DNA of 64,000 bases. It comes from a virus. Its lineage: Duplodnaviria > Caudoviricetes. The notes beneath the pieces are model-generated. The model made no database searches, was not told the DNA's origin, and saw nothing but the letters and a program-made list of their open reading frames with translations. The position numbers were made by a program, and so were the translations under genes. This document shows positions 1-64,000 of this stretch, piece by piece; the stretch's first letter is position 1; each line of letters starts with the position of its first letter. The stretch is taken from IMG/VR virus record IMGVR_UViG_3300042691_038938. The stretch is one strand, 5' to 3'.

Positions 1-618
1 TTGAAAGTTCCATTCCTGTTTACCAATCATACGTATGCCTCAATGGATCAGTATACTCCTAAAGGAATGTCTGGAGGAGGCGGTCCTGAGTTTTCAGCCT
101 CAATCATCTTGATGTTAAGTAAAGGAACTTTGCGTGATGAGACCAAGACTACTACTGGAATCATTGTTAGATCCAAGACTAGAAAGAATCGATTAGCTAA
201 GCCTATCGATATCGAGTTTCACATCTCCTTTCATAAGGGAATGAATCAATTTGTCGGCCTTGAGCAATTCGTGAGTTGGGAAAACTGTGGAGTAGGTAGA
301 GGAAATAAACTTACTGAAAAGGAGTTCTCAAAACTTAAACCTGATGAGCAGTCTCTCTGTTCAGAGTTCGACGTCGATGGAGAAAAGTTTTATTTTCTTC
401 CTAAGAAGCTAGGAAAGAACTATGTGATTCGACACAATGGTGACTTAGTACCAGTAAAAGATTTCTTTTCAGCTCGTCTCTTTACTCAAGAGGTCTTACA
501 GGAATTAGATGAAAAAGTAATCAAGCCAACTTTTAAGTTTCCTGAATCTCAAGACGAAATAGATCTTTTAGAGAATGATGAACTTGGAAATTTGACCGAC
601 GATGAGGACTCGCTCTAA
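1..618 (+). CDS. uvsX: RecA-like recombinase UvsX, C-terminal part (5' truncated by window)
   Basis: FTNHTY...MSGGGG loop motif of RecA/UvsX, then KTRKNR and a GM..F.GL pattern; directly upstream of gp41-like helicase. Confidence 0.85.
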   Translation: MKVPFLFTNHTYASMDQYTPKGMSGGGGPEFSASIILMLSKGTLRDETKTTTGIIVRSKTRKNRLAKPIDIEFHISFHKGMNQFVGLEQFVSWENCGVGRGNKLTEKEFSKLKPDEQSLCSEFDVDGEKFYFLPKKLGKNYVIRHNGDLVPVKDFFSARLFTQEVLQELDEKVIKPTFKFPESQDEIDLLENDELGNLTDDEDSL

Positions 619-934
619 TCTTCCTATAAAGTACTATTTAGGGCTTCATAATGAGGAAGGACTAAGTGATAAGTTTTCCATTCTTTTTGAGATCTCACAA
701 TACTTAATTAGGGTCCATGAATCCAAAGGAAAGACTCTTGATATAGAATCAATGAAGTTCTCGTCTAAATCTCTAAAATATGTTTTTGGAGATAGGATAA
801 AAGATGAAACCTTTAAGTTAACTCTAGTTAAATCATTAAAGGAACTTATTTCTGACGAGTATATTAGACCTCAGGGAGATTTCATGTTCTTTACTAAAAA
901 AAGCATAACACATTTTTACATCATAAATGATTGA
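602..934 (+). CDS. hypothetical protein
   Basis: 110-aa ORF overlapping both neighbours, in operon orientation. Confidence 0.65.
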   Translation: MRTRSNLPIKYYLGLHNEEGLSDKFSILFEISQYLIRVHESKGKTLDIESMKFSSKSLKYVFGDRIKDETFKLTLVKSLKELISDEYIRPQGDFMFFTKKSITHFYIIND

Positions 935-2408
935 TTTTACCGAAAATATCGACTCTTTAGAGCTAATGGTTTGGAACTTTGTCCTGAATCCCAATAACGA
1001 TTCAAGTGAGCTTCGTCCATCTAACCATGATTCTCTAAGAAGAGAGGAACTGATCACAATGATCAAGCCAAACTATTTTAATGATGACGATCGGTTAGAA
1101 TCATTCAAAGCAGCGTTAAAGTTTTTTAGGGAATATGAAAAGATTCCAAATCGAAAAGAACTAAGAAGCTATTTAGACTTGATCCATGTGAACCTAACAG
1201 AGGATGAGTTTGAAAACCTGTACTCATTCAACCTAAAAGAATACAATTATGACTATCTATATAGTTACGTCAGAGCCTTTATTCTTCTGAGGAATCTAAA
1301 TCTTACTGTTCAGGATCTATTTACTTATTTAAAGACGACTGTGATCGATCCTAAAAACATCGATAAAGTATCAGAAAAAGTTAGGAATGATATTTCAAAC
1401 AAGCTAGCGCTAAACTTTTCTAGTGCAGATACTGGCCTAAACTTCTTTAATCCAGACTCTCACATTCAAATCTCAAAAGAAGGAAGCCCTACCGGTTTTC
1501 CTTTTCTAGACAAGGTGCAAGGTGGTGGCTGGAATTCAAAGTCGCTAGTCGTTTTCCAGGGAAGACCAAAGGTTGGTAAGTCAATGGTATTAGGAAACAT
1601 CGCAGCACGATCCTTTCTTTCAGGCAATGTTACTGGCTTGGTGACAGTGGAATTAGCTGACCGTGCCTACATGAAAAGAATCGGCTCAAACATCCTAAGT
1701 ATCAAATCTGAGGATTATGCAAAGGTGACTGACTCTCAAGCGGCCGTCTTAATTCAACAAAAGATCGAAGAACTTCGTCTTTCTGGTAGACATGTTGGTG
1801 AACTGATAGTAAAGGAATTTCCTACTGGAGGAGCGACTGCTATTGACATTGAGAATTACTTTATTAGACTTGAACAAAAACTAAATAAGAAATTTAAGGT
1901 CATAGTGGTCGATTACTTGAATCTACTTAAACCCATCAACAATCAGAATGGTCTCTATGAAAAGATCAAAGCAATCTCCGAGGAACTTAGAGGAGTCGCG
2001 ATGAGAAACGAATGGTGTATAATCAGTGCCACTCAAATTCGTAGAGAGGACATTGATAACTTTGACTTAGGCATGGATTCAGTCGCAGAGTCCTTTGGAT
2101 TGATCCACACAGTGGACGCCCTATTTGGTCTAATGCGAAGCCCTCTTGAGAGCAGGATGAAGATCAAAGTAATAGCGAATAGAGATAACGGCTATGAAGA
2201 AAGCTATAAGTTCTATACGATGCACAAAGATTACTTTAGGCTTTCTGAAGAGAATGGAGTAAATAGTGAATTCTACAGCGACGACGAAGAAGTTAGTCGA
2301 CTTGCTGATGAATTAAGAAATGAATATTCTGAATTGAATACAAACTCAACGTCACCAGTCAATACCCCATCGGATGATGACTATGACTCCCTATTCAATT
2401 CAATCTAA
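927..2408 (+). CDS. DnaB-like replicative helicase (T4 gp41-like)
   Basis: Walker A GRPKVGKS, VKEFPTG, Walker B VIVVDYLNLL, SATQ and ESFG motifs. Confidence 0.93.
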   Translation: MIDFTENIDSLELMVWNFVLNPNNDSSELRPSNHDSLRREELITMIKPNYFNDDDRLESFKAALKFFREYEKIPNRKELRSYLDLIHVNLTEDEFENLYSFNLKEYNYDYLYSYVRAFILLRNLNLTVQDLFTYLKTTVIDPKNIDKVSEKVRNDISNKLALNFSSADTGLNFFNPDSHIQISKEGSPTGFPFLDKVQGGGWNSKSLVVFQGRPKVGKSMVLGNIAARSFLSGNVTGLVTVELADRAYMKRIGSNILSIKSEDYAKVTDSQAAVLIQQKIEELRLSGRHVGELIVKEFPTGGATAIDIENYFIRLEQKLNKKFKVIVVDYLNLLKPINNQNGLYEKIKAISEELRGVAMRNEWCIISATQIRREDIDNFDLGMDSVAESFGLIHTVDALFGLMRSPLESRMKIKVIANRDNGYEESYKFYTMHKDYFRLSEENGVNSEFYSDDEEVSRLADELRNEYSELNTNSTSPVNTPSDDDYDSLFNSI

Positions 2409-2424
2409 AAATAATCGAACATGA

Positions 2425-2982
2425 ATGACGATAGACGATTTTACAGAAGAATTTGAAAACGAAGAGACCCAGAGTTTTGAGATTCGCGAAGATAAAATAT
2501 TTAACAATAGCTATTATAACGGCGATAAACTAAAGGATTCTGATGAATATGAGTTTTCAAAAAAGATATCAGTCGCATCGGACTACTCAGATAACTACTT
2601 AAAGGACCTTTATGATTATGAAGAGCAGCTAGAATCAAAGTTCATACTTGATGCGATCTTTGATCTATTTCAAACGGACGAGATATTATTAACCTATACC
2701 TCTGCCCTTTCTAAGGACAAGAACTTGCCGAAGGTGAAACTCTCAAAAGAGGACATCAATCTCATCTTCAATACAGTTCATGAAAACTTGGATTTGGCTG
2801 CACATGGAATAAGTTTCTACAGTCCAATTTACATATTGGAAGCAATCTCATCAATCTCTTCAATGGAATATAAAAAGATATTTGATGCCTTGGAAACAGA
2901 CACTCAAGAAATCCTAATAATTGAACTAAATAAGAAATACCGATTCCTAGACGGAAAGATGAACAAAAAAAAGATACACTAA
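2425..2982 (+). CDS. hypothetical acidic protein
   Basis: 185-aa ORF in operon; C-terminal helices loosely resemble gp33 (weak). Confidence 0.6.
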   Translation: MTIDDFTEEFENEETQSFEIREDKIFNNSYYNGDKLKDSDEYEFSKKISVASDYSDNYLKDLYDYEEQLESKFILDAIFDLFQTDEILLTYTSALSKDKNLPKVKLSKEDINLIFNTVHENLDLAAHGISFYSPIYILEAISSISSMEYKKIFDALETDTQEILIIELNKKYRFLDGKMNKKKIH

Positions 2983-3209
2983 TGACTTGGATAAAATTTA
3001 CTCACACTGGTGGAACTTCATATCTTAATCTTGACCAGTACTATACTTTTGAGGAGACTGCACCCGCAGTTTTGACTTTCTATGATGCTGGTTCAGGATC
3101 GGCCACTAACTACACTTTCTCTTCAGCTTCTGCTTTGGCAACATTTGTTAAGAAACTTGAGAGCCTTTCTAGAGTAATTGATATTGATCAGTTATCTATA
3201 CAAGCATGA
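2982..3209 (+). CDS. hypothetical protein
   Basis: 75-aa ORF translationally coupled on both sides (TAATG and ATGA overlaps). Confidence 0.65.
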   Translation: MTWIKFTHTGGTSYLNLDQYYTFEETAPAVLTFYDAGSGSATNYTFSSASALATFVKKLESLSRVIDIDQLSIQA

Positions 3210-4312
3210 CATTAAAAGGAGTTCGCAAAATATTTGTCTTGGGTGATCTTCACCTAGGCGTAAGAAATAACTCGTTAGAGTGGTCGGAAATACAAAGCGA
3301 TTTTCTTCTGGACTTTTTCTTAAAGAAAGTAGATGAAGAAGGATTTGATCCTGAACAGGACATACTCGTACAGGTAGGGGATTGGAATCACGTCAGAGAA
3401 TCTACTAATACTAGAATCTATAAGCTTTCCTTGAAGATTGCTGAAAAGTTGACCTCCAAGTTCAAGAGAGGCGTTTTTGTGATCTTGGGAAATCATGATG
3501 TGTATTATAAAGATCGAACTGATACTCACTCACTAGAGGGATTTGATAAGATTTATGAAAACTTTCACGTATTCGAAGAGCCTGAGACACTGACGATAAA
3601 CTCCCATCGATTCTTAATGATGCCTTGGGTGGAAAACTTGGAAGATCTCAAGAAAAAGGTTTCATCTAGACCAGCAGACTTTGTTTTTTGTCATGCTGAC
3701 ATCAAGGGATTTAGCTTGAATTCCTTTCAAAAGCTTGAACACGGCCTAGAGGGAAAGGACTTGAGTCCATTCAAGAGAATTTATTCAGGTCACATCCACA
3801 TTCGACAAGAGAAGGGTAACGTGCTCTATGTCGGCACTCCATACGAGATGGACAGGGGAGATCGAGGAAACACTAAAGGCTTCTACGTACTAGACGTTAG
3901 CGGAAAAGAGGTTTCTGAAAAGTTCATTGAGAATACAGTATCCCCTAGACACGTAAAACACGACGTGTATGATCTTCTAAACTTAAACTTGGAAGAGATC
4001 GCTGAACTATTTAAGAACAACTTTGTGGATCTTACTATCGAGTCCTCTTTTTCTCAAAGATTTCCAATGTCTCAGTTTACTGAGATGATCAAGGATCTTG
4101 GGCATCGTCGAGCTGAATTTTTCTCCTATTCTAGAGAACAGCTTAAAAAGAACAGTGAGGTTGAGATAGATTCAAGCTATGAGTATAACATCTTTACAAT
4201 ACTAGATGAGAATCTTCGTGAAATGAACCTACCTGACAGTCAGGCATCTCTGATAAGCTCCACATTCAAGGAGATCTATGATTCTTTAAAAAACACTAAA
4301 CAATACGATTAA
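3206..4312 (+). CDS. Mre11/SbcD-like recombination nuclease (gp47)
   Basis: Metallophosphoesterase motifs GDLHLG, GDW, GNHD, FCHAD, SGHIH; adjacent to gp46. Confidence 0.93.
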   Translation: MTLKGVRKIFVLGDLHLGVRNNSLEWSEIQSDFLLDFFLKKVDEEGFDPEQDILVQVGDWNHVRESTNTRIYKLSLKIAEKLTSKFKRGVFVILGNHDVYYKDRTDTHSLEGFDKIYENFHVFEEPETLTINSHRFLMMPWVENLEDLKKKVSSRPADFVFCHADIKGFSLNSFQKLEHGLEGKDLSPFKRIYSGHIHIRQEKGNVLYVGTPYEMDRGDRGNTKGFYVLDVSGKEVSEKFIENTVSPRHVKHDVYDLLNLNLEEIAELFKNNFVDLTIESSFSQRFPMSQFTEMIKDLGHRRAEFFSYSREQLKKNSEVEIDSSYEYNIFTILDENLREMNLPDSQASLISSTFKEIYDSLKNTKQYD

Positions 4313-5979
4313 TGAGGTTACAGGAATTTTCTTATAAGAACATCATATCCTATGGAAACAAGCTTCAGACTTTTAAGTTTGATGACGGTCCTCGCCTCAT
4401 TCTAGTGGAGGGAGAAAACGGTGCTGGAAAGTCTTCTATCAAAGAAGCTCTGACCGTTTCAATATACGGCAGATCAGCTATTCGAAAGATGAAGGATATT
4501 CCAAACTGGATAAATCGAAACGCTTACACTAACGTAAAATTCGTCACTAATTCAGGAGAATCTATCGAAATAGACAGAGGAATCGATCCAAATTTTAGTG
4601 ACATCAAGATAAACGGTGCTCACTTCAATCTTCCAGACAAGAGAAAGGTCGATGAATTCATTGAGGAAGAACTAGTAAAGATCCCATTTACAGTCTTTTG
4701 TAATACAATCTCTCTTTCCTTTGATGACTTTAAGTCCTTTGCTAACTTAAGCAAGGACGATAAGAGAAAGATCATAGACCGAATATTTGGGATAGACATC
4801 CTAAGCGATATGCGAGCTAAGGTCAAGGACAAGCTTAGGGAAAACAAGTCAGAGCTTGACCTTCTTGAACTTGCGACTTCACGAAACGAATCAAATCTTT
4901 CTAATTATCGGGACCAGCTGGATTCCCTAAAGAATAGGCTTGCTAAAAAGAAAGAAGAACTCACTGAGAAGCTTCAAGCAGAGATTAAATCAAAAAAGAA
5001 AGAGGTAGACTCTGCACTACAAAAAAAGAACGATCACCAAACCAAGATAAAAGACAATGCTGCTCTGCTTACCAGTGCAAAACAGGACAGAGATAAGATG
5101 AAATCTTCTATTTCTGATCTTTCCTCTAAGTTAAATCTCTACTCAAAGAATAGGTGCCCTCATTGTCTAAATGACCTTCACTCTGACTCCTCAGTTGAGA
5201 TAAAAGAAAAGATTGAACAGAAATTAGACGCTCTAAAAAAGAGTCTTCCTGATGCTCAGAAGAAGGTGGAAGATCTAGATGAGCTTGCGACTTCTCTTCT
5301 TTTTGATAAAGGCGATATCGATTCAGACTACTTCAATCGAAAGGCTGAACTGAGCGGATTGGAGAACTCACTCGAGGCTGCTCAGGAGACAGACAATCCG
5401 GAAGAAGTGTCTTCAATCACCAAGATCATAACTGATCTAGAGACTCAAATGAAGACTGATCAGAACTCCTCTTACTCTTTGACTGAATCTCGTAATCTTT
5501 ATCTTAGGCTAGACGATCTCCTCTCTGATTCCGGAATAAAGAAATCAATGATCGACAAGATCATCCCTACCCTAAATAGTAGGATACTTGAGATTTCAGA
5601 AAAATTAGAATTTAAGTTTCAATTTGAGTTCAATAATGAGTTTGATCCGGTCATCACCTATTTAGGAATGCAGGTCTCACCAGACAGCCTCTCTAGCGGT
5701 CAGCGAAAAAAGATGAATCTAATCATCCTACTCGCTTTTATTGAGATCATCAAAATGAAACACAATCACATGAACGTGATGTTTTTAGATGAAATCTTTA
5801 GTTCTTTAGACAAGATCAATGTGTATAAAGCGATCGAGATCCTTAAAGAATACGCGATAAAATACAACATGACCATTTTTGTTGTGTCGCATGAAGCTTT
5901 ACCTGAAGAGTTCTTTGATTATAAAATCATGGTGAATCAAGTAGATCATTTTTCTGAGATGGAAATAATTAAAATCTAA
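4312..5979 (+). CDS. Rad50/SbcC-like ATPase (gp46)
   Basis: Walker A GENGAGKSS, coiled coil with CPHC zinc hook, signature LSSGQ, Walker B FLDEIF, H-loop SH. Confidence 0.95.
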   Translation: MRLQEFSYKNIISYGNKLQTFKFDDGPRLILVEGENGAGKSSIKEALTVSIYGRSAIRKMKDIPNWINRNAYTNVKFVTNSGESIEIDRGIDPNFSDIKINGAHFNLPDKRKVDEFIEEELVKIPFTVFCNTISLSFDDFKSFANLSKDDKRKIIDRIFGIDILSDMRAKVKDKLRENKSELDLLELATSRNESNLSNYRDQLDSLKNRLAKKKEELTEKLQAEIKSKKKEVDSALQKKNDHQTKIKDNAALLTSAKQDRDKMKSSISDLSSKLNLYSKNRCPHCLNDLHSDSSVEIKEKIEQKLDALKKSLPDAQKKVEDLDELATSLLFDKGDIDSDYFNRKAELSGLENSLEAAQETDNPEEVSSITKIITDLETQMKTDQNSSYSLTESRNLYLRLDDLLSDSGIKKSMIDKIIPTLNSRILEISEKLEFKFQFEFNNEFDPVITYLGMQVSPDSLSSGQRKKMNLIILLAFIEIIKMKHNHMNVMFLDEIFSSLDKINVYKAIEILKEYAIKYNMTIFVVSHEALPEEFFDYKIMVNQVDHFSEMEIIKI

Positions 5980-6009
5980 TCGAATCTTTGTATATTTATT
6001 CAAATCGTG

Positions 6010-6037
6010 AAACTTTTTTACGATCACTGAATATAAT
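6010..6037 (+). promoter_or_regulatory. putative early/middle promoter AAACTT-N16-TATAAT
   Basis: The same two-box pattern recurs at 29462, 55036 and 58972, each just upstream of a gene start. Confidence 0.5.
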
Positions 6038-6044
6038 ATATAGC

Positions 6045-6281
6045 ATGAAGACAAAGATTCACATCAATCAACATCATATTAGATCTAATAAGACCAGCGG
6101 TACTGATCTTCCTGTTGTGACTATAAAGCAGGGAAAGAAGAACACCTACTGCAATGAAGTGGAGATCATGGGACCTAGTAAAATAGTCTATGGTGGTCAT
6201 GGGTGTGATGCAAAAGCTTTACTTAGTTGTGGAGCTAGAGTAATTATTGAGACTGAAAGCGAAATTAAAATACTAAGATAA
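6045..6281 (+). CDS. conserved-type phage hypothetical protein (MKTKIHINQH...)
   Basis: ORF track start 5988 overlaps the promoter; the ATG at 6045 follows it. Confidence 0.65.
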   Translation: MKTKIHINQHHIRSNKTSGTDLPVVTIKQGKKNTYCNEVEIMGPSKIVYGGHGCDAKALLSCGARVIIETESEIKILR

Positions 6282-6282
6282 C

Positions 6283-7155
6283 ATGATAATCTATCAATCA
6301 AGAGGATTTGCAGAAGTATATGAGGAAGCTCTTTACGATCTAATCAAGCATCCTGAGTATACTACTCAACCTAGAGACATGAAGATCAAGGAGAACTGTG
6401 ACGTTGCTCTAGTAATTGAGGATCCTCTCTCTTGTCTATACACAAATCCAGAAAGGTCTTCCCAATCTAAATACATCGCTGCCGAGCTCCTATGGTATTT
6501 TATGGGCAGAAATGATGTTGAGTACATCTCAAAGTTTGCCAAGTTTTGGGAATCGATCAAAAACGATGATGATACTGTAAACTCATCGTATGGAAACCTT
6601 CTCTTTACTAACAAGAATGAGCATGGGTTAACTCAATATCAATGGGCATTAGAATCATTAGTTAAGGACAAGGATTCACGACAAGCGATCCTGCACTTTA
6701 ACTTGCCTATCCATCAGAGATACGGTAATAAGGATTTTGTTTGCACAGTATATGGGATCTTTCAGATTAGGAACAATAAGCTAAACTTTACCGTTCACAT
6801 GCGCAGCAATGACGTGATCTTAGGTCTTCCGACTGATGTTGCTTTCTTTGCGACTCTGCAGAGTCAGATGTTAAAACATCTAAGACACGAAGGTGGATAT
6901 ACTAATTTAGAGTTAGGCATATACACTCACATCGCGAACTCATTCCACGTTTACGAGAGACACTTTGATCTTGTTGAGCGAATGATCAAGCATAAGTTTG
7001 AGCCGGACTCAATTCCAAAAGTTGAGTGTAACTTAATTAAAACAGATGGCGCTCCGACATCAGCATTCAGTTACCTGTTTGATGTACAGGACAGGATCGT
7101 TGCAGCAACCGGCGATGACCTATTTGATTGGATCCTAACTAATTTGAACTCATGA
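6283..7155 (+). CDS. thymidylate-synthase-fold enzyme, probably dCMP hydroxymethylase-like (gp42-like)
   Basis: DFVCT catalytic Cys, MRSNDVILGLPTD with Asp at the Asn177-equivalent position, HVYERHF; these match T4 gp42 motifs as I recall them (DFMCT, MRSNDVVFGFRND, HVYSRHF). Confidence 0.75.
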   Translation: MIIYQSRGFAEVYEEALYDLIKHPEYTTQPRDMKIKENCDVALVIEDPLSCLYTNPERSSQSKYIAAELLWYFMGRNDVEYISKFAKFWESIKNDDDTVNSSYGNLLFTNKNEHGLTQYQWALESLVKDKDSRQAILHFNLPIHQRYGNKDFVCTVYGIFQIRNNKLNFTVHMRSNDVILGLPTDVAFFATLQSQMLKHLRHEGGYTNLELGIYTHIANSFHVYERHFDLVERMIKHKFEPDSIPKVECNLIKTDGAPTSAFSYLFDVQDRIVAATGDDLFDWILTNLNS

Positions 7156-7409
7156 AGAATCACATTAAAAGAATACTGATCACGATAGCTACGCTATCTT
7201 TAATCGCCTTAATATGTAACCTAACCTATGATTGGTCGGGACTGGACAAAAAGTTTGGAATGGAGTTCTCTTTCTTTCAATGGTATGCGATGGTGATACT
7301 CGCGAATCTACTCTTTCCAGGCAAAGACATTTTTAAACAACAAGAAGAAAAAAAAGATGACAACAAAGGACCTAAAATACCACGTGACATACCTTCGCAT
7401 GGCCTCTGA
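7152..7409 (+). CDS. small membrane protein
   Basis: Two hydrophobic segments; ATGA-coupled to the upstream gene. Confidence 0.6.
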   Translation: MKNHIKRILITIATLSLIALICNLTYDWSGLDKKFGMEFSFFQWYAMVILANLLFPGKDIFKQQEEKKDDNKGPKIPRDIPSHGL

Positions 7410-7776
7410 GTGGGCATCACTCTCTTGCTGTAAGCGAAAAAAGGTAGGCGCACTAATCGTTAAGGACGGTACGATAATCTCAGACGGATTTAATGGAACT
7501 CCTAAGGGGTTTCCAAATGACTGTGAAGACGCAGACGGCAACACTCATTGGTATGTTCTACACGCTGAGGCGAATGCCATGCTAAAGGTTGCTCGCTCTA
7601 CTCAAAGCACGGAAGGTGCGACCTTATATGTTACCTACTCTCCTTGTAAAGAGTGTTCAAAGATGATAGTCCAGTCTGGAATCAAGCGAGTGATCTATCG
7701 AGAGGAATACCGGGACCTTTCAGGAGTAAAGATATTAAGAGAGGCAGGAATAGATGTCGTTCAACTTTCAGTGTAA
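7357..7776 (+). CDS. dCMP deaminase
   Basis: VGALIV, GFNG, HAEANA and PCKEC zinc motifs. Confidence 0.92.
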   Translation: MTTKDLKYHVTYLRMASEWASLSCCKRKKVGALIVKDGTIISDGFNGTPKGFPNDCEDADGNTHWYVLHAEANAMLKVARSTQSTEGATLYVTYSPCKECSKMIVQSGIKRVIYREEYRDLSGVKILREAGIDVVQLSV

Positions 7777-8198
7777 TGGAAAAGAGAAACATGGACATAA
7801 TATTTGTTAAAGACTATAAGAGCTTCATTCAGAACTTTGGACAGAAAGAAAAGGATAACTACGTTCTAAATGTGAGCAAGTTGATCAAAGATAAATTTAG
7901 CACAAAATTCATAGTCCCAAACAAAGTACAGTCATTTCTCTTAAATTATGAGATAAAAAAGCTGCTAGACAAGGCAATCACGCTAAAGAATGATAAGTAC
8001 ACAAAGATAGTTTACTTGAATTCAAACTTATCCGCTGCTACCATCCTAAACACAATAGATTTTATTGAGGATGAGTACTCAGATTTTAAGTTTTCTTACT
8101 TCTTAGTGAATTCAGAAGAGTTAGGAATTGAAGACCTTGGAGAGTCAGTCAAGATAATAAATGGAGATCAATCGTCTCCCCACTCGTCTCCTAAGTAG
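7777..8198 (+). CDS. hypothetical protein
   Basis: ATG immediately after the deaminase stop (MEKRNMDIIF...); track start 7653 overlaps the deaminase. Confidence 0.6.
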
Positions 8199-8935
8199 TC
8201 AACAACGTCTTCTACTTTGTCCTTCCAGCTTTCTGGAAAAAATCCAGCTTCAAACTCATCCCAATTAGGTTCTTCAGAATCCTCTTCTTCATCGTATTCA
8301 TCTTCAGAATAACTCTCTTCGGGATACATTCCTGCATCCATCATGGCCGGTTCTTCGCTTGGATTCATTCCATACCCAAAATAGTCATCGCTAGGATTTG
8401 CACCGGCTTGAATGTTCTTTAACCATTTAAGGTCTTCTTTACTAGGCTGCCCAAACTCAGTAGGAAGCTCGGCAAGCATGGCTTTCATCTCCGCGTCCTC
8501 TTCTCCCTCTTCACCTGGGTTTGCGCCAGCCTCGTAAGATCTTAATTCGTCCTCAATCTCAGATAGAGACTTTTCCTCGTTGACGAATCTTTTGAATGAT
8601 TCATATGATTTACCCTCACTAGTTGGATCGTATTCGATCACAGGAACAGCTGTCCTGTATGGGTCTGTATACTTAAATGGTTTCTTGTTCTCCTGCTTGT
8701 AGACCAAATCGTGAGTCATTGCCTTGTAAGTAGGATTGTACACCTGGTTAGAGAATGCAGGATCCCTTTCAACAGTTCGTTGATAATCTGCTAATTTAGG
8801 ATTCTTGTTGATCTTTCTTCCTCTTTCGTCCCTTAGGGCGATCGCAGAAGAAGGACCTCCGAATCCAGGTTTCTTTAGATCCATGTAGTTATCAAAATCC
8901 ATGATGTCTCTACGATGAGCGTTGAACATTTCCAT
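8168..8935 (-). CDS. hypothetical acidic late protein
   Basis: Start moved to ATG 8935, downstream of the tail tube stop; D/E-rich C-terminus; internal SYESFKRFVNEE motif. Confidence 0.7.
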   Translation of the reverse strand: MEMFNAHRRDIMDFDNYMDLKKPGFGGPSSAIALRDERGRKINKNPKLADYQRTVERDPAFSNQVYNPTYKAMTHDLVYKQENKKPFKYTDPYRTAVPVIEYDPTSEGKSYESFKRFVNEEKSLSEIEDELRSYEAGANPGEEGEEDAEMKAMLAELPTEFGQPSKEDLKWLKNIQAGANPSDDYFGYGMNPSEEPAMMDAGMYPEESYSEDEYDEEEDSEEPNWDEFEAGFFPESWKDKVEDVVDYLGDEWGDD

Positions 8936-8951
8936 CCTCAATCTTAATTTT

Positions 8952-9530
8952 TTATACGATAATCTCGCCGATTCTAGTTTCTCGCCAGTAGTCAGCTCGA
9001 TATGTTGCACTAACTCCAAAAAGAGTGGTTCCTCCAGCATAATCTAGAGAAAGCTCACTCAGCTTAGTCGTCGGAAACACGGATGGAAACTTCCATTCTC
9101 TAAAGATGTCTCCTCGTTTGTTGAATACCACACATGCGATCTCACCAACATACTCTCTCTTGAGTCCTTGTGAACCCGTTTGAGGGTTGTACATGATATC
9201 GTTCCATGCTCTAAGGATGTTGTAAACGTATGCGTCGTTCTCCTCGTTCAAGTTGACTGTGAAGTCTATCACTAGATCAGCAGTCGTCTTGTCAGGAACT
9301 GCTCCAGCGTAGCTTCTACTAGCGAACTTATACTTTTGTTCAACCACTGTACCTGATGACTGGATCTCAGGCAAACCTGTGATCTTGGTCACGTGTTCTA
9401 CTAAAAGAGCAACATTCGGCCCTCCGATCACTGCCGGCGGAGTTATTACCACCTCAAATTGGTTCTGATATATGGGTTCGTAGTAGTTAACTGCTGCTAC
9501 TGAATTGGTCCAATACGGTAAACCTGCCAT
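8952..9530 (-). CDS. tail tube protein (gp19-like)
   Basis: 192 aa; FEV...RSYAG, FTVNL, LRAWNDIMYNPQTG, FPT..S...LDY and F.ADYW-type patterns typical of T4-like tube proteins. Confidence 0.8.
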   Translation of the reverse strand: MAGLPYWTNSVAAVNYYEPIYQNQFEVVITPPAVIGGPNVALLVEHVTKITGLPEIQSSGTVVEQKYKFASRSYAGAVPDKTTADLVIDFTVNLNEENDAYVYNILRAWNDIMYNPQTGSQGLKREYVGEIACVVFNKRGDIFREWKFPSVFPTTKLSELSLDYAGGTTLFGVSATYRADYWRETRIGEIIV

Positions 9531-9545
9531 TTCGTAATGATTATT

Positions 9546-10667
9546 TTAGTTATTTATTCGCGGAGAAGGCGGATTCTCATCAGCATCCTCTTCTTCCTGT
9601 TTAGTCTCTAGCTCTTCTCCCTCTTCTGGTTCTTCTACTGGAGTCGTCTTATTTAGATCAGGCTCAAATAGAGAATCAAAGTTGATGGTTGACTTGATTG
9701 CCACCTGAGACGAACGATTTGAATAAGTGTCGATCTGCACGGCGTCTCCTTTGAATTCCAATGATAAGGAAGGTAGAATAGTCTTGAATATCTGCTCATT
9801 CACGTTCTCAATCGGATCGTACACGATGATCTTAGAGATCGGTGGCTCACTCTTTTCGTCAATGATAAAGTTGTTAGTGAGTCCGCCAGACACAGCCACA
9901 CTGAAGCCCTCCCAGCTGTTTATCTCAGCTCCATCCAAGGTTGTCACCATTCCAGTAGAAAGCTTAAGAGTCACTCTAGGATTACCTGAATCTATACCGC
10001 TAGTCGAGACCTCACGTAAGACAGTTCGATTTGTGGTGAACCTCACGCTGAATCTAGTTCCACTAAAGTATCGATCATTTAATTCCTTTCTTTGGGCTGC
10101 AGTCAGGTAAGTTGTTCTTGCGGATTCTCCTATAGGTTTAGGTAATCCTTTTTGTCCAGGATTTAGTTGGTCTTGGCCCTTGTCTAATTGAGGCTGACCT
10201 TGATCCAATTGACCTTGACCGGCATCCAATCCTTCTTGTCCTTTACCCAATCCTTTTTGAGGTTCAGGCAAACCTGGTACTTCAGGATTCTTAGGTTCTT
10301 CGGGTTCTTCGGTTTTTTCAGGTTCAGTCTCCGGAGGCAAAGGTTCTCCTGCAATCACTGCTTCGAAAGCCGCAGCATAATCAGGATTGATCCTTTTCTT
10401 GATCTCCTCGTTTGCCAAGTCAATCTTTCTCTTTAGGAGATTTACCTCGCTTAGGATAACATAGGTCAGGGTAGCATAGCCTTCTTGAAATTTCATGTCA
10501 GGAAAGGCGTCCACTTGATGTAGCCTAGCCGAAACATCCTTCTGGTCAAAGACGGTTTCTCCGTCAACTATTGCCCACAAAAGGTCATAGCTTAGGATTG
10601 CCTGGAAGATGAATCCTCCGTCCCTAAGTCTGATTTCGTCTGATTCTGCCTCAAATATGCTATCCAT
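9546..10667 (-). CDS. hypothetical protein with P/E-rich linker and Q-x-x-L-x-x-G heptad repeats
   Basis: 373-aa ORF in a late minus-strand run. Confidence 0.75.
   Translation of the reverse strand: MDSIFEAESDEIRLRDGGFIFQAILSYDLLWAIVDGETVFDQKDVSARLHQVDAFPDMKFQEGYATLTYVILSEVNLLKRKIDLANEEIKKRINPDYAAAFEAVIAGEPLPPETEPEKTEEPEEPKNPEVPGLPEPQKGLGKGQEGLDAGQGQLDQGQPQLDKGQDQLNPGQKGLPKPIGESARTTYLTAAQRKELNDRYFSGTRFSVRFTTNRTVLREVSTSGIDSGNPRVTLKLSTGMVTTLDGAEINSWEGFSVAVSGGLTNNFIIDEKSEPPISKIIVYDPIENVNEQIFKTILPSLSLEFKGDAVQIDTYSNRSSQVAIKSTINFDSLFEPDLNKTTPVEEPEEGEELETKQEEEDADENPPSPRINN
9551..9558 (-). promoter_or_regulatory. late promoter-like AATAAATA
   Basis: Variant of the T4 TATAAATA late box, ~20 nt upstream of the tail tube start. 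Confidence 0.6.
10141..10260 (-). repeat. six tandem 7-aa repeats (QKGLGKG QEGLDAG QGQLDQG QPQLDKG QDQLNPG QKGLPKP)
   Basis: Read directly from the translation. Confidence 0.75.
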
Positions 10668-10918
10668 TACTTGCGATCTCTGACTCGTTTATAGTTTTTC
10701 CAAAGCTCATTATAGATATTACATGAGGCGCCTAAGAAGTTGATGATTCCAACAAACTTCTTTTTTTCTTCGCCCTCCATGTTAGCGACCTTTACTCCAA
10801 TCTTCTTGGCGTCATTAACTGTGAGTTCCTCGTCCTCGTCCTTACCTACTAACTTCTTTAGATCGCCCTTCTTTTCTAATAGAGCATATCTTTGAAAGCT
10901 TGTGATTGCTCTCTTCAT
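10667..10918 (-). CDS. small basic protein with capsid-targeting-like leader
   Basis: MKRAITSFQRYALLE N-terminus. Confidence 0.65.
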   Translation of the reverse strand: MKRAITSFQRYALLEKKGDLKKLVGKDEDEELTVNDAKKIGVKVANMEGEEKKKFVGIINFLGASCNIYNELWKNYKRVRDRK

Positions 10919-10927
10919 CGGTTTAGA

Positions 10928-11167
10928 TTATTTACGTTTTCCTCCGCCTACGATGTTCTTGTTCTTAGCCGTAGTCATGTACTGCTTAGTGTACTTATCG
11001 ATGTGTGGAGTTCCTTTACCTTTAACTGGTCCTTCAATCAATCCTTGGTTGATCTTCATAGATCCATTCTTATCGTTTGCAGAAACGTTTGCTTTTCCAC
11101 GGTACCCGCTTTCAGCCTTTTTGAATGCTGCCATAAACTGGTTGTAGTTCATAACTGGATTTGCCAT
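10928..11167 (-). CDS. small basic protein
   Basis: MANPVMNYNQFM leader; late box at 11187-11194. Confidence 0.65.
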   Translation of the reverse strand: MANPVMNYNQFMAAFKKAESGYRGKANVSANDKNGSMKINQGLIEGPVKGKGTPHIDKYTKQYMTTAKNKNIVGGGKRK

Positions 11168-11186
11168 TGTTACTTAATTTTTTTAT

Positions 11187-11194
11187 TATTTATC
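11187..11194 (-). promoter_or_regulatory. late promoter-like GATAAATA
   Basis: GATAAATAATAAAA, 20 nt upstream of ATG 11167. Confidence 0.65.
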
Positions 11195-11255
11195 TTACTT
11201 TAAAAGAAAAAACCGAAAATGTCTTGACATAATCTAATCAGATATTCTAAAAATA

Positions 11256-11284
11256 AAAAACCCCACTTTATCAGCGGGGTTTTT
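11256..11284. terminator. intrinsic terminator hairpin
   Basis: AAAAACCCC...GGGGTTTTT inverted repeat downstream of 11302..11694(-). Confidence 0.7.
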
Positions 11285-11301
11285 ATACTTTATTTAAAAA
11301 T

Positions 11302-11694
11302 TTATCCCTTAGGAAAAAATTGCTTTTTTAATTTAACTGCATACGCAACAGCGTCTGTCGCGGCCTTTTTAACTTCTGCATCTGTTCCATTTGGCCATCC
11401 AAATTCCTTCTTGTTTTTATTGCCATCTGAGTAAACAACATATTTCCAAGGATCAGTTAACTTTGAGTTAAGAAAAAGATTGACTCCTGTATTATGATCA
11501 GGATAACAAAAGTATCCCTTACCATATGATGAAAATCCAGACACATTTGGTTCATCAATGTATTTGAATCCAGCTGCAGCCATTCCTGGTTTTACAATTT
11601 GACCAAAGTGATCAAAATCCTTAACTCGCTCCATTTCAGCTTCTTCAGATTCATGAAGCTTACGCCAATTACTAAAATTTAAAACATTTCCCAT
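11302..11694 (-). CDS. putative internal head protein (capsid-targeting-like leader)
   Basis: MGNVLNFSNWRKLHESE leader; own late box at 11715-11722. Confidence 0.65.
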   Translation of the reverse strand: MGNVLNFSNWRKLHESEEAEMERVKDFDHFGQIVKPGMAAAGFKYIDEPNVSGFSSYGKGYFCYPDHNTGVNLFLNSKLTDPWKYVVYSDGNKNKKEFGWPNGTDAEVKKAATDAVAYAVKLKKQFFPKG

Positions 11695-11714
11695 ATTTTA
11701 AAAATATTTTTTAT

Positions 11715-11722
11715 TATTTATC
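11715..11722 (-). promoter_or_regulatory. late promoter-like GATAAATA
   Basis: Recurrent motif upstream of minus-strand late genes. Confidence 0.65.
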
Positions 11723-11743
11723 TTTTTAAAGGAGAGATTTTTA

Positions 11744-11795
11744 TAGTATAATAGACTTAACTACATAAATTAAACGCCATGAAAAAGTTAGTAAT
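11744..11795 (+). repeat. conserved upstream element copy 1 (TAGTATAATAGACTTAACTACATAAATTAAACGCCATGAAAAAGTTAG)
   Basis: Nearly identical to 13023-13074; contains a TATAAT box, leader and first codons. Confidence 0.85.
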
Positions 11796-12231
11796 TCTTT
11801 TAGTTCTATTGGTTTTAGCCGCTAAAGCCTTCTCTCAAACGATCACAATCGATGTTAAAGAAGCACAGTCTTACATTGATATAGGTCAGACCGACTTCCA
11901 AAGCGTTCTTGATGAACCTGATTGGGAAGACTTTCCTAGAACAACTAACTGTCGATATGTGATCGATTTACAGGACAGCACTTCAACCTTTTACCGAGAT
12001 GGAAAATTCGTAAGTGAGGTAAAGATTGACTATACTGAAGTATCTCCAGGTAAATACGTGATGACTACATACGACACTGCTGTTGAGTCTCACCGCTCAT
12101 CAATATCAGCACAAATGGTATTGGATACTAACGAGAAAACCGAAGAGTTTTTGTACAGCTACTATGACTTTATGGACGATAAGACGTATGTCGACATCCT
12201 AACTAAGTTCACGATAGTTCGACCTGTATAA
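11779..12231 (+). CDS. secreted protein (signal peptide, Gln at +1)
   Basis: MKKLVILLVLLVLAAKAFS|QT; likely beta-rich mature part. Confidence 0.75.
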   Translation: MKKLVILLVLLVLAAKAFSQTITIDVKEAQSYIDIGQTDFQSVLDEPDWEDFPRTTNCRYVIDLQDSTSTFYRDGKFVSEVKIDYTEVSPGKYVMTTYDTAVESHRSSISAQMVLDTNEKTEEFLYSYYDFMDDKTYVDILTKFTIVRPV

Positions 12232-12247
12232 TATCTCTAAAGACAAG

Positions 12248-12273
12248 AAAAGCTCCTCAATTGAGGAGCTTTT
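12248..12273. terminator. bidirectional terminator, perfect palindrome
   Basis: AAAAGCTCCTCAATTGAGGAGCTTTT between convergent genes. Confidence 0.85.
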
Positions 12274-12294
12274 TTAGTTTTATAAGGAAAGTAA

Positions 12295-12975
12295 TTAAGG
12301 CTTTTGAGTAGGAGTTGCCTTAGCTCTTTCCGTAGCAAGAAAATTACTTAGGAGAGAATGATCCTTTGAATACTTAACGTTGCCGTCTCCTCTAGGAACT
12401 CCGAAAGCTGCCGCAGCGTTACCGCCAGCCTCTCCAAGTTCTTTTTGTGAGATGATCGTCGCGATCCCTGCTGCAATCTGAGCCGCGTCACCATCGTTTG
12501 AAGGTTCTGCTCCAGATTGCACATCTAATTCATAATTTTTATCAGGTCCAATAGACATGATTTGTGACCATGAGCCATGACCTTTTAACACAACATCTCC
12601 GGCTAAATACTGAACACCATTCTTATAAACCAACGCTCTTAATACTCCGTTTTCTGCAGAGAATATCGCTTTTATGGTATTCACCTTTTTAGATTTATCA
12701 GCAGGGTCGAGTGAAGTCTTAAAGCTAATCACCTTGTAAGGTTGTCCAGTCTGTAGACCCATTTGTGTTGTGGTACCGGTAGTGGTTCCTACCATAGTCG
12801 TTAGTGTTTCAGCCTTTCCAGAATTTGTTCCAATTCGATTGAACGCTTTTGCGCTTTGTTCAGCTACAAATTGAATCTTATCAAGAGCTGCAAGATCAGC
12901 TGGAGTCGAACCTGTACCGGTCTCATCAGACTCGTATACTCTATACCAATTTCTAAAATTTAAAACGTGTGACAT
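12295..12975 (-). CDS. putative internal head protein (capsid-targeting-like leader)
   Basis: MSHVLNFRNWYRVYESD leader; late box at 12994-13001. Confidence 0.65.
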   Translation of the reverse strand: MSHVLNFRNWYRVYESDETGTGSTPADLAALDKIQFVAEQSAKAFNRIGTNSGKAETLTTMVGTTTGTTTQMGLQTGQPYKVISFKTSLDPADKSKKVNTIKAIFSAENGVLRALVYKNGVQYLAGDVVLKGHGSWSQIMSIGPDKNYELDVQSGAEPSNDGDAAQIAAGIATIISQKELGEAGGNAAAAFGVPRGDGNVKYSKDHSLLSNFLATERAKATPTQKP

Positions 12976-12993
12976 ACTAAAAATCTTTTTTGT

Positions 12994-13001
12994 TATTTAT
13001 C
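12994..13001 (-). promoter_or_regulatory. late promoter-like GATAAATA
   Basis: Recurrent motif. Confidence 0.65.
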
Positions 13002-13022
13002 TTTAAAAGTTAGCAACTTTTT

Positions 13023-13074
13023 TAGTATAATAGACTTAACCACATAAATTAAACACCATGAAAAAGTTAGCAAT
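13023..13074 (+). repeat. conserved upstream element copy 2 (TAGTATAATAGACTTAACCACATAAATTAAACACCATGAAAAAGTTAG)
   Basis: Two mismatches in 48 nt versus copy 1. Confidence 0.85.
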
Positions 13075-13597
13075 CATCTTGATCTTATTAGTAGTAGCAT
13101 TCGAGTCTTTCTCTCAAGTTCAATATGTAGAATCTTCAAAGTTAGATTCCCTAGTTTGGCATCGAATCAACTCTTACCTAGTCTCACTGGGCAAGACTCC
13201 AATCAAACACTTTGAGGACAGTCTCTCTCGAGAATACAGTTATGAAGTCACTAGAGTAAATGCTGACGCTGAGATGATCGCCCACAGCAAGAACGTAGGA
13301 TTGGTGACCACTGCTGAGTGCATCTATCAAGAGACTCACCGAGGCATGAATAGCGAGTTACAAGTGATGATTGATAAAAAAGAATATGATAAGATAGCAA
13401 AGCTTATCGTTGACTCTTGGATCGCTTCTGAGACCCATCGAAACCTGATCTCAATAAACAATTATGCTGCGACTACTGTGACTACTGTCCTGAAATACGA
13501 TAAGACCGGAAAGATCGCATCAGTCACCGCATCATGGCACGCAATCGACGATCCTAAGATCTGGACCACACGCAGCGGATATGTTTTTCGACCATAA
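13058..13597 (+). CDS. secreted CAP/SCP-domain-like protein
   Basis: Signal peptide ...AFESFS|QV; INSYLVSLGKTP, HSK, ECI and SWIASETHRNLI resemble CAP motifs (W..S.gH..N). Confidence 0.6.
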   Translation: MKKLAIILILLVVAFESFSQVQYVESSKLDSLVWHRINSYLVSLGKTPIKHFEDSLSREYSYEVTRVNADAEMIAHSKNVGLVTTAECIYQETHRGMNSELQVMIDKKEYDKIAKLIVDSWIASETHRNLISINNYAATTVTTVLKYDKTGKIASVTASWHAIDDPKIWTTRSGYVFRP

Positions 13598-13599
13598 CA

Positions 13600-13627
13600 A
13601 AAAAGGAGAGCAATTGCTCTCCTTTTT
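13600..13627. terminator. bidirectional terminator, perfect palindrome
   Basis: AAAAAGGAGAGCAATTGCTCTCCTTTTT between convergent genes. Confidence 0.85.
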
Positions 13628-13646
13628 CTATTTTAATAAGTAAGTA

Positions 13647-14978
13647 TTATTTCTTACCTACTGGCCTCTTTGCGCTAAAGTAATAAACTAGACATTCCAT
13701 TGCTTCTTTACCTCCTCTAGTAGAACCTGCAGTAGCAGTACTTCCAACTTTAGTTCCAACCTTTTCGATCTTAGGTTTTTGCTCGTTTGTTGCCAAGTTC
13801 AAGTCAACGAATCGACCGTTATTGTTAGGTCCTCCGGTAGATGCGATCTTCCACGTGATGGTGTAATCTTGGAAACCTGCATGACCTTGACCTGCCAATT
13901 GAGTGTTTAGCTCAGTCATGAAAGAGACTCCTCTGTCGTATGCTAATTTCTTGTTTTTAGCAGAGTCAGTTGTTCCTACTCCAGGATCAGTTGTTCCAGT
14001 AGTTACATCGTAACTCTTTTCCCAACCCGTAACGTTTTTGATCGCGCCGTATTCTGGGCTTGCTGAAGATATCAAATTAAATCCTGTAACAGTCTGGCCT
14101 TTAAACTTCTCAAGAATAGTCTTAGCAAGTTCTGCTACTTGCGTCTTACCTGCAGCAGTTAGGATAGATGATCCTACTTCAAATCCTACGTCTGCTTGAG
14201 TCTTATCTGCACTCACTCCTGCTGTAACTTTAGTCACATCAGTCTCAGTTCTAGTTGTAGTTGATCCTGAAGTGAGCTGAGGAATAAAGAAGATCACAGG
14301 ATCATCGACTCCTCCTGCTCCTGGAGTCAAGCTAATATCGAAAAATCCATCTGTGAAGTTATCTTCCTTCCCATTATACTGACCTGTGCTTGATCCAAAT
14401 GCCTTTGATTTTATGTTATATGAATTCATCGCTCTGATTGCATGTTCATATGACATGAATGCGTCATCGCCAACATTTCTTGCACTAATTACGCTGCCGC
14501 CAAAATACCAATCGCCTTTAGATGCGACATAACCTTCGTCTGGAGTAAATTTTACAGTATATCCAGCATCAGTGAATGATATTGAATTTGGGTCAAGCAT
14601 TTCAAATTCTTTTTCAGTAAACTGACCGGTAGCCGCTGTTAATAGCGTGGTTAGCAGAGTTGCTCCTACTTTTTCTATACTGCCGGCTTCAAGATTACCT
14701 CCATATTCTGTTACTGTTGATCCGCCGAGCAAACCAGAATGGCCTCCATTTTGATTAGAGATGCTCTTTAGTGAATTTGCAATTTTAACAATATTTTGAT
14801 TCTTATCATTAGCTGCAATAAATCCTCTTGCAAAGCCCCCATCAAAGATGATGTCCCTTAGATCAAGTTTATTAGCAATAGTAAGCTCTTGCTTAGGTAG
14901 CATCGGGTCGTTCTTTCCCTCAAAGATGGCAGCTTCATGTACAGCTCTCCACTTCTTGTAATTTAAAATGTATCCCAT
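13647..14978 (-). CDS. putative internal virion protein with C-terminal OmpA-like domain
   Basis: MGYILNYKKWRAVHEAA leader; C-terminal VGFEVGSSILT...NKKLAYDRG...RFVDL resembles OmpA_C. Confidence 0.6.
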   Translation of the reverse strand: MGYILNYKKWRAVHEAAIFEGKNDPMLPKQELTIANKLDLRDIIFDGGFARGFIAANDKNQNIVKIANSLKSISNQNGGHSGLLGGSTVTEYGGNLEAGSIEKVGATLLTTLLTAATGQFTEKEFEMLDPNSISFTDAGYTVKFTPDEGYVASKGDWYFGGSVISARNVGDDAFMSYEHAIRAMNSYNIKSKAFGSSTGQYNGKEDNFTDGFFDISLTPGAGGVDDPVIFFIPQLTSGSTTTRTETDVTKVTAGVSADKTQADVGFEVGSSILTAAGKTQVAELAKTILEKFKGQTVTGFNLISSASPEYGAIKNVTGWEKSYDVTTGTTDPGVGTTDSAKNKKLAYDRGVSFMTELNTQLAGQGHAGFQDYTITWKIASTGGPNNNGRFVDLNLATNEQKPKIEKVGTKVGSTATAGSTRGGKEAMECLVYYFSAKRPVGKK

Positions 14979-14997
14979 TTTTTAGTTAGTTTTTAGT

Positions 14998-15005
14998 TAT
15001 TTATT
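14998..15005 (-). promoter_or_regulatory. late promoter-like AATAAATA
   Basis: Recurrent motif upstream of ATG 14978. Confidence 0.6.
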
Positions 15006-15042
15006 CTTTAAAGCGGTCAAATTTTTTAGTATTTTATCTAAT

Positions 15043-15837
15043 ATGCCAGAATTAGCAGAGATAAAGATAATGGCGGACTACATCAATAAAGTCTGTCAGG
15101 AGAAGGATTTTACGAGCATCTCTTTCTCGGAGAGCGCACAGAGTAGAAAGTTAGGAATCACTCAACCCACTGACCTACAGATATTTAGGATTTCAGCTGA
15201 GTCTAGGGGCAAGGAGCTCATGCTCAGTCTCATTCAAGGAGGCGAAGTCTTTATGAAGATCTCCTTCTCAATGGGAATGTCGGGTCACTGGAGAGAGGTT
15301 CCTCCAGGATTTGAGCCTCCTAAGCACACGCATCTCCTATTTAATTACATAGGATTCGGATCCTTGTGCCTAGTTGACGTACGTCGATTCGCCAGATGGA
15401 AAGTAGTTGAAGACTGGTCCCAAAACCGTGGGCCCTGTCCAGTACACGATTTTACTGAGTTCAAGCACAACATCCTAGGAAACTTAGAGAAGCGAGAGTT
15501 TAATAAACCAATCCATCTTGTGCTCATGAATCAAAAGTATTTTAATGGAATAGGAAACTATCTCCGAGCCGAGATCCTCTTTCACGCCGATCAGGACCCT
15601 TTCATGGACGCTCGTACCGCTCTCTCAACAAATCCCGCAATCATTGAGCTTTGCGAAAGGCTTCCTAAAGAAGCATACGTTCTTGGAGGAGGTCAGCTAA
15701 AGGACTGGGAAAACCCATTTGAGGCCCCAGCTGGAGGATTTAATGAGTGGATGCAATGCTACGGTCGATCCAACCATATTGTGGACAAGAACGGTCGAAC
15801 CTTATGGTATCATGATTCCCAAGTCAAAACCAGTTAG
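15043..15837 (+). CDS. Fpg/Nei-family DNA glycosylase, NEIL1-like
   Basis: N-terminal PE catalytic motif, RGKEL, GMSG, H2TH motif QKYFNGIGNYLRAEIL, no zinc-finger cysteines, C-terminal DKNGRTLWY. Confidence 0.9.
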   Translation: MPELAEIKIMADYINKVCQEKDFTSISFSESAQSRKLGITQPTDLQIFRISAESRGKELMLSLIQGGEVFMKISFSMGMSGHWREVPPGFEPPKHTHLLFNYIGFGSLCLVDVRRFARWKVVEDWSQNRGPCPVHDFTEFKHNILGNLEKREFNKPIHLVLMNQKYFNGIGNYLRAEILFHADQDPFMDARTALSTNPAIIELCERLPKEAYVLGGGQLKDWENPFEAPAGGFNEWMQCYGRSNHIVDKNGRTLWYHDSQVKTS

Positions 15838-15874
15838 GATTCTAGAGTTCTATACTATGTCTTAAACTTTTACC

Positions 15875-16048
15875 ATGATTAAACGATTGATTAGGAAGAG
15901 ATTGACTCGAAGAGAAAAGATCATCACACAAGTATGTTGTATTCAGATCTTAGATGCAATGAAAAAGAGGGAAGCTGAGCTTAGTGATATCGAAAGAGAA
16001 GTCCTTCCTGAGATAGAGATGATAATCAAAAAACTCGAAGTAAAATAA
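15875..16048 (+). CDS. small hypothetical protein (57 aa, not in ORF track)
   Basis: MIKRLIRKRLTRREK...LEVK; its TAA overlaps the helicase ATG (TAATG). Confidence 0.6.
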   Translation: MIKRLIRKRLTRREKIITQVCCIQILDAMKKREAELSDIEREVLPEIEMIIKKLEVK

Positions 16049-17643
16049 TGAGTGAAATCACACTGGGCTTTGAGCCTCGCCCACAACAGGTTCAGATCCT
16101 GGACTTTGTGAAAGAATCCATCAAGGATAAGAAAAAATTCATCATGATTGACGCTCCCACTGGAGTAGGCAAGTCATATGCGGCCATCATGATCGCGGAC
16201 TGGTACCGAAAGGAAATCACCAAAAAGGCCAAGGTAGACATAGTCACAAATACTAAGATCTTACAGGATCAGTATATTAAAGACTTTGAGTTTGCTGCAA
16301 ACCTAAAGGGTAAGAACAATTATTGGTGTCGTCGTCAGGGTATGGGCTGCGGAGATGCACAGATCATAAATAAAGCAAACGAGAACAAGTGCGAGCCCTG
16401 TCCACACAGGATGGCCCAGTCCAAGTTTCTACGCAGCCCCTTGAGTCTCACTAACTTTCACCTCATCACTACCTACTCGATGTACTCGCCTGAGATGATG
16501 ATCCAACGCAAGTCTAGGTTACTCATAATCGACGAGGCACACGCCTTTGAGGAGACCTATTGTGACTTCATCTCTTCAGTCTATTCTGAACGTAGCATCA
16601 GGTTACTAGACGTCTGGAGAGACTGGATGGAAAAGGACTTAGATGGAATCACCTCTCTCAACGAGCTTTCAGAGTGGACTAGAACAGTCCTGGTTCCATT
16701 ACTCGCACAGAAGGCTGAAGAGTTACTAAGCGAGGCTAAGGAAACTCGAATAAAGAAGAAAAAGATAGACTTGATCAAGAAAGCCGACCATGTCGACAAG
16801 TCGATGTGTAAGTATAACAGGTTCGTCAATGATAAGGAAAACTACAAGACTAACTGGACTTTTGAAAAGGACTTAGATCAGCATGGCAAGACTAGAATCT
16901 TAGTCGAACCTATCTGGGGAAACATCTACCTAAAGGACATGTTTTGGAACCAGTACGATCATGTGATATTCATGTCAGGTACGCTACTTGATAGGGAACT
17001 TATCTCATTCATCATGGGAGTCAATGAAGAAGAATCATCTTACATGGCTCTTCCATGTCCGTTCAAGGCTGAGAAGAGACCTGTGATCTACTTAAAATTC
17101 GGCAAGATGTCCTATTACCATAAGAAAGAGACCTTTGCTAGAGCAGTGCCGGTGATCTCTAGGATACTTGAGAAAAACCATGAGGTAAAGGGAATCATCC
17201 ACACTGCAAACTACGAGTTTAGTAACTGGATCAAGGCCTCAATCAAGGACAAACGACTCATATTTCACGACTCGGCCACTAGAGAGAAGTCATTAGAGAA
17301 TCACCTTACTTCCAAGTTAGAGACTGTCCTAGTCTCTCCGTCAATGATAAATGGAGTCGACTTGAAGGATGAACTCTCCCGTTTTCAGGTGATCCTAAAG
17401 GTTCCCTTTCCTAACCTAGTGAGCACCAAGATCAAGAAGAGGCTTGAATCCAAGCCAGAATGGTACAATTGGAAGACTCTAGTCGACCTCTTACAGGCAT
17501 ATGGTAGATCAATTAGAAACGACGAGGACTGGGCAGAAACGTTCATCTTAGACGAATGCTTCGATCAGGTGTTAAATAATAAAACGGTGCCCAAATATTT
17601 TTTAGAGGCACTAAAAATTAAAAAGCTAGGAAACAAGGCATGA
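16048..17643 (+). CDS. DinG/Rad3-family SF2 helicase
   Basis: Q motif PRPQQ, DAPTGVGKS, Cys cluster, DEAH, SGT, SPSMINGVDL, QAYGRSIR. Confidence 0.9.
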   Translation: MSEITLGFEPRPQQVQILDFVKESIKDKKKFIMIDAPTGVGKSYAAIMIADWYRKEITKKAKVDIVTNTKILQDQYIKDFEFAANLKGKNNYWCRRQGMGCGDAQIINKANENKCEPCPHRMAQSKFLRSPLSLTNFHLITTYSMYSPEMMIQRKSRLLIIDEAHAFEETYCDFISSVYSERSIRLLDVWRDWMEKDLDGITSLNELSEWTRTVLVPLLAQKAEELLSEAKETRIKKKKIDLIKKADHVDKSMCKYNRFVNDKENYKTNWTFEKDLDQHGKTRILVEPIWGNIYLKDMFWNQYDHVIFMSGTLLDRELISFIMGVNEEESSYMALPCPFKAEKRPVIYLKFGKMSYYHKKETFARAVPVISRILEKNHEVKGIIHTANYEFSNWIKASIKDKRLIFHDSATREKSLENHLTSKLETVLVSPSMINGVDLKDELSRFQVILKVPFPNLVSTKIKKRLESKPEWYNWKTLVDLLQAYGRSIRNDEDWAETFILDECFDQVLNNKTVPKYFLEALKIKKLGNKA

Positions 17644-18815
17644 AATACTTAAGAATAAGTTATCCACAGCTTAGAACAGAGGTCTTGTCTGGGCTTACTA
17701 TCTCAACTGCGCTGGTTCCTGAAGCAATCTCATTTGCTCTACTCATTGGAGTGTCTCCAACTGCTGGTATATGGGCAGCCTTCTTCATGGCATTATCCAC
17801 TTCCCTTTTTGGAGGCAGGCCTGCCATAATAAGCGGTGCGACTGGCGCGACTGCAGTCATACTAGCGGCCCTTGTTTCTCTTCATGGAGAAGATAATCTA
17901 TACCTTGCTGTGATTTTAGCTGGAGTGATCCAGTTAATCTTGTGGATTAGCGGAGGTTGGAAAGTATTCAAGACGGTTCCTAAGATCGTAATTTCCGGAT
18001 TCCTAATTTCACTATCGATACTAATACTTCAAAGTCAATTCAAGTATTTTAAGATAGGTGGACTTTCGAGTATCCAACAGGTAATAATGGTAGGGATAGT
18101 TGTAGTATCAGCCGGCTCAATGTATGTTTCCAGTAAAAGATTCAAATTTCCTCCAGCAATCGCCGCAATATTGATGGGATCAGTTCTTAGTTCTTTCTTT
18201 GCTCTTCCTCTAATACAGGATCTTTCTGCTATATCAAATCGTTTACCTGAATTAGTCACTCCATCAGTTTCATTAGAGTCTTTATTACTAGTCTTGCCGT
18301 ATTCATTAGGTATGGCAATTTCCGGTCTTACTGAATCTCTAATCGCAGTAGATGAAGTCTGTCATAAACTAGGAACCCCAAAGGGAAAAGATCCAAAGTC
18401 TAAAGAAACCTTTGCTCAAGGCATAGGTAATATAGTGAGCGGCTTTTTTACTTCAATTGGAGGCTGTGTCCTCGTAGGTCAGACTAATTTAAACGTCGCA
18501 GCTGGCGCAAAATATCGAGTATCATCCCTAATTGCGAGCCTAGGTCTCTTATTGATCATACTCATTTTTGGAAAGTATATTCAGCTAATTCCTTTAGCTG
18601 GACTCATAGGAGTAATGATAATTGTAGTCTATGAAACTGGCGATTGGTCAAAACTTAAGGATAAAAATAGAGTAAATATAGCAACTCTTATCGTGACGAT
18701 AGCCGCTTCGCTAATCACTCACAATCTTGCGGTAGGAGTCTTGTTTGGAAGTATCACATACTACGCAATAAAAAAGTTAGTAAAGAATAATGGCAAAGAA
18801 AAAGATCGAGGATAA
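17640..18815 (+). CDS. SulP/SLC26-family anion (sulfate) permease lacking a STAS domain
   Basis: LSGLTISTALVPEAISFA, GGRPAIISGATGA, ETFAQGIGNIVSGFF, GGCVLVGQT; many hydrophobic segments. Confidence 0.88.
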   Translation: MKYLRISYPQLRTEVLSGLTISTALVPEAISFALLIGVSPTAGIWAAFFMALSTSLFGGRPAIISGATGATAVILAALVSLHGEDNLYLAVILAGVIQLILWISGGWKVFKTVPKIVISGFLISLSILILQSQFKYFKIGGLSSIQQVIMVGIVVVSAGSMYVSSKRFKFPPAIAAILMGSVLSSFFALPLIQDLSAISNRLPELVTPSVSLESLLLVLPYSLGMAISGLTESLIAVDEVCHKLGTPKGKDPKSKETFAQGIGNIVSGFFTSIGGCVLVGQTNLNVAAGAKYRVSSLIASLGLLLIILIFGKYIQLIPLAGLIGVMIIVVYETGDWSKLKDKNRVNIATLIVTIAASLITHNLAVGVLFGSITYYAIKKLVKNNGKEKDRG

Positions 18816-20661
18816 GTATCAAAAGCTAACAGATACTGAACACGTTCTTCTTAGACCCTCAATGTATATCGGATCAGTTGCGATCCACACCGGTGAGCAG
18901 CACTTATATGACGGTGAAAAGGTCTGGATAGAAGAAGTCAATTACAATCCAGGTTTCATAAAGATATTTGATGAGATCGTCTCAAACTCAGTTGACGAAC
19001 ACAGAAGAAATCCAAAACTAAACGAGATTAGAGTCACAATCGACCTAGATAAGGCCCATATCTCTATTTGGGACAACGGTGGAATCCCAGTTGAGAAACA
19101 TAAGGTCCACAAGGAATGGATCCCAGAGATGATCTTCTCAAACCTTAAGGCAGGATCCAATTTTGATGACTCAGAGCAGCGCACAGTCGCTGGAACCAAT
19201 GGAGTAGGGTCGACTTTAACTAACATATTCAGTAAAAAGTTCACGGTTTCAACCTGTGACGGCAAGAATCGCTTCGATCAGGTCTTTACTGATAACATGG
19301 GTAAGAGGACTGTTGCCAAAGTATCCCCAGCCAAGCGAGGATTCACAGAAATCTCATTCTTTCCCGACCTAGAGCGTTTTAAGATGAGAAGGATCGACGA
19401 AAAGTCCTTTGGAATACTCTTTAAACGTTGTTTGGACCTAGTTGCATGTAACAATAAGCTTACCCTAAAGCTAACTAAGATTCTGGACGGAAAAAAGAGC
19501 GATTTTGTGCTTAAATTTAAGAGCTTTGAGGAATATATTGCTCTCTACTCGCAAGATTACTTCTTTGAGGAGACTAAAGATTGGAAAATAGGTTTTGCAA
19601 GGTCAGAAAACGGCTTTCAAAACGTAAGTTTCGTCAATTCTGTTCATACTAAGGACGGCGGAACTCACGTTGAGTACATAACCAATCAGCTCATAGCCCA
19701 ACTGAGGGAAATGATCAAGAAGAAACATAAAGTAGACGTAAAACCTAGCGATATTCGTAATCATCTCTATGTTTTTATCGATTCTACGATAGTAAACTCA
19801 TTTTTTAGCTCCCAGACCAAGGAAAAGCTCATCACTGAGGTCAAGGATTTCGGAACCAAGCATGAAGTTACTGATAAGTTAGCAAAATTAGTGTTTAAGT
19901 CCGAAATAATCCAATCTGTGCTAGACTGGGTGGAGAAAAAGGCCCTAGCTCAAGAAAGAGCTGAGCTTCGAAAGCTAAATAAGGACTTAGACAAGACAAA
20001 AATCCCAAAACTGATCGACGCACAGAAAAAAGGTGATCGTGGACCTTGTATTTTAGGAATCTACGAAGGATTAAGTGCAGTATCAGCAGTTCGTAAGTTT
20101 AGGGACACTCAGACAATAGGTGCTTTCCCTCTAAAGGGTAAATTCATCAACGTAAGTGAGATGAAGAGCTCCGAAATCATTAAAAACGACGAAGCTGTGC
20201 AACTAATGGCCTCACTTGGACTAAAACTAGGAGAAGAGCCTAAAGGATTACGATACGGTCGCATCTATATCTATACTGATGCGGATCCAGACGGTAGCCA
20301 CATCGCTGCAACCCTAATAAACTTCTTCGATCGCTTCTGGCCGGAGCTTTTTGAGCAAGGTAGGGTCTACAAGGTGATGACTCCTCTTGTAGTGGCTAAA
20401 AAGGGTAAAGATTCCCTAAACTTCTACACCAATGAGGAGTTTGACGCTTGGGAGAAGAAAACCAAGACCTCAGGTTGGGAGATTGAGTACAAGAAGGGAC
20501 TTGGAGCCCTTGAGGACGCAGAATACGAAGAAATAATAAAGAATCCTTACTTAGTACAGATAAAGAACGATAAGGATTACAAGGGATCGCTAGAATCTTG
20601 GTTTGGGAGAGATTCTCAACCTAGGAAGGAAAAGATCCTCGGAAATAACGAAGAGAGATGA
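18790..20661 (+). CDS. DNA topoisomerase II ATPase/TOPRIM subunit (gp39+gp60-like)
   Basis: EHVLLRPSMYIG, EIVSNSVD, GTNGVG, EGLSA, PLKGKFIN, YTDADPDGSHI, YKKGLG. Confidence 0.95.
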   Translation: MAKKKIEDKYQKLTDTEHVLLRPSMYIGSVAIHTGEQHLYDGEKVWIEEVNYNPGFIKIFDEIVSNSVDEHRRNPKLNEIRVTIDLDKAHISIWDNGGIPVEKHKVHKEWIPEMIFSNLKAGSNFDDSEQRTVAGTNGVGSTLTNIFSKKFTVSTCDGKNRFDQVFTDNMGKRTVAKVSPAKRGFTEISFFPDLERFKMRRIDEKSFGILFKRCLDLVACNNKLTLKLTKILDGKKSDFVLKFKSFEEYIALYSQDYFFEETKDWKIGFARSENGFQNVSFVNSVHTKDGGTHVEYITNQLIAQLREMIKKKHKVDVKPSDIRNHLYVFIDSTIVNSFFSSQTKEKLITEVKDFGTKHEVTDKLAKLVFKSEIIQSVLDWVEKKALAQERAELRKLNKDLDKTKIPKLIDAQKKGDRGPCILGIYEGLSAVSAVRKFRDTQTIGAFPLKGKFINVSEMKSSEIIKNDEAVQLMASLGLKLGEEPKGLRYGRIYIYTDADPDGSHIAATLINFFDRFWPELFEQGRVYKVMTPLVVAKKGKDSLNFYTNEEFDAWEKKTKTSGWEIEYKKGLGALEDAEYEEIIKNPYLVQIKNDKDYKGSLESWFGRDSQPRKEKILGNNEER

Positions 20662-20771
20662 AATATCATAATGAACACCAAAGAGCTCCCAAATTTATCC
20701 TTATTTGGGTCATAATCCTAGTTGGATTCTTCGCTGGAATGACAGCAATCATCTCAACCGCAATAAAATAG
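20658..20771 (+). CDS. 37-aa membrane peptide (not in ORF track)
   Basis: MKYHNEHQRAPKFILIWVIILVGFFAGMTAIISTAIK; ATGA-coupled and fills the gap between the topoisomerase subunits. Confidence 0.5.
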   Translation: MKYHNEHQRAPKFILIWVIILVGFFAGMTAIISTAIK

Positions 20772-20777
20772 AGAAGA

Positions 20778-22151
20778 ATGGCAAAACCCATCATAAAAAC
20801 AGTAACTGACTACTTAGACAACGATTATAAGGAATATGCAGTCTATGTTGTCGAAGAGAGAGCAATACCTTCAGTGATTGACGGGTTCAAGCCCACTCAA
20901 CGTAAGGTGATATTCATTGCCAATAAGGTATGGAGAAACGGGAGTGAGAAACCACTAAAGATATTTCAGTTAGCCGGTAGAGTCGCAGCAGACGCCTTTT
21001 ATCACCATGGAGACGGATCCTTAAACTCTGCGATCATTGGAATGGCTCAAAGATTCAAAAACTCTATGCCTGTCCTAGAAGATATTGGACAGTTCGGTTC
21101 TTTGCGATCGCCGGAGGCGGCCGCTCCTCGATATATCGCAACTAGATTACATAAGAACTTTAGACTTCTATACAAGGACTTTGAGCTTCTTGAATCTAGA
21201 CACGAGGAGGGCAATGAGATCGAACCTAAATACTTTTTACCCATAATTCCTACTGTTCTCCTAAATGGAGGTAGCGGAATCGCAGTCGGCTTCTCAACCA
21301 ACATCCTAAATAGAAACCCTTTGCACCTAATTGATGCCTGCTTAAAGTCGCTGGAAGGTAAAAAATATACTGAGCCTGCACCATGGTATCAGGAATTTAG
21401 AGGAACATGTCAGCTATTAGATACTCCTGATGCTAAGTTCTCATGGCTATTTTCAGGCAAGTATGAGGTAAGGAACACATCCACTGTCACGATCAGCGAT
21501 CTTCCTCCTTCCGTTACCTATGAGAAGTTTGATCAATATCTAATAGATCTTGAGGATTCTCGTAGGATTGTGAGCTATGAAAACAACTGTAAGTCGAACA
21601 TAAGTTATACTATAAAGTTCAGAAGAGAGGACCTAAAAGCTCTTTCTGATTCTTCCAGGCTAAACCGATTCCTAAAGATGGAGGAGAAGCAGACTGAAAA
21701 CTTCACAGTATTAGATGAGTTCGGCAAGCTTAAAGTATTTACTTCAGCCAGTGAGATCATTGAGTATTTCGTCAGCTTTAGGCTCTCTTTCTACGATAAG
21801 CGTAAGCAGTACCTAATAGACAAAGCAGAACAAGAATTATTAGTCCTTTCAAACAAGGCCAGGTTCATCAAGGATATTATTGATGGCAAACTAAAGGTGA
21901 ACAATGTTCCTCGTAAGGAGATAGTTCTGTATTTACAGACTGCTGATTTTGATGAGGTAAACGGATCGTATCAGTATCTACTTTCTCTTCCTATCTATAC
22001 TCTTACTAAGGAGACGTATGAGGAATTGATCGAAGCTGAAAAGCAAAAAATTGAGGAAATCACTAGGCTAAAAGCGATGGAACCTAAACAAATGTATAGG
22101 GAAGATTTACAAGAATTGAAAAAAGCCCTACAAAAGGAGTATAATAACTAA
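20778..22151 (+). CDS. DNA topoisomerase II breakage-reunion subunit (gp52)
   Basis: RAIPSVIDGFKPTQRK, YHHGD, catalytic AAPRYI, GIAVGFST. Confidence 0.95.
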   Translation: MAKPIIKTVTDYLDNDYKEYAVYVVEERAIPSVIDGFKPTQRKVIFIANKVWRNGSEKPLKIFQLAGRVAADAFYHHGDGSLNSAIIGMAQRFKNSMPVLEDIGQFGSLRSPEAAAPRYIATRLHKNFRLLYKDFELLESRHEEGNEIEPKYFLPIIPTVLLNGGSGIAVGFSTNILNRNPLHLIDACLKSLEGKKYTEPAPWYQEFRGTCQLLDTPDAKFSWLFSGKYEVRNTSTVTISDLPPSVTYEKFDQYLIDLEDSRRIVSYENNCKSNISYTIKFRREDLKALSDSSRLNRFLKMEEKQTENFTVLDEFGKLKVFTSASEIIEYFVSFRLSFYDKRKQYLIDKAEQELLVLSNKARFIKDIIDGKLKVNNVPRKEIVLYLQTADFDEVNGSYQYLLSLPIYTLTKETYEELIEAEKQKIEEITRLKAMEPKQMYREDLQELKKALQKEYNN

Positions 22152-22154
22152 AAT

Positions 22155-22394
22155 ATGGCAGAATTCTCAAAACAATACTGTGAAAGAAAGTTTCCTGAGA
22201 TGCCAGGAGACTTTGATATCCTGGAAATGGCTAAGGATCTTTCTAACGGCAACTATGTTCCCATGATCTGTGAGGGTTATGGATTCATCGCTATAGGTAA
22301 GGACGAGACTGGATCGATAGTGCTCGCATTTCCTGAAGATTCTAACCCGACTCCATCAGCGATTTGGAAACCTTATGAGGAAGTCGTAGTTTAA
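22155..22394 (+). CDS. hypothetical protein
   Basis: 79-aa ORF in operon. Confidence 0.65.
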   Translation: MAEFSKQYCERKFPEMPGDFDILEMAKDLSNGNYVPMICEGYGFIAIGKDETGSIVLAFPEDSNPTPSAIWKPYEEVVV

Positions 22395-22410
22395 TAGAAA
22401 AACTTAAACG

Positions 22411-22677
22411 ATGAAGCTTCTTACTTTACTTACTTTTTTCACAAGCATGGGTATAGCCTTATCCCAGGAACCCATCATAAATGATTATGTCGTGGCTACG
22501 CCAGACAGATCTAAAGTCTGGATAATAAACAATCCGACTGGTCAATTAATATACGACAACTGGCAACAGAATCCAGAATACAATGGAATTAGGCCAAGTG
22601 TTGCCCTAGTTGAGGACCTGGAACCATATCGTAGGAGGGTAAAAAAGATGACTAAAAATTCTAAAAAAAGCAAATAA
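22411..22677 (+). CDS. small secreted protein (signal peptide, Gln at +1)
   Basis: MKLLTLLTFFTSMGIALS|QE. Confidence 0.6.
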   Translation: MKLLTLLTFFTSMGIALSQEPIINDYVVATPDRSKVWIINNPTGQLIYDNWQQNPEYNGIRPSVALVEDLEPYRRRVKKMTKNSKKSK

Positions 22678-22678
22678 T

Positions 22679-23107
22679 ATGACTATTGCACAAGCATTAA
22701 AAGAAAAGAACAAAAAGGTGACTAAGTTATCTAGTATGTGGGACAGACTTCAGCGTTACAACGTGGTGAATGAGGGAGAGGCTAAACCGTATACTAGCGA
22801 AAATACTTGGGAGGAGATCAATCGATTAACTAGCGAACTGATAGAATTAAAGACTAGAATTCATGCGGCGTCTGAGCCTGTTCGAGCTAAGATCTTTATG
22901 CTTTCTGAACTAAAGAGCAAGGCACAACGACTAAAGGGTATGAACACAAACAATGGAACCTATAGAGATCGTTATTCTGAAACAACTATCTCACAAGTAG
23001 CAGAGTTTGATGTGCTTTGGAAGGACGGAATGGTTGAACTTATCGAAATGGAAATAGAAACTATTCAGGAAGAACTAGATAAGTTTAACCATACAACGAA
23101 CATCTAG
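22679..23107 (+). CDS. coiled-coil protein, DIP1984/DUF6847-like
   Basis: MTIAQALKEKN start, long helices, ELDKFNHTTNI end (EL...N..T.I pattern). Confidence 0.55.
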   Translation: MTIAQALKEKNKKVTKLSSMWDRLQRYNVVNEGEAKPYTSENTWEEINRLTSELIELKTRIHAASEPVRAKIFMLSELKSKAQRLKGMNTNNGTYRDRYSETTISQVAEFDVLWKDGMVELIEMEIETIQEELDKFNHTTNI

Positions 23108-23300
23108 GGCGGGCCCAAGACTAGGGAGCGGACTATTAGTATGTGAAGCAGCAAAGCTTTGTACAACTTCTAGACTTTAAAGGATGTTAGATGGTGATTG
23201 TGAGGGTCAAGATTCAAGATTCATAATGGTTCAACACTCTTCTGTCAAACATCAAAACTCTGGATTACTTTTAGACCATCACTTTTCACGGGCTTGCCCT
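23106..23300 (+). ncRNA. candidate structured RNA / long structured 3' UTR
   Basis: Ends pair as an 11-bp stem (AGGGCGGGCCC 23106-23116 with GGGCTTGCCCT 23290-23300, two G-U pairs); clustered TCAA motifs at 23205-23260; strong terminator follows. Confidence 0.45.
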
Positions 23301-23311
23301 CCTATATATAG

Positions 23312-23339
23312 AAGAAGAGGATCTTTCGATCCTCTTCTT
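23312..23339. terminator. bidirectional terminator
   Basis: AAGAAGAGGATC-TTTC-GATCCTCTTCTT, 12-bp perfect stem between convergent units. Confidence 0.85.
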
Positions 23340-23341
23340 TG

Positions 23342-24271
23342 TTATAATATGATTTCTAAGATCTTTTCAGCGACGCTAATAAATTGATCACTAGTTAATA
23401 CTGGTTCTCCAGGCTGAGTCGAAACTAATGCATACACGATTCTGCTTCTATCTGAGATTCCTATTACTGCATGATCATCGTTATCGTTACTATCTCCTCC
23501 ATCGTCGTCTTCAAATTCGTGAGTTATGCCATCCGAACTTCCTGGAATCAAGATCAGGTGATTTATCGTAGGGTCTGTGTCCAATGGATCTTCCAAATTA
23601 GTCTTATAGAAAAGGGTCCAGCCAGGTATGACTTCTTCAATTGATCCGCCATTAACCGTGTCTTCATCTGAACCTACATTACCTGTTATCGAAAATTCTG
23701 ATACTGATGTATTGTCAGCAACCATCACAAAGAGTCCAGGATACATGTTTGTGAAGTACTTTGATCCTGGTCCAAAGTAAGAGTTTCCGTCGCTTACTAT
23801 ACCATCCATTGGAGGACTTGTGTATTCGTTCTCATCATCTTCATTATCAGCCTGAGTGTGAGTGTACGGTATGCTGGTTGCTGCTAATGGATTATCCTCG
23901 TCTATCCCACCTTCTTTAATGATATCATACAGATTAGTCAAGTTAGTGTTCAAGTAGTTTCCACCGTCGTACATATCGTCTCCTCCGTCGTTTATTCCTG
24001 GCAAAGGATCGCCAGTCTCCCCGCTCGTAGTGTAATCGTCCCAAAAAAGATAGATGTTCGGCACAAGAGCAGTGATTTCAGAATACTTAGCATTCAATTT
24101 ACTTAAAGCTAGATCTATCCACTCGCTAGTTTGGATTCTGCTGCCGCCTCCTACTCCTCCTTGAGCTTGAAGTCTCATGCGCATTGCTTGCTCATATAGA
24201 GCCTGTTGTTCAAAGAAAGATCGCAAGTCCTTTTGTTCTCTGCTCTCTTCTCCCCAATTTATAAATGACAT
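23342..24271 (-). CDS. acidic D/G-rich hypothetical protein, probably virion-associated
   Basis: 309-aa ORF downstream of the capsid genes on the same strand. Confidence 0.7.
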   Translation of the reverse strand: MSFINWGEESREQKDLRSFFEQQALYEQAMRMRLQAQGGVGGGSRIQTSEWIDLALSKLNAKYSEITALVPNIYLFWDDYTTSGETGDPLPGINDGGDDMYDGGNYLNTNLTNLYDIIKEGGIDEDNPLAATSIPYTHTQADNEDDENEYTSPPMDGIVSDGNSYFGPGSKYFTNMYPGLFVMVADNTSVSEFSITGNVGSDEDTVNGGSIEEVIPGWTLFYKTNLEDPLDTDPTINHLILIPGSSDGITHEFEDDDGGDSNDNDDHAVIGISDRSRIVYALVSTQPGEPVLTSDQFISVAEKILEIIL

Positions 24272-24280
24272 AATAAAAGA

Positions 24281-24643
24281 TTATTTTAGTGTAAGCAAGT
24301 ATTTTAGCTTATTTACTGCAGCAAGCAGCTCATCTCTCAGGTTTAAGAGATCACTATCTCGTTGAGGATTTAACTGATTATTAAGAGACAATAGGAAATC
24401 TGTAATAGTCTCTAAGAACTCATCCTGGTTCATCTCGCCGATGTTTGATAAGATAATTTGATCATCCTTTTCTACTGCAAGACGTCCATATTTTCCCATG
24501 TATATCTCTACGAAATCATCAGTCAGAGCGCTAAATGTATCGTATGCTTCTCCATATGCTTGGTGTCGTGCGTAGGATTGGGTCTGCCAGTGTAGTACTT
24601 TAAACTGTGACTGTATGCCCAAGAACATTGATATGATTGTCAT
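24281..24643 (-). CDS. ferritin/Dps-like protein (DUF5856-like)
   Basis: LHWQT..YARHQA...Y....D.FVE.Y.G.YGR and NLRDELLA..NKLKYLLTLK patterns. Confidence 0.75.
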   Translation of the reverse strand: MTIISMFLGIQSQFKVLHWQTQSYARHQAYGEAYDTFSALTDDFVEIYMGKYGRLAVEKDDQIILSNIGEMNQDEFLETITDFLLSLNNQLNPQRDSDLLNLRDELLAAVNKLKYLLTLK

Positions 24644-24658
24644 CTTGTGAGTTTTTAT

Positions 24659-24666
24659 TATTTATC
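24659..24666 (-). promoter_or_regulatory. late promoter-like GATAAATA
   Basis: Recurrent motif upstream of ATG 24643. Confidence 0.65.
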
Positions 24667-24675
24667 TCTATAAAC

Positions 24676-24706
24676 AAAAAAAGAGGACTCTTACGAATCC
24701 TCTTTC
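24676..24706 (-). terminator. intrinsic terminator after the major capsid gene
   Basis: Minus strand GAGGATTC-GTAA-GAGTCCTC followed by a T7 tract. Confidence 0.85.
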
Positions 24707-24726
24707 TATATTTGCTTTTATTCAGA

Positions 24727-26394
24727 TTAGCTGAATGAAGGAGCAACACCACCAGTAAGAACTGCGATATCACCTTGGATATCCATGTTCACATACTGAG
24801 TTTCAGGATGCCATCCACCCTCTGTGATCGCGTAACGAGATTTCATACCGATCTTAGGAGAGAATGTTCCTTCAGAGATAGTCTGAAGAGATTCAGCCAT
24901 GATGTACGGCATGAATTTAACTCCAGGCTCCTCGTCTGCACCTTTACGTCCGATACAGATTCTTGGATCTCCCCAAGATAAGTTAGGATCAACGTAAACT
25001 TGTACACCGTAAACTTTACCAGCTGGGTAAAGGTTACCTGCAACACCGCCCATATCAGTAGGTACAGTTGCAATAGAGTAACCAGCAACGTCAGCCAAAG
25101 CAGAAGCAAGGCGACCGTTGGTTACCATGAATGTACCAGCACCGAAACGACCTCTGTGGTAGATTAGGTTAGCAAGTTCAAGAACTTTAGTAACCAATCT
25201 TCTTTGCAATGTAGAAACGTTTTCGAATCCACCTGCACCAGCAGCTAGGTCAAGAGTAGTGATTCCAGCACCCTCAACTAGCGCGATCTCACCGTTGTGA
25301 TAATCAGCCAATTGGAATACTCGGTCAACCAATCTCTTATTGATAGATTGAGCAAGCTCGTTAACTGCTACGTTCTCTAACATAGAGATAACGTCGTAGT
25401 TCCAAACTCTGTTCAAGTCTTGGATCTGCTCAACAGTTGCAGAGATTGATACTTGATCAGTCTCAGCTTCAACGAACTTAGTGAACATTCTAAGACCCAT
25501 TTGACGGAACTTAGAGTTCTCACCAGCTTCTCTCTTCATTGATCCAGGAACGTTTCCTGTACCAGGAAGGTAAGAACCATTGAATTGGCTGCTAGTTGAA
25601 GATGTACCAGCATCCCAGTAATCAGCATCAGAAACTGATGTGAAACCAGAAATGTGGTTCTCTAAAGCAGAAACCAACTGAACGTTAGCTGGAACAATTG
25701 CAGCAGAAGTATCACCAGCAATAGTGAAAGTAACACCATTCAACTGAGTTGCAAGAGAATCACTAGTTCCATCGTCTTCAAGGATACGAACAATTGCCGT
25801 TCCGTCTACACGAGAGAATCCAACGAAATCTGCAGATCCACCCCAACCTGCACCACCGGGAGTAACAGCGTCACCCGCAACAGCACTGTTGAAAGTAGAG
25901 TAGTCAAAACCTACAAGTTTAACCAAGTAAGGTTCGAACTCAGAACCAGAAGTACGACCTCCAGCATATAGATAATCCAAGTAAGGAAGGAATCCAACTG
26001 GAGAATCCATAGGGATAACTGGAACTAGGTCGAAACCAATAGTTTTTGCTGCTACTTGAATAGCAACTGGTAAAAGTGATGGAAATTTATCACCAGAACC
26101 GTTAGCGCTAGCTGAGAAAGAATTCTTAGCTCCTGCAGTGAACGGAGTCATTGCTGATGTTGGAGCTGATGGGTTCCCCATGAAACCACCAAGAGATCCT
26201 GGTGTTTGGAAGAACACTCCTGGAGAAGAATTCTCGAATACAGGTGCTGTGTTGTCGAAGATCGCGTGGTTGTGAGCGTACTCAGCTAACCAAGGCGTGT
26301 TCTCAACGTTCGCACCATATCCTTCAAGAATCGGCTTCCAGGTGTTTGTCAAACGAGTGTCGTTTGAACGTCTGAAAATTTTAGTACGTGCCAT
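24727..26394 (-). CDS. major capsid protein (gp23-like)
   Basis: WKPILE, IGFDLVPVIPMDSPVG, AINELAQSIN-like region, GAGTFMVT, KFMPYI, PKIGMKSRYA. Confidence 0.93.
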   Translation of the reverse strand: MARTKIFRRSNDTRLTNTWKPILEGYGANVENTPWLAEYAHNHAIFDNTAPVFENSSPGVFFQTPGSLGGFMGNPSAPTSAMTPFTAGAKNSFSASANGSGDKFPSLLPVAIQVAAKTIGFDLVPVIPMDSPVGFLPYLDYLYAGGRTSGSEFEPYLVKLVGFDYSTFNSAVAGDAVTPGGAGWGGSADFVGFSRVDGTAIVRILEDDGTSDSLATQLNGVTFTIAGDTSAAIVPANVQLVSALENHISGFTSVSDADYWDAGTSSTSSQFNGSYLPGTGNVPGSMKREAGENSKFRQMGLRMFTKFVEAETDQVSISATVEQIQDLNRVWNYDVISMLENVAVNELAQSINKRLVDRVFQLADYHNGEIALVEGAGITTLDLAAGAGGFENVSTLQRRLVTKVLELANLIYHRGRFGAGTFMVTNGRLASALADVAGYSIATVPTDMGGVAGNLYPAGKVYGVQVYVDPNLSWGDPRICIGRKGADEEPGVKFMPYIMAESLQTISEGTFSPKIGMKSRYAITEGGWHPETQYVNMDIQGDIAVLTGGVAPSFS

Positions 26395-26423
26395 TTTTAT
26401 ACACTGATTTTTTTAGTTGTTTA

Positions 26424-28394
26424 TTACCCTCGGTAGTTTGCTCCTCTGAGCATGTTCTCTAGGTAATTTTGAGAGTAACCTCTCTGCATCTCAACAACCT
26501 GATTTACAGGTACTAGGCCTTCTGTACTTTGGCTCTCGTTGAGTTGTTGCATTTTATTATTTTGTTTTTGAATTTCAATTCTTTCGTTAACTCCTCTTAG
26601 GTCTACTTCGTCCCAGAAAGCTTTAACTTGATATGGAGTGTTCACTGAATAAAGCTGAGCTTTTGCGTGAATTCTTCCTTGCTCGCTCTCATTCATCTCG
26701 TTCCAGATAGGTTTGTACTCAGCTGGCATGAATCGTAAGTAAGTAGGAATGTTTTGCTCTTTGTGATTGATCACTGCTTCCATGATTCCAGTGATATCAT
26801 TCTCATTGAACCATACTGATCCGTTAAGAGCTTCTACGATAGCTTGTTTAGTTCCTGCTTCAAGACCAAAGAAAGATTTCTTGTTTGCCTCACTCATAAC
26901 CTTTAAGAAAGGATATTTGTTTTCAAGCACTGCTTTAGAAGACTTATCGTTTACTTCAGTGATCACTCGGTCAACTTTAGAGATAAGGTTATCGATTGAG
27001 CTAGACTCATTCAATCCGCTAACTCCTCCAAGAACGTTTCTAGTTCTTAGTTTAGTTCCGTCTGTTAAAGACTCGGCAATGTACTCAGAGTATCCAATAG
27101 ATTGTCCAAGTTTTTCAGATAAGTACTGAGCGTATTCTCTGTTCAAGTTAACGTTCTCAGAAACGTATTCAGTAAATTCAATTCCTCGGTTAGCACCTTC
27201 AGCAACGTATTCTGTGTACTGGATGTTTTTGTCAAGCTCCTCAGCCAAGTAGTTTTGGTACTTGATAGAATTGTTTAAGCTCTCTTTAATGTATTCAGAA
27301 TAGTTGATAGACTGATTCAATTTCTCAGAAACATAATCTTGGTAGTTTACTGAACGGTTCAACATCTCTCCAAGGTAAGAAGAATATTCGATACCATTGT
27401 TCGCTGTCTCAGCAACGTGCTCAGTATAATTAATAGACTGATTTACCTTGTGAGAAAGATAATCAGCGTAATTGATTACTCCCTCAAGAGATTCTGCCAA
27501 GTAATTAACATAGCTTCTCAAATCAGAGTCAGTACTTGGAGAATTTTGTGATGATTCAAGCACGGATCTGTGATTCTTCAATTCTTTCTTAATACCAGTG
27601 AACTGTTTTTGCAGAACTTCGGAATACTTATCCATCTGCTCTTTTGTTACAAACTCTGCCATTGTGTTGTTATTTTTTTGTTCTTGTATAGTTCGCTGGA
27701 AATTGTTTCCTGAACTATTTTCTAGTTTATTTATCTTGTAAACTTTAAAATTGTCTGCAAAGTTTAAACTTTCAGATAAGTCAACTAGTCCAGATTTTTG
27801 TATTAAGGAATTTTCTTTCATTGATGAGTAACTCTCGTTAATCATCGAGAAGTTAGACTTAAGAGATTCGCTCACAGTCTGACGAAGAACAGCCTCAGTA
27901 AAACCAGGCTCTCCGACTAAATCGTAAGTAAATATTCTTTGTAATTTTACTGCTCCGCTCTCGCTTACTTGACCTGCGGCTCTAGAAGAGATCGACAATT
28001 GAACTCCTCCATCGATGAGTGCTTTGGCAAGCTTTCCATGAGGAGTGTTCTCCAAGAGTCTTACTTTAATATGGACCTTGTTTCCTCCGTCATAATTAAG
28101 ACCCTCAATGATGTGTGATGCCTCGCTCAACTTAGCCTCAAAGTGCTGAGGGTGATCGATTGTTCCAACCAACTGTCTTTTTGAGATCTTGTCCTGCAAG
28201 TAAGTAAGATGAGGAAGGTATTCAGTCTTTTCGTATACCCTACGATTGTTATTCATCTGACCAAACACGGCACATACTCCTTCGAGTACTGTTCCTGCCG
28301 ATCCGGTGTTCTGAACTTGGAGTTTTTCTCCAACGTTCTCTACGATTAGCACCCAATCATTACGATCGATTTGTGCTGAGTTAGGATTCATCAA
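26424..28394 (-). CDS. prohead protease (gp21-like) fused to scaffold/core-like repeat domain
   Basis: LEGVCAVFGQMNNNRRVY, GTIDHP, ENTPHGK, SISSRAAG, TYDLVGEPGF, followed by 14-aa Tyr-rich repeats. Confidence 0.88.
   Translation of the reverse strand: MMNPNSAQIDRNDWVLIVENVGEKLQVQNTGSAGTVLEGVCAVFGQMNNNRRVYEKTEYLPHLTYLQDKISKRQLVGTIDHPQHFEAKLSEASHIIEGLNYDGGNKVHIKVRLLENTPHGKLAKALIDGGVQLSISSRAAGQVSESGAVKLQRIFTYDLVGEPGFTEAVLRQTVSESLKSNFSMINESYSSMKENSLIQKSGLVDLSESLNFADNFKVYKINKLENSSGNNFQRTIQEQKNNNTMAEFVTKEQMDKYSEVLQKQFTGIKKELKNHRSVLESSQNSPSTDSDLRSYVNYLAESLEGVINYADYLSHKVNQSINYTEHVAETANNGIEYSSYLGEMLNRSVNYQDYVSEKLNQSINYSEYIKESLNNSIKYQNYLAEELDKNIQYTEYVAEGANRGIEFTEYVSENVNLNREYAQYLSEKLGQSIGYSEYIAESLTDGTKLRTRNVLGGVSGLNESSSIDNLISKVDRVITEVNDKSSKAVLENKYPFLKVMSEANKKSFFGLEAGTKQAIVEALNGSVWFNENDITGIMEAVINHKEQNIPTYLRFMPAEYKPIWNEMNESEQGRIHAKAQLYSVNTPYQVKAFWDEVDLRGVNERIEIQKQNNKMQQLNESQSTEGLVPVNQVVEMQRGYSQNYLENMLRGANYRG
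27066..27512 (-). repeat. ~10.5 tandem 14-aa repeats (Y-x-[ED]-Y-[LVI]-x-E-x-L-N-x-S-I-x)
   Basis: Read directly from the translation, YVNYLAESL through YSEYIAESL. Confidence 0.85.
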
Positions 28395-28411
28395 AGCCTA
28401 AAATTTTTTAT

Positions 28412-28419
28412 TATTTATT
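28412..28419 (-). promoter_or_regulatory. late promoter-like AATAAATA
   Basis: Upstream of the protease start. Confidence 0.65.
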
Positions 28420-28438
28420 ATGGCTTTGAGTAATTTTT

Positions 28439-29443
28439 CTAAGTTTTAGACTCGCAGTCTAACATTAGTGCTCTTAATTTATCAGATTTTTCTTTACTTA
28501 AGGAATAAACGTCAGGCACAGAGACATCGAACTTGACTAAATATTCCCCTACCTTTCCCTTATCGTCCTTAATTCCGCTATTGGGTATGGAGAACTTTAA
28601 GTTATTTAGAGTCTTTGGTCCATTTATCGATGCTTCGTATTTCTTATTGAATAGAGTCTCGATCTGTACTTTTTCTTCCCCGAATAGGACCTTACTTAAC
28701 GGCACCTCTATCGTGTGAACTATTTTATTCTCCTCAATTGATATTTTTTCGGGAATCTTGAACTCTATCGTCAGGTACAGATCACCAACTAGAGGTATCT
28801 GTTCCAGTTCTCCCCAAATATTGGTTCTGGTCACAACTTCTTCGTTGCCTAGTCCTGAGACTCTGACTACAGTAAAGGTCTTTCCCTTTTCTTTCTTGAT
28901 CTGAAAGTGGGTCGCTCTAAGGTCTATCGCTATTGTGATCTCCTTTTCCTCGTCCTCAACCAAGTAGTTTATTAGGTTTGATACTTTTCCAGTATAATTT
29001 ATCTTTTTTCTGGTGAACTCAAGCTTTATCTTTGTGCCAATTAGTGCATCTGATAGATCTATTTCATGATTTAACTTGATGTCCAGGTGATTGGTAGTCG
29101 GTGGCGGCGCGTGAGTTCTTCCTTGGGTCTTTTTTTCTCTATTTGATCTCTCTCTCCGCCAATCCTCGTTCTTAAAGTTATTCATGAATTCCTCAAAACC
29201 GAATCCTCCGCCCTGTCCTCCTTGACGAGGCCCTCCTCCAAAGTTTCTAGAGTCGTACTCTTGTCTCTTTTTAGAATCGCTCAGAACCGAGTAGGCCTCT
29301 GCCAACCTTTTAAACTTTTCTTCTGCTTGTGAATCATCCTTATTTTTATCAGGATGATACTGTAGAGCCAGCTTACGATATGCCTTTTTTATCTCGGCTT
29401 CGTTTGCAGTTCTTGCAACCCCTAAAACTGAATAATAGTCCAA
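28439..29443 (-). CDS. DnaJ/CbpA-type co-chaperone (J domain, G/F linker, no zinc finger)
   Basis: [23 protein letters not shown]-rich linker, C-terminal GDLY. Confidence 0.9.
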
Positions 29444-29461
29444 TTAACTTGATTATTTTCT

Positions 29462-29489
29462 AAACCTAGTGTTCTCTATATTGTATAAC
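29462..29489 (+). promoter_or_regulatory. putative promoter AAACCT-N16-TATAAC driving the glycan cluster
   Basis: Two-box motif 18 nt upstream of ATG 29508. Confidence 0.5.
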
Positions 29490-29507
29490 AAAAAAAGAAA
29501 AAGTTTC

Positions 29508-30122
29508 ATGTCTCTAATTAAGACGTTAAAGGAATTCGCTGGCATACATACTGGAAAAAAGATAATAGTTTGCGGCTGCGGAGTCTCGCTAGTAGATTTT
29601 AAGGAACATCACCAAGATTTCATAACGATTGGGGTGAATGACGTTAGTGAGCTATTCGATCCCACATATCTACTAGTCACTGATCATTCAGGAAGGTTCA
29701 GCTCTGATAGGAGACGAAGAGTTCACGGAACCAATGCAAAATACGTGTTTACTTGTGCTAAGGGTTGGTATCACAAAAACCTAGTCCATTTTGAATTAGG
29801 AAGCAGGTCCCTTACTAACCTTGACCATCCTGATAGAATAGATCATTACATGAATTCTCCGTATGCTGCTGCGATCCTTGCCTACAAGATGGGAGCGAAG
29901 AATATCGGCCTGATTGGAGTCGATTTTACAGATGGCCATTTCTATAATCTAAAGGACGGTAAACATCCTATAGTGAAATCAAACTACCTTAACAAAGTGA
30001 ATTCAGCCTATCAGACTCTTAGCAGCGAGCTTGCTAAGAGAGGCACAACGCTAGTCAACCTAAGTCCAATCAGCAACCTCGCAATACGAAAAATAAGCTT
30101 GGAGGAGTTTAAAAAGATATGA
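29508..30122 (+). CDS. MptE/Maf (DUF115)-like protein, candidate nonulosonate transferase
   Basis: IIVCGCGVSL, TIGVN, AAILAYKMGAKNIGLIGVDF, LVNLS; typical DUF115 pattern (IiG.GpSL...LaY.MG.k.I.LiG.D). Confidence 0.65.
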   Translation: MSLIKTLKEFAGIHTGKKIIVCGCGVSLVDFKEHHQDFITIGVNDVSELFDPTYLLVTDHSGRFSSDRRRRVHGTNAKYVFTCAKGWYHKNLVHFELGSRSLTNLDHPDRIDHYMNSPYAAAILAYKMGAKNIGLIGVDFTDGHFYNLKDGKHPIVKSNYLNKVNSAYQTLSSELAKRGTTLVNLSPISNLAIRKISLEEFKKI

Positions 30123-30748
30123 AGATAATAATACCCGCTCGAATGGGATCCAAGGGTCTTCCATTTAAGAATAGAACGTTGTTTAAGTACACGGCAGAAT
30201 CGATTCCTAATGAATTAAGAGGAGACACATTCGTCACGACGGACGATTCAGATATCATGATAATGGCTAGAGCTCATGGTTTCAATGTCATCGACCGACC
30301 CTTTTGCCTTGCTCAAGATACAACTTCCACTAAAGATGTCTTGATCCATGCACTGGGTGAAATTAATCCCGATCCTTACGAGGATGTCATTGTTCTCTAT
30401 CTTACTTATCCTCAGCGTTCCTGGAAAGACGTTAAGTCTGCTATGGAGTACGCCGATTCACTAGATTTCAGCGTTAACTCTCTACTCTGTAAAAAGGAAT
30501 GCCCGAGCCCATACTTGATGATGTTTGAGAAGGGACCATTTGGTACCCAAGTCATCCCACACGACCTATATCGACGCCAAGACTATCCTTCCTGTTTTGA
30601 GATAAGTCACTTTGTCATAATCTTTAAGGCGCATTACATAAATAACTTAAATAGTAATCTGTATTCTGAAACTACTGTTTTCTATGGAATAGACGATGTA
30701 GTTGACGTTGACTTACAGAGAGACCTAAATCAATTTTATGAAAATTAA
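30119..30748 (+). CDS. acylneuraminate/nonulosonate cytidylyltransferase (NeuA-like)
   Basis: IIIPARMGSKGLPFKN, VTTDD, IDRP..LAQD, LYLTYPQR, DVD. Confidence 0.9.
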   Translation: MKIIIPARMGSKGLPFKNRTLFKYTAESIPNELRGDTFVTTDDSDIMIMARAHGFNVIDRPFCLAQDTTSTKDVLIHALGEINPDPYEDVIVLYLTYPQRSWKDVKSAMEYADSLDFSVNSLLCKKECPSPYLMMFEKGPFGTQVIPHDLYRRQDYPSCFEISHFVIIFKAHYINNLNSNLYSETTVFYGIDDVVDVDLQRDLNQFYEN

Positions 30749-32447
30749 CTTAGCAATAGACTGTCTAGAAGGATATGAATTTAATGCTATTACCTCAATA
30801 CATTCATTCCTGAATACTAACAAATGGTTTGATGGTAAGATATACATAATAGTGCCCAAGCATTCTGTGATTACTTCTAGAATCTCTTCGGAAATTCTAT
30901 CAATCTATGAGAATTTTGAGATAGTCAATGCTCAAGAAGATTTGAATTTTTCAAATGAATTAAGTAAAGCCTCTTCTGACTTAACAAAGATTCAAACTAT
31001 TCTTTCAATCAAAAGCCTTTACATTAAAGAGGAACGTGTCCTATTCATTTCAAGTGGGTGTCTCATCTTCAAGGACTTGAGTAAATTACTAGGCACCAAC
31101 GAAGTAACGCTGATTAGCAATCCATCAGCAGAAATAGACTTTTCTGTATTCTATCGAAATAAGATAGCTAATTCTTCTCTATCAATCTCTCAATTACTCA
31201 ATCAGGTTTTTACTGATCGTAATTCAATACTTTCCCTGTTTCAAACTAACCAAAAGATCACAACTGTTTTGGGAGAAACTTCTTCTAGTTTTAATGATAG
31301 GGTCTTTCTAAAGAAGAAATCAGTCTTAAATCTTCTTAATTTCATTAAATATGACACATTAAGAGGAGAATCTAGGAACTATTCTAAGATAAACTATATT
31401 TGGATTCAGCATCAAAAGGTAGTCAAAAACATCCTAAAAAGACCGGCATCCTTCAAAGGAAAGAGGACTTTAAATAAAAGTCTCTCCCCTAAACTTGATG
31501 GACTACTTAATTCTCCACAGGCTCAGCCAACTCAAAATAAGAACATCCAGTCGGCCACAAAGGAAGTAAATCTAAATAAGGCGAGAAGTCTCTTAAGAGT
31601 CAGGGAAACGGATAAGAGATACTTACTTAATGAGAAGAAAAAAGCAGAGAGTCTTTCTCAATATCATGAAACTGTCTCACAATATTCTGAGACTCCTCCT
31701 CGACACGATTATGCTACTGCTTGTGTGATAGCATTTTTAGATCGGCATGAGATGGTTGAACTTAATGTCAAGCTTCTAAGCCAACAAAGTTTGGTACCTG
31801 CGATAGTCCTAGTTGCTTCAAATCCAACAGATGCTGCATTTGCTAATGGGTTAATTGAAAGATATCCTAACGTGTTCGTCACCTACTATCAAAATTATCC
31901 AATAGGCGGAAAGTGGAGAGCCGGGGTAAAGTATGCACAGCGTCTGAACGTTAGAGGACTGATGATACTCGGATCAGATGATCTACTATCACTAGATTAC
32001 TTTAAGAAGTGTTACTCAATGATTGATCGCGGTAACGGATCGAGCGGGACTGGCGTGGACCTGGTCGGCAATCGTAGCTGGTTTATATACGATACCTCAC
32101 GGAAGCTCTACAATCTTTCTTACTTGCCTAGCGTGAAAATATTTTTAGGCGGAGGAAAGATGTTCTCTAAGAACTTTTTAGATGCAGTTGACTGGGAGAT
32201 ATTTAAACCACTACGACCAGTTCACCTGGACGAGTATGGATATGAATTGATTGAAGCATTTAGTAATTCAATGTCTCTAATATCTCAAGATAATTTTATT
32301 TTAAGTATAAAAGGAAGCTGGGAAGTCATTAATTCAACTGATGCTATACTTAAAGCTAGGAATCGAATAAGAGTAATTGATGTTACGACACGGCTCTCTA
32401 CAATACTCAATAATCTTAAAATAGATCGTAAAGAAATTGAAATATGA
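30738..32447 (+). CDS. two-domain glycosyltransferase-like protein
   Basis: N-terminal GT8-like start (A.TSIHSFL..N); C-terminal GT-A region with GGKWRAG and ILGSDDLL. Confidence 0.6.
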   Translation: MKINLAIDCLEGYEFNAITSIHSFLNTNKWFDGKIYIIVPKHSVITSRISSEILSIYENFEIVNAQEDLNFSNELSKASSDLTKIQTILSIKSLYIKEERVLFISSGCLIFKDLSKLLGTNEVTLISNPSAEIDFSVFYRNKIANSSLSISQLLNQVFTDRNSILSLFQTNQKITTVLGETSSSFNDRVFLKKKSVLNLLNFIKYDTLRGESRNYSKINYIWIQHQKVVKNILKRPASFKGKRTLNKSLSPKLDGLLNSPQAQPTQNKNIQSATKEVNLNKARSLLRVRETDKRYLLNEKKKAESLSQYHETVSQYSETPPRHDYATACVIAFLDRHEMVELNVKLLSQQSLVPAIVLVASNPTDAAFANGLIERYPNVFVTYYQNYPIGGKWRAGVKYAQRLNVRGLMILGSDDLLSLDYFKKCYSMIDRGNGSSGTGVDLVGNRSWFIYDTSRKLYNLSYLPSVKIFLGGGKMFSKNFLDAVDWEIFKPLRPVHLDEYGYELIEAFSNSMSLISQDNFILSIKGSWEVINSTDAILKARNRIRVIDVTTRLSTILNNLKIDRKEIEI

Positions 32448-33349
32448 TAACTTTAAGAAACGTAATAGCGTACCTATCTGAAAAAATGGATCTTGAAATA
32501 ATTTATGGAAATGTTGGTGAAGATCAATCGATCTCTAAAATAATAAAATTTGATCCGGCAAACCTGGACAATTCAATTCTTTTTTGGATAAGTGAAAAGA
32601 ACCTTCCACAGACAAGGGATCTTGTTACTGGGACTTTGATAGCTCCACGATCAATCGCTCGTCCTAATAATTTTAATGGAACTCTATTGATTTGTGAAAA
32701 TCCTAGAAAGGCATTTAGCTTAATAATTAACGAATTCTTCAAGCCTAGCAATAATTTGATTCCAATTGGTTCTTTAGTCACGATCATGTCAAATGTCCCA
32801 AAAAGCTCTAAAGTAGGAAAAGGGACAATTATTGAAAAAGGGGTGACAATCGGTGAAAACGTAGTCATTGGATACAATAATGTCATTCTATCAGGAACAG
32901 TCATTGGAGATAACGTTAAGGTAGGTTCGAACAACACGATAGGAGCGGTCGGCTTTGGTTACGAAAGGGGAGAGAATGGAGAATATGAACTGATTTCTCA
33001 CATAGGAAACGTTGTAATTGAGGATGACGTTGAGATAGGAAACAATAATTGCATTGATAGAGCGGTTCTTGGATCAACCCTTCTCTGTAAAAATTCCAAG
33101 ATAGATAACCTAGTTCATATCGCACATGGAGTAAAGATAGGAAGAAATTCTCTAGTCATCGCAAATTCCATGATTGCTGGAAGCTCTGAGATAGGCGATG
33201 ACGTATGGATCGCGCCCTCAACTTCTGTGATAAACGGTAAAACTGTGGGATCAAGATCGATGACTGGCTTAGGTTCAGTCGTGATTTCAAACGTGGATGA
33301 AGGCTCATTAGTGGTCGGAGTCCCAGCAAAAAAGATAAAAGACATATAA
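32444..33349 (+). CDS. LpxD-like hexapeptide-repeat acyltransferase
   Basis: Left-handed beta-helix repeats; IG.VGFG, HIGNVVIEDDVEIGNNNCIDRA, KIDNLVHIAHG. Confidence 0.85.
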   Translation: MITLRNVIAYLSEKMDLEIIYGNVGEDQSISKIIKFDPANLDNSILFWISEKNLPQTRDLVTGTLIAPRSIARPNNFNGTLLICENPRKAFSLIINEFFKPSNNLIPIGSLVTIMSNVPKSSKVGKGTIIEKGVTIGENVVIGYNNVILSGTVIGDNVKVGSNNTIGAVGFGYERGENGEYELISHIGNVVIEDDVEIGNNNCIDRAVLGSTLLCKNSKIDNLVHIAHGVKIGRNSLVIANSMIAGSSEIGDDVWIAPSTSVINGKTVGSRSMTGLGSVVISNVDEGSLVVGVPAKKIKDI

Positions 33350-35109
33350 TGTGCGGAATAAGCGGAATAATTTTTAAAGAGCATTGCACTGACTTCACTC
33401 AAGCTAGACTCGAATTGGAACACATGAAATCCTCACAGCATCTGAGAGGACCTGATTCTTCTGGTGAGTTTAATGATACTAAAGTATTTTTAGCTCATAA
33501 TAGACTTTCGATACTTGATCTTAGTCCAGCAGGAAATCAGCCCATGCAAAATGAGGATTGGGTGATAGTCTTTAACGGGGAGATCTATAATTATGTGGAA
33601 CTAAGAGACGAGCTCATAGGATTAGGTGAGACCTTTATCGGTTCTTCTGATACTGAGGTTCTCTTGACCTGTATATCTAGGTTTGGAATCCAGGAAGCAC
33701 TACAAAAGATAAACGGTATCTTCTCATTTTGTGCATACAATAAATACACAAAGGAGGTTCATCTAGTTAGGGACAGACTCGGCGAGAAGCCTCTTTTTTA
33801 CTACGTGGATGAGAATTCGACCCTTTACTTTTCATCGAATCCTTCAGCGATAGTGAATTCATTACCTCAAGTAGACTGGCATCTTGATTACGAAGGACTA
33901 TGGGAATATTTTGTCCTCGGAGGAATTTTTTCCGATAAGACTCTATTCAAAGGGATCAATCGACTTGATTCTGCTTCCGTCTTAAGCTATGTTAATAACG
34001 AAATAACTATATCTAAGTATTGGACACCAGTATTTCAGCCTAATTTGACTGATTCTGATCTTGACTCGCTAATCAGAGAAGCGATAACGAGCCGAACAGT
34101 CTCAGACGTCCCAATTGTTCTGTTCTTAAGTGGAGGAGTTGACTCCAGTGCAGTTGCTGCTGTGCTTAAAGACACTGATGCAGTTCACCTGATATCAGAT
34201 GAGGTTGATTCTGCGAGAAAGGTCGCTGAAAAATTCAAAATGAGATTCAAAGTAGTCCAACCGGCGAGTTTAGACATCTCGGAAACGTTATTCAAGTATT
34301 CTGAATTTTCAGGAGAGGCAACGATGGCAGGATTCATTCCTTATGTGACAAGCAAAGCAATTTCTGGTGAATATAAGGTGGCAATAAGCGCGAATGGAGC
34401 AGATGAACTGTTTTTTGGATATCTTAGAATTCCCACACCAAAAATAAAAAATGAATTCTTTGATAAGTTAAGCAAAAGACGAAACATCAACATAAATCGT
34501 CGGTCAAGTCAGCCAGATGGACAGATTGCTGAAATCTTTAGACACCCTGACAATTTTTCTATTCCTCTTTCAGGAAAAGTTAGTTCAATGGCTGATCTAT
34601 TGAGATTGATTGAGCTAGAATTAAAGGATTTCAACCAAAATGAAGACTTTCCACAGTCTTCAAAATACAGATGGCTCGAACTAATGACCTACGTAAAGGG
34701 CGATCTTAATAACACTCTAGATTTTGCAAGCATGGCAAACTCCTTAGAGGTAAGGGCTCCTTTCTTAGATTATCGACTAGTTGAGGCCGCTTTAAGCTTG
34801 GATGAGACTCGACACATTAATATCAAAAATGGAAGAAAACACTTTTTAAAGAAGATCTTAGATTCTGAAGGAGTCGATGAATCGATTTGGAATAGGGATA
34901 AACTGGGATTTAGTCTCATTTCTTCCTATTTCAATAGCATAGAATCGATCAAAGACTTAGCAGTAAAGGAGCTCAAAAGAGAAGGGTTTTTGTCTATTTC
35001 ATGTACTAAAGGTAATTTAGGAAGAGACCTTCAATACTTAAGAAGTTCTGCCTTGGGATTTTTAGCTTGGAAAAAGGCGTGGATCGACAACGGAAAAGTA
35101 AAAAAATAA
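33349..35109 (+). CDS. asparagine synthase (glutamine-hydrolysing)-like amidotransferase
   Basis: MCGI, RGPD, HNRLSILDL, FNGEIYNY, RDRLGEKPL, LSGGVDSS, GADELFFGY, SLEVRAPFLD. Confidence 0.93.
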   Translation: MCGISGIIFKEHCTDFTQARLELEHMKSSQHLRGPDSSGEFNDTKVFLAHNRLSILDLSPAGNQPMQNEDWVIVFNGEIYNYVELRDELIGLGETFIGSSDTEVLLTCISRFGIQEALQKINGIFSFCAYNKYTKEVHLVRDRLGEKPLFYYVDENSTLYFSSNPSAIVNSLPQVDWHLDYEGLWEYFVLGGIFSDKTLFKGINRLDSASVLSYVNNEITISKYWTPVFQPNLTDSDLDSLIREAITSRTVSDVPIVLFLSGGVDSSAVAAVLKDTDAVHLISDEVDSARKVAEKFKMRFKVVQPASLDISETLFKYSEFSGEATMAGFIPYVTSKAISGEYKVAISANGADELFFGYLRIPTPKIKNEFFDKLSKRRNININRRSSQPDGQIAEIFRHPDNFSIPLSGKVSSMADLLRLIELELKDFNQNEDFPQSSKYRWLELMTYVKGDLNNTLDFASMANSLEVRAPFLDYRLVEAALSLDETRHINIKNGRKHFLKKILDSEGVDESIWNRDKLGFSLISSYFNSIESIKDLAVKELKREGFLSISCTKGNLGRDLQYLRSSALGFLAWKKAWIDNGKVKK

Positions 35110-35115
35110 GAATCG

Positions 35116-35739
35116 ATGACAGTATTAATATTATCTCCACACACGGATGATGCTGAGCTCGGTTGCGGAGGAACGATATCGCGTCTCATTGAGGAAGGTC
35201 ACTCAGTATGGGTTGCAATATTCTCAACCTGTGATGAGTCGCTTCCTCCTGGATTTTCTCCAGGGACCTTAAAAACTGAGAGCATAAATTCGTTAGTCTC
35301 ATTGGGTTTAAATAAGGATCAAATCATCCATTATGACTATCAAGTTAGAGTCTTTAACTACAGTAGACAGTCAATATTAGAAGATCTAGTACAGTTAAAG
35401 AAGAAGATGTTGCCTGATCTTGTATTCATTCCTTCACTAGATGATTATCATCAAGATCATAAGACCGTTGCTGAGGAAGGAGTTAGGTGTTTCAAAAACG
35501 GCTGCTCAATCCTTTCTTATGAATTGATATGGAACAACACTGGATTTAAGAATCAGCTTTACTATGTCTTAGAGGAAAGGCATATCAAGAACAAAATAAA
35601 AGCTCTTAAGAATTATGAAACGCAACAAGGAAGATCATATCTCTCTGAAGAATTTATTCGCTCCTTAGCTAAGGTTCGGGGAATACAAAATGGCGTAGAT
35701 CTGGCTGAAGCATATGAAGTCATACGATATAAAATATAA
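35116..35739 (+). CDS. PIG-L/LmbE-family deacetylase
   Basis: SPHTDDAELGCGG and HQDH motifs. Confidence 0.9.
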   Translation: MTVLILSPHTDDAELGCGGTISRLIEEGHSVWVAIFSTCDESLPPGFSPGTLKTESINSLVSLGLNKDQIIHYDYQVRVFNYSRQSILEDLVQLKKKMLPDLVFIPSLDDYHQDHKTVAEEGVRCFKNGCSILSYELIWNNTGFKNQLYYVLEERHIKNKIKALKNYETQQGRSYLSEEFIRSLAKVRGIQNGVDLAEAYEVIRYKI

Positions 35740-35748
35740 TACATACAA

Positions 35749-36495
35749 ATGCAATCATTATCTAAATTTACCAATTCACCTATTATTATTGGAGGCTGTG
35801 GCAGATCTGGAACAACTCTTCTTGCTGCAATTCTTTCATCTCATCCAAGTATCTATTCATATACTTACGAAACTATGGCATTCTGTCCCAGTGCATGGAT
35901 GGATCCCTTAAATAGAAACGTTCCATTTAGTCTTTCCATTCTAGAGGAAGTACTCATTGACTCTCCTCCAAGTAAAGAGAACAATAGATTTTTAGAAAAG
36001 ACCCCTAGAAATACCCTTGTCTATAAAAGAATAGCCGACTATTTTAATGATCAAGTTAAGATCATAAATCTTGTAAGAGACGGTCGAGATGTTGTTCTAT
36101 CGAAGTATCCAGGAAAGGAAGACACACAATACGTAACTGCTGACTTTTGGAAAACTGAAATTGAGTATGGGATTGAGTGTGAAGATTTTCCATGGTTTAA
36201 AACATTTAGATATGAAGATTTAATTCTTAATTTTAAGGAAACTCTTCTCGATATCTGTGAATTTTGTGAGATTGAATACTGTGATCAATTGACTAACTAC
36301 ACTGACTTTACAAAATATAAAGAATCTGATGCTTGGAGCCATCGTAAAATTCAAAGCCCTCATCAAAAGTCAATTGGAAAATGGAAGAATCACATGGATC
36401 ATATTGAAGTAAAAAAGTTGAATTCAGACCCACACAATATTGATTTATTAAAAAAATATAACTATGAAATTATTAGTGATTGTTCCAGCATATAA
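35749..36495 (+). CDS. sulfotransferase (PAPS-dependent, Sulfotransfer_3-like)
   Basis: GCGRSGTTLL 5'-PSB loop, EKTP, VRDGRDV 3'-PB motif, RYEDL. Confidence 0.88.
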   Translation: MQSLSKFTNSPIIIGGCGRSGTTLLAAILSSHPSIYSYTYETMAFCPSAWMDPLNRNVPFSLSILEEVLIDSPPSKENNRFLEKTPRNTLVYKRIADYFNDQVKIINLVRDGRDVVLSKYPGKEDTQYVTADFWKTEIEYGIECEDFPWFKTFRYEDLILNFKETLLDICEFCEIEYCDQLTNYTDFTKYKESDAWSHRKIQSPHQKSIGKWKNHMDHIEVKKLNSDPHNIDLLKKYNYEIISDCSSI

Positions 36496-37150
36496 CGCTC
36501 AGTCTTTTATAAAGGAGAGTATTTCTTCGATATTATCGCAAAATATTTTAATTCAAGTTGTTGTGATAGACGACGGATCAATCGATAAAACAGTTTCTCA
36601 AATTCCTAAAAATTCAAACATCAATGTGATACGAAACCTCAAAAACATGGGAACGTATTATTCAATTAATCGAGCTCTAGTTTCCTCAGCTTCCGATCCT
36701 TCATGGACCCACTTTACCGTTCATGGAGCAGACGATGTTTCCCTTCCTGGAAGATTTAAAGCACAGCTTTCTAAATTTTCAAACGGAATCTTAGCAGTCG
36801 GCTGTGGTTACAATAGAGTTGACCACTCAACTGGGAAAGTAATGAGTACTACCTTGAAGACTGATGAATCAGTTCTAATTTTTTCAAGAAAGGTTTTTGA
36901 ATCCATTGGATACTATGCGACTCACAGAGTAGGAAGCGATACTGAATACAAGAAGCGCCTCTTACTATGTCATCCAAAATCCATTTCGACAGTTCCTAGG
37001 GTACTAATAAAATCCTATTTACATGGAGAAAACTTGACTAAAAAAATACCGCTCGGTGGATCAGTTAGAAAGAAGGTAGTAGAGTCATTTACCTCGAGTC
37101 ACAGAGAAATGGTTAAAACTAAAAATTATTATCAGAAATTCAATCCATGA
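36464..37150 (+). CDS. glycosyltransferase family 2
   Basis: VIVPAYN, VIDDGSID, NMGTYYSIN, GADD, SDTEY. Confidence 0.88.
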   Translation: MKLLVIVPAYNAQSFIKESISSILSQNILIQVVVIDDGSIDKTVSQIPKNSNINVIRNLKNMGTYYSINRALVSSASDPSWTHFTVHGADDVSLPGRFKAQLSKFSNGILAVGCGYNRVDHSTGKVMSTTLKTDESVLIFSRKVFESIGYYATHRVGSDTEYKKRLLLCHPKSISTVPRVLIKSYLHGENLTKKIPLGGSVRKKVVESFTSSHREMVKTKNYYQKFNP

Positions 37151-37974
37151 AATTAGGAGTAGCATACATAGTGTTCGACGGGATAGAGCTTCTTGAACAT
37201 TCAATAAGACAGATACGCCCTCACGTTGATCACATCAACGTGATCTATCAAAATCATTCATGGTTTGGCACTCCCATCTCAAAGGAAGATTTAATCAAGC
37301 TCAAGTCTCTAACGTCGGCTCGACTTATAGATGAGCTCACACTATTTAACGACTTTTCTCCCATTCGAGTCAAGAATCATCAGGGAATAATGAAGGCAAA
37401 GGGATACGAGCGAACCAAGCGACAGTTGGGTCTAAGTATCACTCTTAATCGTGGGTGCACTCATTATCTTTGCATGGACGTTGATGAATTCTACAAGTCA
37501 GAAGAATTTGCTAAGGCTAAGTCTGAGATAATCAGCAAAGGATATGACCAGACCGCCGTTAGACTCATCAATTACGTCAACGTTCCTATCGTTCATCGAG
37601 GATATGATTCCATCAGGGTTCCTTTCATCTGTAGGATAGACCGTTCGACTAAGATGACTCCTTCATTCTTCGTTAAGTGTGATCCTACTAGGGGACTTAC
37701 TAGCGCAAGTAAGAATAAACATGAATTCGCTCCAAGCATTATCACAATGCATCACATGGAAACAGTAAGAAAGAATCTGACCCTAAAGTATGACTCTACC
37801 ACTCGAGCAGTATTTGCTCGCGCTAGAACTTCTGAGCTAGTTGATAGTATTAAGAATGTAAACGAGAAAAGTTCTAATTTCAGTTTTAAGAAGATAATAT
37901 TTCCTGGACTGAATTCGATAAAACTGATTCAGTGTGAGAACATATTTAATATACCTTATCAAAAATGGAAATAA
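37147..37974 (+). CDS. GT-A fold glycosyltransferase-like protein
   Basis: LGVAYIVFDG start, CMDVDEFY DxD motif, MHHM. Confidence 0.65.
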   Translation: MKLGVAYIVFDGIELLEHSIRQIRPHVDHINVIYQNHSWFGTPISKEDLIKLKSLTSARLIDELTLFNDFSPIRVKNHQGIMKAKGYERTKRQLGLSITLNRGCTHYLCMDVDEFYKSEEFAKAKSEIISKGYDQTAVRLINYVNVPIVHRGYDSIRVPFICRIDRSTKMTPSFFVKCDPTRGLTSASKNKHEFAPSIITMHHMETVRKNLTLKYDSTTRAVFARARTSELVDSIKNVNEKSSNFSFKKIIFPGLNSIKLIQCENIFNIPYQKWK

Positions 37975-37983
37975 TTTTAAGAA

Positions 37984-38667
37984 ATGTCTAAAATAGCTTT
38001 GGAATTTACAACAACTGCCTGTAATCGGCCTTCAGTATTAAACGCAACATATGCATCATATTGTAAGAATCTTACAGGCATAGACTTTTCAAAAAGCACA
38101 GTATATTTGAATGTTGATCCTGCGCCTGATTCTAAAAATATTCAAATGGTAGAGGAAGTTGCAAGGAAATATTTCGGCACAGTTATTGTTAATTATTCAT
38201 CTTCTCCTAATTTTGCAGCAGCGGCTCTTTGGTGTTTTTCTCAAGTAAAGGGTGAATTTTTTTTTCATTTGGAAGACGATTGGAAACTTATGAAGGCTAT
38301 TAACATCCATTCGATGATCTCAAAACTAGGAACATCTAATTTACAGTGTGTATTAAATAAGGGAAGGACTTCAATTACAATAAAGGAGACTGGTGAACCA
38401 TGTTTTGTTCCTTCTCTAATCGCAACGCAATATTGGAAAAAATATCTAACTAACTTTAGACTTGATATTAATCCTGAATATCAAATGAAAGTTCTTTTTA
38501 AAAATAAGTCGACTGGTTTATTTAAAAATCGCTCAATTTATTATAATCCGGCTCAAGAGCTTTCAAAAGATATTGGTCGATCATGGTTAATGGCAAATAA
38601 ACTAGCTAGAAGTTATACTCCGGGAGCAAAATGGTCTCCTTGGATAAAATGGAGAAATAAAAAATGA
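37984..38667 (+). CDS. GT-A fold glycosyltransferase-like protein
   Basis: TTACNRP, LNVD, FFHLEDDW motif. Confidence 0.65.
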   Translation: MSKIALEFTTTACNRPSVLNATYASYCKNLTGIDFSKSTVYLNVDPAPDSKNIQMVEEVARKYFGTVIVNYSSSPNFAAAALWCFSQVKGEFFFHLEDDWKLMKAINIHSMISKLGTSNLQCVLNKGRTSITIKETGEPCFVPSLIATQYWKKYLTNFRLDINPEYQMKVLFKNKSTGLFKNRSIYYNPAQELSKDIGRSWLMANKLARSYTPGAKWSPWIKWRNKK

Positions 38668-39548
38668 AAACACTAATCATTGCTGAGATCGGAATTAATT
38701 ATGCATATGGTGAGTCTCAATCTCTCTTTATGGATAATATAAAGAGACTTATCGACGTAGCGAAAGTTTCTGGTGTAGATTACGTTAAGTTTCAAAAACG
38801 CAATCCTGAATCTTGCGTTCCTCAAAATGAGAGAGATAAACCTAAAAGGGTTCCTTGGAGAAAAGAAGAGACTACCTATCTGCATTATAAAAAAGACATT
38901 GAGCTTTGGCAAAAGGAATTTGATGAGATCGACGATTACTGTCGAGAAAAGGAGATAGGCTGGTTCGCGTCAGTCTGGGACAAGGATTCAGTGGATTTCA
39001 TGAGAAGATACACAAGTCCTTTACCGAACGGCAAGTGGGGAATCATGCTTAAGATACCATCTGCGTTAATCACGGATCTTAGCCTAGTACAATACGCTAA
39101 AGAGTGTTCAGATTTTCTTCTCATCTCTACTGGCATGAGCAGGCAGAGTGAGATCGATCTTGCTATCGAGACAGGCGAGCCAGATGTAGTGTTCCATACA
39201 AATTCAACCTACCCTTCTCCAGTATCAGAGCTAAAATTAGATTACATACCATATCTCAATCACATCTCAATTGAATTTAAGAAGAAGTTTGAAGTAGGGT
39301 ATTCCGGTCATGAGTTTGGGCTAAACACCACTCTTGCTGCTAATCTTTTGGGCGCAAGGTGGATTGAACGACACATAACATTAGACCGAACTCACTGGGG
39401 TAGCGATCAGATGGCCTCAGTTGAACCGCAAGGCTTGATTAAATTGGTAAAGAGCATTAGAGACATTGAGCTCTCCAGGGGAGGATATGGCGCTAGAGAA
39501 GTCCTAGCCTCAGAAAAAGAAAAAAGAAAAACACTTAGAGGAAAATGA
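38664..39548 (+). CDS. N-acylneuraminate/nonulosonate synthase (NeuB-like, no antifreeze-like domain)
   Basis: IIAEIGIN, VKFQKR, KIPSA, ISTGMS, HTNSTYP, GYSGHE, ERHITLDR, GSDQ.AS.EP. Confidence 0.92.
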   Translation: MKTLIIAEIGINYAYGESQSLFMDNIKRLIDVAKVSGVDYVKFQKRNPESCVPQNERDKPKRVPWRKEETTYLHYKKDIELWQKEFDEIDDYCREKEIGWFASVWDKDSVDFMRRYTSPLPNGKWGIMLKIPSALITDLSLVQYAKECSDFLLISTGMSRQSEIDLAIETGEPDVVFHTNSTYPSPVSELKLDYIPYLNHISIEFKKKFEVGYSGHEFGLNTTLAANLLGARWIERHITLDRTHWGSDQMASVEPQGLIKLVKSIRDIELSRGGYGAREVLASEKEKRKTLRGK

Positions 39549-39844
39549 AGATAACTCCAAAAAAGATCCTTCAGTTCTTTGAAGGCAACATCAAGATGTT
39601 GGGAGACATGTTTTATCTCCTACCTGAACATGAAAAAGAACAAGTATTCTTTAGATCTCAGATCTGTAAGGAAGAGTGTGTGAAGCTAGGATATTGCGTT
39701 TACTGCGGTTGCGACGTCCCGGGAAAGCTGTATGTAAAAGAGTCTTGTAATGGAGGAGAAAGATTTCCTGATCTCATGTCAAAGAAGGACTGGGAAGAGT
39801 ATAAAAAGGAAAATAACATTGAGGTAAATGATCTATTACATTGA
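39545..39844 (+). CDS. small Cys-rich protein
   Basis: C-x3-C...CVYCGC...C; inside the glycan operon. Confidence 0.65.
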   Translation: MKITPKKILQFFEGNIKMLGDMFYLLPEHEKEQVFFRSQICKEECVKLGYCVYCGCDVPGKLYVKESCNGGERFPDLMSKKDWEEYKKENNIEVNDLLH

Positions 39845-40127
39845 CATTGACGACACGATATGTACTCTATCTGAGTCCATGAACTATGGATCAGCTACAC
39901 CCATTCCAAAAGCCATTGAGAAGGTGAATCGTCTCTATGAAGAAGGCCATCGCATCGTCTTCTGGACTGCTAGAGGGACTGTTAGTGGCAAGGATTGGAG
40001 ACAGTTAACTGAGAGTCAACTCATCTCTTGGGAAGTAAAATATCATGAGCTCAAATTCGGTAAACCTGCATACGATTTCTTCATAGACGATAAAAACATC
40101 AATTCGAATGATTGGCTCAGCAAGTAA
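39828..40127 (+). CDS. minimal HAD phosphatase
   Basis: DIDDTI motif I, WTARG motif II, GKP..D.FIDDK motifs III/IV. Confidence 0.88.
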   Translation: MIYYIDIDDTICTLSESMNYGSATPIPKAIEKVNRLYEEGHRIVFWTARGTVSGKDWRQLTESQLISWEVKYHELKFGKPAYDFFIDDKNINSNDWLSK

Positions 40128-40719
40128 CGTAAAGGTACTTGTCCTAGGCAACGATCCTCAGATCAACACCATTGATTTTGACAGATTGAAGCCTGAAGTG
40201 ATCACACTGGGCGTGAATAGGATCTGGTTGAAACACATACCTGACTATCTTTTTTTCAATGATATTCAGATCTTGACTGAGATTGAAAGACATCCTGAAA
40301 TAATGGCTCAACTTCAATCTAATACTAAGTGTTTTTCTAGTGATTGGATTAGGCATAAATTAAAAAGAACCATTCCTCAATGGATAGAAATACACCGACG
40401 AACCAACGCGATCTCTTTTCCAGACTCTGTAAGTACTGCAATAAATATCTTTTCATCTAATTTTTTAACTGATAAGCGGGTGACTTATTACCTTGCTGGA
40501 GTTTCCCTAAAATGGACTAATCCTAGTCACTTTTGGAAGGAGATGGAATACGAATCATTGAATAAACACGGTCAAGATTGGTACACCACGCGATTTGTTA
40601 AAATGTCGGAAAACTTTAGAAAGATAAAGGCCAGAGGAATACGCGTAATCTCAGTGAATCCCAACTCCAATCTAAATAAGATGTTTCGTTATGAGAGCAT
40701 TGATAACCTTTATAAGTGA
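40108..40719 (+). CDS. second MptE/Maf (DUF115)-like protein
   Basis: VLVLGNDPQI, TLGVNRI, YYLAGVSL, VISVNPNS. Confidence 0.55.
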   Translation: MIGSASNVKVLVLGNDPQINTIDFDRLKPEVITLGVNRIWLKHIPDYLFFNDIQILTEIERHPEIMAQLQSNTKCFSSDWIRHKLKRTIPQWIEIHRRTNAISFPDSVSTAINIFSSNFLTDKRVTYYLAGVSLKWTNPSHFWKEMEYESLNKHGQDWYTTRFVKMSENFRKIKARGIRVISVNPNSNLNKMFRYESIDNLYK

Positions 40720-41307
40720 TTACCCAGGAATGAGTGAGATTGCAGTAGTCACTGCGCTAAGTGCTCCAACTAGTCCAAGTATTGCGCTAGGTAGCTCAAA
40801 CTTTAGTTTAGACGCTATCAAGATCAAATTAGTCAGTGCCGATGTTGCGATAGAAAGGCTCTTCAATAGAGTCTTTTTAGTCTGAGTCGCTACTCCTAAC
40901 GTATACGCAGGATTAGCACTAGATGGGGGCACTGAGATTGATGGAGGAACTACAACTAATGCTGCAACTGTCTGTGCCTCAGTAGGGATAGAATCGATCG
41001 CCTCTTTCGCGATCTTATACTCCTGTTTCATCTTTGTGATGTCCTCCTCCACTGCAGGTTTTATGTTCTTCTTCATTGTTTCAACCGCCTCCTTCGCTTT
41101 GGCATCAGCTTCAGCTTTAGCCTCTTCTTCTGACATTCCTCTTTCCACGTTTTCTTTACGTTCATCCTCAATAAGTTTAAGGTAATTTGCCATTCCCTCA
41201 TCCTTCTTTACCAGATTTTCGATGACGGTGTCTGTATTGAGTCCAGGAATGCTCTCTCCTAAATCTCCTAATTTTAACGCGGAAGATAATTGTGCTTCTA
41301 TTGCCAT
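40720..41307 (-). CDS. hypothetical protein (coiled coil plus hydrophobic C-terminus)
   Basis: Last gene of the baseplate operon; abuts the convergent glycan operon. Confidence 0.7.
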   Translation of the reverse strand: MAIEAQLSSALKLGDLGESIPGLNTDTVIENLVKKDEGMANYLKLIEDERKENVERGMSEEEAKAEADAKAKEAVETMKKNIKPAVEEDITKMKQEYKIAKEAIDSIPTEAQTVAALVVVPPSISVPPSSANPAYTLGVATQTKKTLLKSLSIATSALTNLILIASKLKFELPSAILGLVGALSAVTTAISLIPG

Positions 41308-41309
41308 AA

Positions 41310-41966
41310 TTATTTAGTTTTTGAAGTCTTGCTCAAGAGAGCACTAGGTAAAGGTAGAGCCGGTGGCGCTCCAGCCGATGGGTGAGTGTGAGTGTCAAAG
41401 AAAGTCTTAAATGAGTCTCCCTTGATCACAGATTCGGCGGCGTCTTTTCCAAGCTCAATATTTGGAGAATCGATCACTACTTTATTTGAAGTCTTTACTG
41501 TGATCAGGTTATTAGGATCGATGTTTATGCTTGCCTCCTTTATTGATATCGTGAGTCCCTTACCCACAGTAAACCAGATCTTTAATTCTTGATCTCCATC
41601 AAAAAGGATCACATGAGAGCCGTCATACTCACTATTGAGCTCATCCTTTACGTCCTGTGCAAGTTCCTGAATCGCAAAGTATTCTGGAGAATAAGGATTA
41701 CCGTTGTCGAATCTTACTGCGACCACACTATTTACCTTGGGAACTGATACTGATCCTCCGCCTCCTCCTTGTCCAAAAAAGACTGATCTGTTCTTAGGGT
41801 AGGCCCACGGCAAGTCCTCTGCAGCGATGTCATCATGCACTCCAAAGACTCTGACCCTAGCTCTGCCCTCTTTGCGAGGATCGTCTATTGCCACAATGGT
41901 TCCCAAGAACTGTTTGTCTAAGAAGTCCTCTGCGTCCCTATTCGATATGTCGTGATTCGTCATCAT
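41310..41966 (-). CDS. baseplate central spike protein, gp5 OB-fold type
   Basis: GTIVAIDDP..GRARVRVFGVH, LPWA, VPKVNSVVAVRFDNG, C-terminal HTH motif (HTHP); no lysozyme domain. Confidence 0.85.
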   Translation of the reverse strand: MMTNHDISNRDAEDFLDKQFLGTIVAIDDPRKEGRARVRVFGVHDDIAAEDLPWAYPKNRSVFFGQGGGGGSVSVPKVNSVVAVRFDNGNPYSPEYFAIQELAQDVKDELNSEYDGSHVILFDGDQELKIWFTVGKGLTISIKEASINIDPNNLITVKTSNKVVIDSPNIELGKDAAESVIKGDSFKTFFDTHTHPSAGAPPALPLPSALLSKTSKTK

Positions 41967-41995
41967 TAAATTATATCCTGTTTCTCCATTGAGTT

Positions 41996-43075
41996 TTATT
42001 GACCGTATATGTTTCCTAAATCCTTAGTCGTCGGGTTTATGAACTGGGTTGCTGCAGCTAGGCTTGGATTGATCAAGCCACCGATTGATTCAAGAGAAGA
42101 CTTGAATTGGTCAGCTGCGCTACCGATTGCCTTTCCTACTAGAGGTAGATTACTTGCGCTATTCAGCACGTTCGCTCCTTGTGAGTTAATGTTTCTGTAA
42201 CTCCATGGGTTATTTACTTCCGACATTGACGGATCGTCTACTAGCTTAGTTCCGTCCTGATACTCGCTCTCTTCCTCAAAGAAGCCGATGTTTATGCTGA
42301 ATGCGTTTGTCGCAGCTTCTTTTCCAGCAGAGACTCCTAATGATGCACCTCCTGCGAAACTCTTCGTAAAGTCAAAAGTACACTGTCGACACTTGAATTT
42401 AATATAGCCGAACTGTTTTAGCACGCTAGCAACGTCTAGTTCACTAGAAAAGGCGCTTCCTGCATTTGCCAATTGGGTAGCGATAGTGTTTATTCCGCCA
42501 GTATTGATTCCAAACGTGTTTGCTAGGGCACCGACATTTCCTCCTAATGTGTATCGAATGTTCCTAACTTCGGCCACATAGATGTCCATTGCAAACCACT
42601 GCAGGTTATCCGGCAGTCTCTCCTTTAGGTGAGTCTTATCGAATATCGCTCCTCTATAGAGGTTAGCCAACTCAGTTATCCTAAGGTCAATCGCCTCTAG
42701 TGTGCTTATTGTGATTGAAGTTTCTTTACTTCCTTTGGCAATGTCCGTTCCCTTAGTCCACATTGAATCAAGACCGGTGATCGACTGAAAGTACCATGGT
42801 GCATTAAAAGTAATGTATTCTAAGATCTCCTTAAAGGTCTTGATCTGTGCTTCTTTGTCCTTGTGACCGACTGATCCAAAGTATCGCTGTGCGCTGTTAG
42901 ACGCCTCTGGCTTTGCAAAAAGTGGGCTTGTCCAGAGTATGTCTCCGAAGGGCGCAGCTTCCTCAAACCTAAAATCGATTGAAAAAGTCAAGTAAGTCGG
43001 CTCGTCGTATCGATCGAAGTTTAAGCCTTTTCTAAAGGTATTTACCTTGTTCTGTATTCCGTAAAAGTTATGCAT
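41996..43075 (-). CDS. putative baseplate/tube-related structural protein
   Basis: Position in the baseplate operon; TLEAIDLRIT...YR pattern is tube-like (weak). Confidence 0.45.
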   Translation of the reverse strand: MHNFYGIQNKVNTFRKGLNFDRYDEPTYLTFSIDFRFEEAAPFGDILWTSPLFAKPEASNSAQRYFGSVGHKDKEAQIKTFKEILEYITFNAPWYFQSITGLDSMWTKGTDIAKGSKETSITISTLEAIDLRITELANLYRGAIFDKTHLKERLPDNLQWFAMDIYVAEVRNIRYTLGGNVGALANTFGINTGGINTIATQLANAGSAFSSELDVASVLKQFGYIKFKCRQCTFDFTKSFAGGASLGVSAGKEAATNAFSINIGFFEEESEYQDGTKLVDDPSMSEVNNPWSYRNINSQGANVLNSASNLPLVGKAIGSAADQFKSSLESIGGLINPSLAAATQFINPTTKDLGNIYGQ

Positions 43076-44561
43076 TTAGGGTCGTGATTGTTTTTGATGG
43101 AGTCCACTCTCTCTTCGTTAGAAATAGTTCTGTCCAGAATAGCATCTTGTCCTTAGGATCAAAGTAATACCTGGCTCCCTTAACGTAATATTTCCCACTT
43201 AATTGAGTGTCAATGGATTCTGATCCTAATTCTTTATTTTGAGCGTTAGCCGTATTCTCTTCCAAGTTAGCATCCTTTCTGAGCTTTTCAGCCATCTTTA
43301 CTGTTATGAATAGCGGAATAGCTGATCCTCGAATCACATTGAAATTGATTCCTTTTAATCTCACCTTAAGTTGCAGCTTTTCTAATTCTTGCATGTTATG
43401 AGTATTAAAGACTCGAGCAGCATTCCAGTGTTCGTGAGTGTTTCCATAGTTAATGTCCATCCATTTCTTATGACCTACCTCAGTCATTCCCTCGTTCTGA
43501 GGAACTAGCATGGCGTCTTCTGATGCTCCTGGAGAAGTAAGCGGAACCGTCCAAAAAGTCTTGAACTTTTTGGCCTCATCGGGTTCTACTTGATCGTAAT
43601 AATAGATCTGTTTCTTGTAACCGGAAGATCTTAAAACGTTTCCCTGATCAGAGATCAAATTCGCTTCATAGATGTAATTTATCTTATTCTTATAACCTAC
43701 CTGGTTTGTCAGAAAGTTAACGACCGTGTCTTCAGATATTCCCTGTTTTAACTGAGAATTCTTTTGAGTCTGGTCAGAGTCTGCTTGCAAAGCGTCTGCC
43801 CATGAATTAAAGGTCAGGTCAGTCTCTGCTGGAACTATTTGTGTGTTCACTTCAATTAGAGCTAACATGAGTTCTTTACTAATGAATGATGTAAAGAACG
43901 ACTCATCGTTTTGATAAGCGTGCTCTGCTACATGTCGAATAAAATTTAGAGGACTGCTACAGAAATTTATCCAAGTCATGGCATCGGCCGGTGAGTAGTC
44001 GTTCTCTACAAAACCTAGACCCAATTCTTGACAGATCTGTTGAAGAGCTTCCTTTGATGTAGAATTAGGATAACTCTTAGCCGCGTTATTGTGTAACCTA
44101 GGAATAAACAGCTCCCCAGAAACAAGATAAGTTATGTTCTTAGTCAGCTCTACGTTGTCTCCTGAATTACGAGGAGCTATCGACTTCATGCTAGCAATCA
44201 GGAAGTCCGCTCTTACTGGTTTTAAGTTTGGATTAGGAGACTTTAGATATACGCTTGCAAGCAAATGCTTTTTAGGATATGTGTTTCCTGAAAACTCTCC
44301 AGCCGAATCCTTAAAGATGAGAGTAAGCTTAGGTAAGAAAGCAGTCTCATCAATAGTCATCGATTCAATATTTGTGACTACCTGTCCTCCTATTTTCACA
44401 AAGGGCACAGTTGATCCCGCCTTTTGAGCAACATCAGGATACACAGTCGACTCTTTAGTTATGGAAGGAGTCGTAGAATCTTTCGATGTATCCAAATCAA
44501 AAAGATCAACCATCTTGATCGATGGTTGAATAGTAGTCTTTAATGTCTGTTTAAATGCCAT
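43068..44561 (-). CDS. putative baseplate hub protein
   Basis: 497 aa, between gp53-like and gp5 genes; ends GKYYV...H/Y.F...TELFL as in hub-type proteins. Confidence 0.5.
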   Translation of the reverse strand: MAFKQTLKTTIQPSIKMVDLFDLDTSKDSTTPSITKESTVYPDVAQKAGSTVPFVKIGGQVVTNIESMTIDETAFLPKLTLIFKDSAGEFSGNTYPKKHLLASVYLKSPNPNLKPVRADFLIASMKSIAPRNSGDNVELTKNITYLVSGELFIPRLHNNAAKSYPNSTSKEALQQICQELGLGFVENDYSPADAMTWINFCSSPLNFIRHVAEHAYQNDESFFTSFISKELMLALIEVNTQIVPAETDLTFNSWADALQADSDQTQKNSQLKQGISEDTVVNFLTNQVGYKNKINYIYEANLISDQGNVLRSSGYKKQIYYYDQVEPDEAKKFKTFWTVPLTSPGASEDAMLVPQNEGMTEVGHKKWMDINYGNTHEHWNAARVFNTHNMQELEKLQLKVRLKGINFNVIRGSAIPLFITVKMAEKLRKDANLEENTANAQNKELGSESIDTQLSGKYYVKGARYYFDPKDKMLFWTELFLTKREWTPSKTITTLNA

Positions 44562-44563
44562 CT

Positions 44564-45148
44564 TTAGAACTTTCCTTTATTCTTTAACTGATCTTGTACT
44601 CGGCTTCGTGCCAATGAATTGCTCTGGGTGGAACTAGCGTTTTGAGTCATGTCTGGACCAAAAAGCACGATACCGTCAACTACTCTCACGTTCTGTGCAC
44701 CAGTAAGGTTCACGTTTGGAGGAACCACTTCAGAGACTTTAGTCCTTAGTGATTCAAGTCGTCTCTTGTCCTTGTCCGACTTGGGATTCATTATCTTCTG
44801 TTCGTTCTTCTTTTGAGGTTCAGTCCCTTTTTCTGGAACAGTGGTCGGAGCGACTATCATCTTTCGAATCTTATTGATTGACGGAACTAAAAGTATCTCT
44901 CCCAAGTCAAGTGAGAAGGGATTAGAGATTCCATTATACTTAAGAAGAACATCCCAGTTATCGTATTCTGAGTATACTTTCATCGACATTAGATCAGGTC
45001 TCATTACTTCAAACTCACTCACAAAAATGTTTCCTAGTGCGATACCGTTCTCGTCGAATTTATAGGTCGCACTCATCAGGTCTGCGATCGATTCGCCATT
45101 CACATTCTTAATAAAGCTCTTAGTTCTTAATAGTTTACTTACGATCAT
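44564..45148 (-). CDS. baseplate wedge gp53-like (LysM-like) protein
   Basis: RPDLMS.KVY....WDVLLKYNGISNPF.L..GEIL.VP. Confidence 0.75.
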   Translation of the reverse strand: MIVSKLLRTKSFIKNVNGESIADLMSATYKFDENGIALGNIFVSEFEVMRPDLMSMKVYSEYDNWDVLLKYNGISNPFSLDLGEILLVPSINKIRKMIVAPTTVPEKGTEPQKKNEQKIMNPKSDKDKRRLESLRTKVSEVVPPNVNLTGAQNVRVVDGIVLFGPDMTQNASSTQSNSLARSRVQDQLKNKGKF

Positions 45149-45149
45149 C

Positions 45150-47027
45150 TTAATCCTTTGTTTTTAGTTCTTGGAAGTAGCTTGGAAGTATTCCAGAGTT
45201 TGCGAATCCATCTCCATATGCTCTTTGTACGCTGCGCTTAAAGTAATCGCTAAGAGCGGACGGAGCGGCAGTATTCGTCACTGCACCCGAAGATTTTACC
45301 ATGTCCTGGACTGCCTGTATGCCCGAATCAATGGCTGAACCTTGAGCATTAGATAGTCGAATGCTGTTGTATTCTCCATAGGAGTTGTATGCACTGGCCG
45401 GATCCTGTAACTTGGTGAAAGTCATGTCACCTCCACCCATGTTAAACATGGACTCAATGTCCTGTTTCGCTCGAGGTCGACCTGGCTCCAGGCTAAGGCT
45501 AAACTTTACTCCTACTGGAAAGTCACTGTCTCCCAACTCCTCAGTAAACGCTACTGTTGTAGTCTTTAAACACAGATTTCCTATTACTGCGACTGGATCC
45601 ATTGGGTTACCTACCGTGAGGTGCCATTCTCCCACTGCTCGACCGTCAAGAAGCGCACGTAGGACAAGAGGTTTTTGATAGAGTCCAGAGAGTCTGGCTG
45701 AGACTATGTCCTGCAAGACAGGATTTTTTCCAGCGGCAGTCGTTAGCTTTGTTATAGTTTCTTCTAGATTGGTCGCTGCATCAAACTCAGATCCTAGGCT
45801 ATCTAAGAAGTTCTTTAATTCTGATGCCTTTTCAACAGTCAGTCCTCCTAACTGGGTCAACATGTCCTTTGCTCCCTCAATCGCATTTCCCTGTTCAAGC
45901 TTTTCATTATTTAATCCTAGTGCCAGATAGCCGGTCTTTTGAAAGTATCGATACGATCCTCCCCAAAACAGAGCTCGGTTGTAGGTCAAGGACAGGAAGT
46001 TGCTCATTAGGTCAAGCATGGCCACTTTAGGATTCACGTTTCCATAAGATCTCATGGTGTATTCAAAGTCTAGTTTAATCTGGTGAGTGAATACATATCC
46101 TTTCTCTCTAAGCTTGGTCTTGTCGATGACATTGATCGGCCCTAGTACTCGGTTCCAATATGCACCGTTCTGCCACGAGTCCTTAACGAACTGTTGTAGA
46201 GTCGCGTCATATCCGCTGGCTTCAAAAGGATTGTTTGGGTTCTGAAAGAAGATCGCAGTAAGAGCTGCCCGAAGAGTCTCAGCGTCCTTCTTTACTCCAA
46301 GAGCGTCAAGTACCTTTCCGGCCTCAACCTCATTTCCTTCAACGTCCTGTACGGTTGCGGTCGCATCGTCCTTCCAGTTAAATCCATAGCTCATTCCCAA
46401 GATGCTGCTTAATGTGTTGCCGGATCCTCCTCCCCACCAAGTCACGGCTTGCGCCAAAGGAATCAGTGGCAGGTTTTGCTGAGCGACTCCCAAGTTGTCC
46501 TCAACAGGAATCGGATATCGTCTCAGGGTAAGCAATCTATTGTTAGGAATCTTCCCATAGTACTTACACCATAAAAAGTCATTGTATTGGTATGGAGAAG
46601 GATATAACGGCCCTTCCTTACTTGACGCTTTCTTTTGTGATTCAGCGATTATGATCGATGCAGTAGGGTTCTCAATCACCTTCCTTCTCTCTTCATGCAG
46701 GACGTCTGCTCCAAGTATTGAGCTCTGGTAGGTGAACCTGTGTTTAGTAACATCATAGACTCCTGCCGAAACATCAGACGCTCCGCTTGCGAAATGAGCG
46801 TACCTAAATATGTAAAAAGGATTGAATAATGAATCCGTTCCTATCACAGGAATCGCTGATCCTGCAGGACCGTCTGCTCCTCCTAAGTAACTTCCGTTTA
46901 TGTAAGTAGAAGTACTGTCTGCAATCGCAGAATCAGTCAAGCCGAGTATTCCCCTAGCCTGAGCTTCAGTTGGATCCACATTCTGTAGAATGTTATTGTT
47001 ATCTCCCTGATTGGGCCAAATTGACAT
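45150..47027 (-). CDS. putative baseplate/tail structural protein
   Basis: First gene of the baseplate operon, behind an exact TATAAATA box. Confidence 0.5.
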   Translation of the reverse strand: MSIWPNQGDNNNILQNVDPTEAQARGILGLTDSAIADSTSTYINGSYLGGADGPAGSAIPVIGTDSLFNPFYIFRYAHFASGASDVSAGVYDVTKHRFTYQSSILGADVLHEERRKVIENPTASIIIAESQKKASSKEGPLYPSPYQYNDFLWCKYYGKIPNNRLLTLRRYPIPVEDNLGVAQQNLPLIPLAQAVTWWGGGSGNTLSSILGMSYGFNWKDDATATVQDVEGNEVEAGKVLDALGVKKDAETLRAALTAIFFQNPNNPFEASGYDATLQQFVKDSWQNGAYWNRVLGPINVIDKTKLREKGYVFTHQIKLDFEYTMRSYGNVNPKVAMLDLMSNFLSLTYNRALFWGGSYRYFQKTGYLALGLNNEKLEQGNAIEGAKDMLTQLGGLTVEKASELKNFLDSLGSEFDAATNLEETITKLTTAAGKNPVLQDIVSARLSGLYQKPLVLRALLDGRAVGEWHLTVGNPMDPVAVIGNLCLKTTTVAFTEELGDSDFPVGVKFSLSLEPGRPRAKQDIESMFNMGGGDMTFTKLQDPASAYNSYGEYNSIRLSNAQGSAIDSGIQAVQDMVKSSGAVTNTAAPSALSDYFKRSVQRAYGDGFANSGILPSYFQELKTKD

Positions 47028-47043
47028 AATAATTCCTTTTTAT

Positions 47044-47051
47044 TATTTATA
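47044..47051 (-). promoter_or_regulatory. T4-consensus late promoter TATAAATA
   Basis: Exact match 17 nt upstream of ATG 47027. Confidence 0.75.
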
Positions 47052-47071
47052 GTCGACCCTTTACTGGGTGA

Positions 47072-49030
47072 TCAGTCTCGGTTTTTCAAAAAATCGTTAA
47101 AGCTTGAAATCTTTTGTACCATCGATTTCTTCTTGGTTTTCTTACCCTTTGGCTTTCTTCCCGGACCAGCAAGAGCAAAGGTATCCATGTTAGAGTCTAC
47201 CATTGTGCCTGGAGTCTGGAATGCTGTTCCTGGAGAGACTCCTCCCTCGCTCTCCTTCATCTCAGCCGACTTGTAAAACTTAGGGCCCTCATTATCTCCA
47301 TAAGGAGTTAGTCCAACTACGTCTAACCTAGCCTTTGCTGTCGCCTTTTTAAGACCCTTATCAAAGTCTCGACCTGCTTGCTTTCCTCTAGTCACTAGGA
47401 CTCCTGCTTTGATTATGCTTGCGAGTCCATTGAATATTGCCTGGTTCTGCTTAGCGTTCTTTGCAGCGACTACTGCATCCCCTGCATCAGGGATTCCGGC
47501 AAAAAGTCCTACGACCAACTGCCCTAGTCCCTTAAGAATGTTCTTTAGCGGACTCTCTGCAATACGATCCTTTTCGCTTACGGCTAGCTTTATTTTAACG
47601 TATAGTGGAAGCTTTAGGTCTGGCTTTAACTGGATTCCCTTAAAGTTACCCATGTTAAAGTCCTTAGAGAGATAGCTATTCTTGATCTGTTTTTCTTTCT
47701 CAGCAGCAATGGCCTCTACTTTAGTCACGGCTGATGTTCTGTCCCTGTCTGAAAGTTCTCCGTCCTCTGAGCTCTTGATGTATTTTAGGATCCACTCCTT
47801 ACTTAAGGAAAGATACGTTAGCTGGTCTTCCTCTAGCGCGCTCTCTTTTGAAGAGCTCGCTTTAAATTGAGCTGCTCTACTTAAGCTATTAAACTCGTTA
47901 GTGATAGCATTTTCCATCCACGCAGAGTTCTTCTTGTCCAGTGCCTTGAATAGCTTATAATAGTCTCCTCCTGGAGGAGAAACTTCCCCATTCACAATAG
48001 GAGGAAGTAACGCAAGGTTAAGTGCCGAGATTAAATTGTTCTTGATCAAGTTCTTTCGACGAAGACTCGGCTTCTCAACTTTTCCAAGTTGTTCCTCTTT
48101 CTTTTTTATTGCTTTATCGTAGACCGCTTGATATCCTAGTGCGTCTATTAGAGGCTTCCAATCTATGTTCAATTGATATAGTCCTTCTGGCGTGTTTGGG
48201 ATATCGTAAATTCTCTTTTTATCTTCAGCCATCGCATCGGCAATCTCCTTAGCTATCAAATCGTTTGCCTTTTGCAAGATCTTTTCGATCTTTTTTCTAT
48301 TTGATGCGCCTACTGATTTTTTAGCCTCCTCAACGATCTCAGGATTAGACTTAAGAATTCCTTTAAACATCGATTTCTTTAGAGTCTGCTCGTTTCCGTT
48401 CTGATCAGTTATGATGAACTCGTCCGACTTTACTGCATTGTGAACTCCTCCTACTAGCTTTATCTTATAGACTGGAGTTCCCTCCCTCGTTGAGAACTTC
48501 AGCTCAGTTCCGTTCTCTTTGAAATAGAGCATAAGAGCAGTCTCAGTGTCGTAATCTGGTGCAGTGCTTGCGTAACTAAATATTTTATGGATCTTATAGA
48601 TACGACTTGAGAGTTCAGCTTCTCTAGTTTTTAAGGCATAAAACTTCTTAAATGAGTCCTCAGGTTTTATCTTTTTCTTTTCTGCTGAGATCTGACTGAT
48701 CGTCTTTCTAGTCCTCTTCACGAACTCGTCAACCATTCCGATCTTTTCAGGCTCGACCAACATCATGAGAATCCTTTGAAGTTCAGGCTGATTTTGAATC
48801 TTTTCTAGTAGATTGACGTCAATCTTTTCTAATGCCTTTTCTAAAGAGTCAAAGGATGTTGTCCTAGCGGTGTCGTCGACTGGATCACCTCCTATTCCGC
48901 TCGAAATTAGCTCCCGAATCTCATCGAACTCAGAACTTGATTCGTCCTTCTTTGACGAAGTCTCAGCTTCCGCTTCAAAAACGGGAGTGACTGTTCCCAG
49001 CCAATGTTTTAAGTATTCTCCAAAGCTCAT
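47072..49030 (-). CDS. large helical hypothetical late protein
   Basis: 652 aa, K/E-rich; late box at 49050-49057. Confidence 0.75.
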   Translation of the reverse strand: MSFGEYLKHWLGTVTPVFEAEAETSSKKDESSSEFDEIRELISSGIGGDPVDDTARTTSFDSLEKALEKIDVNLLEKIQNQPELQRILMMLVEPEKIGMVDEFVKRTRKTISQISAEKKKIKPEDSFKKFYALKTREAELSSRIYKIHKIFSYASTAPDYDTETALMLYFKENGTELKFSTREGTPVYKIKLVGGVHNAVKSDEFIITDQNGNEQTLKKSMFKGILKSNPEIVEEAKKSVGASNRKKIEKILQKANDLIAKEIADAMAEDKKRIYDIPNTPEGLYQLNIDWKPLIDALGYQAVYDKAIKKKEEQLGKVEKPSLRRKNLIKNNLISALNLALLPPIVNGEVSPPGGDYYKLFKALDKKNSAWMENAITNEFNSLSRAAQFKASSSKESALEEDQLTYLSLSKEWILKYIKSSEDGELSDRDRTSAVTKVEAIAAEKEKQIKNSYLSKDFNMGNFKGIQLKPDLKLPLYVKIKLAVSEKDRIAESPLKNILKGLGQLVVGLFAGIPDAGDAVVAAKNAKQNQAIFNGLASIIKAGVLVTRGKQAGRDFDKGLKKATAKARLDVVGLTPYGDNEGPKFYKSAEMKESEGGVSPGTAFQTPGTMVDSNMDTFALAGPGRKPKGKKTKKKSMVQKISSFNDFLKNRD

Positions 49031-49048
49031 CCGATCGATCAGTTTTTA

Positions 49049-49243
49049 TTATTTATCTTTCTTTTTAAACCTGTCATATGGGATGACCCAAAGTTTTCTC
49101 TTGATCTCTCCTTTCATGAAATCATATACTGAATTTCCATCACTTCCCTCTTCAGGATGTTGAAGAAGAGCGTTTTCCAAGGGAGCCTTACCCTTTCGAT
49201 AGTCTTCGTAGTTTTTCCAGGATGAATGCTTCTTCTTTGCCAT
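49049..49243 (-). CDS. small basic hypothetical protein
   Basis: 64-aa ORF in operon. Confidence 0.55.
   Translation of the reverse strand: MAKKKHSSWKNYEDYRKGKAPLENALLQHPEEGSDGNSVYDFMKGEIKRKLWVIPYDRFKKKDK
49050..49057 (-). promoter_or_regulatory. late promoter-like GATAAATA
   Basis: Recurrent motif. Confidence 0.6.
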
Positions 49244-49253
49244 TTCTTCTTTG

Positions 49254-50813
49254 TTATTTTAGGGTAGTGTATTCTCCGTTGATGAAGTGAAGGTGTTGGG
49301 CCTTTCCATCCTCATGGATTATCACATGAGACTGCAGCCAAGCGCTAGGTCCGATATTGTAACCCACTCTAAGCTCAGTTGAAGTTCCTACCGCAAGCGC
49401 ACCATCCTTTCTTCCAGGTGAGTGGTAGTGACCGACTATTATCTTAGTATTTAGCTTTCTAAACTGTTGTAGGGAGCCTCGGCTGCCTCCTGAGCCTATG
49501 TCTCCATGTTGACCCAGCTCCCAACCGTTTACGATATAGCTATCGCTTCTTCCCAAAGTCGTAAAGTGTGGATACTTTTTCTTGATTACCCAAGGAATCA
49601 CTCCCTGCGGAGCCTCTCCATTTAGGATTGCCGCTGAGAACTGCATGTATTCCAAGGAATTCTTTGGTGTCAGGGTCTTTCTCCAATCGGTGTTCTTTAA
49701 CCACCGATCCACGAAATCATCATGATTGCTTCGAACTATCACAGTATTGTATTCCGCGAAATCAGATAGACCCTTAAGAAGATCTTCTATCTCTTTCTTC
49801 AGAGAATTAGTACCTTCCATCTCTTTTTGATATTGAATAAAAGGATCCTTTTCCTCGTGATGAGATATTGATTTGCCGTCAAATACGTCATGTAGAACAA
49901 CATGGTCTGGCTTCATCTTAGCCATGAAATCAAGAGTCTTGTCGAGTACCTCTTGGTCGTGATGACCGTAGTGTAGGTCTCCAAGGACGATTGCTGATAC
50001 TTTTTCTGCTCTATCCACTTCACCGTTTTCTACTCTATAGAACAGGTCAGTGAATGAACCGTTATCCGTTGCTGTTACTTGCCGCATGAAGAAGGAACCT
50101 TCGTCCTTTATCTCAACGATAACGAATCCCAATGTGTGGTGAAACTCTCCCTTCTTACCTGATTTAGAATCAGTATAGTTCTTCATGGTGCAAGCTCCAG
50201 TAGTGACCATCATCTTGGGTTCATGACCTTCTAGAACAGGAATCATTTCCAGCTGCATCTTTGGTGAGCCGAAAACGCAAGAGTTTATGCCGCTCATTCC
50301 TTCAAGTCCAGTCATGGGATTCACAGCAGTTGGCTGGATCTTCACGTCAGACATGATCGATACTCTCTTATGAATGTCATGGCGATTCGCATCTAAATAC
50401 TTAACGACTGAACTGTGCCATTTCTCTTCCATCGTTTGCGCGTTAGTCCAGACGCTGGTCGGATTTTTATATCGACCTGCAATCACATGAATGTCAGCAT
50501 TGATGAATTCGGCATACGCCTCAATGTTTTTTAAGAATTGATTATGAACTGGAGTATTGTTTTGAGCCCAAGTAATGATGAATCTCTTAGACTTCTTATT
50601 GTGTTCTCTAGCCTGAGCGATCTTAAACTGTTCTGGTTCAGGTATGCTTTTGGAAGTTATTCCCAATTTTGATACCCATTTCTCTATTGTTCTCTGAGTG
50701 ACTCCAAATCGATCGCTTAACGAATTCATTCGAACGACCCACTTGAGATCTTTGTTTAGATAGGTTTCAGATATGTAAGTTTTATCAATTTCTTCTAGGT
50801 TATTAAACCTCAT
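49254..50813 (-). CDS. metallophosphoesterase-fold nuclease, T5 A1-like, with N-terminal HTH
   Basis: ITWAQNNTPVH, LGDLHYG, HDVFDG, RSNHDD, HGD, GHYHSP; N-terminal FGVTQRTIEKW HTH. Confidence 0.65.
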   Translation of the reverse strand: MRFNNLEEIDKTYISETYLNKDLKWVVRMNSLSDRFGVTQRTIEKWVSKLGITSKSIPEPEQFKIAQAREHNKKSKRFIITWAQNNTPVHNQFLKNIEAYAEFINADIHVIAGRYKNPTSVWTNAQTMEEKWHSSVVKYLDANRHDIHKRVSIMSDVKIQPTAVNPMTGLEGMSGINSCVFGSPKMQLEMIPVLEGHEPKMMVTTGACTMKNYTDSKSGKKGEFHHTLGFVIVEIKDEGSFFMRQVTATDNGSFTDLFYRVENGEVDRAEKVSAIVLGDLHYGHHDQEVLDKTLDFMAKMKPDHVVLHDVFDGKSISHHEEKDPFIQYQKEMEGTNSLKKEIEDLLKGLSDFAEYNTVIVRSNHDDFVDRWLKNTDWRKTLTPKNSLEYMQFSAAILNGEAPQGVIPWVIKKKYPHFTTLGRSDSYIVNGWELGQHGDIGSGGSRGSLQQFRKLNTKIIVGHYHSPGRKDGALAVGTSTELRVGYNIGPSAWLQSHVIIHEDGKAQHLHFINGEYTTLK

Positions 50814-50840
50814 ATTGATAACATTTTTTTATTCAGATCG

Positions 50841-52715
50841 CTATTCTATCTCTTCAGACTCTTCTTTATTAAAATCATCTTCAGATAACCTAGCGTCCTG
50901 GTTTTCCATGATTGGAGTTCGGATCCCCAATTCTTTTTGTAGGTTAAAAAAGTCAGACTCAATCGAGTCTGGAACCAGTTTCTTATACTCTGCAAAATTG
51001 GAATGTTTTATCGAGTCAAACACTTCCTCAGACTTTATAAAGCTTGGAAGCTCAACTATCTTAAACTCCTTCGATATCCTCAAAGGAATGTCTCTTTTTC
51101 TTATGTAATCTAATTGGATCGCATAGTCCTTCAATCGACGCGACGTCGTTCCCCACAGGATCGGCTCATAGTCGGGACGAAGTATCTTTATGATCTCTTC
51201 TAGGTTTCCTACAGAGACCACTTTTACGTCAGCGATTAGACTTGAATACTCCTGCTGAACCTTATTGAGCAACATCGTCGTGGTGGTTAGAGTGAGCGGG
51301 GACATCTTAGTCTGTCTCTCTCCCTTAATGGCTATAAAAACGACCTTTTTTCCGTTTTTCTCCTTCATTAACTTGGCTGACTTAATGTGGCCCATCGTCA
51401 CAGGTTGAAAAGCTCCGACTAGAATGTTTACCTCAGTGGGTTCCACTCTCTCTGCTGAGTTTTTTGCGAATTCCTTCTCACTCATGGCAGAAAAGTCTTG
51501 CGGCATTCCCAGGAACTGGCTGAAGCTTGGGAAAAGGCCTTCATACACTGCGTCCCCCATAATAATGTTCTTGATCTTCTGTACTATTAGATTGAGTTGG
51601 GATACTAGTTCCGGAGTAAAGAATCCTGCACTAGATTTCTTACGCACCTTTCTAAAGAAATTAAGTAGGATCTTATAAATCTCTTTATTTGTCTCGTTCT
51701 TACTGATTGAATCTACCACTTCAGGGTCCCCAATCAAGTCAACGTCCAATTCGAACTCAGGTCTCTTTAGGTAATCGGGAATCTCTAAGCTTAATCCATC
51801 GTACTTTTCAGAATACTCCTTCAGGAAGTCTTTGAACATAGAATTGATCAGCTTAATGTACTTTTCTTCGTATGTCTCGCAGTCCTCTATCTTCTTCTTT
51901 ACGTCCTCAATATCATACATCTCAAAGTGATTCATTAGATCGATCACAATCAACCATATGTAATCTTGGGAGGATGTGGATTTCTTTTGAGTGTTCTCAC
52001 CGACTCTCTTTTGAAAGAGCGGATCTACCATCTTTGCTAGGAAGACATCATGTTCAGCGTCGTCTCCATAAAATCGAAAGACGATTGTTTCTAATTCTCT
52101 ATCGTTAAGCTCGACTAGTGAGTCTGGATCCAATACTGAAAGCACATGCTTGGTGAAGGATTTAGTCTTAAATTTTTCTTCCAGTTCTCTAGGATCAGCG
52201 TAAACGAATTCAAGTATCTTAGTCTTCTGTTCATCGTCTAGGTTTCCTTCAAAGATGATAGGCTGAACGTCTACTTCTAGGTAGCTTGCCCATCTGCTCA
52301 ATTGATCCTTCGACTGTAGTGTTTCCAAGATGTTTCCAGACTCGTCCATTCTGTGAATGTAAGAGAGAACTAGGCCATTCTTTGGAGCTCCTACTTTTCT
52401 GCTAATCATTGAGTCTCCTCGACTAAAGAACTCAAAACCGAAAAAGAAGTTAGCTGGAATTCTCTGTCTCTTGTCCATCAAGAGCTCCTCGAAGTGTCTG
52501 ATTGCAGGATTGTAGTATTTCATCAATACTCTATCAACATAGGTGATCTCACCAGACTTCTTGAAGTATTTGAATGAGTCATCCTTTGTCTTTTTGACTC
52601 CAAAGAATGCACCGTCCACCTTTTCGTTAACGATCACGTATTTGTTTAAGAGGCCTGTCAAGAAGGCTTCACCCTTCTTTTCGTATATCTCTTTAAGATT
52701 GTTTATTCCTGCCAT
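50841..52715 (-). CDS. fusion of ATP-dependent ligase-like adenylyltransferase domain and HIGH-type nucleotidyltransferase
   Basis: N-terminal EKVDG (KxDG), GFEF, ETIVFR, AKMVD; C-terminal GAFQPVTMGH. Confidence 0.65.
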   Translation of the reverse strand: MAGINNLKEIYEKKGEAFLTGLLNKYVIVNEKVDGAFFGVKKTKDDSFKYFKKSGEITYVDRVLMKYYNPAIRHFEELLMDKRQRIPANFFFGFEFFSRGDSMISRKVGAPKNGLVLSYIHRMDESGNILETLQSKDQLSRWASYLEVDVQPIIFEGNLDDEQKTKILEFVYADPRELEEKFKTKSFTKHVLSVLDPDSLVELNDRELETIVFRFYGDDAEHDVFLAKMVDPLFQKRVGENTQKKSTSSQDYIWLIVIDLMNHFEMYDIEDVKKKIEDCETYEEKYIKLINSMFKDFLKEYSEKYDGLSLEIPDYLKRPEFELDVDLIGDPEVVDSISKNETNKEIYKILLNFFRKVRKKSSAGFFTPELVSQLNLIVQKIKNIIMGDAVYEGLFPSFSQFLGMPQDFSAMSEKEFAKNSAERVEPTEVNILVGAFQPVTMGHIKSAKLMKEKNGKKVVFIAIKGERQTKMSPLTLTTTTMLLNKVQQEYSSLIADVKVVSVGNLEEIIKILRPDYEPILWGTTSRRLKDYAIQLDYIRKRDIPLRISKEFKIVELPSFIKSEEVFDSIKHSNFAEYKKLVPDSIESDFFNLQKELGIRTPIMENQDARLSEDDFNKEESEEIE

Positions 52716-52725
52716 CAGTCAGTCT

Positions 52726-53283
52726 TTAGATCTCGGCTTTAGGTTCTTCAGTAGGAGCTTGACCTGGAGTCTTTTCCTTGGCTTCAACCTTTGGCTCTGA
52801 TTTTTTCTGTTTTGCTTTATTTATTGAGTCTCTAATACTCTTCGCGTCCATACCTATTGAAATGGTCGCAACGTTGTCTGAATCTTCTTTGTTCTCAGAG
52901 AAGTACTCAGCAATCTTTTTTAGGTTCATATTTAGATCACTACCGAATCCTCCAGCCTTTTCTATCTTGTCCTTAAGGCTTTCAGTGGCTTCAAATGAAC
53001 CTGTATATGCGATCGACCAGCAGTAAAATCTTACTTGCTCGCCGTTTCCTGAATAATATCTTTGCAGTTCTTTAATTCTTTGAATGGCACCGTTTGCGTC
53101 TCTAGAAGTAAGAGCCTTTCCCAAGTAATCAGATGGAACTCCGAATCTCACGCGGTCTGATAGCACATCCATTAGCTCCTCTATTCGTTGGATTAAGGTC
53201 TCTGCCTTGTAGCCTCTTAAAGATTTAGACGATTCTTCAGCTTCGTTCACGTACTGAAAATAGCTTCGCATATATTTTGCCAT
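52726..53283 (-). CDS. putative internal head protein (capsid-targeting-like leader)
   Basis: MAKYMRSYFQYVNEAEE leader; late box at 53301-53308. Confidence 0.6.
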   Translation of the reverse strand: MAKYMRSYFQYVNEAEESSKSLRGYKAETLIQRIEELMDVLSDRVRFGVPSDYLGKALTSRDANGAIQRIKELQRYYSGNGEQVRFYCWSIAYTGSFEATESLKDKIEKAGGFGSDLNMNLKKIAEYFSENKEDSDNVATISIGMDAKSIRDSINKAKQKKSEPKVEAKEKTPGQAPTEEPKAEI

Positions 53284-53300
53284 TTCAAAATATTTTTTAT

Positions 53301-53308
53301 TATTTATT
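53301..53308 (-). promoter_or_regulatory. late promoter-like AATAAATA
   Basis: Recurrent motif overlapping the stop of the upstream gene. Confidence 0.6.
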
Positions 53309-53912
53309 AAGAAGAGACAGAGTTATTTATTAGACCATTCAACCTTGCGTTAAATTCAGCAACGCTGTCCTCATTGAAATGATTTACCATTTTGTCAAAC
53401 TCATTGTTCTTTGAAGAATCAGTAATCTGTGGTTTGAATTCTGAAAATATCCTTTCAAAGAGTTCCTTTTCGCTCTCTGCATTCTCAAAGTTTCCAAAGT
53501 AGTCTTTCTCTCTTCTAGTGATCTCAATCTCTTCAGCTCTCTCAACATATAGGACTTTGCTGTTCTGATAAAGGTCACTCATTAGGATCTTCTTAAACTC
53601 TTCCAATAACCGAATCGCGCCCATTCTCTCTCGATAGATCGACCACACATAGGCTGAGAAGATGCAACGATCAAAGACTAGGATGTGATCCTTTAAGAGA
53701 GTCTGATTGAGCTCAAGTATCGTAAGCACGTTCGCAATGCTAAAGTAATGAACTCCTGGCCCAGTCTCCTGATCCTTCATCTTCAAGGCTTCAATATATT
53801 TTGCGAATTGAAACTTGTAGTAATGAACCCTAGGATCAGTGTTCTGTTCAAGAAACTTTTCGATTAGAAAAGTCTTTCCGCTATGTCTATGGCCTTCTAT
53901 TATTAGTATCAT
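53307..53912 (-). CDS. P-loop nucleotide monophosphate kinase (thymidylate/dNMP kinase-like)
   Basis: IIEGHRHSGKT Walker A, VFDRCIFSAYVW (DR motif). Confidence 0.75.
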   Translation of the reverse strand: MILIIEGHRHSGKTFLIEKFLEQNTDPRVHYYKFQFAKYIEALKMKDQETGPGVHYFSIANVLTILELNQTLLKDHILVFDRCIFSAYVWSIYRERMGAIRLLEEFKKILMSDLYQNSKVLYVERAEEIEITRREKDYFGNFENAESEKELFERIFSEFKPQITDSSKNNEFDKMVNHFNEDSVAEFNARLNGLINNSVSS

Positions 53913-54502
53913 CTCTTTAATTCTATTCTTCTTGATTCTCCTGCAGTAAAACTGTGGAGCGATATCACCTTTGATTTATCCACTAGCTGCATGTTTAAAG
54001 TCATTAAACTACTCAATGAGGTTGCGGATCTTTGGATAGTCAAAACGTATTCATGGAAAAATTGCTGGTATTTCTTTAGCTGTTCTAATGAATCCTCATA
54101 TACTCTTATCTCTTTGATGGTTGGAGTTTTTTCTAACTCAGACTTAAGAATAAGGATCTTCTCGGTCTTTCTGCCCAAGAAGTAGCAGCGATCGAAGGAG
54201 ATACCGTATTTTTCTAATAGGTGATCGACACAATGCTTAAGCTCCTCTATCCTATGTGTGATTAGTATAGTTATTGCGGTCGGGTCCTTTGAAGCTCTTA
54301 GCCAATCATCGTATACTGGTTCAATTAACTGAATGTTATGGATTTCAGGATCCATTGAGCTAGGGTGATCGTAAAACGAATAAGGATCGGGAAAATCAAG
54401 TTCCGGATTGAGCCTTTCTACTGAGAATCGATCAGTGTAGCCTGGCATTCTAAACAGTGTTTCATCAAAATCAAACACAAAAATCTTAGTAATATCTTTC
54501 AT
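53909..54502 (-). CDS. HAD-superfamily phosphatase
   Basis: FDFDETLF motif I, ITHR motif II, K, YEDS motif IV; start moved to ATG 54502. Confidence 0.8.
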   Translation of the reverse strand: MKDITKIFVFDFDETLFRMPGYTDRFSVERLNPELDFPDPYSFYDHPSSMDPEIHNIQLIEPVYDDWLRASKDPTAITILITHRIEELKHCVDHLLEKYGISFDRCYFLGRKTEKILILKSELEKTPTIKEIRVYEDSLEQLKKYQQFFHEYVLTIQRSATSLSSLMTLNMQLVDKSKVISLHSFTAGESRRIELKR

Positions 54503-54515
54503 GATATATTTTATT

Positions 54516-54523
54516 GATAAATA
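54516..54523 (+). promoter_or_regulatory. late promoter-like GATAAATA
   Basis: Upstream of ATG 54546. Confidence 0.6.
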
Positions 54524-54545
54524 ATAAAAAGTTTTGATCTCTAAG

Positions 54546-55037
54546 ATGGGAAAATACATCAAGCTATTTGAGGACTATGAAAACGAACTAAAGAATTCGG
54601 ACGAAGAGACCTCTCACAACTGGACCGACATTCGTGATGCCGTCCAGATGAGACTGCCCTTCGTGATAATAGTCTTCAAGAACTCTGATTCATACCTATC
54701 TGCGTTGGACTCTGAACTGATCGGTGGAGACTACATCAAGCAAAAAGCCCTAATGAGTAAGGACGGAACGCTTGTTAAGTACCCTTCGATCTTCATGGTT
54801 GTCCAGGACGACGAGACCTTTAAGAATAAGATACCAAAGATATTCGATGCATTTAAGACTAAGGTGATCTTTTTGGGTAAAAAGGGAGACGACCAGATTG
54901 ACTGTTATTACTCAGATGGATCTAACGTACAAGCAGGTAATGAGATAGTGTCCTCCTTAGGAAAGGATGAGATGGACAACAACGACCACTTTGAGATAGG
55001 ATCAACTAATTACATGTTTGTTGACTTCGTCGGATAA
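54546..55037 (+). CDS. hypothetical protein with capsid-targeting-like leader
   Basis: MGKYIKLFEDYENE. Confidence 0.65.
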   Translation: MGKYIKLFEDYENELKNSDEETSHNWTDIRDAVQMRLPFVIIVFKNSDSYLSALDSELIGGDYIKQKALMSKDGTLVKYPSIFMVVQDDETFKNKIPKIFDAFKTKVIFLGKKGDDQIDCYYSDGSNVQAGNEIVSSLGKDEMDNNDHFEIGSTNYMFVDFVG

Positions 55038-55062
55038 ACCTAGCTCTCATTTTGAGTATAAC
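55036..55062 (+). promoter_or_regulatory. putative promoter AAACCT-N15-TATAAC
   Basis: Two-box motif upstream of the uvsY-like gene. Confidence 0.5.
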
Positions 55063-55083
55063 ATAAGATAAAGTCAAGACTCG

Positions 55084-55518
55084 ATGAACGAAGAAACCAA
55101 GCAAAAGATCTCCGCTAAATTTCAGGAACGACGTGCTGATATCTCAAAAGAGATCTATGCTAACATAGAAAAGCTCTCCAACCTAAAGACTCTAAAGGAG
55201 GCTCAGGTCAACATGCTCTCCCTACGTCAGCGACTGCTTGAGGACAATCACACTTTGCTGGAACACATCACGATATTGCGTAAGAAATATCGAGAAGAAC
55301 GAGCGGTCGAGCTTGAGAACGTTTCTAGAAACCTGCAGCTCAGGTATCAGGCAAACGAGAAGACTGTCGTGATTGACGGTCGTACTTCTGCGACTAAAGA
55401 ATCTCTTGAAATGTTTGAGACCCAAGTCTCCTTCTTCAATGAGTCGATCAAGACCATCGATAACATCATCTTCGGGATCAAGACGAGACTTGATATAGAA
55501 AAGACCTTAGGTCTATAA
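55084..55518 (+). CDS. UvsY-like recombination mediator
   Basis: Helical 144 aa, C-terminal SIKTIDNIIFGIKTRLDIEK, immediately upstream of UvsW as in T4-like phages. Confidence 0.55.
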   Translation: MNEETKQKISAKFQERRADISKEIYANIEKLSNLKTLKEAQVNMLSLRQRLLEDNHTLLEHITILRKKYREERAVELENVSRNLQLRYQANEKTVVIDGRTSATKESLEMFETQVSFFNESIKTIDNIIFGIKTRLDIEKTLGL

Positions 55519-55528
55519 AATCTTCATT

Positions 55529-57103
55529 GTGTTAAAGTTTAAGCTCACACCCGACCGTAAATTCATTAAGCTTGTAGATTTTAATCTCAATATGGAAAGG
55601 ACTGCGCTCTTTAATTTCTTTAAGAAGAAATCGAAGAAGGCTGCATTCAATGTGCTTGTTGATCGTGGCATCTGGGACGGAATGGATCCATTCATCACTA
55701 AGAACGGAGAGATCGCAGTTGGTTTATGGAAGGAAATCTATAATTTTTCTGAAAGGAGCGGTTTTGAGTGTGAGATCGAGGGAGCAGAAGGTTTTGTGAA
55801 TAAGAACCTAGATAGGGACAAGTATTTAGGATATGTCAAGAACTTATTAGACGGAATAGTCGACGAACGCGGCAACCCAATCATTCCTCGAGACTATCAG
55901 GTAGAAGGAGCATTTAGAGCAATAAAGTATAAGTTCTGTACTCAAGAGTTGGCGACTTCTGCTGGAAAGACTCTGATCTTCTATATCTATAACTCATTCC
56001 TAAGAGACGGCGGCAAGATCAGTAAGGAGAAAAAGTCACTCATTATTGTGCCGAACATCTCACTAGTCGGTCAGACTGCCGAAAAGTTCATCATGTACGC
56101 CAAGCCTGGAAAGGAGTGGAATGTCTGTTCGATTGGAGGTAAGGATAAGTTCACTCAGGAAAGATTCGATCAAGCAGAGATAGTGATATCCACATATCAG
56201 AGCTTAGTGAACCTGGATCCTAACCTGTTCAAATCATTCTCAGTCGTGCAAGTGGATGAAGTTCACAAGTCAAAGGGTAATTCCATTCGGGACATACTGC
56301 TCTCTTGTACTAATTGGGAATATCGGTTGGGTCTTTCAGGAACGGTGAAATTAGACGAGCAATTCTCAGACTTTTTCAGAGTTCAAGAGAACGTTGGACC
56401 ACTAGTGATGGTGCTCTCAGCAAAACATCTCATCGATAATGGTTATTCACCTAACATCAAGATCAAGATGGTGGAGGTGATGTATGATACGACAGACCCT
56501 CAGATCCAGAAATACTGGCACCTAAAGTCTACCGGCAAGGACATGTACAAGAATCCCAAGGATTTCGGTAGGGACATGTTGGCAATCGAAAAGGGAATCA
56601 TCTTTGAGAGCAAGGAAAGATTAGATTTCATTAGCGATCTAGTAAGAAAGTTTGAAAAGAACTCTCTCATACTCTTTTCAGACGTAAAGAACGGCTATGG
56701 CAAACTGATCCAGTCAAAGTTACTTGAGTGGAATCCGGATACTTTTTACATCGACGGTGAGGTAGACTCACTTGATCGAGACAAGTTTAAGGATATATTG
56801 GAATCTAAGGACGGAGTGGTGATAGTAGCGTCGTATGGAACCTTTGCTACTGGAATCGATTCCAAGAACCTGCACCACATCATACTCGCAGAGTCAACTA
56901 AGGCCGAGGTTACTCTTCGACAAGCGATAGGCCGAGGTATGCGAAAGCTCGCGGAAAAGACTAATGTGATGGTTTGGGATCTAGTCGATCAGCTAGATGG
57001 ATATTCAGTAAAGCATTCAAAGGTAAGAAAGGAGATCTATCAAGAACAGAAGTTTGAGATATCTAAGAGTCAAGTAGACTTAACAAAAAAGCGATCTGAG
57101 TAG
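55529..57103 (+). CDS. uvsW: UvsW-like SF2 helicase
   Basis: PRDYQ, ATSAGKT, DEVH, GLSGT, ASYGTFATGID, QAIGRGMR. Confidence 0.92.
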   Translation: MLKFKLTPDRKFIKLVDFNLNMERTALFNFFKKKSKKAAFNVLVDRGIWDGMDPFITKNGEIAVGLWKEIYNFSERSGFECEIEGAEGFVNKNLDRDKYLGYVKNLLDGIVDERGNPIIPRDYQVEGAFRAIKYKFCTQELATSAGKTLIFYIYNSFLRDGGKISKEKKSLIIVPNISLVGQTAEKFIMYAKPGKEWNVCSIGGKDKFTQERFDQAEIVISTYQSLVNLDPNLFKSFSVVQVDEVHKSKGNSIRDILLSCTNWEYRLGLSGTVKLDEQFSDFFRVQENVGPLVMVLSAKHLIDNGYSPNIKIKMVEVMYDTTDPQIQKYWHLKSTGKDMYKNPKDFGRDMLAIEKGIIFESKERLDFISDLVRKFEKNSLILFSDVKNGYGKLIQSKLLEWNPDTFYIDGEVDSLDRDKFKDILESKDGVVIVASYGTFATGIDSKNLHHIILAESTKAEVTLRQAIGRGMRKLAEKTNVMVWDLVDQLDGYSVKHSKVRKEIYQEQKFEISKSQVDLTKKRSE

Positions 57104-57112
57104 ATCGCTTTT
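57087..57112. terminator. bidirectional terminator
   Basis: AAAAGCGATCT-GAGT-AGATCGCTTTT between convergent genes. Confidence 0.8.
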
Positions 57113-57133
57113 CACATCTATTGAAAACTAAGA

Positions 57134-57475
57134 TCAGTAGTTACTCATGTCCCAATTAGGTTCATCTTCGCCAGTCTCAGGATTTCTTAAAAGGTCTAGC
57201 GCGTGTTCTAAACCTGCCTTTATATCCTCAATTGAATTATAAGAAGACATTCCACTAACAAACATTTTAGCTAGCTTACGATCTCCGCTTAATTCTGTAA
57301 ACAACATCTCTAATTGAGTTTGCTCTTCTGGAGTAAGCTCATCATATTGAGCCTTTTGTCCCCTTCCTCCAACTAGTTCAGATCTAAGTCGAGTTGATTT
57401 ACTCTCTGGCTCTGAGCCATAATAGTATCCTTCATTTATGAATCGACCGAAAGGTTTTACATGATTTCTTTTCAT
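57134..57475 (-). CDS. putative internal head protein (capsid-targeting-like leader)
   Basis: MKRNHVKPFGRFINEG leader; AATAAATA at 57494-57501. Confidence 0.6.
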   Translation of the reverse strand: MKRNHVKPFGRFINEGYYYGSEPESKSTRLRSELVGGRGQKAQYDELTPEEQTQLEMLFTELSGDRKLAKMFVSGMSSYNSIEDIKAGLEHALDLLRNPETGEDEPNWDMSNY

Positions 57476-57492
57476 GAGTATTATTATTTTTT

Positions 57493-58257
57493 TTATTTAT
57501 TTAGCTTCTCAGCATTTTCAATCTTTTCAAAAACTTTTTCTATCTTCTTGATTATAGGGTGCCGAACGATATCATCAGTCGATAGCCGAGCCATACCAAT
57601 CTCCTCAATCTCCACGAAATATTCCATCAAGATCTCAAGCGCGCTCTTTTGATTCTTATTAACTGACTTTTGCTTGATGTCTCCTAAGAAGACCATCTTT
57701 GAATTCATTCCGATCCTGGTGATTAGAGTATGCAGGTGATCCTTTGCGATCTGCTGAGCCTCATCTATCAAGATGATTGAATCGTCTAACGTGACTCCTA
57801 GAGCAAACTTTATCGGCAGGATCTCGATCTTTCCGGCCGCCTTAAGAAACTCGGTCGCAGGCTTGCCAATCACTTTATGAAAGTTAGAGATGAATGGATA
57901 CATGTACATCTCCATCTTCTCCTCAAGAGTTCCCTTTAAGTAACCTATCTCCTCGTCCTTAGGAACGTTGACTGACTTTATTAGGATGATCTTTTTATAG
58001 GTTCCTGGATCGTCCTTTAAGTACTTGAGAGCTCTAGCGCAAGAGAGGTATGTCTTACCCGTCCCTGGAGGACCTGTCACTATCGATATATCGTGATTCT
58101 CAATGGCGTTTATTGCATCCTTTTGTGCCTTTGATCTACATTTTATGTCTATCCTTTCGTTAAAATTCTTTGAAGTCTCAATCGCTTCTCTCTCCTTGGA
58201 CCACAGGTCAAAGTCTTCTTGTTCTTCCTTGTTTAGTTGATTCTTTTTTCTTGCCAT
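57493..58257 (-). CDS. phoH: PhoH-family ATPase
   Basis: GPPGTGKT, IGYLKGTLEEK, DEAQ, RIG, GD..Q, DIVRHP. Confidence 0.92.
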   Translation of the reverse strand: MARKKNQLNKEEQEDFDLWSKEREAIETSKNFNERIDIKCRSKAQKDAINAIENHDISIVTGPPGTGKTYLSCARALKYLKDDPGTYKKIILIKSVNVPKDEEIGYLKGTLEEKMEMYMYPFISNFHKVIGKPATEFLKAAGKIEILPIKFALGVTLDDSIILIDEAQQIAKDHLHTLITRIGMNSKMVFLGDIKQKSVNKNQKSALEILMEYFVEIEEIGMARLSTDDIVRHPIIKKIEKVFEKIENAEKLNK

Positions 58258-58260
58258 GCA

Positions 58261-58887
58261 TCAGTATATTTTAGCAGCGATCACGACACCAAGTATTATC
58301 CTAGAGTAGTGTAACTGAAAGTTAAGAAAGCCAGTAACGGCTTTGAATTGTCTTTCTGAGTATTCAGTAGACTTTATTGAGGCCTCACTCAGTTTCTGTA
58401 AGCCTAATTTTATTTTGGATGTTAAGACAGTATCGTATATTCCCAAGAACTCGTTAAGTATCTCGCCGAAGTCTAGGCTCAACATGTGGTCGCAACCAAG
58501 TTCCTTAGTGAATTTTTTACCTAGTTTTATTGCTTTGCTCTTTTGGATCAGGTCATCTTCTTCTAGCGCCTTGTCGATGGTAAGTCGAATCGCATCCATC
58601 TTCTTGATCCTTTCAGACTCTTCCGCTATCCAATCAAGGTCATCCCTTGAGACAGATATCGCAACCTTTGAGTCATTATCATAATAATAAAAGCTTACGG
58701 TTTCAGTCATTCCGCTCTCTCCTATCATGTCAATTAGAAGCGGAGATATTCCCAACTGTAAGTAATCTTTCCCTTTCTCCTCTAACTTAATGTCGTATTC
58801 TTCGAACGGAAATACCGACATAAAGGGAAGGGCTGAGAACAGGTCTTTCGTCTTGTCTAGACTGCTTTCGTTTTCGAGCTCTTCCAT
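58261..58887 (-). CDS. hypothetical protein
   Basis: 208-aa ORF with late box at 58904-58911. Confidence 0.7.
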   Translation of the reverse strand: MEELENESSLDKTKDLFSALPFMSVFPFEEYDIKLEEKGKDYLQLGISPLLIDMIGESGMTETVSFYYYDNDSKVAISVSRDDLDWIAEESERIKKMDAIRLTIDKALEEDDLIQKSKAIKLGKKFTKELGCDHMLSLDFGEILNEFLGIYDTVLTSKIKLGLQKLSEASIKSTEYSERQFKAVTGFLNFQLHYSRIILGVVIAAKIY

Positions 58888-58903
58888 AACTGAGTCTTTT
58901 TAT

Positions 58904-58911
58904 TATTTATC
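58904..58911 (-). promoter_or_regulatory. late promoter-like GATAAATA
   Basis: Recurrent motif. Confidence 0.6.
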
Positions 58912-58971
58912 TGACTTTTACAGGTCTTAAGTTTAAGGTCCCTCGAAGATTTAGTATTTTATTTAAGATCA

Positions 58972-58998
58972 AAACTTAAGCGTCTAAAAAAGTATAAC
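58972..58998 (+). promoter_or_regulatory. putative promoter AAACTT-N15-TATAAC
   Basis: Directly upstream of the polymerase fragment ATG. Confidence 0.5.
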
Positions 58999-59004
58999 TT
59001 TTAT

Positions 59005-60438
59005 ATGGAGGACAAATCAAAGAAAATAAAAAAGCTGGATCTAAAGCAGAATGCGATCAAGATCCTAATTAACTCGATATACGGAGCATTCGGTAACAAG
59101 TGGTTCTATTTTTACAATCCGGATATCGCTCAATCGATCACCCTTCAGGGTCAAGACCTAATAAAGTTCTCCATCAAGGCTGTGAATCACTATTTTCAAG
59201 AGAGATGGCACCTCGATAAGGAGCTGCACAGTCTACTTGGACTTGATGGATATACTATAAACAAGATAGATGATGTCGCAGCGATCTATACTGACACTGA
59301 CTCGATCTATGTACAGTTTGACTCTGCGATAGATTCGATAATCGGTGCAAACTTCACAAAGGAAGAGATCCTTAACATCTGTATCAATATCGACAAACAT
59401 CGACTCTCTAGTTATTTCGACCAGTGTTTCGAAAGATACGGAAAGATATTCAATACGAAGAACCGACTTAAATTCAAATTGGAAAACCTTTCTGAACACG
59501 GAATCTGGTTAAAGAAGAAGAACTATGCTATTCGAGTGGCATATGAACCCAATCCTAGCTATGAGACTATTCCTCAAGAGAAGAGATACCTTGTGATCAA
59601 GGGTCTCGAATCCATCAAGGGATCGTATCCAATCTGGGCCAGAAAAAAGCTTGAATCGCTTTACTCATTTATTCTAAATCGAGGTAAACGTCTCGACATT
59701 GAGAAGGACATCATTCCGACTCTTCTTGAGATCAAGAAAGAGTTCATGAGCCTGCATCCAGACGAGCTTGCATTCAACTATAAGATTAGGGTCTATAATA
59801 AATACGTAGCGAGTGAGGCTAAGCTCGACTTAAAGAAGGGCATATCAATATTCCCAAGAGCAGCTGCCATCTACAATCACACTCTAATCAAGACCAGTCT
59901 GACTGATCGCTATCCAAAGTTGAGAGAAGGTGACAAGATCAAGTTTTATTACTGTAATCCTGAAGAGAATGACGGTGGATTTGACGTGTTCGCCTATTCT
60001 CCAGGTTCTTATCCTGATGAAATCGTTCCCAAGATGGACATGAATCTGCAGTTCTTCTCACTAATCGTCGAACCCATCAATAGGTTTCTTTTTGCGATGA
60101 ACCTAGGTCAACTCGATCAAAACTTAAAAAGAGCAATTGAAGTGGTCACGATCAAGAGCAAGAAAGTTCTATCTCAAAACCTAACTCATCCTCTCTTTGT
60201 AGTAGATCAAGCTAGTCTACAATACGAGCCTGTGCCCGAGAAGTTTTGGACAACTATTGGTAATCCAGAGAAGGAGGTCGAGACGCAAGACTTTCAAGAA
60301 TATCTTAGCGTCATTACTCGATATGGTCTAAACTCAGTAATAGTCCCAGAGCCAGAGCTTGAAAAGTACATCAAGCGTCTCTCTAAAAAGAAGGAAAAGG
60401 TAGAGTCTGAACTTGAGGTAGAGGAAGAAAATGTTTGA
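59005..60438 (+). CDS. family B DNA polymerase, C-terminal half (split gp43)
   Basis: Starts at motif B (KQNAIKILINSIYGAFGN), SITLQGQ, motif C YTDTDS, KKNYA, IKGLE; no exonuclease domain or motif A. Confidence 0.9.
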   Translation: MEDKSKKIKKLDLKQNAIKILINSIYGAFGNKWFYFYNPDIAQSITLQGQDLIKFSIKAVNHYFQERWHLDKELHSLLGLDGYTINKIDDVAAIYTDTDSIYVQFDSAIDSIIGANFTKEEILNICINIDKHRLSSYFDQCFERYGKIFNTKNRLKFKLENLSEHGIWLKKKNYAIRVAYEPNPSYETIPQEKRYLVIKGLESIKGSYPIWARKKLESLYSFILNRGKRLDIEKDIIPTLLEIKKEFMSLHPDELAFNYKIRVYNKYVASEAKLDLKKGISIFPRAAAIYNHTLIKTSLTDRYPKLREGDKIKFYYCNPEENDGGFDVFAYSPGSYPDEIVPKMDMNLQFFSLIVEPINRFLFAMNLGQLDQNLKRAIEVVTIKSKKVLSQNLTHPLFVVDQASLQYEPVPEKFWTTIGNPEKEVETQDFQEYLSVITRYGLNSVIVPEPELEKYIKRLSKKKEKVESELEVEEENV

Positions 60439-61564
60439 TATCTTGACCAATTACAGTATACCTGAATTTGTTAGAGACCTCCTAAAAAAGAGGTTTCCTG
60501 GAGACAGGTTAAAACAGACTGTACACGACGCTGGAGATAAGCTTAACTTTGCATGCCCTTACTGTGGGGATTCCAAGACTGATTCCAAGAAGAAGAGAGG
60601 TAACCTCTATCCTGAGAGAGGATTCTATAAGTGTTACAACGACGGGTGTTCCATCAAGGTGGATACTGCAAAGTTCGTCTCAAAATACGCTCAGACGTAT
60701 GGATTAGAGATCCCAAGCGTCAAGGCTGTTGAACCGCAATGGGTACACAACACTTCCAAGAAGAAAAAAGGCTCCCTTATCGAGCTCCTAATAAATCGAA
60801 ACATCGGATCATCCCTATTAGAAATAGATTATCTGGTCTCTAGGTTTTCTTTAACTCCCTGCAAAGAGGCCGACTTTGGATCTAGAATAGGGCAGTTTGT
60901 GGAGAGTCGAGGACTTAAAGGAATACCCACATTTGATGACTGTTGCTACTTCGATTCAAGCCAGAACAAGGTGTATCTCTTTAACGTCGACCTAAAATCA
61001 AAGAAGATCTTGGGATTTGCTATTCGTCGATTAGACCAAGTGAGCGGTCCAAAGTACTTGATCAAGAACTATGCTGAACTAAAGAAAAACGGGCTAGTTC
61101 CTTCGCTAAACGATGAGGTGATAGGGGACATAGATTCTCTGAATAATTACTTTAACGTTTTTAACGTTGACTTCACCAAGCCAGTCTTTGTGACTGAGGG
61201 TCAGATTGATGCAATGTTTCTTCAAAACGCGATAGCCACGACTGGAGTCTCTAAGAGTAAGCTGCTTCTTGAGAACCTTCTCTCTAAGAACTCTGCCCTC
61301 ATCTTCTTCGATAGTGACCTTGCTGGAAAAAAGCAGTCGATTGAGCTCATTAAGAAAGGATATCGAGTCTTCCTATGGAGCAAGGTGATGAATGACTTAA
61401 AAATAAAGTACAAAGCCGATCGATTTGAAGTGTCTCTAATAAAAGACGTTAACGACTTGTTCCAATTCATTCATTCAAGAGAAGAAGGGTTCGGGTTTGA
61501 CGAATTTAACTCATTTGTTCTAGATTACTTTTCAGAATCGCCTCTAGATCTCATCTTGGTGTAG
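60431..61564 (+). CDS. DNA primase (gp61-like)
   Basis: Zinc ribbon CPYCGD...CYNDGC; TOPRIM VTEGQIDAMF and FFDSD. Confidence 0.88.
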   Translation: MFDILTNYSIPEFVRDLLKKRFPGDRLKQTVHDAGDKLNFACPYCGDSKTDSKKKRGNLYPERGFYKCYNDGCSIKVDTAKFVSKYAQTYGLEIPSVKAVEPQWVHNTSKKKKGSLIELLINRNIGSSLLEIDYLVSRFSLTPCKEADFGSRIGQFVESRGLKGIPTFDDCCYFDSSQNKVYLFNVDLKSKKILGFAIRRLDQVSGPKYLIKNYAELKKNGLVPSLNDEVIGDIDSLNNYFNVFNVDFTKPVFVTEGQIDAMFLQNAIATTGVSKSKLLLENLLSKNSALIFFDSDLAGKKQSIELIKKGYRVFLWSKVMNDLKIKYKADRFEVSLIKDVNDLFQFIHSREEGFGFDEFNSFVLDYFSESPLDLILV

Positions 61565-61571
61565 ATAAATA
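61564..61571 (+). promoter_or_regulatory. late promoter-like GATAAATA
   Basis: Upstream of ATG 61591. Confidence 0.6.
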
Positions 61572-61590
61572 ACAAAAAGATCAAAAATTC

Positions 61591-61896
61591 ATGAAAAGAA
61601 GAATTTTATCGCTTAGAGACTATCGTCTTTATGAGTCTATCGATGAAAACGTTGACTTAAACATTGATACTGCTATCCTAGATGAGCTAGTTGAACTCGT
61701 TGGATCAGAAGAGGACGTTGAAGAGGCTGCAAAAGCTGCTTTTGAGGACTTATCGGCTGCCGCTAAATCTAATCAAGTTGAAATGACGGAAGGCGACGTT
61801 CCTGAAAAGCTAGCGATGGCTGCATTACTAGTAAAACTTGTTGAAATGGGAAAACTCGATCCAACTAATGCTGATAAGCTCATGGAAAAAGTATAA
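61591..61896 (+). CDS. putative internal head protein (capsid-targeting-like leader)
   Basis: MKRRILSLRDYRLYESID leader, then acidic helices. Confidence 0.6.
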   Translation: MKRRILSLRDYRLYESIDENVDLNIDTAILDELVELVGSEEDVEEAAKAAFEDLSAAAKSNQVEMTEGDVPEKLAMAALLVKLVEMGKLDPTNADKLMEKV

Positions 61897-61927
61897 TCCT
61901 TTACTTTTGTCATATAAAGGTTTGTCT

Positions 61928-61962
61928 AACCTCACTCGCTGCCACAAGAGTGAGGTTTTTTT
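61928..61962 (+). terminator. intrinsic terminator
   Basis: AACCTCACTC...GAGTGAGGTT followed by a T tract. Confidence 0.8.
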
Positions 61963-61967
61963 ATTTA

Positions 61968-61975
61968 GATAAATA
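61968..61975 (+). promoter_or_regulatory. late promoter-like GATAAATA
   Basis: Just upstream of the gp4-like ATG. Confidence 0.55.
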
Positions 61976-61981
61976 ATCTAT

Positions 61982-62482
61982 ATGAAAGAGAAGAGAGACA
62001 TACATGATTTCTTAAAACCACAAAGAGGAAAGGTCAAACAAGGATACTTTACTCCTCACAATCCTGAGAAATACAAGGGAGACGTGACCAAGATCATCTA
62101 TCGATCCAGTTGGGAACTTAAGTTTCTTCAGTATTGTGATAACAACGATCTAGTCGTTGAATATGCGTCTGAGCCAACTGGAATCGGGTATTGGAATCCT
62201 ATTCTTAAGAAGGAATCAACATACTGGGTAGACTGTTACATGGCTACTCGTTCACCCGAAGGAGTGATAACTAAGTGGATCATAGAGGTCAAACCCAATA
62301 AGTATCTCACTCCGCCTGAACCTCCAACTCGGCTTACTGAGAAAGCGACTCTTAATTATGCTCGTCATGCTAAGGCATACGTCATCAATGACGCTAAGTT
62401 CAAAGCAGCTAAAGTATACGCCAAGAAAAATAACATGCGTTTTGGGATCATAACAGAAAACTTTCTGTTCAACAAGGTGTAA
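61982..62482 (+). CDS. head completion nuclease (gp4-like, TnsA-N fold)
   Basis: QGYFTPHNPEKYKGD, YRSSWE.KF..YCD, ASEP, IEVKP, F.IITE. Confidence 0.9.
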   Translation: MKEKRDIHDFLKPQRGKVKQGYFTPHNPEKYKGDVTKIIYRSSWELKFLQYCDNNDLVVEYASEPTGIGYWNPILKKESTYWVDCYMATRSPEGVITKWIIEVKPNKYLTPPEPPTRLTEKATLNYARHAKAYVINDAKFKAAKVYAKKNNMRFGIITENFLFNKV

Positions 62483-62491
62483 AAGATAGTA

Positions 62492-63112
62492 TTGAAAAGA
62501 TTTAATCAAATAGAGAAGAATGATGGATCTATGACTTATGCAAGAGTCGCAGAAGAAGTGGGTATCTCTCAAAATCGGTTACGAATAATTCCAGGAAGGT
62601 TTTATGCACTAAAGACAATGGTGCCAACTCCGAACATCAATGAAGAATTCGTTAGACTTTGGACCAAGAAAAACTATTTGGACCTGAATCCAGTCGGACT
62701 TTTACTCTTTCATGAGAATTGGAAGGAGACCAACTTGATCTTGAATTTAAAGGTAATTCCGCCAGTTGCTCTTAACAAGATCCTTGAGACATATTGGGAG
62801 TTTTCTTTGGTGAATGGACTGGCTAACTTATTCAAGCCGGACGGATCTTTAATTCCTCTTGAAGAGAGAAGACTTATCGATCAACGATTCTATTTAATCA
62901 CTCCGACTACGTTAAGCAATGTATTAGGGATAGATAACTTAAATTACGCAATAAATAAATATGATATGGACTATGTCCTTGAGGCAAGGCTGATCGATTG
63001 GGATAACTATGGAAAGTTAGTCAATCCTCAGCTTTCACCGGAAGGACTCTATCCAGATCCAATAAATATAGCAAAAGTCTTTGAAGACTTTTTAGAAAAC
63101 TCAATAAAGTAA
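62492..63112 (+). CDS. gp2-like DNA end protector (tentative); TTG start
   Basis: PGRFY...D.NPV.L...LNL..IPP pattern resembles gp2; adjacent to gp4. Confidence 0.45.
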   Translation: MKRFNQIEKNDGSMTYARVAEEVGISQNRLRIIPGRFYALKTMVPTPNINEEFVRLWTKKNYLDLNPVGLLLFHENWKETNLILNLKVIPPVALNKILETYWEFSLVNGLANLFKPDGSLIPLEERRLIDQRFYLITPTTLSNVLGIDNLNYAINKYDMDYVLEARLIDWDNYGKLVNPQLSPEGLYPDPINIAKVFEDFLENSIK

Positions 63113-63113
63113 G

Positions 63114-64000
63114 ATGGCAGGATTTTTAGACACAAATGGAAGAAGAGCAGGAAGCGCACTAGCCGGACTCAGTAAGTTCGGAACTCGACATGAGGATCTT
63201 CTTCTTAGAAACTCACAGGCAATAGGATTCATTGAGAGTCAGCTCCAGGCCAGATCAAACAAGATGAGTGCAAACGACGAACTCTTAAAGTTTTCAATGG
63301 CTATTTCTGATACGACATCTCAGCTTCGAACCAAGGCGATCGCCTTCTTTCAACTGGATTATGTTGTGAAGAGGGAACGACTTAGAGACGTCGCAGCAAA
63401 CGGCGAGATCGAATTCATTCTTGAGACTATTGTGGATGACATGATCGTGTACGATGATGAGGGCCGATTCATATATCCTAAGGACTTGACAGGCAAGATG
63501 CTTTATCGAGGAAACACTAAGGAAGAACGTTTAAACTTTCAGGAAGGAGTACTTAATAAGTATAGAGACAATTTTGAGAAGATCTCAACTGCTTGGGGAT
63601 TTAGTGAAGGAATATCTGCATGGCAGTATGCCTTTCAATTCCTAGTCGAAGGACACCTTTCTTTTGAGATCATCTACGACGATTTAGACAAACCTAAAGA
63701 AGTCATAGGATTCAAAGAATTGGATCCTGCCAGCATTGCTCCACAGTTACAGAAGGATACTAATGGTAAAGTATTTCTTCAGTGGTTACAATACGACCCA
63801 GCTTCAGGTTCTACTCGAGTCCTAAACGATTCACAGGTGATCTATATCTCTTATGCAAACCACTTTAGGACCAAGAGAGTCTCCTTTGTTGAGCGACTGA
63901 TCAGATCATTCAATCTATTAAGAATCATCGAGCACAGTAAAGTTATTTGGCACGTGATGAATGCGCCGATTCGCTTGACAACATCAGTTCCTATCGGAAG
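63114..64000 (+). CDS. portal protein (gp20-like), 3' truncated by window; not in ORF track
   Basis: Open frame MAGFLDTNGRR... to the window end with EIEFILETIVDD, FLVEGHL, ELDP, YISY, RSFNLLRIIEHSKVIWHVMNAPIR (compare gp20 LRMIEDA.VIYR..RAPERR). Confidence 0.85.
   Translation, partial: MAGFLDTNGRRAGSALAGLSKFGTRHEDLLLRNSQAIGFIESQLQARSNKMSANDELLKFSMAISDTTSQLRTKAIAFFQLDYVVKRERLRDVAANGEIEFILETIVDDMIVYDDEGRFIYPKDLTGKMLYRGNTKEERLNFQEGVLNKYRDNFEKISTAWGFSEGISAWQYAFQFLVEGHLSFEIIYDDLDKPKEVIGFKELDPASIAPQLQKDTNGKVFLQWLQYDPASGSTRVLNDSQVIYISYANHFRTKRVSFVERLIRSFNLLRIIEHSKVIWHVMNAPIRLTTSVPIG

Follow-up and report, generated by a model that had tools for sequence, protein, structure and literature searches.

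A thymidylate synthase homologue with the T4 dCMP-hydroxymethylase active site points to 5-hydroxymethylcytosine in the DNA of a freshwater T4-like phage

We find that a gene at positions 6283–7155 on the plus strand of a 64,000-nucleotide stretch of DNA from an uncultured freshwater T4-like jumbo phage (the window, by which we mean the whole stretch analysed) carries the active site of the T4 dCMP hydroxymethylase, and hence that this phage very probably puts 5-hydroxymethylcytosine (5hmC) in its DNA. Specifically, its 290-aa product is most likely a folate-dependent enzyme of the T4 gp42 type, a deoxycytidylate 5-hydroxymethyltransferase, acting in a T4-like precursor pathway that leads to 5hmC in virion DNA. 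The fold, the active-site residues, their conservation throughout the family and the presence of partner genes are direct observations; they are laid out below together with the other products that such an enzyme might make.

Results

A thymidylate synthase fold with cytosine-type matches

By database name, this protein is a thymidylate synthase (TS): it matches Pfam Thymidylat_synt (PF00303, E 1.7e-23), and the PHROGs families it hits are named just that. It fell far below all cut-offs of the NCBIfam thymidylate-synthase equivalogs, however, the best score being 66 bits where 327 would be needed. A sequence search of the PDB returned the CMP hydroxymethylase MilA (5.7e-20) and T4 gp42 (2.9e-19; 27% overall identity) at the top, the superfamily's two cytosine-specific enzymes, with E. 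coli ThyA behind both at ~1e-11. An AF2 model built from 96 input sequences reached a mean pLDDT of 97.8 and has the TS fold, as Foldseek gave a probability of 1.00 to MilA, ThyA and the T4 enzyme (dCH) alike. MilA ranked first (TM 0.76–0.79 over ~300 columns, C-terminal extension included), followed by ThyA structures and then by T4 dCH (TM 0.79 when normalised to the target).

Active-site residues and their conservation

A sequence-only reading of this DNA had proposed that the TS homologue bears Asp at the site of E. coli Asn177, and had pointed to three motifs. All three are there as written, namely DFVCT (residues 151–155), RSNDVILGLPTD (174–185) and HVYERHF (222–228), and the T4 gp42 motifs given for comparison (DFMCT, RSNDVVFGFRND and HVYSRHF) agree with the real gp42 sequence. 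The residue in question is D185, within LPTD. It aligns with gp42 D179, in a column where the chain of the PDB D179N mutant has Asn, and a MAFFT alignment with E. coli ThyA sets it on Asn177. D185 is invariant in 120 relatives at 60–92% identity, and among 139 cluster representatives at greater distance, 137 have the Asp, which argues against a chance substitution.

Beyond this residue, 13 of 14 key positions of T4 dCH are identical in the query: E60, W82, S94, Y96, R123, D145, C148, T149, S169, D171, D179, H216 and Y218 of T4 correspond to E68, W89, S101, Y103, R133, D151, C154, T155, S175, D177, D185, H222 and Y224, and the remaining one, V85, is replaced by Ile. The catalytic Cys (T4 C148, here C154) and the general-acid Glu (T4 E60, here E68) are invariant in the family. 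The ternary complex of T4 dCH defined a signature for water activation, in which a Ser/Thr-x-Tyr motif is combined with an Asp (or Glu) at the third position ahead of the catalytic Cys, and the D145N variant no longer formed 5hm-dCMP (PMC6400193), making this Asp the determinant of hydroxymethylation. The query has D151 three residues before its Cys as well as S101-S102-Y103; among the 139 cluster representatives, the Asp and the Tyr are kept in all (139/139) and the Ser in 138. As to the sugar, Ser167 and Arg126 mark a deoxyribose substrate, with Ala and Lys in MilA instead (PMC5175136), and the query has the deoxyribose-type pair (S175 and R133, equivalent to T4 S169 and R123).

Further published rules concern E. 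coli positions 177, where Asn to Asp shifts the substrate from dUMP to dCMP, 143, where Leu to Asp or Glu accompanies non-methyl products, and 169, where Asp to Asn marks the flavin-dependent 5-hydroxy-dCMP synthases (all PMC13326640). By every rule set out in the three studies (PMC13326640, PMC6400193, PMC5175136), the query reads as a hydroxymethylase of dCMP. We compared it at six positions (143, 146, 147, 165, 169 and 177 in E. coli numbering) with an alignment of reference enzymes comprising T4 gp42, E. coli ThyA, RB69 gp48, the Xp12 5-methyl-dCMP synthase, the ThyA of the related contig G002, and two dUMP hydroxymethylase references. Of the latter, the SPO1-like one is a gp29 homologue of 383 aa that has no annotation in its record and was taken as a dUMP hydroxymethylase, and the M6-like one comes from Pseudomonas phage Ab18, whose TS homologue we take to be of that type. 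The query reads D, C, T, M, D and D at the six positions, as does T4 gp42. The corresponding residues are L, C, H, Q, D and N in both E. coli ThyA and the canonical ThyA of G002; D, C, N, N, D and N in the SPO1-like and M6-like enzymes; E, C, T, M, N and D in RB69 gp48; and N, C, P, L, D and D in the Xp12 synthase. By this comparison the query fits the hydroxymethyl-dCMP type only. All six positions are unvarying in the 120 relatives, and the combination DCTMDD recurs in 119 of the 139 nearest full-length cluster representatives.

The phylogeny that the sequence-only reading had called for separates the query from canonical TS, from Xp12 and from the clade of the dUMP hydroxymethylases. In a maximum-likelihood tree of TS homologues rooted on canonical ThyA, a clade with a support of 98 contains all Asp143 enzymes including the query, and leaves the canonical synthases and the Xp12 methylase outside; within it, the dUMP hydroxymethylases form a subclade of their own (support 99) that excludes the query. 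The query, its relatives and a homologue from the uncultured megaphage LR756500 group with T4 gp42, Xp15 and Enterococcus phage nattely at a moderate support of 84. Since the deep branches are long and weakly resolved, the tree agrees with the residue test and is not independently decisive. Signature and phylogeny do not agree throughout: phage G gp319 sits among the dUMP hydroxymethylases despite its cytosine signature.

A T4-like neighbourhood with a dCTPase gene

The window spans a T4-like replication and structural region. It encodes the C-terminal part of UvsX, a gp41-like helicase, gp47- and gp46-like nuclease subunits, topoisomerase II subunits, the C-terminal half of a DNA polymerase, a primase and a gp20-like portal protein. 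The TS homologue lies in a series of genes on one strand with short gaps, in the order gp47, gp46, a 78-aa ORF, the TS homologue, an 85-aa ORF, a dCMP deaminase and a 135-aa ORF, the last of which had no match in the Atlas. The 78-aa ORF (6045–6281, plus strand) is conserved, matches phrog_8676 (function unknown; 1.1e-20) and stops one base short of the hydroxymethylase gene; it was also gene-called on L124, a locus retrieved by an exact-protein look-up. L124 shares 12,408 identical bases with the window and reaches 9 kb farther on the upstream side.

This upstream extension contains a homologue of the T4 gp56 dCTPase (155 aa, L124:4548–5015, E 1e-22), located 4.1–4.5 kb before the start of the window. 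Two IMG/VR contigs, G001 (176 kb) and G002 (207 kb), are syntenic with almost the whole window, and their TS homologues are 74% and 59% identical, respectively, to the window protein. A gp56-like gene occupies the syntenic place in both of them and in three more contigs (G003, G006 and G007), and another four loci have one at their edges. The closest contig (G005, 87% identity) has no gp56 homologue, because an insertion of 7.8 kb pushes the expected site past the contig end. Homologues of gene 42 and gene 56 together are a hallmark of cytosine replacement in T4-like genomes. A megablast search with 25 kb revealed no close relative among GenBank phages.

The adjacent dCMP deaminase and the supply of dTMP

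A dCMP deaminase had been claimed two genes downstream of the TS homologue, and it is real: the gene at 7357–7776 (plus strand, 139 aa; PF00383, 5e-25) encodes a deaminase of the short phage type. It matches the dCMP deaminase of cyanophage S-TIM5 (PDB 4p9c) at 8.8e-41 with 142 bits and T4 cd at 1.9e-24 with 89 bits. The accompanying suggestion, that it might route the product of the TS homologue to a modified dUMP, fared less well: given that the deaminase is of the classical type, supplying dUMP is a likelier role than converting a modified nucleotide. Judged by its sequence, it probably acts at the dCMP branch point as a source of dUMP, as in T4.

Where, then, would dTMP be made? The search for a separate thyA or thyX, likewise proposed at the outset, gave a mixed answer. 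Neither turned up in the window, nor in the closer relative G001, which is 70% complete, and at the G001 site syntenic to the ThyA gene of G002 the gene is absent. G002 (81% complete), however, encodes a canonical ThyA as well (290 bits), and in LR756500 (462 kb) a ThyX gene is present in addition to the Asp-type homologue. In these two genomes, the Asp-type homologue is thus a second, different enzyme rather than the dTMP synthase.

Metagenomic surveys offer a further line of support. Asp177 is enriched on metagenomic contigs with modified cytosine (PMC8670742), and 70% of modified-cytosine contigs, versus 6% of unmodified ones, have a dCMP-family deaminase no more than 3 kb away from an Asp-type TS homologue (bioRxiv 10.1101/2024.12.05.627091). 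Together, the two studies lend the reading independent statistical backing.

Other possible products

The sequence-only reading had left the product open between 5-hydroxymethyl-, 5-methyl- and 5-hydroxy-dCMP. A dCMP-specific C5 transferase is borne out by residue, fold, phylogeny and pathway context, and the choice of product narrows to the hydroxymethyl compound. Of the rival products, the one that survives best, although we consider it improbable, is 5-methyl-dCMP, made by an Xp12-type dCMP methyltransferase and turned by the deaminase into thymidine nucleotides, such that a separate TS would be unneeded. Its appeal lies in the gene arrangement: in Xanthomonas phage Xp12 a dCMP-family deaminase directly follows an Asp177-type TS homologue, reminiscent of the ~200 bp between the two genes on the same strand here, and many Asp-type TS homologues linked to deaminases produce 5mdCMP (bioRxiv 10.1101/2024.12.05.627091). 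That neither ThyA nor ThyX was seen in the window or G001 leaves it some further room. However, the verified Xp12 enzyme has N, P and L at positions 143, 147 and 165, as opposed to D, T and M in the query and every one of the 120 relatives, and the D145N result with T4 dCH (PMC6400193) ties the Asp at the first of these to hydroxymethylation. The Xp12 branch also falls outside the 98-supported clade of the query, the deaminase is only distantly related to its Xp12 counterpart (32 bits only, against 142 and 89 to S-TIM5 and T4 cd), and the relative G002 has a canonical ThyA of its own.

Marginally less probable still is a scenario in which 5hm-dCMP is made and then largely deaminated to 5hm-dUMP, leading to DNA with 5-hydroxymethyluracil (5hmU) or a derivative instead of, or besides, 5hmC. 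The adjacency of the hydroxymethylase and deaminase genes would suit it, and seven metagenomic dCMP-family deaminases gave 5hmdU from 5hmdC nucleotides in vivo; the same study, however, attributed the natural role of such deaminases to 5mC phages (bioRxiv 10.1101/2024.12.05.627091). Against it further stand the nearness of this deaminase to characterised dCMP deaminases, the gp56-like dCTPase, which suits cytosine replacement, and the fact that no genes for 5hmU processing were recognised.

We regard as very unlikely a flavin-dependent 5-hydroxy-dCMP synthase of the RB69 gp48 type, which would be the start of an ether-linked glycosylated cytosine. RB69 gp48 and DLP3 gp80 (Lee et al. 2026) share with the query the TS fold, the orientation toward dCMP (Asp at 177) and an acidic residue at 143, and the large glycan island of the phage would fit a glycosylated base. 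Those enzymes, however, bind flavin, carry the diagnostic D169N and have lost folate-site residues, whereas the equivalent of Asp169 in the query, D177, is unchanged in all 120 relatives, and W80, G173 and Y209, lost by RB69 gp48, are all retained. Equally far-fetched is a uracil or ribonucleotide substrate, be it for an ordinary or divergent TS, a dUMP hydroxymethylase or, in the manner of MilA, a CMP hydroxymethylase with a free metabolite as its product: the database name of the family and the top structural rank of MilA, C-terminal extension included, speak for it, but the query has Asp rather than Asn at 177, T and M where dUMP enzymes have H and Q or N and N, fails every NCBIfam ThyA cut-off, combines Ser175 with Arg133 (deoxy-type) in place of the Ala and Lys of MilA, and is encoded within the replication and recombination block of a lytic phage.

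Residue by residue, a canonical ThyA has Asn177, His147, Gln165 and Leu143, which in the query are replaced by D, T, M and D; an SPO1/M6-type dUMP hydroxymethylase has Asn at 177, 147 and 165, where the query has D, T and M, and belongs to the separate, 99-supported clade.

A candidate nucleotide kinase and the search for glucosyltransferases

For phosphorylation of the product, the sequence-only reading had nominated an NMP kinase at 53307. The ORF at 53307–53912 (minus strand, 201 aa) is tentatively a dNMP kinase of the TMPK-like P-loop type. Its translation contains a Walker A sequence, GHRHSGKT, as well as a DR motif, it matches phrog_761 'thymidylate kinase' weakly (1.4e-5), and JGI names its relatives thymidylate kinases. 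An AF2 model (pLDDT 78) found thymidylate kinases as its best Foldseek matches (TM ~0.58); a sequence search of the PDB returned no match. The nomination is therefore plausible as regards a TMPK-like dNMP kinase, and the ORF is a reasonable candidate for a putative 5hm-dCMP kinase. The gene upstream of the ORF encodes a HAD phosphatase that faintly resembles polynucleotide-kinase phosphatases, so that the pair may instead have a role in RNA repair.

Neither a gp1-type dNMP kinase (PF21448) nor the T4 beta-glucosyltransferase (PF09198) had a match in the relatives G001–G004, and phmmer searches with T4 gp1, alpha-gt and beta-gt found nothing in the readable part of the window, in G001 or in G002. 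The steps after hydroxymethylation would accordingly differ from those in T4 and rest on the weakly supported kinase. A gp1-type kinase and glucosyltransferases are characteristics of the T4 pathway, not of the enzyme family.

The megaphage LR756500 offers an instructive comparison. Its TS orthologue, 52% identical to the window protein, is followed 1.4 kb downstream by a homologue of T4 beta-glucosyltransferase (PF09198, 6.7e-23), is directly preceded by a TMPK-like ORF (PF02223; weak, with an E of 0.006 that is below the cut-off), and has an NTP transferase 1.6 kb upstream. This link to a beta-glucosyltransferase cassette supports a 5hmC-producing role of the clade. We considered homology between the TMPK-like ORF of LR756500 and the kinase candidate at 53307–53912 and rejected it, as the two are not homologous.

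Discussion

How would the 6283–7155 enzyme and its partners act together? In a mechanism modelled on T4, Cys154 would attack C6 of dCMP, Asp185 would read and protonate the N3/N4 face of cytosine, and the one-carbon unit would come from methylene-tetrahydrofolate. A water molecule held by Asp151 and Ser101 would then add to the exocyclic methylene, replacing the hydride transfer of the synthases, and yield what we infer to be the catalytic product, 5-hydroxymethyl-dCMP. Upstream of this step, the gp56-like dCTPase would convert dCTP to dCMP, to be shared between the hydroxymethylase and the adjacent deaminase, with the latter forming dUMP for dTMP synthesis via a phage or host ThyA. Downstream, the TMPK-like kinase at 53307–53912, if 5hm-dCMP is its substrate, together with host NDP kinase would carry 5hm-dCMP on to the triphosphate, and 5hmC would enter virion DNA through the phage polymerase.

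Could 5hmC be decorated further? In a lineage without T4-type DNA glucosyltransferases and gp1 kinase, this part may fall to transferases encoded in an 11-kb island for nonulosonic-acid glycans that the phage itself carries (29.5–40.7 kb), a speculative idea to which we give little chance. If true, it would represent an undescribed DNA hypermodification with an acidic nine-carbon sugar. A lesser alternative is naked 5hmC, made using a new, TMPK-like 5hm-dCMP kinase.

Among the closest known systems is T4 gp42 (EC 2.1.2.8; PDB 1B49/1B5E/6A9A), which has in common with the query the fold, 13 of 14 key residues, the D-x-x-C and S-x-Y elements and the cytosine-specifying Asp. The likeness extends to the genomic surroundings (uvsX, gp41, gp46/47) and to the gp56-like dCTPase and dCMP deaminase in the genome of the window phage. 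In contrast to gp42 with its 246 aa, the query has 290 aa and a MilA-like C-terminal extension of ~50 residues, and the gp1-type kinase and alpha- and beta-glucosyltransferases of T4 were not found in the lineage of the window phage. MilA from Streptomyces rimofaciens (PDB 5JNH/5B6D) is the best PDB match in both sequence and structure, over the full length, and has Asp at 143 and 177. However, its Ala176 and Lys133 confer a preference for ribose and it serves antibiotic synthesis, whereas the query is deoxy-type and its gene lies in a phage replication module. The homologue in LR756500.1 has an identical signature and belongs to the same subclade of the tree; unlike the window lineage, which has no beta-glucosyltransferase, that megaphage combines its TS homologue with the kinase-like ORF, NTP transferase and beta-glucosyltransferase homologue, and has ThyX in addition.

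5hmC in phage DNA is a well-known anti-restriction device, and T4 is the textbook example of an Asp177-type TS homologue working alongside a dCTPase and a deaminase. Screens of metagenomes have already put this principle to use (MetaGPA 2021; Lee et al. 2026). With the kind of enzyme, its diagnostic residues and their metagenomic use all published, the gain here is incremental. What is specific is a widespread freshwater family of T4-like jumbo phages with a core of gp42, gp56 and deaminase homologues and without the T4 kinase and glucosyltransferases. Nucleotide modification goes unmentioned in a 2025 paper in Arch Virol that deals with a new lineage of aquatic jumbo phages.

For this family of large phages, our reading predicts that cytosine is swapped for 5hmC, which would bear on host range and on encounters with defence systems (restriction, CRISPR and modification-dependent nucleases), on the recovery of such genomes by different sequencing chemistries, and on enzyme mining. 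C/G-containing palindromes occur at a median observed/expected ratio of 0.95–0.99 in the window, G001 and G002, an indirect sign that agrees with protected DNA but is too weak to be given weight. The reading also corrects a systematic mis-annotation, as hundreds of metagenomic copies are labelled thymidylate synthase: we retrieved more than 860 metagenomic homologues of the 6283–7155 protein, on contigs of up to 275 kb. Near-identical DNA occurs in sequencing runs of 18 studies, and 24 public runs contain the stretch.

Related enzymes in other phages

Where else does the cytosine-hydroxymethylase signature occur? We find it complete (D143, T147, M165, D169 and D177, in E. coli ThyA numbering) in five of five proteins from other phages. 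Those of Enterococcus phage nattely, Xanthomonas phage Xp15 and Bacillus phage G are annotated 'thymidylate synthase', that of Bacteroides phage BF503P1 is annotated deoxycytidylate 5-hydroxymethyltransferase, and that of a Manatee Spring siphovirus 'pyrimidine hmase'. Despite its full cytosine signature, in the tree gp319 of phage G clusters with the dUMP hydroxymethylases.

In the uncultured megaphage LR756500.1, ThyX (276524-278152) lies within one open frame of 577 aa, and the Pfam model matches it in two pieces. Because these pieces lie ~1 kb apart within a single frame, the sequence suggests an inserted element, for example an intein.

Genomic context of the predicted hydroxymethylase gene

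Upstream of the predicted hydroxymethylase gene, the short gap between the gp46 gene and this thymidylate synthase homologue is an insertion hot spot. The closest contig, G005, holds 7.8 kb in this gap, including an ORF of ~1188 aa on the opposite strand, and the syntenic contig G002 holds ~4.7 kb (71.8-76.5 kb).

At 15043-15837 (+) the window encodes a DNA glycosylase of the Fpg/Nei family that carries a NEIL1-type DNA-binding motif (PF01149, PF09292, PF06831), and the gene is also kept in G005, G002 and a further syntenic contig, G001. A link between this repair glycosylase and the predicted modified cytosine of the same phage may deserve attention. Further downstream, between a helicase gene on one side and topoisomerase II genes on the other, lies a gene for a sulfate-permease-family membrane protein (17640-18815, +; PF00916, 7.8e-37). 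G001 and G002, which are elsewhere syntenic with the window, have no counterpart of this gene, which may have an auxiliary role specific to the strain.

On the minus strand, a HAD phosphatase gene (53909-54562; HAD_SAK_1 at 1e-8, with a faint PHROG match to polynucleotide kinase) overlaps the start of a TMPK-like kinase gene (53307-53912) by 4 nt. The two products could constitute a split Pnkp-like RNA-repair unit, rather than acting in nucleotide metabolism. The same strand encodes a 623-aa protein (50841-52715), the sole match of which is a borderline cytidylyltransferase-like one at residues 430-485; its gene is also kept in G001 and G002.

The family B DNA polymerase is encoded in two separate parts. 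Its exonuclease/N-terminal part lies at 5285-6703 of L124, a locus identical to the window over 12,408 bases and reaching 9 kb further upstream; this part is ~2.4 kb before the window start. The C-terminal part, ~62 kb from the N-terminal one, is found at 59005-60438 of the window.

Follow-up and report, generated by a model that had tools for sequence, protein, structure and literature searches.

The closest described counterpart of the proteins discussed here is the capsid-targeting sequence (CTS) of phage T4, MKTYQEFIAE (PMC8442874). Residues 4 and 7 of this sequence are needed for targeting and residues 8 and 10 for its processing by the T4 prohead protease gp21, which cuts after L/I-X-E (PMC9026906). 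A second group of described systems comprises phiKZ, 201phi2-1 and SPN3US, in which inner-body or ejection proteins are cut at S/A-X-E or A-X-E by gp21-like proteases and carry propeptides that are thought to target them to the prohead (PMC5694885, PMC9026906). A literature search on whether jumbo phages from the environment carry large sets of CTS-bearing proteins found only the work on T4, phiKZ and SPN3US.

The DNA analyzed here (the window) is a 64 kb stretch of a large uncultured T4-like phage; among its genes are those for a capsid protein of the gp23 type and for a prohead protease of the gp21 family (S77). The source is an uncultured freshwater T4-like jumbo phage, and a megablast search with 6 kb of the window against phage records returned no match. 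The clade to which this phage belongs is represented by more than 100 IMG/VR contigs and consists of abundant, uncultured, freshwater jumbo phages with genomes of ~250–270 kb. Comparisons were made across the window and two whole relatives, G1 (316 genes) and G5 (241 genes). The window resembles T4 in that a short N-terminal leader is found on unrelated late proteins, as in IPI, IPII/IPIII and Alt, and in that one genome combines a protease of the gp21 family and a capsid protein of the gp23 type with a late promoter box like that of T4. Similar to phiKZ, 201phi2-1 and SPN3US, this is a jumbo phage in which a diverged homologue of gp21 would cut many head-internal proteins after a Glu. However, the propeptides of those phages are mostly longer than 100 residues and have a small side chain (Ser/Ala) at P3, whereas the leaders in the window are of T4 length, with a hydrophobic P3 and a T4-like aromatic pair.

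Eight open reading frames had been assigned to this leader family in an initial annotation of the window, and all eight are present with N-termini and start coordinates as annotated. An alignment of the leaders, which are 14–15 residues long, needs no large gaps, and M1 and the Glu (residue 14 or 15) are invariant in it. The annotation had described them by a loose pattern, hydrophobic-x-[FYL]-x-x-[WYF]-x(2-4)-E; a shared leader does exist, but its exact form is tighter, namely Ar-x-x-Ar-(spacer of 0, 1 or 2)-[LIVM]-x-E, where the spacer is the number of residues inserted after the second aromatic and before [LIVM]-x-E. Three spacing classes are therefore represented. Spacer 0 is found in protein 5 (52726-53283, minus strand; 185 aa), whose canonical leader Y-F-Q-Y-V-N-E ends at residue 14, and in protein 7 (57134-57475, minus strand; 113 aa), whose canonical leader F-G-R-F-I-N-E ends at residue 15. 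Protein 6 (54546-55037, plus strand; 163 aa) also belongs to this class, with the leader F-E-D-Y-E-N-E; the aromatic pair and the Glu are present, the hydrophobic residue at P3 is replaced by Glu, and an alternative LFE ends at residue 9. Spacer 1 is found in protein 1 (10667-10918, minus strand), a conserved small protein of 83 aa with an LLE end at residue 15, and in protein 8 (61591-61896, plus strand), an acidic protein of 101 aa in which the leader L-R-D-Y-R-L-Y-E ends at residue 15 and the first "aromatic" is a Leu. The spacer-2 leaders are those of protein 2 (11302-11694, minus strand), a 130-aa orphan with LNF..W..LHE at residues 5–15; protein 3 (12295-12975, minus strand; 226 aa); and protein 4 (13647-14978, minus strand; 443 aa), which has a VHE end at residue 15 and a second site, IFE, at residue 20. 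These last three do not count as independent cases since their leader is common by descent.

The positions conserved in the leaders correspond to the four that have been mapped in T4 for targeting and processing, and in their canonical form the leaders share with the T4 CTS the aromatics at P7 and P4, the Ile/Leu/Val at P3 and the Glu at P1, as well as a small or polar residue after the predicted cut. The exact T4 register (aromatics at P7 and P4, an Ile/Leu-type P3 and Glu at P1) is found only in proteins 5 and 7. Relative to this register, the leaders are longer by one residue in proteins 1 and 8 and by two in proteins 2–4, and both variants are also enriched at N-termini. The T4 analogy drawn in the initial annotation is looser for proteins 1–4 and 8, given their extra spacer residues; the Glu at P3 of protein 6 is a separate departure from it. 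In contrast to the T4 sequence, the window leaders are longer (14–15 residues), have a basic start and fall into three spacing classes.

The bodies that follow these leaders are unrelated, as had been claimed; no pair of bodies gives a BLASTP match below E=0.1. Searches of the bodies against Pfam and PHROGs at E<=0.01 gave a single assignment, a weak match of protein 5 to a PHROG whose function is unknown. Most of the bodies are acidic, whereas the T4 internal proteins are small, basic and DNA-associated. The leader behaves as a modular element, in that one leader type is found on mutually dissimilar bodies, the body of protein 4 occurs with two different leaders, and orthologues of protein 6 occur with and without the leader.

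Each of seven of the eight genes has its own late box, again in agreement with the initial annotation. The late-promoter-like box, NATAAATAA[TC]AAAAA, lies about 15–22 nt before the ATG (11715-11722 for protein 2, 12994-13001 for protein 3, 14998-15005 for protein 4, 53301-53308 for protein 5, 54516-54523 for protein 6, 57494-57501 for protein 7 and 61564-61571 for protein 8), and it also precedes the protease and structural genes of the window. Protein 1 is the gene without a box, and it starts 9 nt past the stop of a late-box-bearing gene that encodes 79 aa (10928-11167, minus strand). Protein 1 is probably co-transcribed behind this gene, which would head the operon. The 79-aa protein, an uncertain member of the leader set, has at its N-terminus N-Y-N-Q-F-M, which resembles a leader without the Glu; its G5 orthologue has the same N-terminus, while a neighboring G1 gene, matched by position only, has the full motif.

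Resemblance among N-termini may also arise by compositional chance, since AT-rich gene starts yield N-termini rich in Lys, Asn, Phe and Tyr, to which a loose pattern could be fitted afterwards. The genome has a G+C content of 40%, the pattern of the initial annotation was loose, and a relaxed pattern also catches unlikely cargo, namely UvsX-like recombinases and the primase of the window. The motif was probed using a strict pattern that was fixed beforehand from the T4 CTS, and its rate at N-termini was compared with its internal rate across the window, G1 and G5. Against this internal-rate control the motif is in excess at N-termini: spacer 0 is observed 29 times vs 3.07 expected (P=8e-19). 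Spacer 1 (8 observed vs 1.55 expected, P=2e-4) and spacer 2 (10 vs 1.48, P=4e-6) are likewise enriched in the three sequences, whereas spacers 3, 4 and 6 show no enrichment there. The strict motif begins 18 of the 316 genes of G1 (about 2 expected) and 9 of the 241 genes of G5 (about 1 expected); for the window by itself the counts are low and the statistics weak, with 2 spacer-0 leaders observed vs 0.15 expected. The same test applied to T4 picks out ipII and ipIII. Chance is a very improbable explanation and is largely rejected, as the strict T4-derived pattern is about tenfold enriched in two independent genomes while neighboring spacings are not, the leader genes are associated with late boxes within the window (Fisher P=5e-4), and the residues of the motif do not vary in families with a body identity of only 38–60%.

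A profile search of the relatives' records with the alignment of the eight leaders returned only 4 weak matches and was too insensitive, and the relatives' genomes were scanned by pattern in its place. An ungapped PSSM trained solely on the relatives recovers only protein 5 (17.6 bits), protein 7 (13.0 bits) and protein 6 (11.5 bits). Proteins 1–4 and 8 score poorly with this matrix and are treated as spacer variants for that reason.

Conservation of the leader has also been probed in homologues of the individual proteins. Protein 5 has 133 database homologues, and [FYW]xx[FYW][LIVM]xE is kept in 118 of 120; the leader is followed by a variable acidic linker and then by a conserved body beginning PLKGY. 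The predicted model of protein 5 (pLDDT 79.9) has an unstructured leader and linker (residues 1–18), and comparison of the model with the PDB gave no meaningful match (best E=0.056, TM about 0.2). The side chains F9, F12, N14 and E15 are invariant in all six protein 7 homologues, which differ by an 11-residue indel directly after E15-G16. Similarly, L5, N6, F7, W10 and E15 are invariant in all four homologues of protein 3 despite an overall identity of 38–48%. Fourteen loci related to protein 8 all have the late box at the same place; nine have the spacer-1 motif and five a shorter N-terminus ending in LLE. Eight of the more distant loci start with M(R/K)R[IV]M..RE[YF].[ILV]NE, and the closest one keeps the leader of the window. 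A variable linker or indel after the Glu is found in the families of proteins 3, 5, 7 and 8. The orthologues of protein 1 in G5 and G1 (bodies 91% and 62% identical, respectively) keep the N-terminal Ar-x-x-Ar-x-[LIV]-x-E even though the letters of the leader have changed. The leader of protein 6 is kept in one close relative and is missing from the G1 orthologue; in the G5 orthologue, the canonical sequence F-Q-H-Y-L-N-E is encoded in frame before the first ATG. Homologues of protein 4 with the same body have either a leader of its own type or a different, longer leader ending in LLNE-G. No relatives of protein 2 were found in IMG/VR.

The protease expected to act on such leaders is encoded in the same window. 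A gp21/Peptidase_S77 prohead protease domain (27792-28391, minus strand) is recognized by Pfam PF03420 (36.5 bits, cut-off 27) and aligns to the structure of T4 gp21 (5JBL). The His of its DHP motif (H80) and the Ser-Ser of its SSR motif (S135/S136) are invariant in 25 relatives, and its N-terminus contains IVE at residues 16–18, comparable to LIE-9 of T4 gp21. This gp21-family protease is presumably the enzyme that removes the leaders. Potential cleavage sites are also found in the propeptide region (26233-26394, minus strand) of the gp23-type major capsid protein (Pfam Gp23, PF07068, E=1.7e-33). Two [LIV]-x-E sites are present, W-K-P-I-L-E-G near residue 24 and V-F-E near residue 54, each kept, with a variable linker next, in all of the ~55 distinct N-termini printed from 79 relatives. 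T4 gp23 has a matching W-K-P-L-L-E-G.

In other tailed phages such as lambda (C/Nu3) and P2 (gpO), protease–scaffold fusions or nested genes let a single reading frame encode a maturation protease together with its later substrate, the scaffold. The protease ORF of the window (26424-28391) likewise joins a protease (about residues 1–200) to a scaffold-like region (27051-27524, minus strand), in which the repeat array spans residues 290–447. In contrast to lambda and P2, this scaffold consists of ten repeats with an exact 14-residue spacing, and each repeat carries the leader motif of the cargo in the form Y-x-x-[YH]-[LIV]-x-E. Nine of the 11 internal strict-motif matches in the whole window fall in this region. 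The 14-residue array is also present in G1, G5 and 37 distinct relatives, and Tandem Repeats Finder detected no DNA-level repeat in the protease gene. The leaders resemble the scaffold repeat at non-defining positions as well (z about 4). We know of no earlier description of a scaffold array whose units carry the motif of a cargo leader.

The recurrence of [LIVM]-x-E in leaders, scaffold and capsid propeptide, the latter two being protease substrates, would fit leaders that act only as protease-recognition propeptides (e.g., latency peptides), with packaging, if any, set by other parts of the proteins. This end is the best-conserved feature of the leaders, and targeting and processing are separable in T4 (PMC9026906). 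The prohead protease nevertheless works inside the closed prohead, so that its substrates must already be inside, and the aromatic pair, the counterpart of the residues used for targeting in T4, is conserved to the same degree as the cut site although it is not needed for cutting of the gp21 type at L/I-X-E. A role limited to protease recognition is quite improbable.

The gene immediately upstream of the protease encodes a DnaJ_C domain, and a J domain is present in the G5 orthologue of this gene. DnaJ substrate sites favor short peptides with aromatic and hydrophobic residues, and the leader could instead be a tag that is unconnected with the head interior and is recognized by another partner, such as this DnaJ-like chaperone, a membrane or some other site of assembly. 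The cell-wall-binding domains on protein 4 and on some of the relatives' proteins would be compatible with such a tag. A different partner leaves unexplained, however, the invariant Glu at a fixed distance, the variable linker past it, the match to the T4 targeting and processing positions and the occurrence of the motif in a scaffold fused to the protease. This explanation is unlikely, and a chaperone role could be an added step rather than an alternative.

The favored reading, to which a probability of roughly 80% is given, is that all eight leaders act as T4-type propeptides for capsid targeting, which would dock to the prohead core and be cut after the Glu. The initial annotation had likewise proposed a T4-type targeting leader, cut by the protease, on unrelated late proteins; the presence of the protease and gp23, the T4-mapped positions, the N-terminal enrichment, the conservation within families and the recurrence in scaffold and capsid propeptide argue for it, with the looser register described above. 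The leader is close to the head-loading tag of T4, and therefore the eight proteins are probably packaged in the capsid. From these sequences we infer docking, cleavage, retention in the virion and ejection, as follows. Late in infection, each leader protein would be made from its own late promoter. The N-terminal amphipathic segment, with its two aromatics three apart, would dock the protein onto a prohead core that consists for the most part of the protease-fused scaffold region. After closure of the shell, the gp21-family serine protease would cut past the Glu of [LIVM]-x-Glu, freeing the mature protein within the head. The same protease would chop the scaffold at its ten motif copies and trim the propeptide of the capsid protein. 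The mature proteins would remain in the DNA-filled head and probably exit with the DNA at infection.

A more specific and tentative proposal, for which the odds are somewhat against, is that the leader is a single 14-residue scaffold unit, such that cargo co-assembles with the array as an extra "repeat" and one protease step both frees the cargo and dismantles the scaffold. If true, this would provide a concrete docking mechanism for capsid-targeting sequences, which is undefined in T4, and would explain how the clade can tag at least 20 unrelated proteins, including the NUDIX hydrolases and lysozyme of the relatives, for delivery along with the DNA. The leader motif in the protease-scaffold array in any case suggests, as a simple hypothesis, a binding partner for capsid-targeting sequences.

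The known T4 mechanism is probably extended here to a much larger cargo set. T4 has a repertoire of 3–4 such proteins, whereas that of this clade is much larger, with 8 leaders in the 64-kb window and about 20–25 in a complete relative. Should the leaders function like those of T4, the set of proteins packaged in the heads of the whole clade could be read directly from sequence, and the resulting list would be a place to seek proteins with a role in the first seconds of infection, such as cell-wall binders, nucleotide hydrolases and possible counter-defense factors. An anti-defense or host-takeover role for the leader proteins, as the initial annotation envisaged, is speculation. Homologues of protein 1 are present in both whole relatives and a homologue of protein 5 in one of the two, in addition to the 133 database homologues of protein 5, and these two proteins resemble conserved parts of the head more than variable effectors. 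The assignment of protein 6 as an S-adenosylmethionine lyase, raised by an ESM-Atlas feature (score 0.85), was rejected, being unsupported by Pfam at E<=10 and by hhalign against the T3 SAMase (probability 0.1%). The C-terminus of protein 4 is an OmpA/MotB-like peptidoglycan-binding domain (AlphaFold2 model, mean pLDDT 75.8; the top-50 Foldseek matches in the PDB are all OmpA-like domains), which points to a role at the cell envelope. Different from the T4 internal proteins, the putative leader cargo of the relatives includes enzymes and cell-wall-binding domains (NUDIX enzymes, a lysozyme and a peptidoglycan-binding protein). Such a cargo would have a parallel in the enzymes packaged by T4 and by phiKZ-like phages.

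The window consists of phage DNA (64 kb, 40% G+C) and encodes a gp23-family major capsid protein (24727–26394, minus strand; Pfam PF07068, E=1.7e-33). Directly upstream of the capsid gene is an ORF for a 655-aa protein (26424–28391, minus strand), the N-terminal part of which is a Peptidase_S77/T4 gp21-type prohead protease (PF03420, 36.5 bits, cut-off 27). Further genes encode baseplate, head-closure, helicase, primase and polymerase functions, and an 11-kb block of glycan-biosynthesis-type genes (29508–40719, plus strand) separates the head module from the baseplate module. The capsid protein is at most 27–36% identical to GenBank phage records, with uncultured huge phages and Lak phages ranking best and jumbo phages of Tenacibaculum and Chryseobacterium next. 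IMG/VR holds more than 100 capsid relatives (58–81% identical) on contigs of up to 271 kb. Two whole relatives were used as independent test sets: G001 (270,136 bp, rated complete; capsid protein 63% identical) and G005 (207,110 bp; 74% identical).

Eight ORFs had been singled out in the initial annotation as sharing a short N-terminal leader ending in Glu, and all of their N-termini and coordinates were confirmed: ORFs 1–4 (10667–10918, 11302–11694, 12295–12975 and 13647–14978), ORF 5 (52726–53283) and ORF 7 (57134–57475) on the minus strand, and ORF 6 (54546–55037) and ORF 8 (61591–61896) on the plus strand. When the eight leaders are aligned, Met1 and the Glu at residue 14 or 15 are invariant. 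The proposed shared pattern is present and is best rewritten as Ar-x-x-Ar-(0–2 residues)-[LIVM]-x-Glu, where Ar is an aromatic residue. The spacer between the aromatic pair and [LIVM]-x-Glu is zero residues in ORFs 5 and 7, one in ORFs 1 and 8, and two in ORFs 2, 3 and 4; ORF 6 has a spacer of zero with Glu at P3, counted from the presumed cut after Glu. The leaders of ORFs 2, 3 and 4 are plainly homologous to one another. The bodies that follow the leaders are unrelated, as had also been claimed, with no pair giving a BLASTP match below E=0.1.

The T4 capsid-targeting sequence (CTS) is MKTYQEFIAE (PMC8442874). Amber-suppressor work identified residues 4 and 7 as those for targeting and residues 8 and 10 as those for processing, and gp21 cuts after L/I-X-E (PMC9026906). 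The test pattern [FYW]xx[FYW][LIVM]xE was drawn from this T4 literature, so as not to fit the window's own data, and was counted in the first 22–24 residues with the internal rate as the expectation. Matches were found in 2/70 genes of the window (0.15 expected), 18/316 of G001 (1.9 expected) and 9/241 of G005 (1.0 expected). The excess at N-termini, on which the initial annotation had staked its proposal, is clear from the pooled counts (29 observed, 3.07 expected; P=8e-19). Enrichment was also seen with one inserted residue (8 versus 1.55 expected) and two (10 versus 1.48), and spacings of 3, 4 and 6 gave no N-terminal enrichment. Furthermore, with a PSSM trained on the G001 and G005 leaders only, ORFs 5, 7 and 6 outscore every one of 20,000 null windows. 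Applied to the T4 genome as a positive control, the literature-derived pattern recovered ipII and ipIII, plus gp61.1 and gp61.4; since these make up only 4/254 genes, the leader repertoire of the window's clade is several times that of T4. The hypothetical protein gp61.1 (54 aa; NC_000866, 18966–19130, minus strand) starts MKTFKEFIKE, a near-perfect CTS copy. The pattern also gives false positives, namely the primase in the window and UvsX-like recombinases in both relatives; single matches are untrustworthy without context.

The leaders were also followed protein by protein. The ORF 5 family comprises at least 133 proteins, in which the strict motif (kept in 118/120 examined) is followed by an acidic linker of variable length and a conserved body starting PLKGY. 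Among six homologues of ORF 7, F9, F12, N14 and E15 are invariant, with an 11-residue indel immediately after E15-G16. Four homologues of ORF 3 are only 38–48% identical, yet L5, N6, F7, W10 and E15 are invariant. At fourteen loci related to ORF 8 the late box is always at the same place; nine carry the spacer-1 motif and five a shorter N-terminus ending in LLE. The ORF 1 body is 91% identical in G005 and 62% in G001, and its leader letters differ while the pattern is the same. In homologues of ORF 4 one and the same body is preceded either by the ORF 4 type of leader or by a longer, distinct one that ends in LLNE-G. The ORF 6 leader is kept in a close relative and is absent from the G001 orthologue; in the G005 orthologue the first ATG is preceded, in frame, by a canonical leader. 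No relatives of ORF 2 were found in IMG/VR. The motif is conserved, the linker behind the Glu varies, and leaders are gained, lost or swapped on a given body, all of which is consistent with a removable modular propeptide. ORFs 1 and 5, conserved across the clade, look like core head components; ORFs 2, 3 and 7 have a narrow distribution. That the leaders resemble one another through compositional chance is largely excluded by the enrichment and conservation tests.

Of the 11 internal strict-motif matches in the whole window, nine fall in the protease ORF. Residues 290–447 of this protein form ten units with a period of exactly 14 residues, each containing Y-x-x-[YH]-[LIV]-x-E; there are 9 units in G001, 10 in G005 and 7–11 in 37 distinct relatives. 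No DNA-level repeat was found in the protease gene, indicating that the array is kept at the protein level. Because there is no separate scaffold gene between the protease and capsid genes, residues 290–447 are most likely a scaffold fused to its protease and made for cutting at every unit. Similarly, the T4 scaffold gp22 is degraded by gp21, and gp22 itself starts MLKEQLIAE, which closely resembles the CTS. Leaders and units are alike beyond the four defining positions (z about 4 against both random and N-terminal controls), mainly through Ser/Thr at P6 and polar residues at P5 and P1'. The protease His of DHP and Ser-Ser of SSR are kept in 25/25 aligned relatives and correspond to the residues that were mutated in the T4 gp21 crystal construct. 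The capsid N-terminus has two [LIV]-x-E sites in all of the about 55 distinct N-termini listed for 79 relatives, followed by a variable linker; the first site, W-K-P-I-L-E-G, matches W-K-P-L-L-E-G of T4 gp23.

The best-supported reading, to which we give a probability of roughly 0.8, is a T4-type system. The leader proteins would be expressed late, the aromatic face of the leader would dock on the scaffold core, the S77 protease would cleave after Glu, and the head would retain the mature protein. By analogy with T4 and phiKZ-like phages, the mature proteins may further be ejected with the DNA. Less probably, the leader could be a pure protease-latency peptide, or it could mark proteins for some other partner, for instance the DnaJ-like protein whose gene adjoins that of the protease. 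This DnaJ C-terminal-domain protein (28439–29185, minus strand) is encoded directly upstream of the protease, and its G005 orthologue also has a J domain; it may serve the phage as a chaperone in assembling heads or delivering cargo. The CTS mechanism is already known in T4, where it has been suggested to let T4-like phages load varied proteins, and phiKZ-like phages are known to have head proteins that bear propeptides (PMC5694885, PMC9026906). No description of environmental jumbo phages of the T4-like type with large CTS repertoires was found in the literature; what is new is a leader set of this size, its division into three spacing classes, and a scaffold array of 14-residue units bearing the leader motif.

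Searches of the eight bodies against Pfam and PHROGs gave no family match at E<=0.01; the sole exception was ORF 5, with a weak match to a PHROG whose function is unknown. The pI of the bodies ranges from 4.0 to 9.4, and in contrast to the basic internal proteins of T4 the majority are acidic. For the ORF 4 model (mean pLDDT 75.8), the 50 best PDB matches are without exception OmpA/MotB-type peptidoglycan-binding domains (E 1e-3 to 5e-2, target TM 0.5–0.67), and a conserved N-x-x-L-A-x-x-R-G stretch in its alignment agrees with such a domain. ORF 5 was modelled with confidence (pLDDT 79.9); its leader and linker are disordered in the model, which has no meaningful PDB match. A language-model lead identifying ORF 6 as an S-adenosylmethionine lyase was unconfirmed by Pfam at E<=10 or by hhalign against T3 SAMase. 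Leader-bearing proteins in the relatives include two NUDIX hydrolases, a phage lysozyme and a PG_binding_1 protein, with weaker HAD-like and nucleotidyltransferase-like matches. In T4, ipII and ipIII lie beside the lysozyme gene e and nudE, a NUDIX gene (65416–67490); in the window's relatives, a lysozyme and NUDIX enzymes bear the leader themselves.

Three other ORFs have related features. A 79-aa late gene (10928–11167, minus strand) has a leader-like N-Y-N-Q-F-M start without Glu at the cut position, and may encode an uncleaved targeting tag; its G005 orthologue is the same, and a neighbouring G001 gene has the full motif. A 652-aa late gene (47072–49030, minus strand) has a longer leader-like N-terminus, F-x-x-Y-L-x-x-W followed by V-F-E at residue 19, and its G005 orthologue has I-F-E at residues 7–9 without a clear aromatic pair in register. 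A 290-aa ORF (8168–9040, minus strand), a conserved gene near the head module whose G001 and G005 homologues start at its Met36, contains an internal copy of the strict motif, F-K-R-F-V-N-E at residues 149–155, which may be a protease site.

The late box ascribed to seven of the leader genes was borne out: NATAAATAA[TC]AAAAA occurs in 7/8, 17–22 nt before the ATG, and ORF 1 starts 9 nt past a gene having a late box. The box also precedes the protease, two large tail/baseplate-block genes that matched no family and a handful of others. In the window it is associated with leader genes (6/8 versus 8/62 others; Fisher P=5e-4), and the association holds, more weakly, in G001 and G005. Three homologous bidirectional promoter cassettes (11695–11778, 12976–13057 and 14979–15042) each contain a minus-strand late box serving a leader gene and, about 20 nt away, a plus-strand TAGTATAATA-type -10 element for either the gene of a secreted protein or lipoprotein or an Fpg/Nei-like gene. 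Recombination at these points could shuffle the cargo cassettes. Two small plus-strand genes (11779–12231 and 13058–13597), opposite to and interleaved among ORFs 2–4, encode proteins with Bacteroidota-style signal peptides ending FSQ.

Follow-up and report, generated by a model that had tools for sequence, protein, structure and literature searches.

Gain, loss and reordering of convergent gene pairs at repeated promoter joints in an uncultured T4-like phage lineage

Organization of the Variable Locus

Within the phage sequence IMGVR_UViG_3300042691_038938, a short region carries genes of alternating strand, in which unrelated proteins are preceded by nearly the same DNA. This arrangement raises the question of whether the regulatory sequences between the genes serve as recombination anchors for the exchange of cargo, as had been proposed in the initial annotation, and why the exchanged genes come in pairs. 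The whole stretch of DNA analyzed, 64,000 nucleotides in length, is referred to as the window in the following.

Gene coordinates and strands confirmed the annotated order late(-)/secreted(+)/late(-)/secreted(+)/late(-), represented by L1 (11302-11694, minus strand, 130 aa), S1 (11779-12231, plus strand, 150 aa), L2 (12295-12975, minus strand, 226 aa), S2 (13058-13597, plus strand, 179 aa), and L3 (13647-14978, minus strand, 443 aa). These genes are located between two fixed flanks. The right-hand flank is the conserved small basic late gene w10928 (10928-11167, minus strand, 79 aa), which was found in 80 IMG/VR loci with 48-93% identity and is preceded by a late-type box GATAAATA at 11187-11194. 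The left-hand flank is a gene for a Fpg/Nei-type DNA glycosylase (fpg; 15043-15837, plus strand; Pfam PF01149, 1.8e-12), bordering the site in most related loci. Typical Sec leaders open S1 (MKKLVILLVLLVLAAKAFSQ, signal peptide encoded at 11779-11838) and S2 (MKKLAIILILLVVAFESFSQ), as judged by eye and by a simple heuristic, without SignalP. L1 has no S partner in the window. A common 15-residue N-terminal leader is present on all three minus-strand proteins, namely MGNVLNFSNWRKLHE in L1 (codons 11650-11694), MSHVLNFRNWYRVYE in L2 (12931-12975), and MGYILNYKKWRAVHE in L3 (14934-14978); this feature had been overlooked in the initial annotation.

The divergent gaps, termed joints, are bidirectional. 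Joint 1 (11695-11778) contains GATAAATA at 11715-11722 on the minus strand and TAGTATAAT at 11744-11752 on the plus strand, and joint 2 (12976-13057) contains the same boxes at 12994-13001 and 13023-13031, respectively. The back-to-back boxes described previously for every divergent gap are therefore exact in two out of three cases, whereas joint 3 between L3 and fpg (14979-15042) features AATAAATA at 14998-15005 (minus strand) and TAGTATTTT at 15027-15035 (plus strand). The repeated 48-nt block was recovered as described, with two mismatches between 11744-11791 and 13023-13070, and continues into ATGAAAAAGTTAG. Its 32-nt core occurs in two copies only within the window, compared to none expected from shuffled sequences, and weaker homology beyond the block reaches 140 nt at 77%. 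The two joints carrying it are 1279 nt apart.

The box GATAAATA was also considered as a cassette-specific element, which was rejected since it represents a promoter-like motif found throughout the window: a (G/A/T)ATAAATAAtAAAAA box is located 8-27 nt upstream of many start codons, for example those of tail tube, head closure, and baseplate-region genes. Some non-structural genes (thymidylate-kinase-like and PhoH) also follow an ATAAATA box, which thus may not be strictly late. The S-type motif TAGTAT(A/T)(A/T)T is likewise found upstream of fpg and of the DNA polymerase gene. Compared to the sigma-70-like sequence TTTAAA-N16-18-TATAAT, joints 1 and 2 matched at 10/12, a consensus from which the host polymerase specificity may differ.

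No hairpin was found within the joints; the hairpin terminators are located at the opposite, convergent gene ends. Three palindromic terminators were detected. A terminator-like hairpin after L1 (11256-11284, minus strand) has a stem of 12 pairs with a T run behind it, the terminator separating S1 from L2 (12246-12275) is bidirectional, as it scored on both strands, and a terminator-like palindrome was found between S2 and L3 (13600-13627, plus strand). The S1/L2 hairpin shares 93.5% identity over 31 nt with its equivalent in a related locus (L001).

Cassette Variation among Related Phages

To follow the site across relatives, about 100 related IMG/VR loci were compared, and 30 distinct occupied loci among them were clustered by blastp. 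In most of the loci, the interval between fpg and w10928 is empty (84-106 bp). Occupied sites carry one, two, three or five convergent L/S pairs in an order varying between genomes, some sites are occupied by single non-L genes, and L genes lacking an S partner were found in L053-L055 as well as in the window (L1). The cargo of the occupied loci comprised 39 families. Alignment of the locus across relatives, as suggested in the initial annotation, thus revealed variable cargo (0-5 L/S pairs, about 40 families, 30 occupied loci) and persistent joints.

The joint sequence of about 83 nt is kept across cassettes and genomes. Joint 1 shares 86% identity over 182 nt with a joint of L001 located between unrelated cargo, and cross-matches between joints of unrelated cargo ranged from 74% to 89% over 94-182 nt. 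The joint recurs in tandem at the site and, in a related 176-kb contig searched for further copies, at a second locus, which holds L/S pairs as well. A nucleotide search of cultured phages returned nothing related.

Two loci placed by the flank-protein tree, L034 and L035, have identical flanks, and one of them holds just one [L228><S150] pair more than the other, the breakpoints of this natural indel falling inside joints. The reading of the joints as recombination anchors is directly supported by this pair of loci. A one-pair difference was also found between L003 and both L049 and L050 in the flank-protein tree, and comparison of the window with L001 revealed an exchanged L gene next to a retained S gene and terminator. 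Cassettes are gained, lost, and reordered at joints in these related phages. The locus therefore offers natural before-and-after examples of accessory-gene swapping in a large uncultured phage lineage.

The L Leader, Capsid and Prohead Protease

The leader Mxx(I/L/V)L(N/D)(F/Y)xxWxx(L/V/I)xE is common to all 30 distinct L genes, which represent about 16 blastp families. In 30/30 leaders, the positions of L, W, and E are invariant and position -3 is occupied by L/V/I, and each leader ends in L/V/I-x-E, the hydrophobic-x-Glu (Phi-x-E) motif of the T4 prohead protease, the rule for which has been described (PMC9026906). In T4, ten residues of the capsid targeting sequence (CTS) are enough for targeting, residues 8 and 10 governing processing by gp21 (PMC9026906). 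The phage encodes a gp23-type major capsid protein (24727-26394, minus strand; Pfam PF07068, 1.7e-33) and a prohead protease of the Peptidase_S77 family fused to a probable scaffold (26424-28394, minus strand; Pfam PF03420, 36.5 bits; phrog_207); PF03420 was present in four of five relatives. Because the Phi-x-E ending occurs together with a gp23-type capsid and Peptidase_S77, the L leader probably serves as a propeptide for capsid targeting, as in the T4 internal proteins, and the S77 protease is presumed to be the enzyme processing it. Beyond the Phi-x-E ending, no sequence similarity between the L leader and the T4 CTS MKTYQEFIAE was detectable. Should the leader indeed target proteins to the capsid, the L genes catalogued here would list proteins possibly injected into Bacteroidota-like hosts, and such capsids could be loaded with proteins by means of the tag.

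The probable scaffold region of the S77 protein consists of ten 14-residue repeats, each with Phi-x-E. Mimicry of these repeats by the leader was considered and dropped, the likeness being apparent by eye only. A two-block PSSM allowing 0-3 gap positions did not score leaders above controls (medians of -2.3 and -4.5, respectively, with 30% of the controls reaching the leader median), and hmmsearch with a 14-column repeat model returned nothing usable. As a separate observation, the flanking protein w10928 has an N-terminus (VMNYNQF) similar to the first half of the L leader.

Predicted Folds of the Cargo Proteins

Pfam and PHROGs searches of the five cassette proteins provided no significant match, and single-sequence PDB searches with L3 and S2 returned noise only. 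Structure models were more informative. For L3, residues ~250-400 (nt ~13779-14231) are predicted to adopt an OmpA-like peptidoglycan-binding fold, the model matching the beta-alpha-beta-alpha-beta-beta order of OmpA_C/Pal/MotB. VIA-align gave a Z of 10.1 and an rmsd of 2.9 over 107 of 109 residues, with ranks 1-33 all being OmpA_C, Pal, MotB or TagL domains. The pLDDT of the model is 66-83 in the OmpA-like stretch and poor outside residues 250-400 (mean 47). The L3-family profile also matches the OprF C-terminal domain (E 0.0044) on the N..L..R motif; the family keeps all four residues of N..L..DR (N, L, D, and R), and the canonical GHTD of OmpA is replaced by SSASPE. A relative (L589) reached 14.9 bits against PF00691, below the threshold of 27.2, and L3 itself has no Pfam match. 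L3 does not carry a signal peptide.

S2 is a predicted secreted protein of the CAP/SCP/PR-1 type. Its AF2 model (pLDDT 82.5) matched the alpha-beta-alpha sandwich of the CAP fold, Foldseek returning BB0689 (4d53, E 3.7e-4), GAPR-1, and SAV1118 with a probability of 1.0 and a TM of about 0.5. The sister family f5 (L013:273-872), alignable with S2, matched Pfam CAP PF00188 with 39.6 bits against a threshold of 21.1, which S2 itself did not match; an alignment showed conserved His, Ser, and His columns. Another partner gene family encodes a rhomboid. By prediction, the S proteins are targeted to the envelope, being CAP-domain, lipoprotein-like or rhomboid proteins.

Proposed Mechanism of Cassette Exchange

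Taken as one joint reading, a tandem-cassette hotspot with recombination at joints, packaging, clipping, and ejection of leader-tagged L proteins, and early or middle expression of S genes appears likely to us. The site would represent a hyperplastic insertion site between fpg and w10928 in a deep-branching, uncultured freshwater T4-like jumbo phage. Each cassette would be a convergent pair composed of an L gene transcribed from a late-type ATAAATA promoter, a common hairpin terminator, and an opposing S gene, the latter having a TAGTAT(A/T)(A/T)T promoter and encoding a product with a Sec signal peptide or a membrane protein. Adjoining cassettes would meet at the ~83-nt joint with both promoters back to back. 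Together with the starts encoding leader and signal peptide, the joint would provide cassettes that are otherwise unrelated with 90-180 nt of homology, and homologous recombination at joints, and sometimes at conserved terminators, would lead to insertion, deletion, reordering, and re-pairing of cassettes. This recombination part of the mechanism is demonstrated by the comparison of related loci. Since the anchor combines two promoters with two protein-sorting leaders, incoming cargo would be timed and sorted at once.

Like the T4 capsid targeting sequence, the L leader would most likely bring diverse cargo into the prohead core, where the S77 prohead protease would clip it, and the cargo would exit the virion at infection. 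L3, for which the predicted OmpA-like domain would have no other route to the periplasm, may be one such cargo. We infer that L genes are late and their products packaged and ejected. The S genes would supply envelope proteins early or in the middle of infection, because their promoter type is common to replication genes.

The nearest known systems are the PeSL (promoter-early stem-loop) cassettes of T4-type phages (Arbiol et al. 2010, PMC2839356; Comeau et al. 2014, PMC4122927) and the CTS-tagged internal proteins, and the locus is a variant of these shuffling and internal-protein systems. PeSLs and the present joints are both short repeated regulatory sequences in hyperplastic regions with flanking ORFans, and both represent crossover points for indels or replacements between related genomes, breakpoints at the motif being observed here. 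However, the anchor of this study is bidirectional, with late-type and TATAAT-type promoters back to back, and is extended by two coding leaders; its terminator stands apart, at the convergent end, whereas the PeSL stem-loop lies inside the motif; and what moves is a convergent pair of two genes instead of a single early ORFan.

The T4 internal proteins IPI, IPII, and IPIII carry a capsid targeting sequence, and their loci are polymorphic among T-even phages (PMC3012670, PMC9026906). Similar to the L proteins, they are unrelated to each other and have only a short N-terminal leader with a hydrophobic-x-Glu end in common, and both phages feature a gp21-type (S77) protease, a gp23-type capsid, and a gene set highly variable among relatives. 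In contrast, the T4 CTS has 10 residues and the L leader, dissimilar in sequence and with a predicted role in packaging and cleavage, has 15. The T4 proteins are small, basic, and DNA-associated, whereas the L cargo includes a predicted peptidoglycan-binding fold, and each L gene in a cassette is coupled to a gene for a secreted protein, unlike in T4.

Alternative Explanations and the Pairing of L and S Genes

An array of this kind could also result if one ancestral pair had been duplicated in tandem and the copies had diverged in place, without cassette exchange. The regular units with similar spacing (1279 nt between the window joints) and the two S genes of L001 belonging to one family (f10) would fit such an origin. 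We nevertheless regard it as very improbable, as cargo sequences and folds are unrelated (OmpA-like, CAP, rhomboid, and several others), shared pairs are permuted in order between genomes, and near-identical genomes differ by whole pairs. Conservation of the leader merely as DNA, either as a recombination anchor or as a translation-initiation region and without a targeting role, would be in line with its coding sequence being contiguous with the conserved joint and adding to the homology. This explanation is improbable too: the peptide is kept through synonymous changes in the codons for Leu (TTA/CTT/CTA/TTG), Glu (GAA/GAG), and Tyr (TAT/TAC). Moreover, leader-tagged genes occur at other loci of a related genome (G006), one of them (11511) located directly behind another gene and having no joint, and in other lineages the cargo families of L1 and L3 bear different leaders, mostly still ending in Phi-x-E.

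Exchange at joints leaves the reason for the pairing to be considered. It may simply be a consequence of recombination being anchored at a two-way joint: since one side of a joint starts an S gene and the other an L gene, DNA between two direct joint copies begins with L and ends with a convergent S. The functions of L and S would then be independent, the genes traveling together by linkage, for which we see a nearly even chance, though somewhat below it. Partner families are partly reshuffled, as S family f0 is found together with L family f1 or f2, f3 with f4 or f16, and f13 with f25 or f28; the exchange of L beside a retained S in the L001 comparison, the unpaired L genes, and the leader-tagged genes lacking an S partner elsewhere in G006 point in the same direction. 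Purely architectural pairing is at odds, however, with the L3-family/CAP pair (f1-f0) being kept in 9/9 loci at 25-50% protein divergence, with the constant pairs f6/rhomboid and f11/f12, and with the renewed occurrence of L/S pairs at the second locus. By analogy, L and S might instead constitute effector/immunity-like or superinfection-exclusion pairs, a tentative idea that we consider rather unlikely. L would enter the envelope of the newly infected cell from the virion, an early exported S would neutralize L from later sibling phages, and diversification would reflect competition between phages. Co-inheritance of cognate families would agree with this, as would the predicted periplasm-acting fold of L3 lacking a signal peptide, the predicted envelope targeting of the S proteins, and the S promoter class, which differs from that of L and is common to replication genes. 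On the other hand, no inhibitor-target precedent was found for a CAP/OmpA-like combination, linkage alone accounts for co-inheritance, and some pairings are shuffled.

A precedent for exclusion is Spackle (sp) of T4, which neutralizes the gp5 tail lysozyme and thereby confers superinfection exclusion (PMC7677548). The likeness consists of an early periplasmic protein facing a virion-delivered envelope-acting protein, which at the present locus is suggested by gene arrangement and predicted locations. However, the Spackle and gp5 genes of T4 are neither adjacent nor cassette-borne nor diversified, and they have no homology to L or S. In effector-immunity pairs of type VI secretion (T6SS) and CDI, immunity proteins against effectors active in the periplasm have a signal peptide. 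These pairs, like L/S, are adjacent, co-inherited, and highly diversified, with a conserved N-terminal delivery tag on variable cargo, a resemblance representing analogy only. In its full form, the idea would make the cassettes phage-borne effector/immunity-like modules, each consisting of a capsid-delivered envelope-acting protein and its own exported neutralizer, shuffled among competing phages via promoter-leader joints; this we hold to be doubtful. If true, competing phages would possess a modular means of excluding one another and of countering such exclusion, similar to the effector-immunity islands of T6SS. With L genes so regularly coupled to genes for secreted proteins, superinfection exclusion in environmental phages becomes a testable idea.

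Distribution of the Other Cassette Proteins

For L2, only six homologues were found, all within this phage group; it has no Pfam domain, and an ESM Atlas search provided no usable match. A tblastn search of cultured phages with an L1-family protein returned no match. The host of the phage is probably a member of the Bacteroidota. The nearest ESM Atlas clusters of S1 were composed of phage proteins and Bacteroidota 'secreted protein' clusters.

Gene Array and Cassette Turnover

The hotspot is bounded on one side by a conserved small late gene (10928-11167, minus strand), encoding a 79-aa basic protein, and five genes were found between it and an Fpg/Nei glycosylase gene (fpg; 15043-15837, plus strand; Pfam PF01149). 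They follow the alternating order proposed in the initial annotation: L1 (11302-11694, minus), S1 (11779-12231, plus), L2 (12295-12975, minus), S2 (13058-13597, plus), and L3 (13647-14978, minus), with L genes being minus-strand, late-type genes with a shared N-terminal leader and S genes being plus-strand, secreted-type genes. S1 and S2 carry typical N-terminal Sec leaders, both of which end in FSQ. Terminator-like palindromes, described earlier for the convergent junctions, were located at 11256-11284 and 13600-13627, as well as at 12246-12275, where the palindrome scored on both strands.

To compare this array with its relatives, approximately 100 related IMG/VR loci were gathered using the tail-tube protein and the small late gene as queries. 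In most of them, the interval between fpg (topoisomerase in some clades) and the small late gene measured 84-106 bp, and occupied loci carried one, two, three, or five alternating L/S pairs; L001, the closest relative, had five. After trimming of the leaders, the cargo proteins from 30 distinct occupied loci fell into 39 families. The order of shared pairs differed, being fpg, L3/S2, L2/S1, L1 in the window and fpg, L126/rhomboid, L228/S150, L521/S183 in locus L035. At least four occupancy changes were required by the flank-protein tree, and content differed even between near-identical genomes.

The flanks of loci L034 and L035 are identical, and exactly one convergent pair (L228 and S150) sets the two apart in content. 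The single joint of L034, i.e., the intergenic segment between divergent L and S starts, overlaps by 92 nt both joints bordering the extra pair in L035 (right match 90%, left match 73%); the crossover therefore occurred inside the joint. A swapping hotspot with joints acting as recombination anchors had been postulated, and this was supported: cargo varies while joints persist, and the breakpoints of the one-pair indel lie within joints. Rather than fixed gene content without further copies of the element, the roughly 100 loci featured variable content and recurring joints. On sequence comparison, the mobile unit is the convergent pair between two joints. Conservation extends to the hairpin terminators (93.5% over 31 nt), and at least one exchange, of L2 versus L205 with S1 kept, apparently proceeded via the terminator.

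A second hotspot harboring two L/S pairs was detected in G006, the related 176-kb contig of locus L037 (16122-18297; loci L106 and L108). It is located just downstream of a homologue of the window gene at 23342-24271 (MSFINWG...); no L/S pair was found at the equivalent position in the window. G006 also carries leader-tagged genes without S partners at other sites.

Joints and Promoter Elements

The 48-nt block reported initially was recovered at 11744-11791 and 13023-13070, with two differences and both copies continuing into ATGAAAAAGTTAG. Regarding further copies, its 32-nt core occurs only twice in the 64 kb (chance expectation: none), and weaker homology between the window joints extends beyond the block, to 140 nt at 77%. 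The exact promoter strings quoted previously were present in two of the three divergent gaps, but not in the third.

The minus-strand box represents a window-wide motif, (G/A/T)ATAAATAAtAAAAA, residing 8-27 nt upstream of many start codons, among them those of genes for the tail tube, head closure, and the baseplate region. The motif is similar to the T4 late promoter, TATAAATA, and is probably a late promoter itself, a qualification that is due to its occurrence upstream of a thymidylate-kinase-like gene and a PhoH gene. On the plus strand, the element TAGTAT(A/T)(A/T)T is less frequent, being found in the three cassette joints and upstream of the DNA polymerase gene at 59005, and the latter position makes it look like a promoter class of replication genes.

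Across cassettes and genomes, joints align to a single plan from CAT to ATG: CAT-GGCGTTTAATTTATnTGGTTAAGTCTATwATACTAwAAAA, about 12 variable bases, TTTAAAGATAAATAATAAAAAA, 10-14 bases, and then ATG. On the S side the homology runs on into the codons of the signal peptide, and on the L side into those of the leader. When the window is compared with L001, joints lying between unrelated cargo genes show 74-89% identity over 94-182 nt.

The 15-Residue Leader

All three L proteins of the window start with the same 15-residue leader (MGNVLNFSNWRKLHE, MSHVLNFRNWYRVYE, and MGYILNYKKWRAVHE), a feature absent from the initial annotation, and a relaxed regular expression matched only L1, L2, and L3 in the window. 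Its consensus over 30 L genes is Mxx(I/L/V)-L-(N/D)-(F/Y)-x-x-W-x-x-(L/V/I)-x-E, and the next residue is usually S, A, or Q. Since codons differ synonymously while L, W, and E are invariant, the peptide itself is under selection, beyond the DNA alone.

The leader's hydrophobic-x-Glu ending is of the type that the T4 prohead protease recognizes (PMC9026906). For T4 internal proteins, ten N-terminal residues suffice for capsid targeting, and processing is controlled by residues 8 and 10 (PMC9026906); among T-even phages, these proteins are diverse and have nothing but the tag in common (PMC3012670). In other lineages, L1 homologues carry leaders such as MEHIKIYEEFLGELNE or MKNLFSYEEMGSSLNE, and L3 homologues carry MKNxKILPFGDWFKVYE or MNLERLLAENMIRFGTKNLNE. 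Most of these alternatives likewise end in hydrophobic-x-Glu, which lends independent support to a propeptide role. Based on this ending, the T4 precedent, and the two cargo families, the leader is read as a putative lineage-specific capsid-targeting propeptide.

The 79-aa small late protein starts with MANPVMNYNQFMAAFKKAE and has the Phi-Phi-N-Y-x-x-aromatic half in common with the L leader; this protein may represent the ancestral, resident form within the tagged class.

Cargo and Pairing of L and S Genes

No recognizable family was found for L1, L2, and S1. The L3 model was poor overall (pLDDT 47); however, residues 250-400 adopt a predicted OmpA-like peptidoglycan-binding fold (VIA-align Z 10.1; ranks 1-33 all OmpA_C, Pal, MotB, or TagL domains), and the family profile matched the OprF C-terminal domain on the N..L..R motif (E 0.0044). 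Virion delivery would fit such a predicted peptidoglycan binder lacking a signal peptide. S2 was modeled well (pLDDT 82.5) with a CAP/PR-1 fold, and its alignable sister family exceeds the Pfam CAP threshold. In L030 (1253-1733), an S2-type CAP gene is broken up into separate ORFs of 54 and 124 aa, suggesting a frameshift, decay, or sequencing error. The partner of the L132 family is a rhomboid-domain membrane protein (PF01694, 2e-18). In three related phages, a gene for a rhomboid-family intramembrane protease occupies the S position (L023:9190-9963, L034:6960-7691, and L035:4424-5197), facing a leader-tagged gene of 126-137 aa.

The pairing of L and S may follow from geometry, as a two-way joint serving as anchor obliges each segment between joints to begin with an L gene and finish with a convergent S gene, and linkage accounts for their co-inheritance. 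Reshuffled partners and L genes standing alone agree with this explanation, whereas the L3-type/CAP pair was retained in nine out of nine loci and several further pairs were constant. This constancy would instead favor functional partnership, Spackle-gp5-like (a precedent is described in PMC7677548) or effector/immunity-like, although linkage also explains it and the reshuffled and lone genes speak against it. On balance, the geometric explanation is considered somewhat more probable than the functional one.

Judged by sequence, the cassette system is well documented at the comparative level. It works like the modular shuffling of T4 mediated by promoter-early stem-loop (PeSL) cassettes (PMC2839356, PMC4122927), combined here with a leader likened to the capsid targeting sequence (CTS) of T4 internal proteins. 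It departs from these known principles in four respects: a bidirectional anchor that reaches into two sorting leaders, a terminator lying apart from that anchor, a gene pair as the mobile unit, and a lineage distant from the T-evens.

Phage Identity and Prohead Protease

Among the products encoded in the window are a gp23-type major capsid protein (PF07068, 1.7e-33), a T4-type tail tube, a portal, a head-closure protein, and topoisomerase II, as well as a Peptidase_S77 prohead protease within a 656-aa protein (26424-28394, minus; PF03420, 36.5 bits; phrog_207). A nucleotide-level search revealed no close relative among cultured phages, and the capsid protein shares no more than 36% identity with that of any deposited phage, the nearest being uncultured huge phages and Prevotella Lak phages. 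For related contigs, which come from freshwater samples, CheckV estimates point to a genome of about 250 kb. A Bacteroidota host is plausible, because the nearest Atlas clusters of S1 comprise Bacteroidota secreted proteins besides phage proteins.

Residues 305-444 of the protease protein form ten 14-residue repeats of perfect period (xSINYxEY-Phi-xExLN), every one with a hydrophobic-x-Glu site, and the repeats are kept in relatives; this region looks like a built-in, self-cleavable scaffold. A full DnaJ homologue with J domain and C-terminal domain (28439-29443, minus) is encoded directly upstream. The idea that the L leader mimics the scaffold repeats failed a quantitative test with a scaffold-repeat PSSM. 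Two further window genes behind an ATAAATA box have leader-like starts, namely MAKYMRSYFQYVNE/AEE (53307-53912, minus) and MGKYIKLFEDYE (54534-55037, plus), and may represent a second propeptide class. The former scored highest among all controls against the PSSM, and its homologue in G006 starts with MASKYIPSYLQYIKE/AEE.
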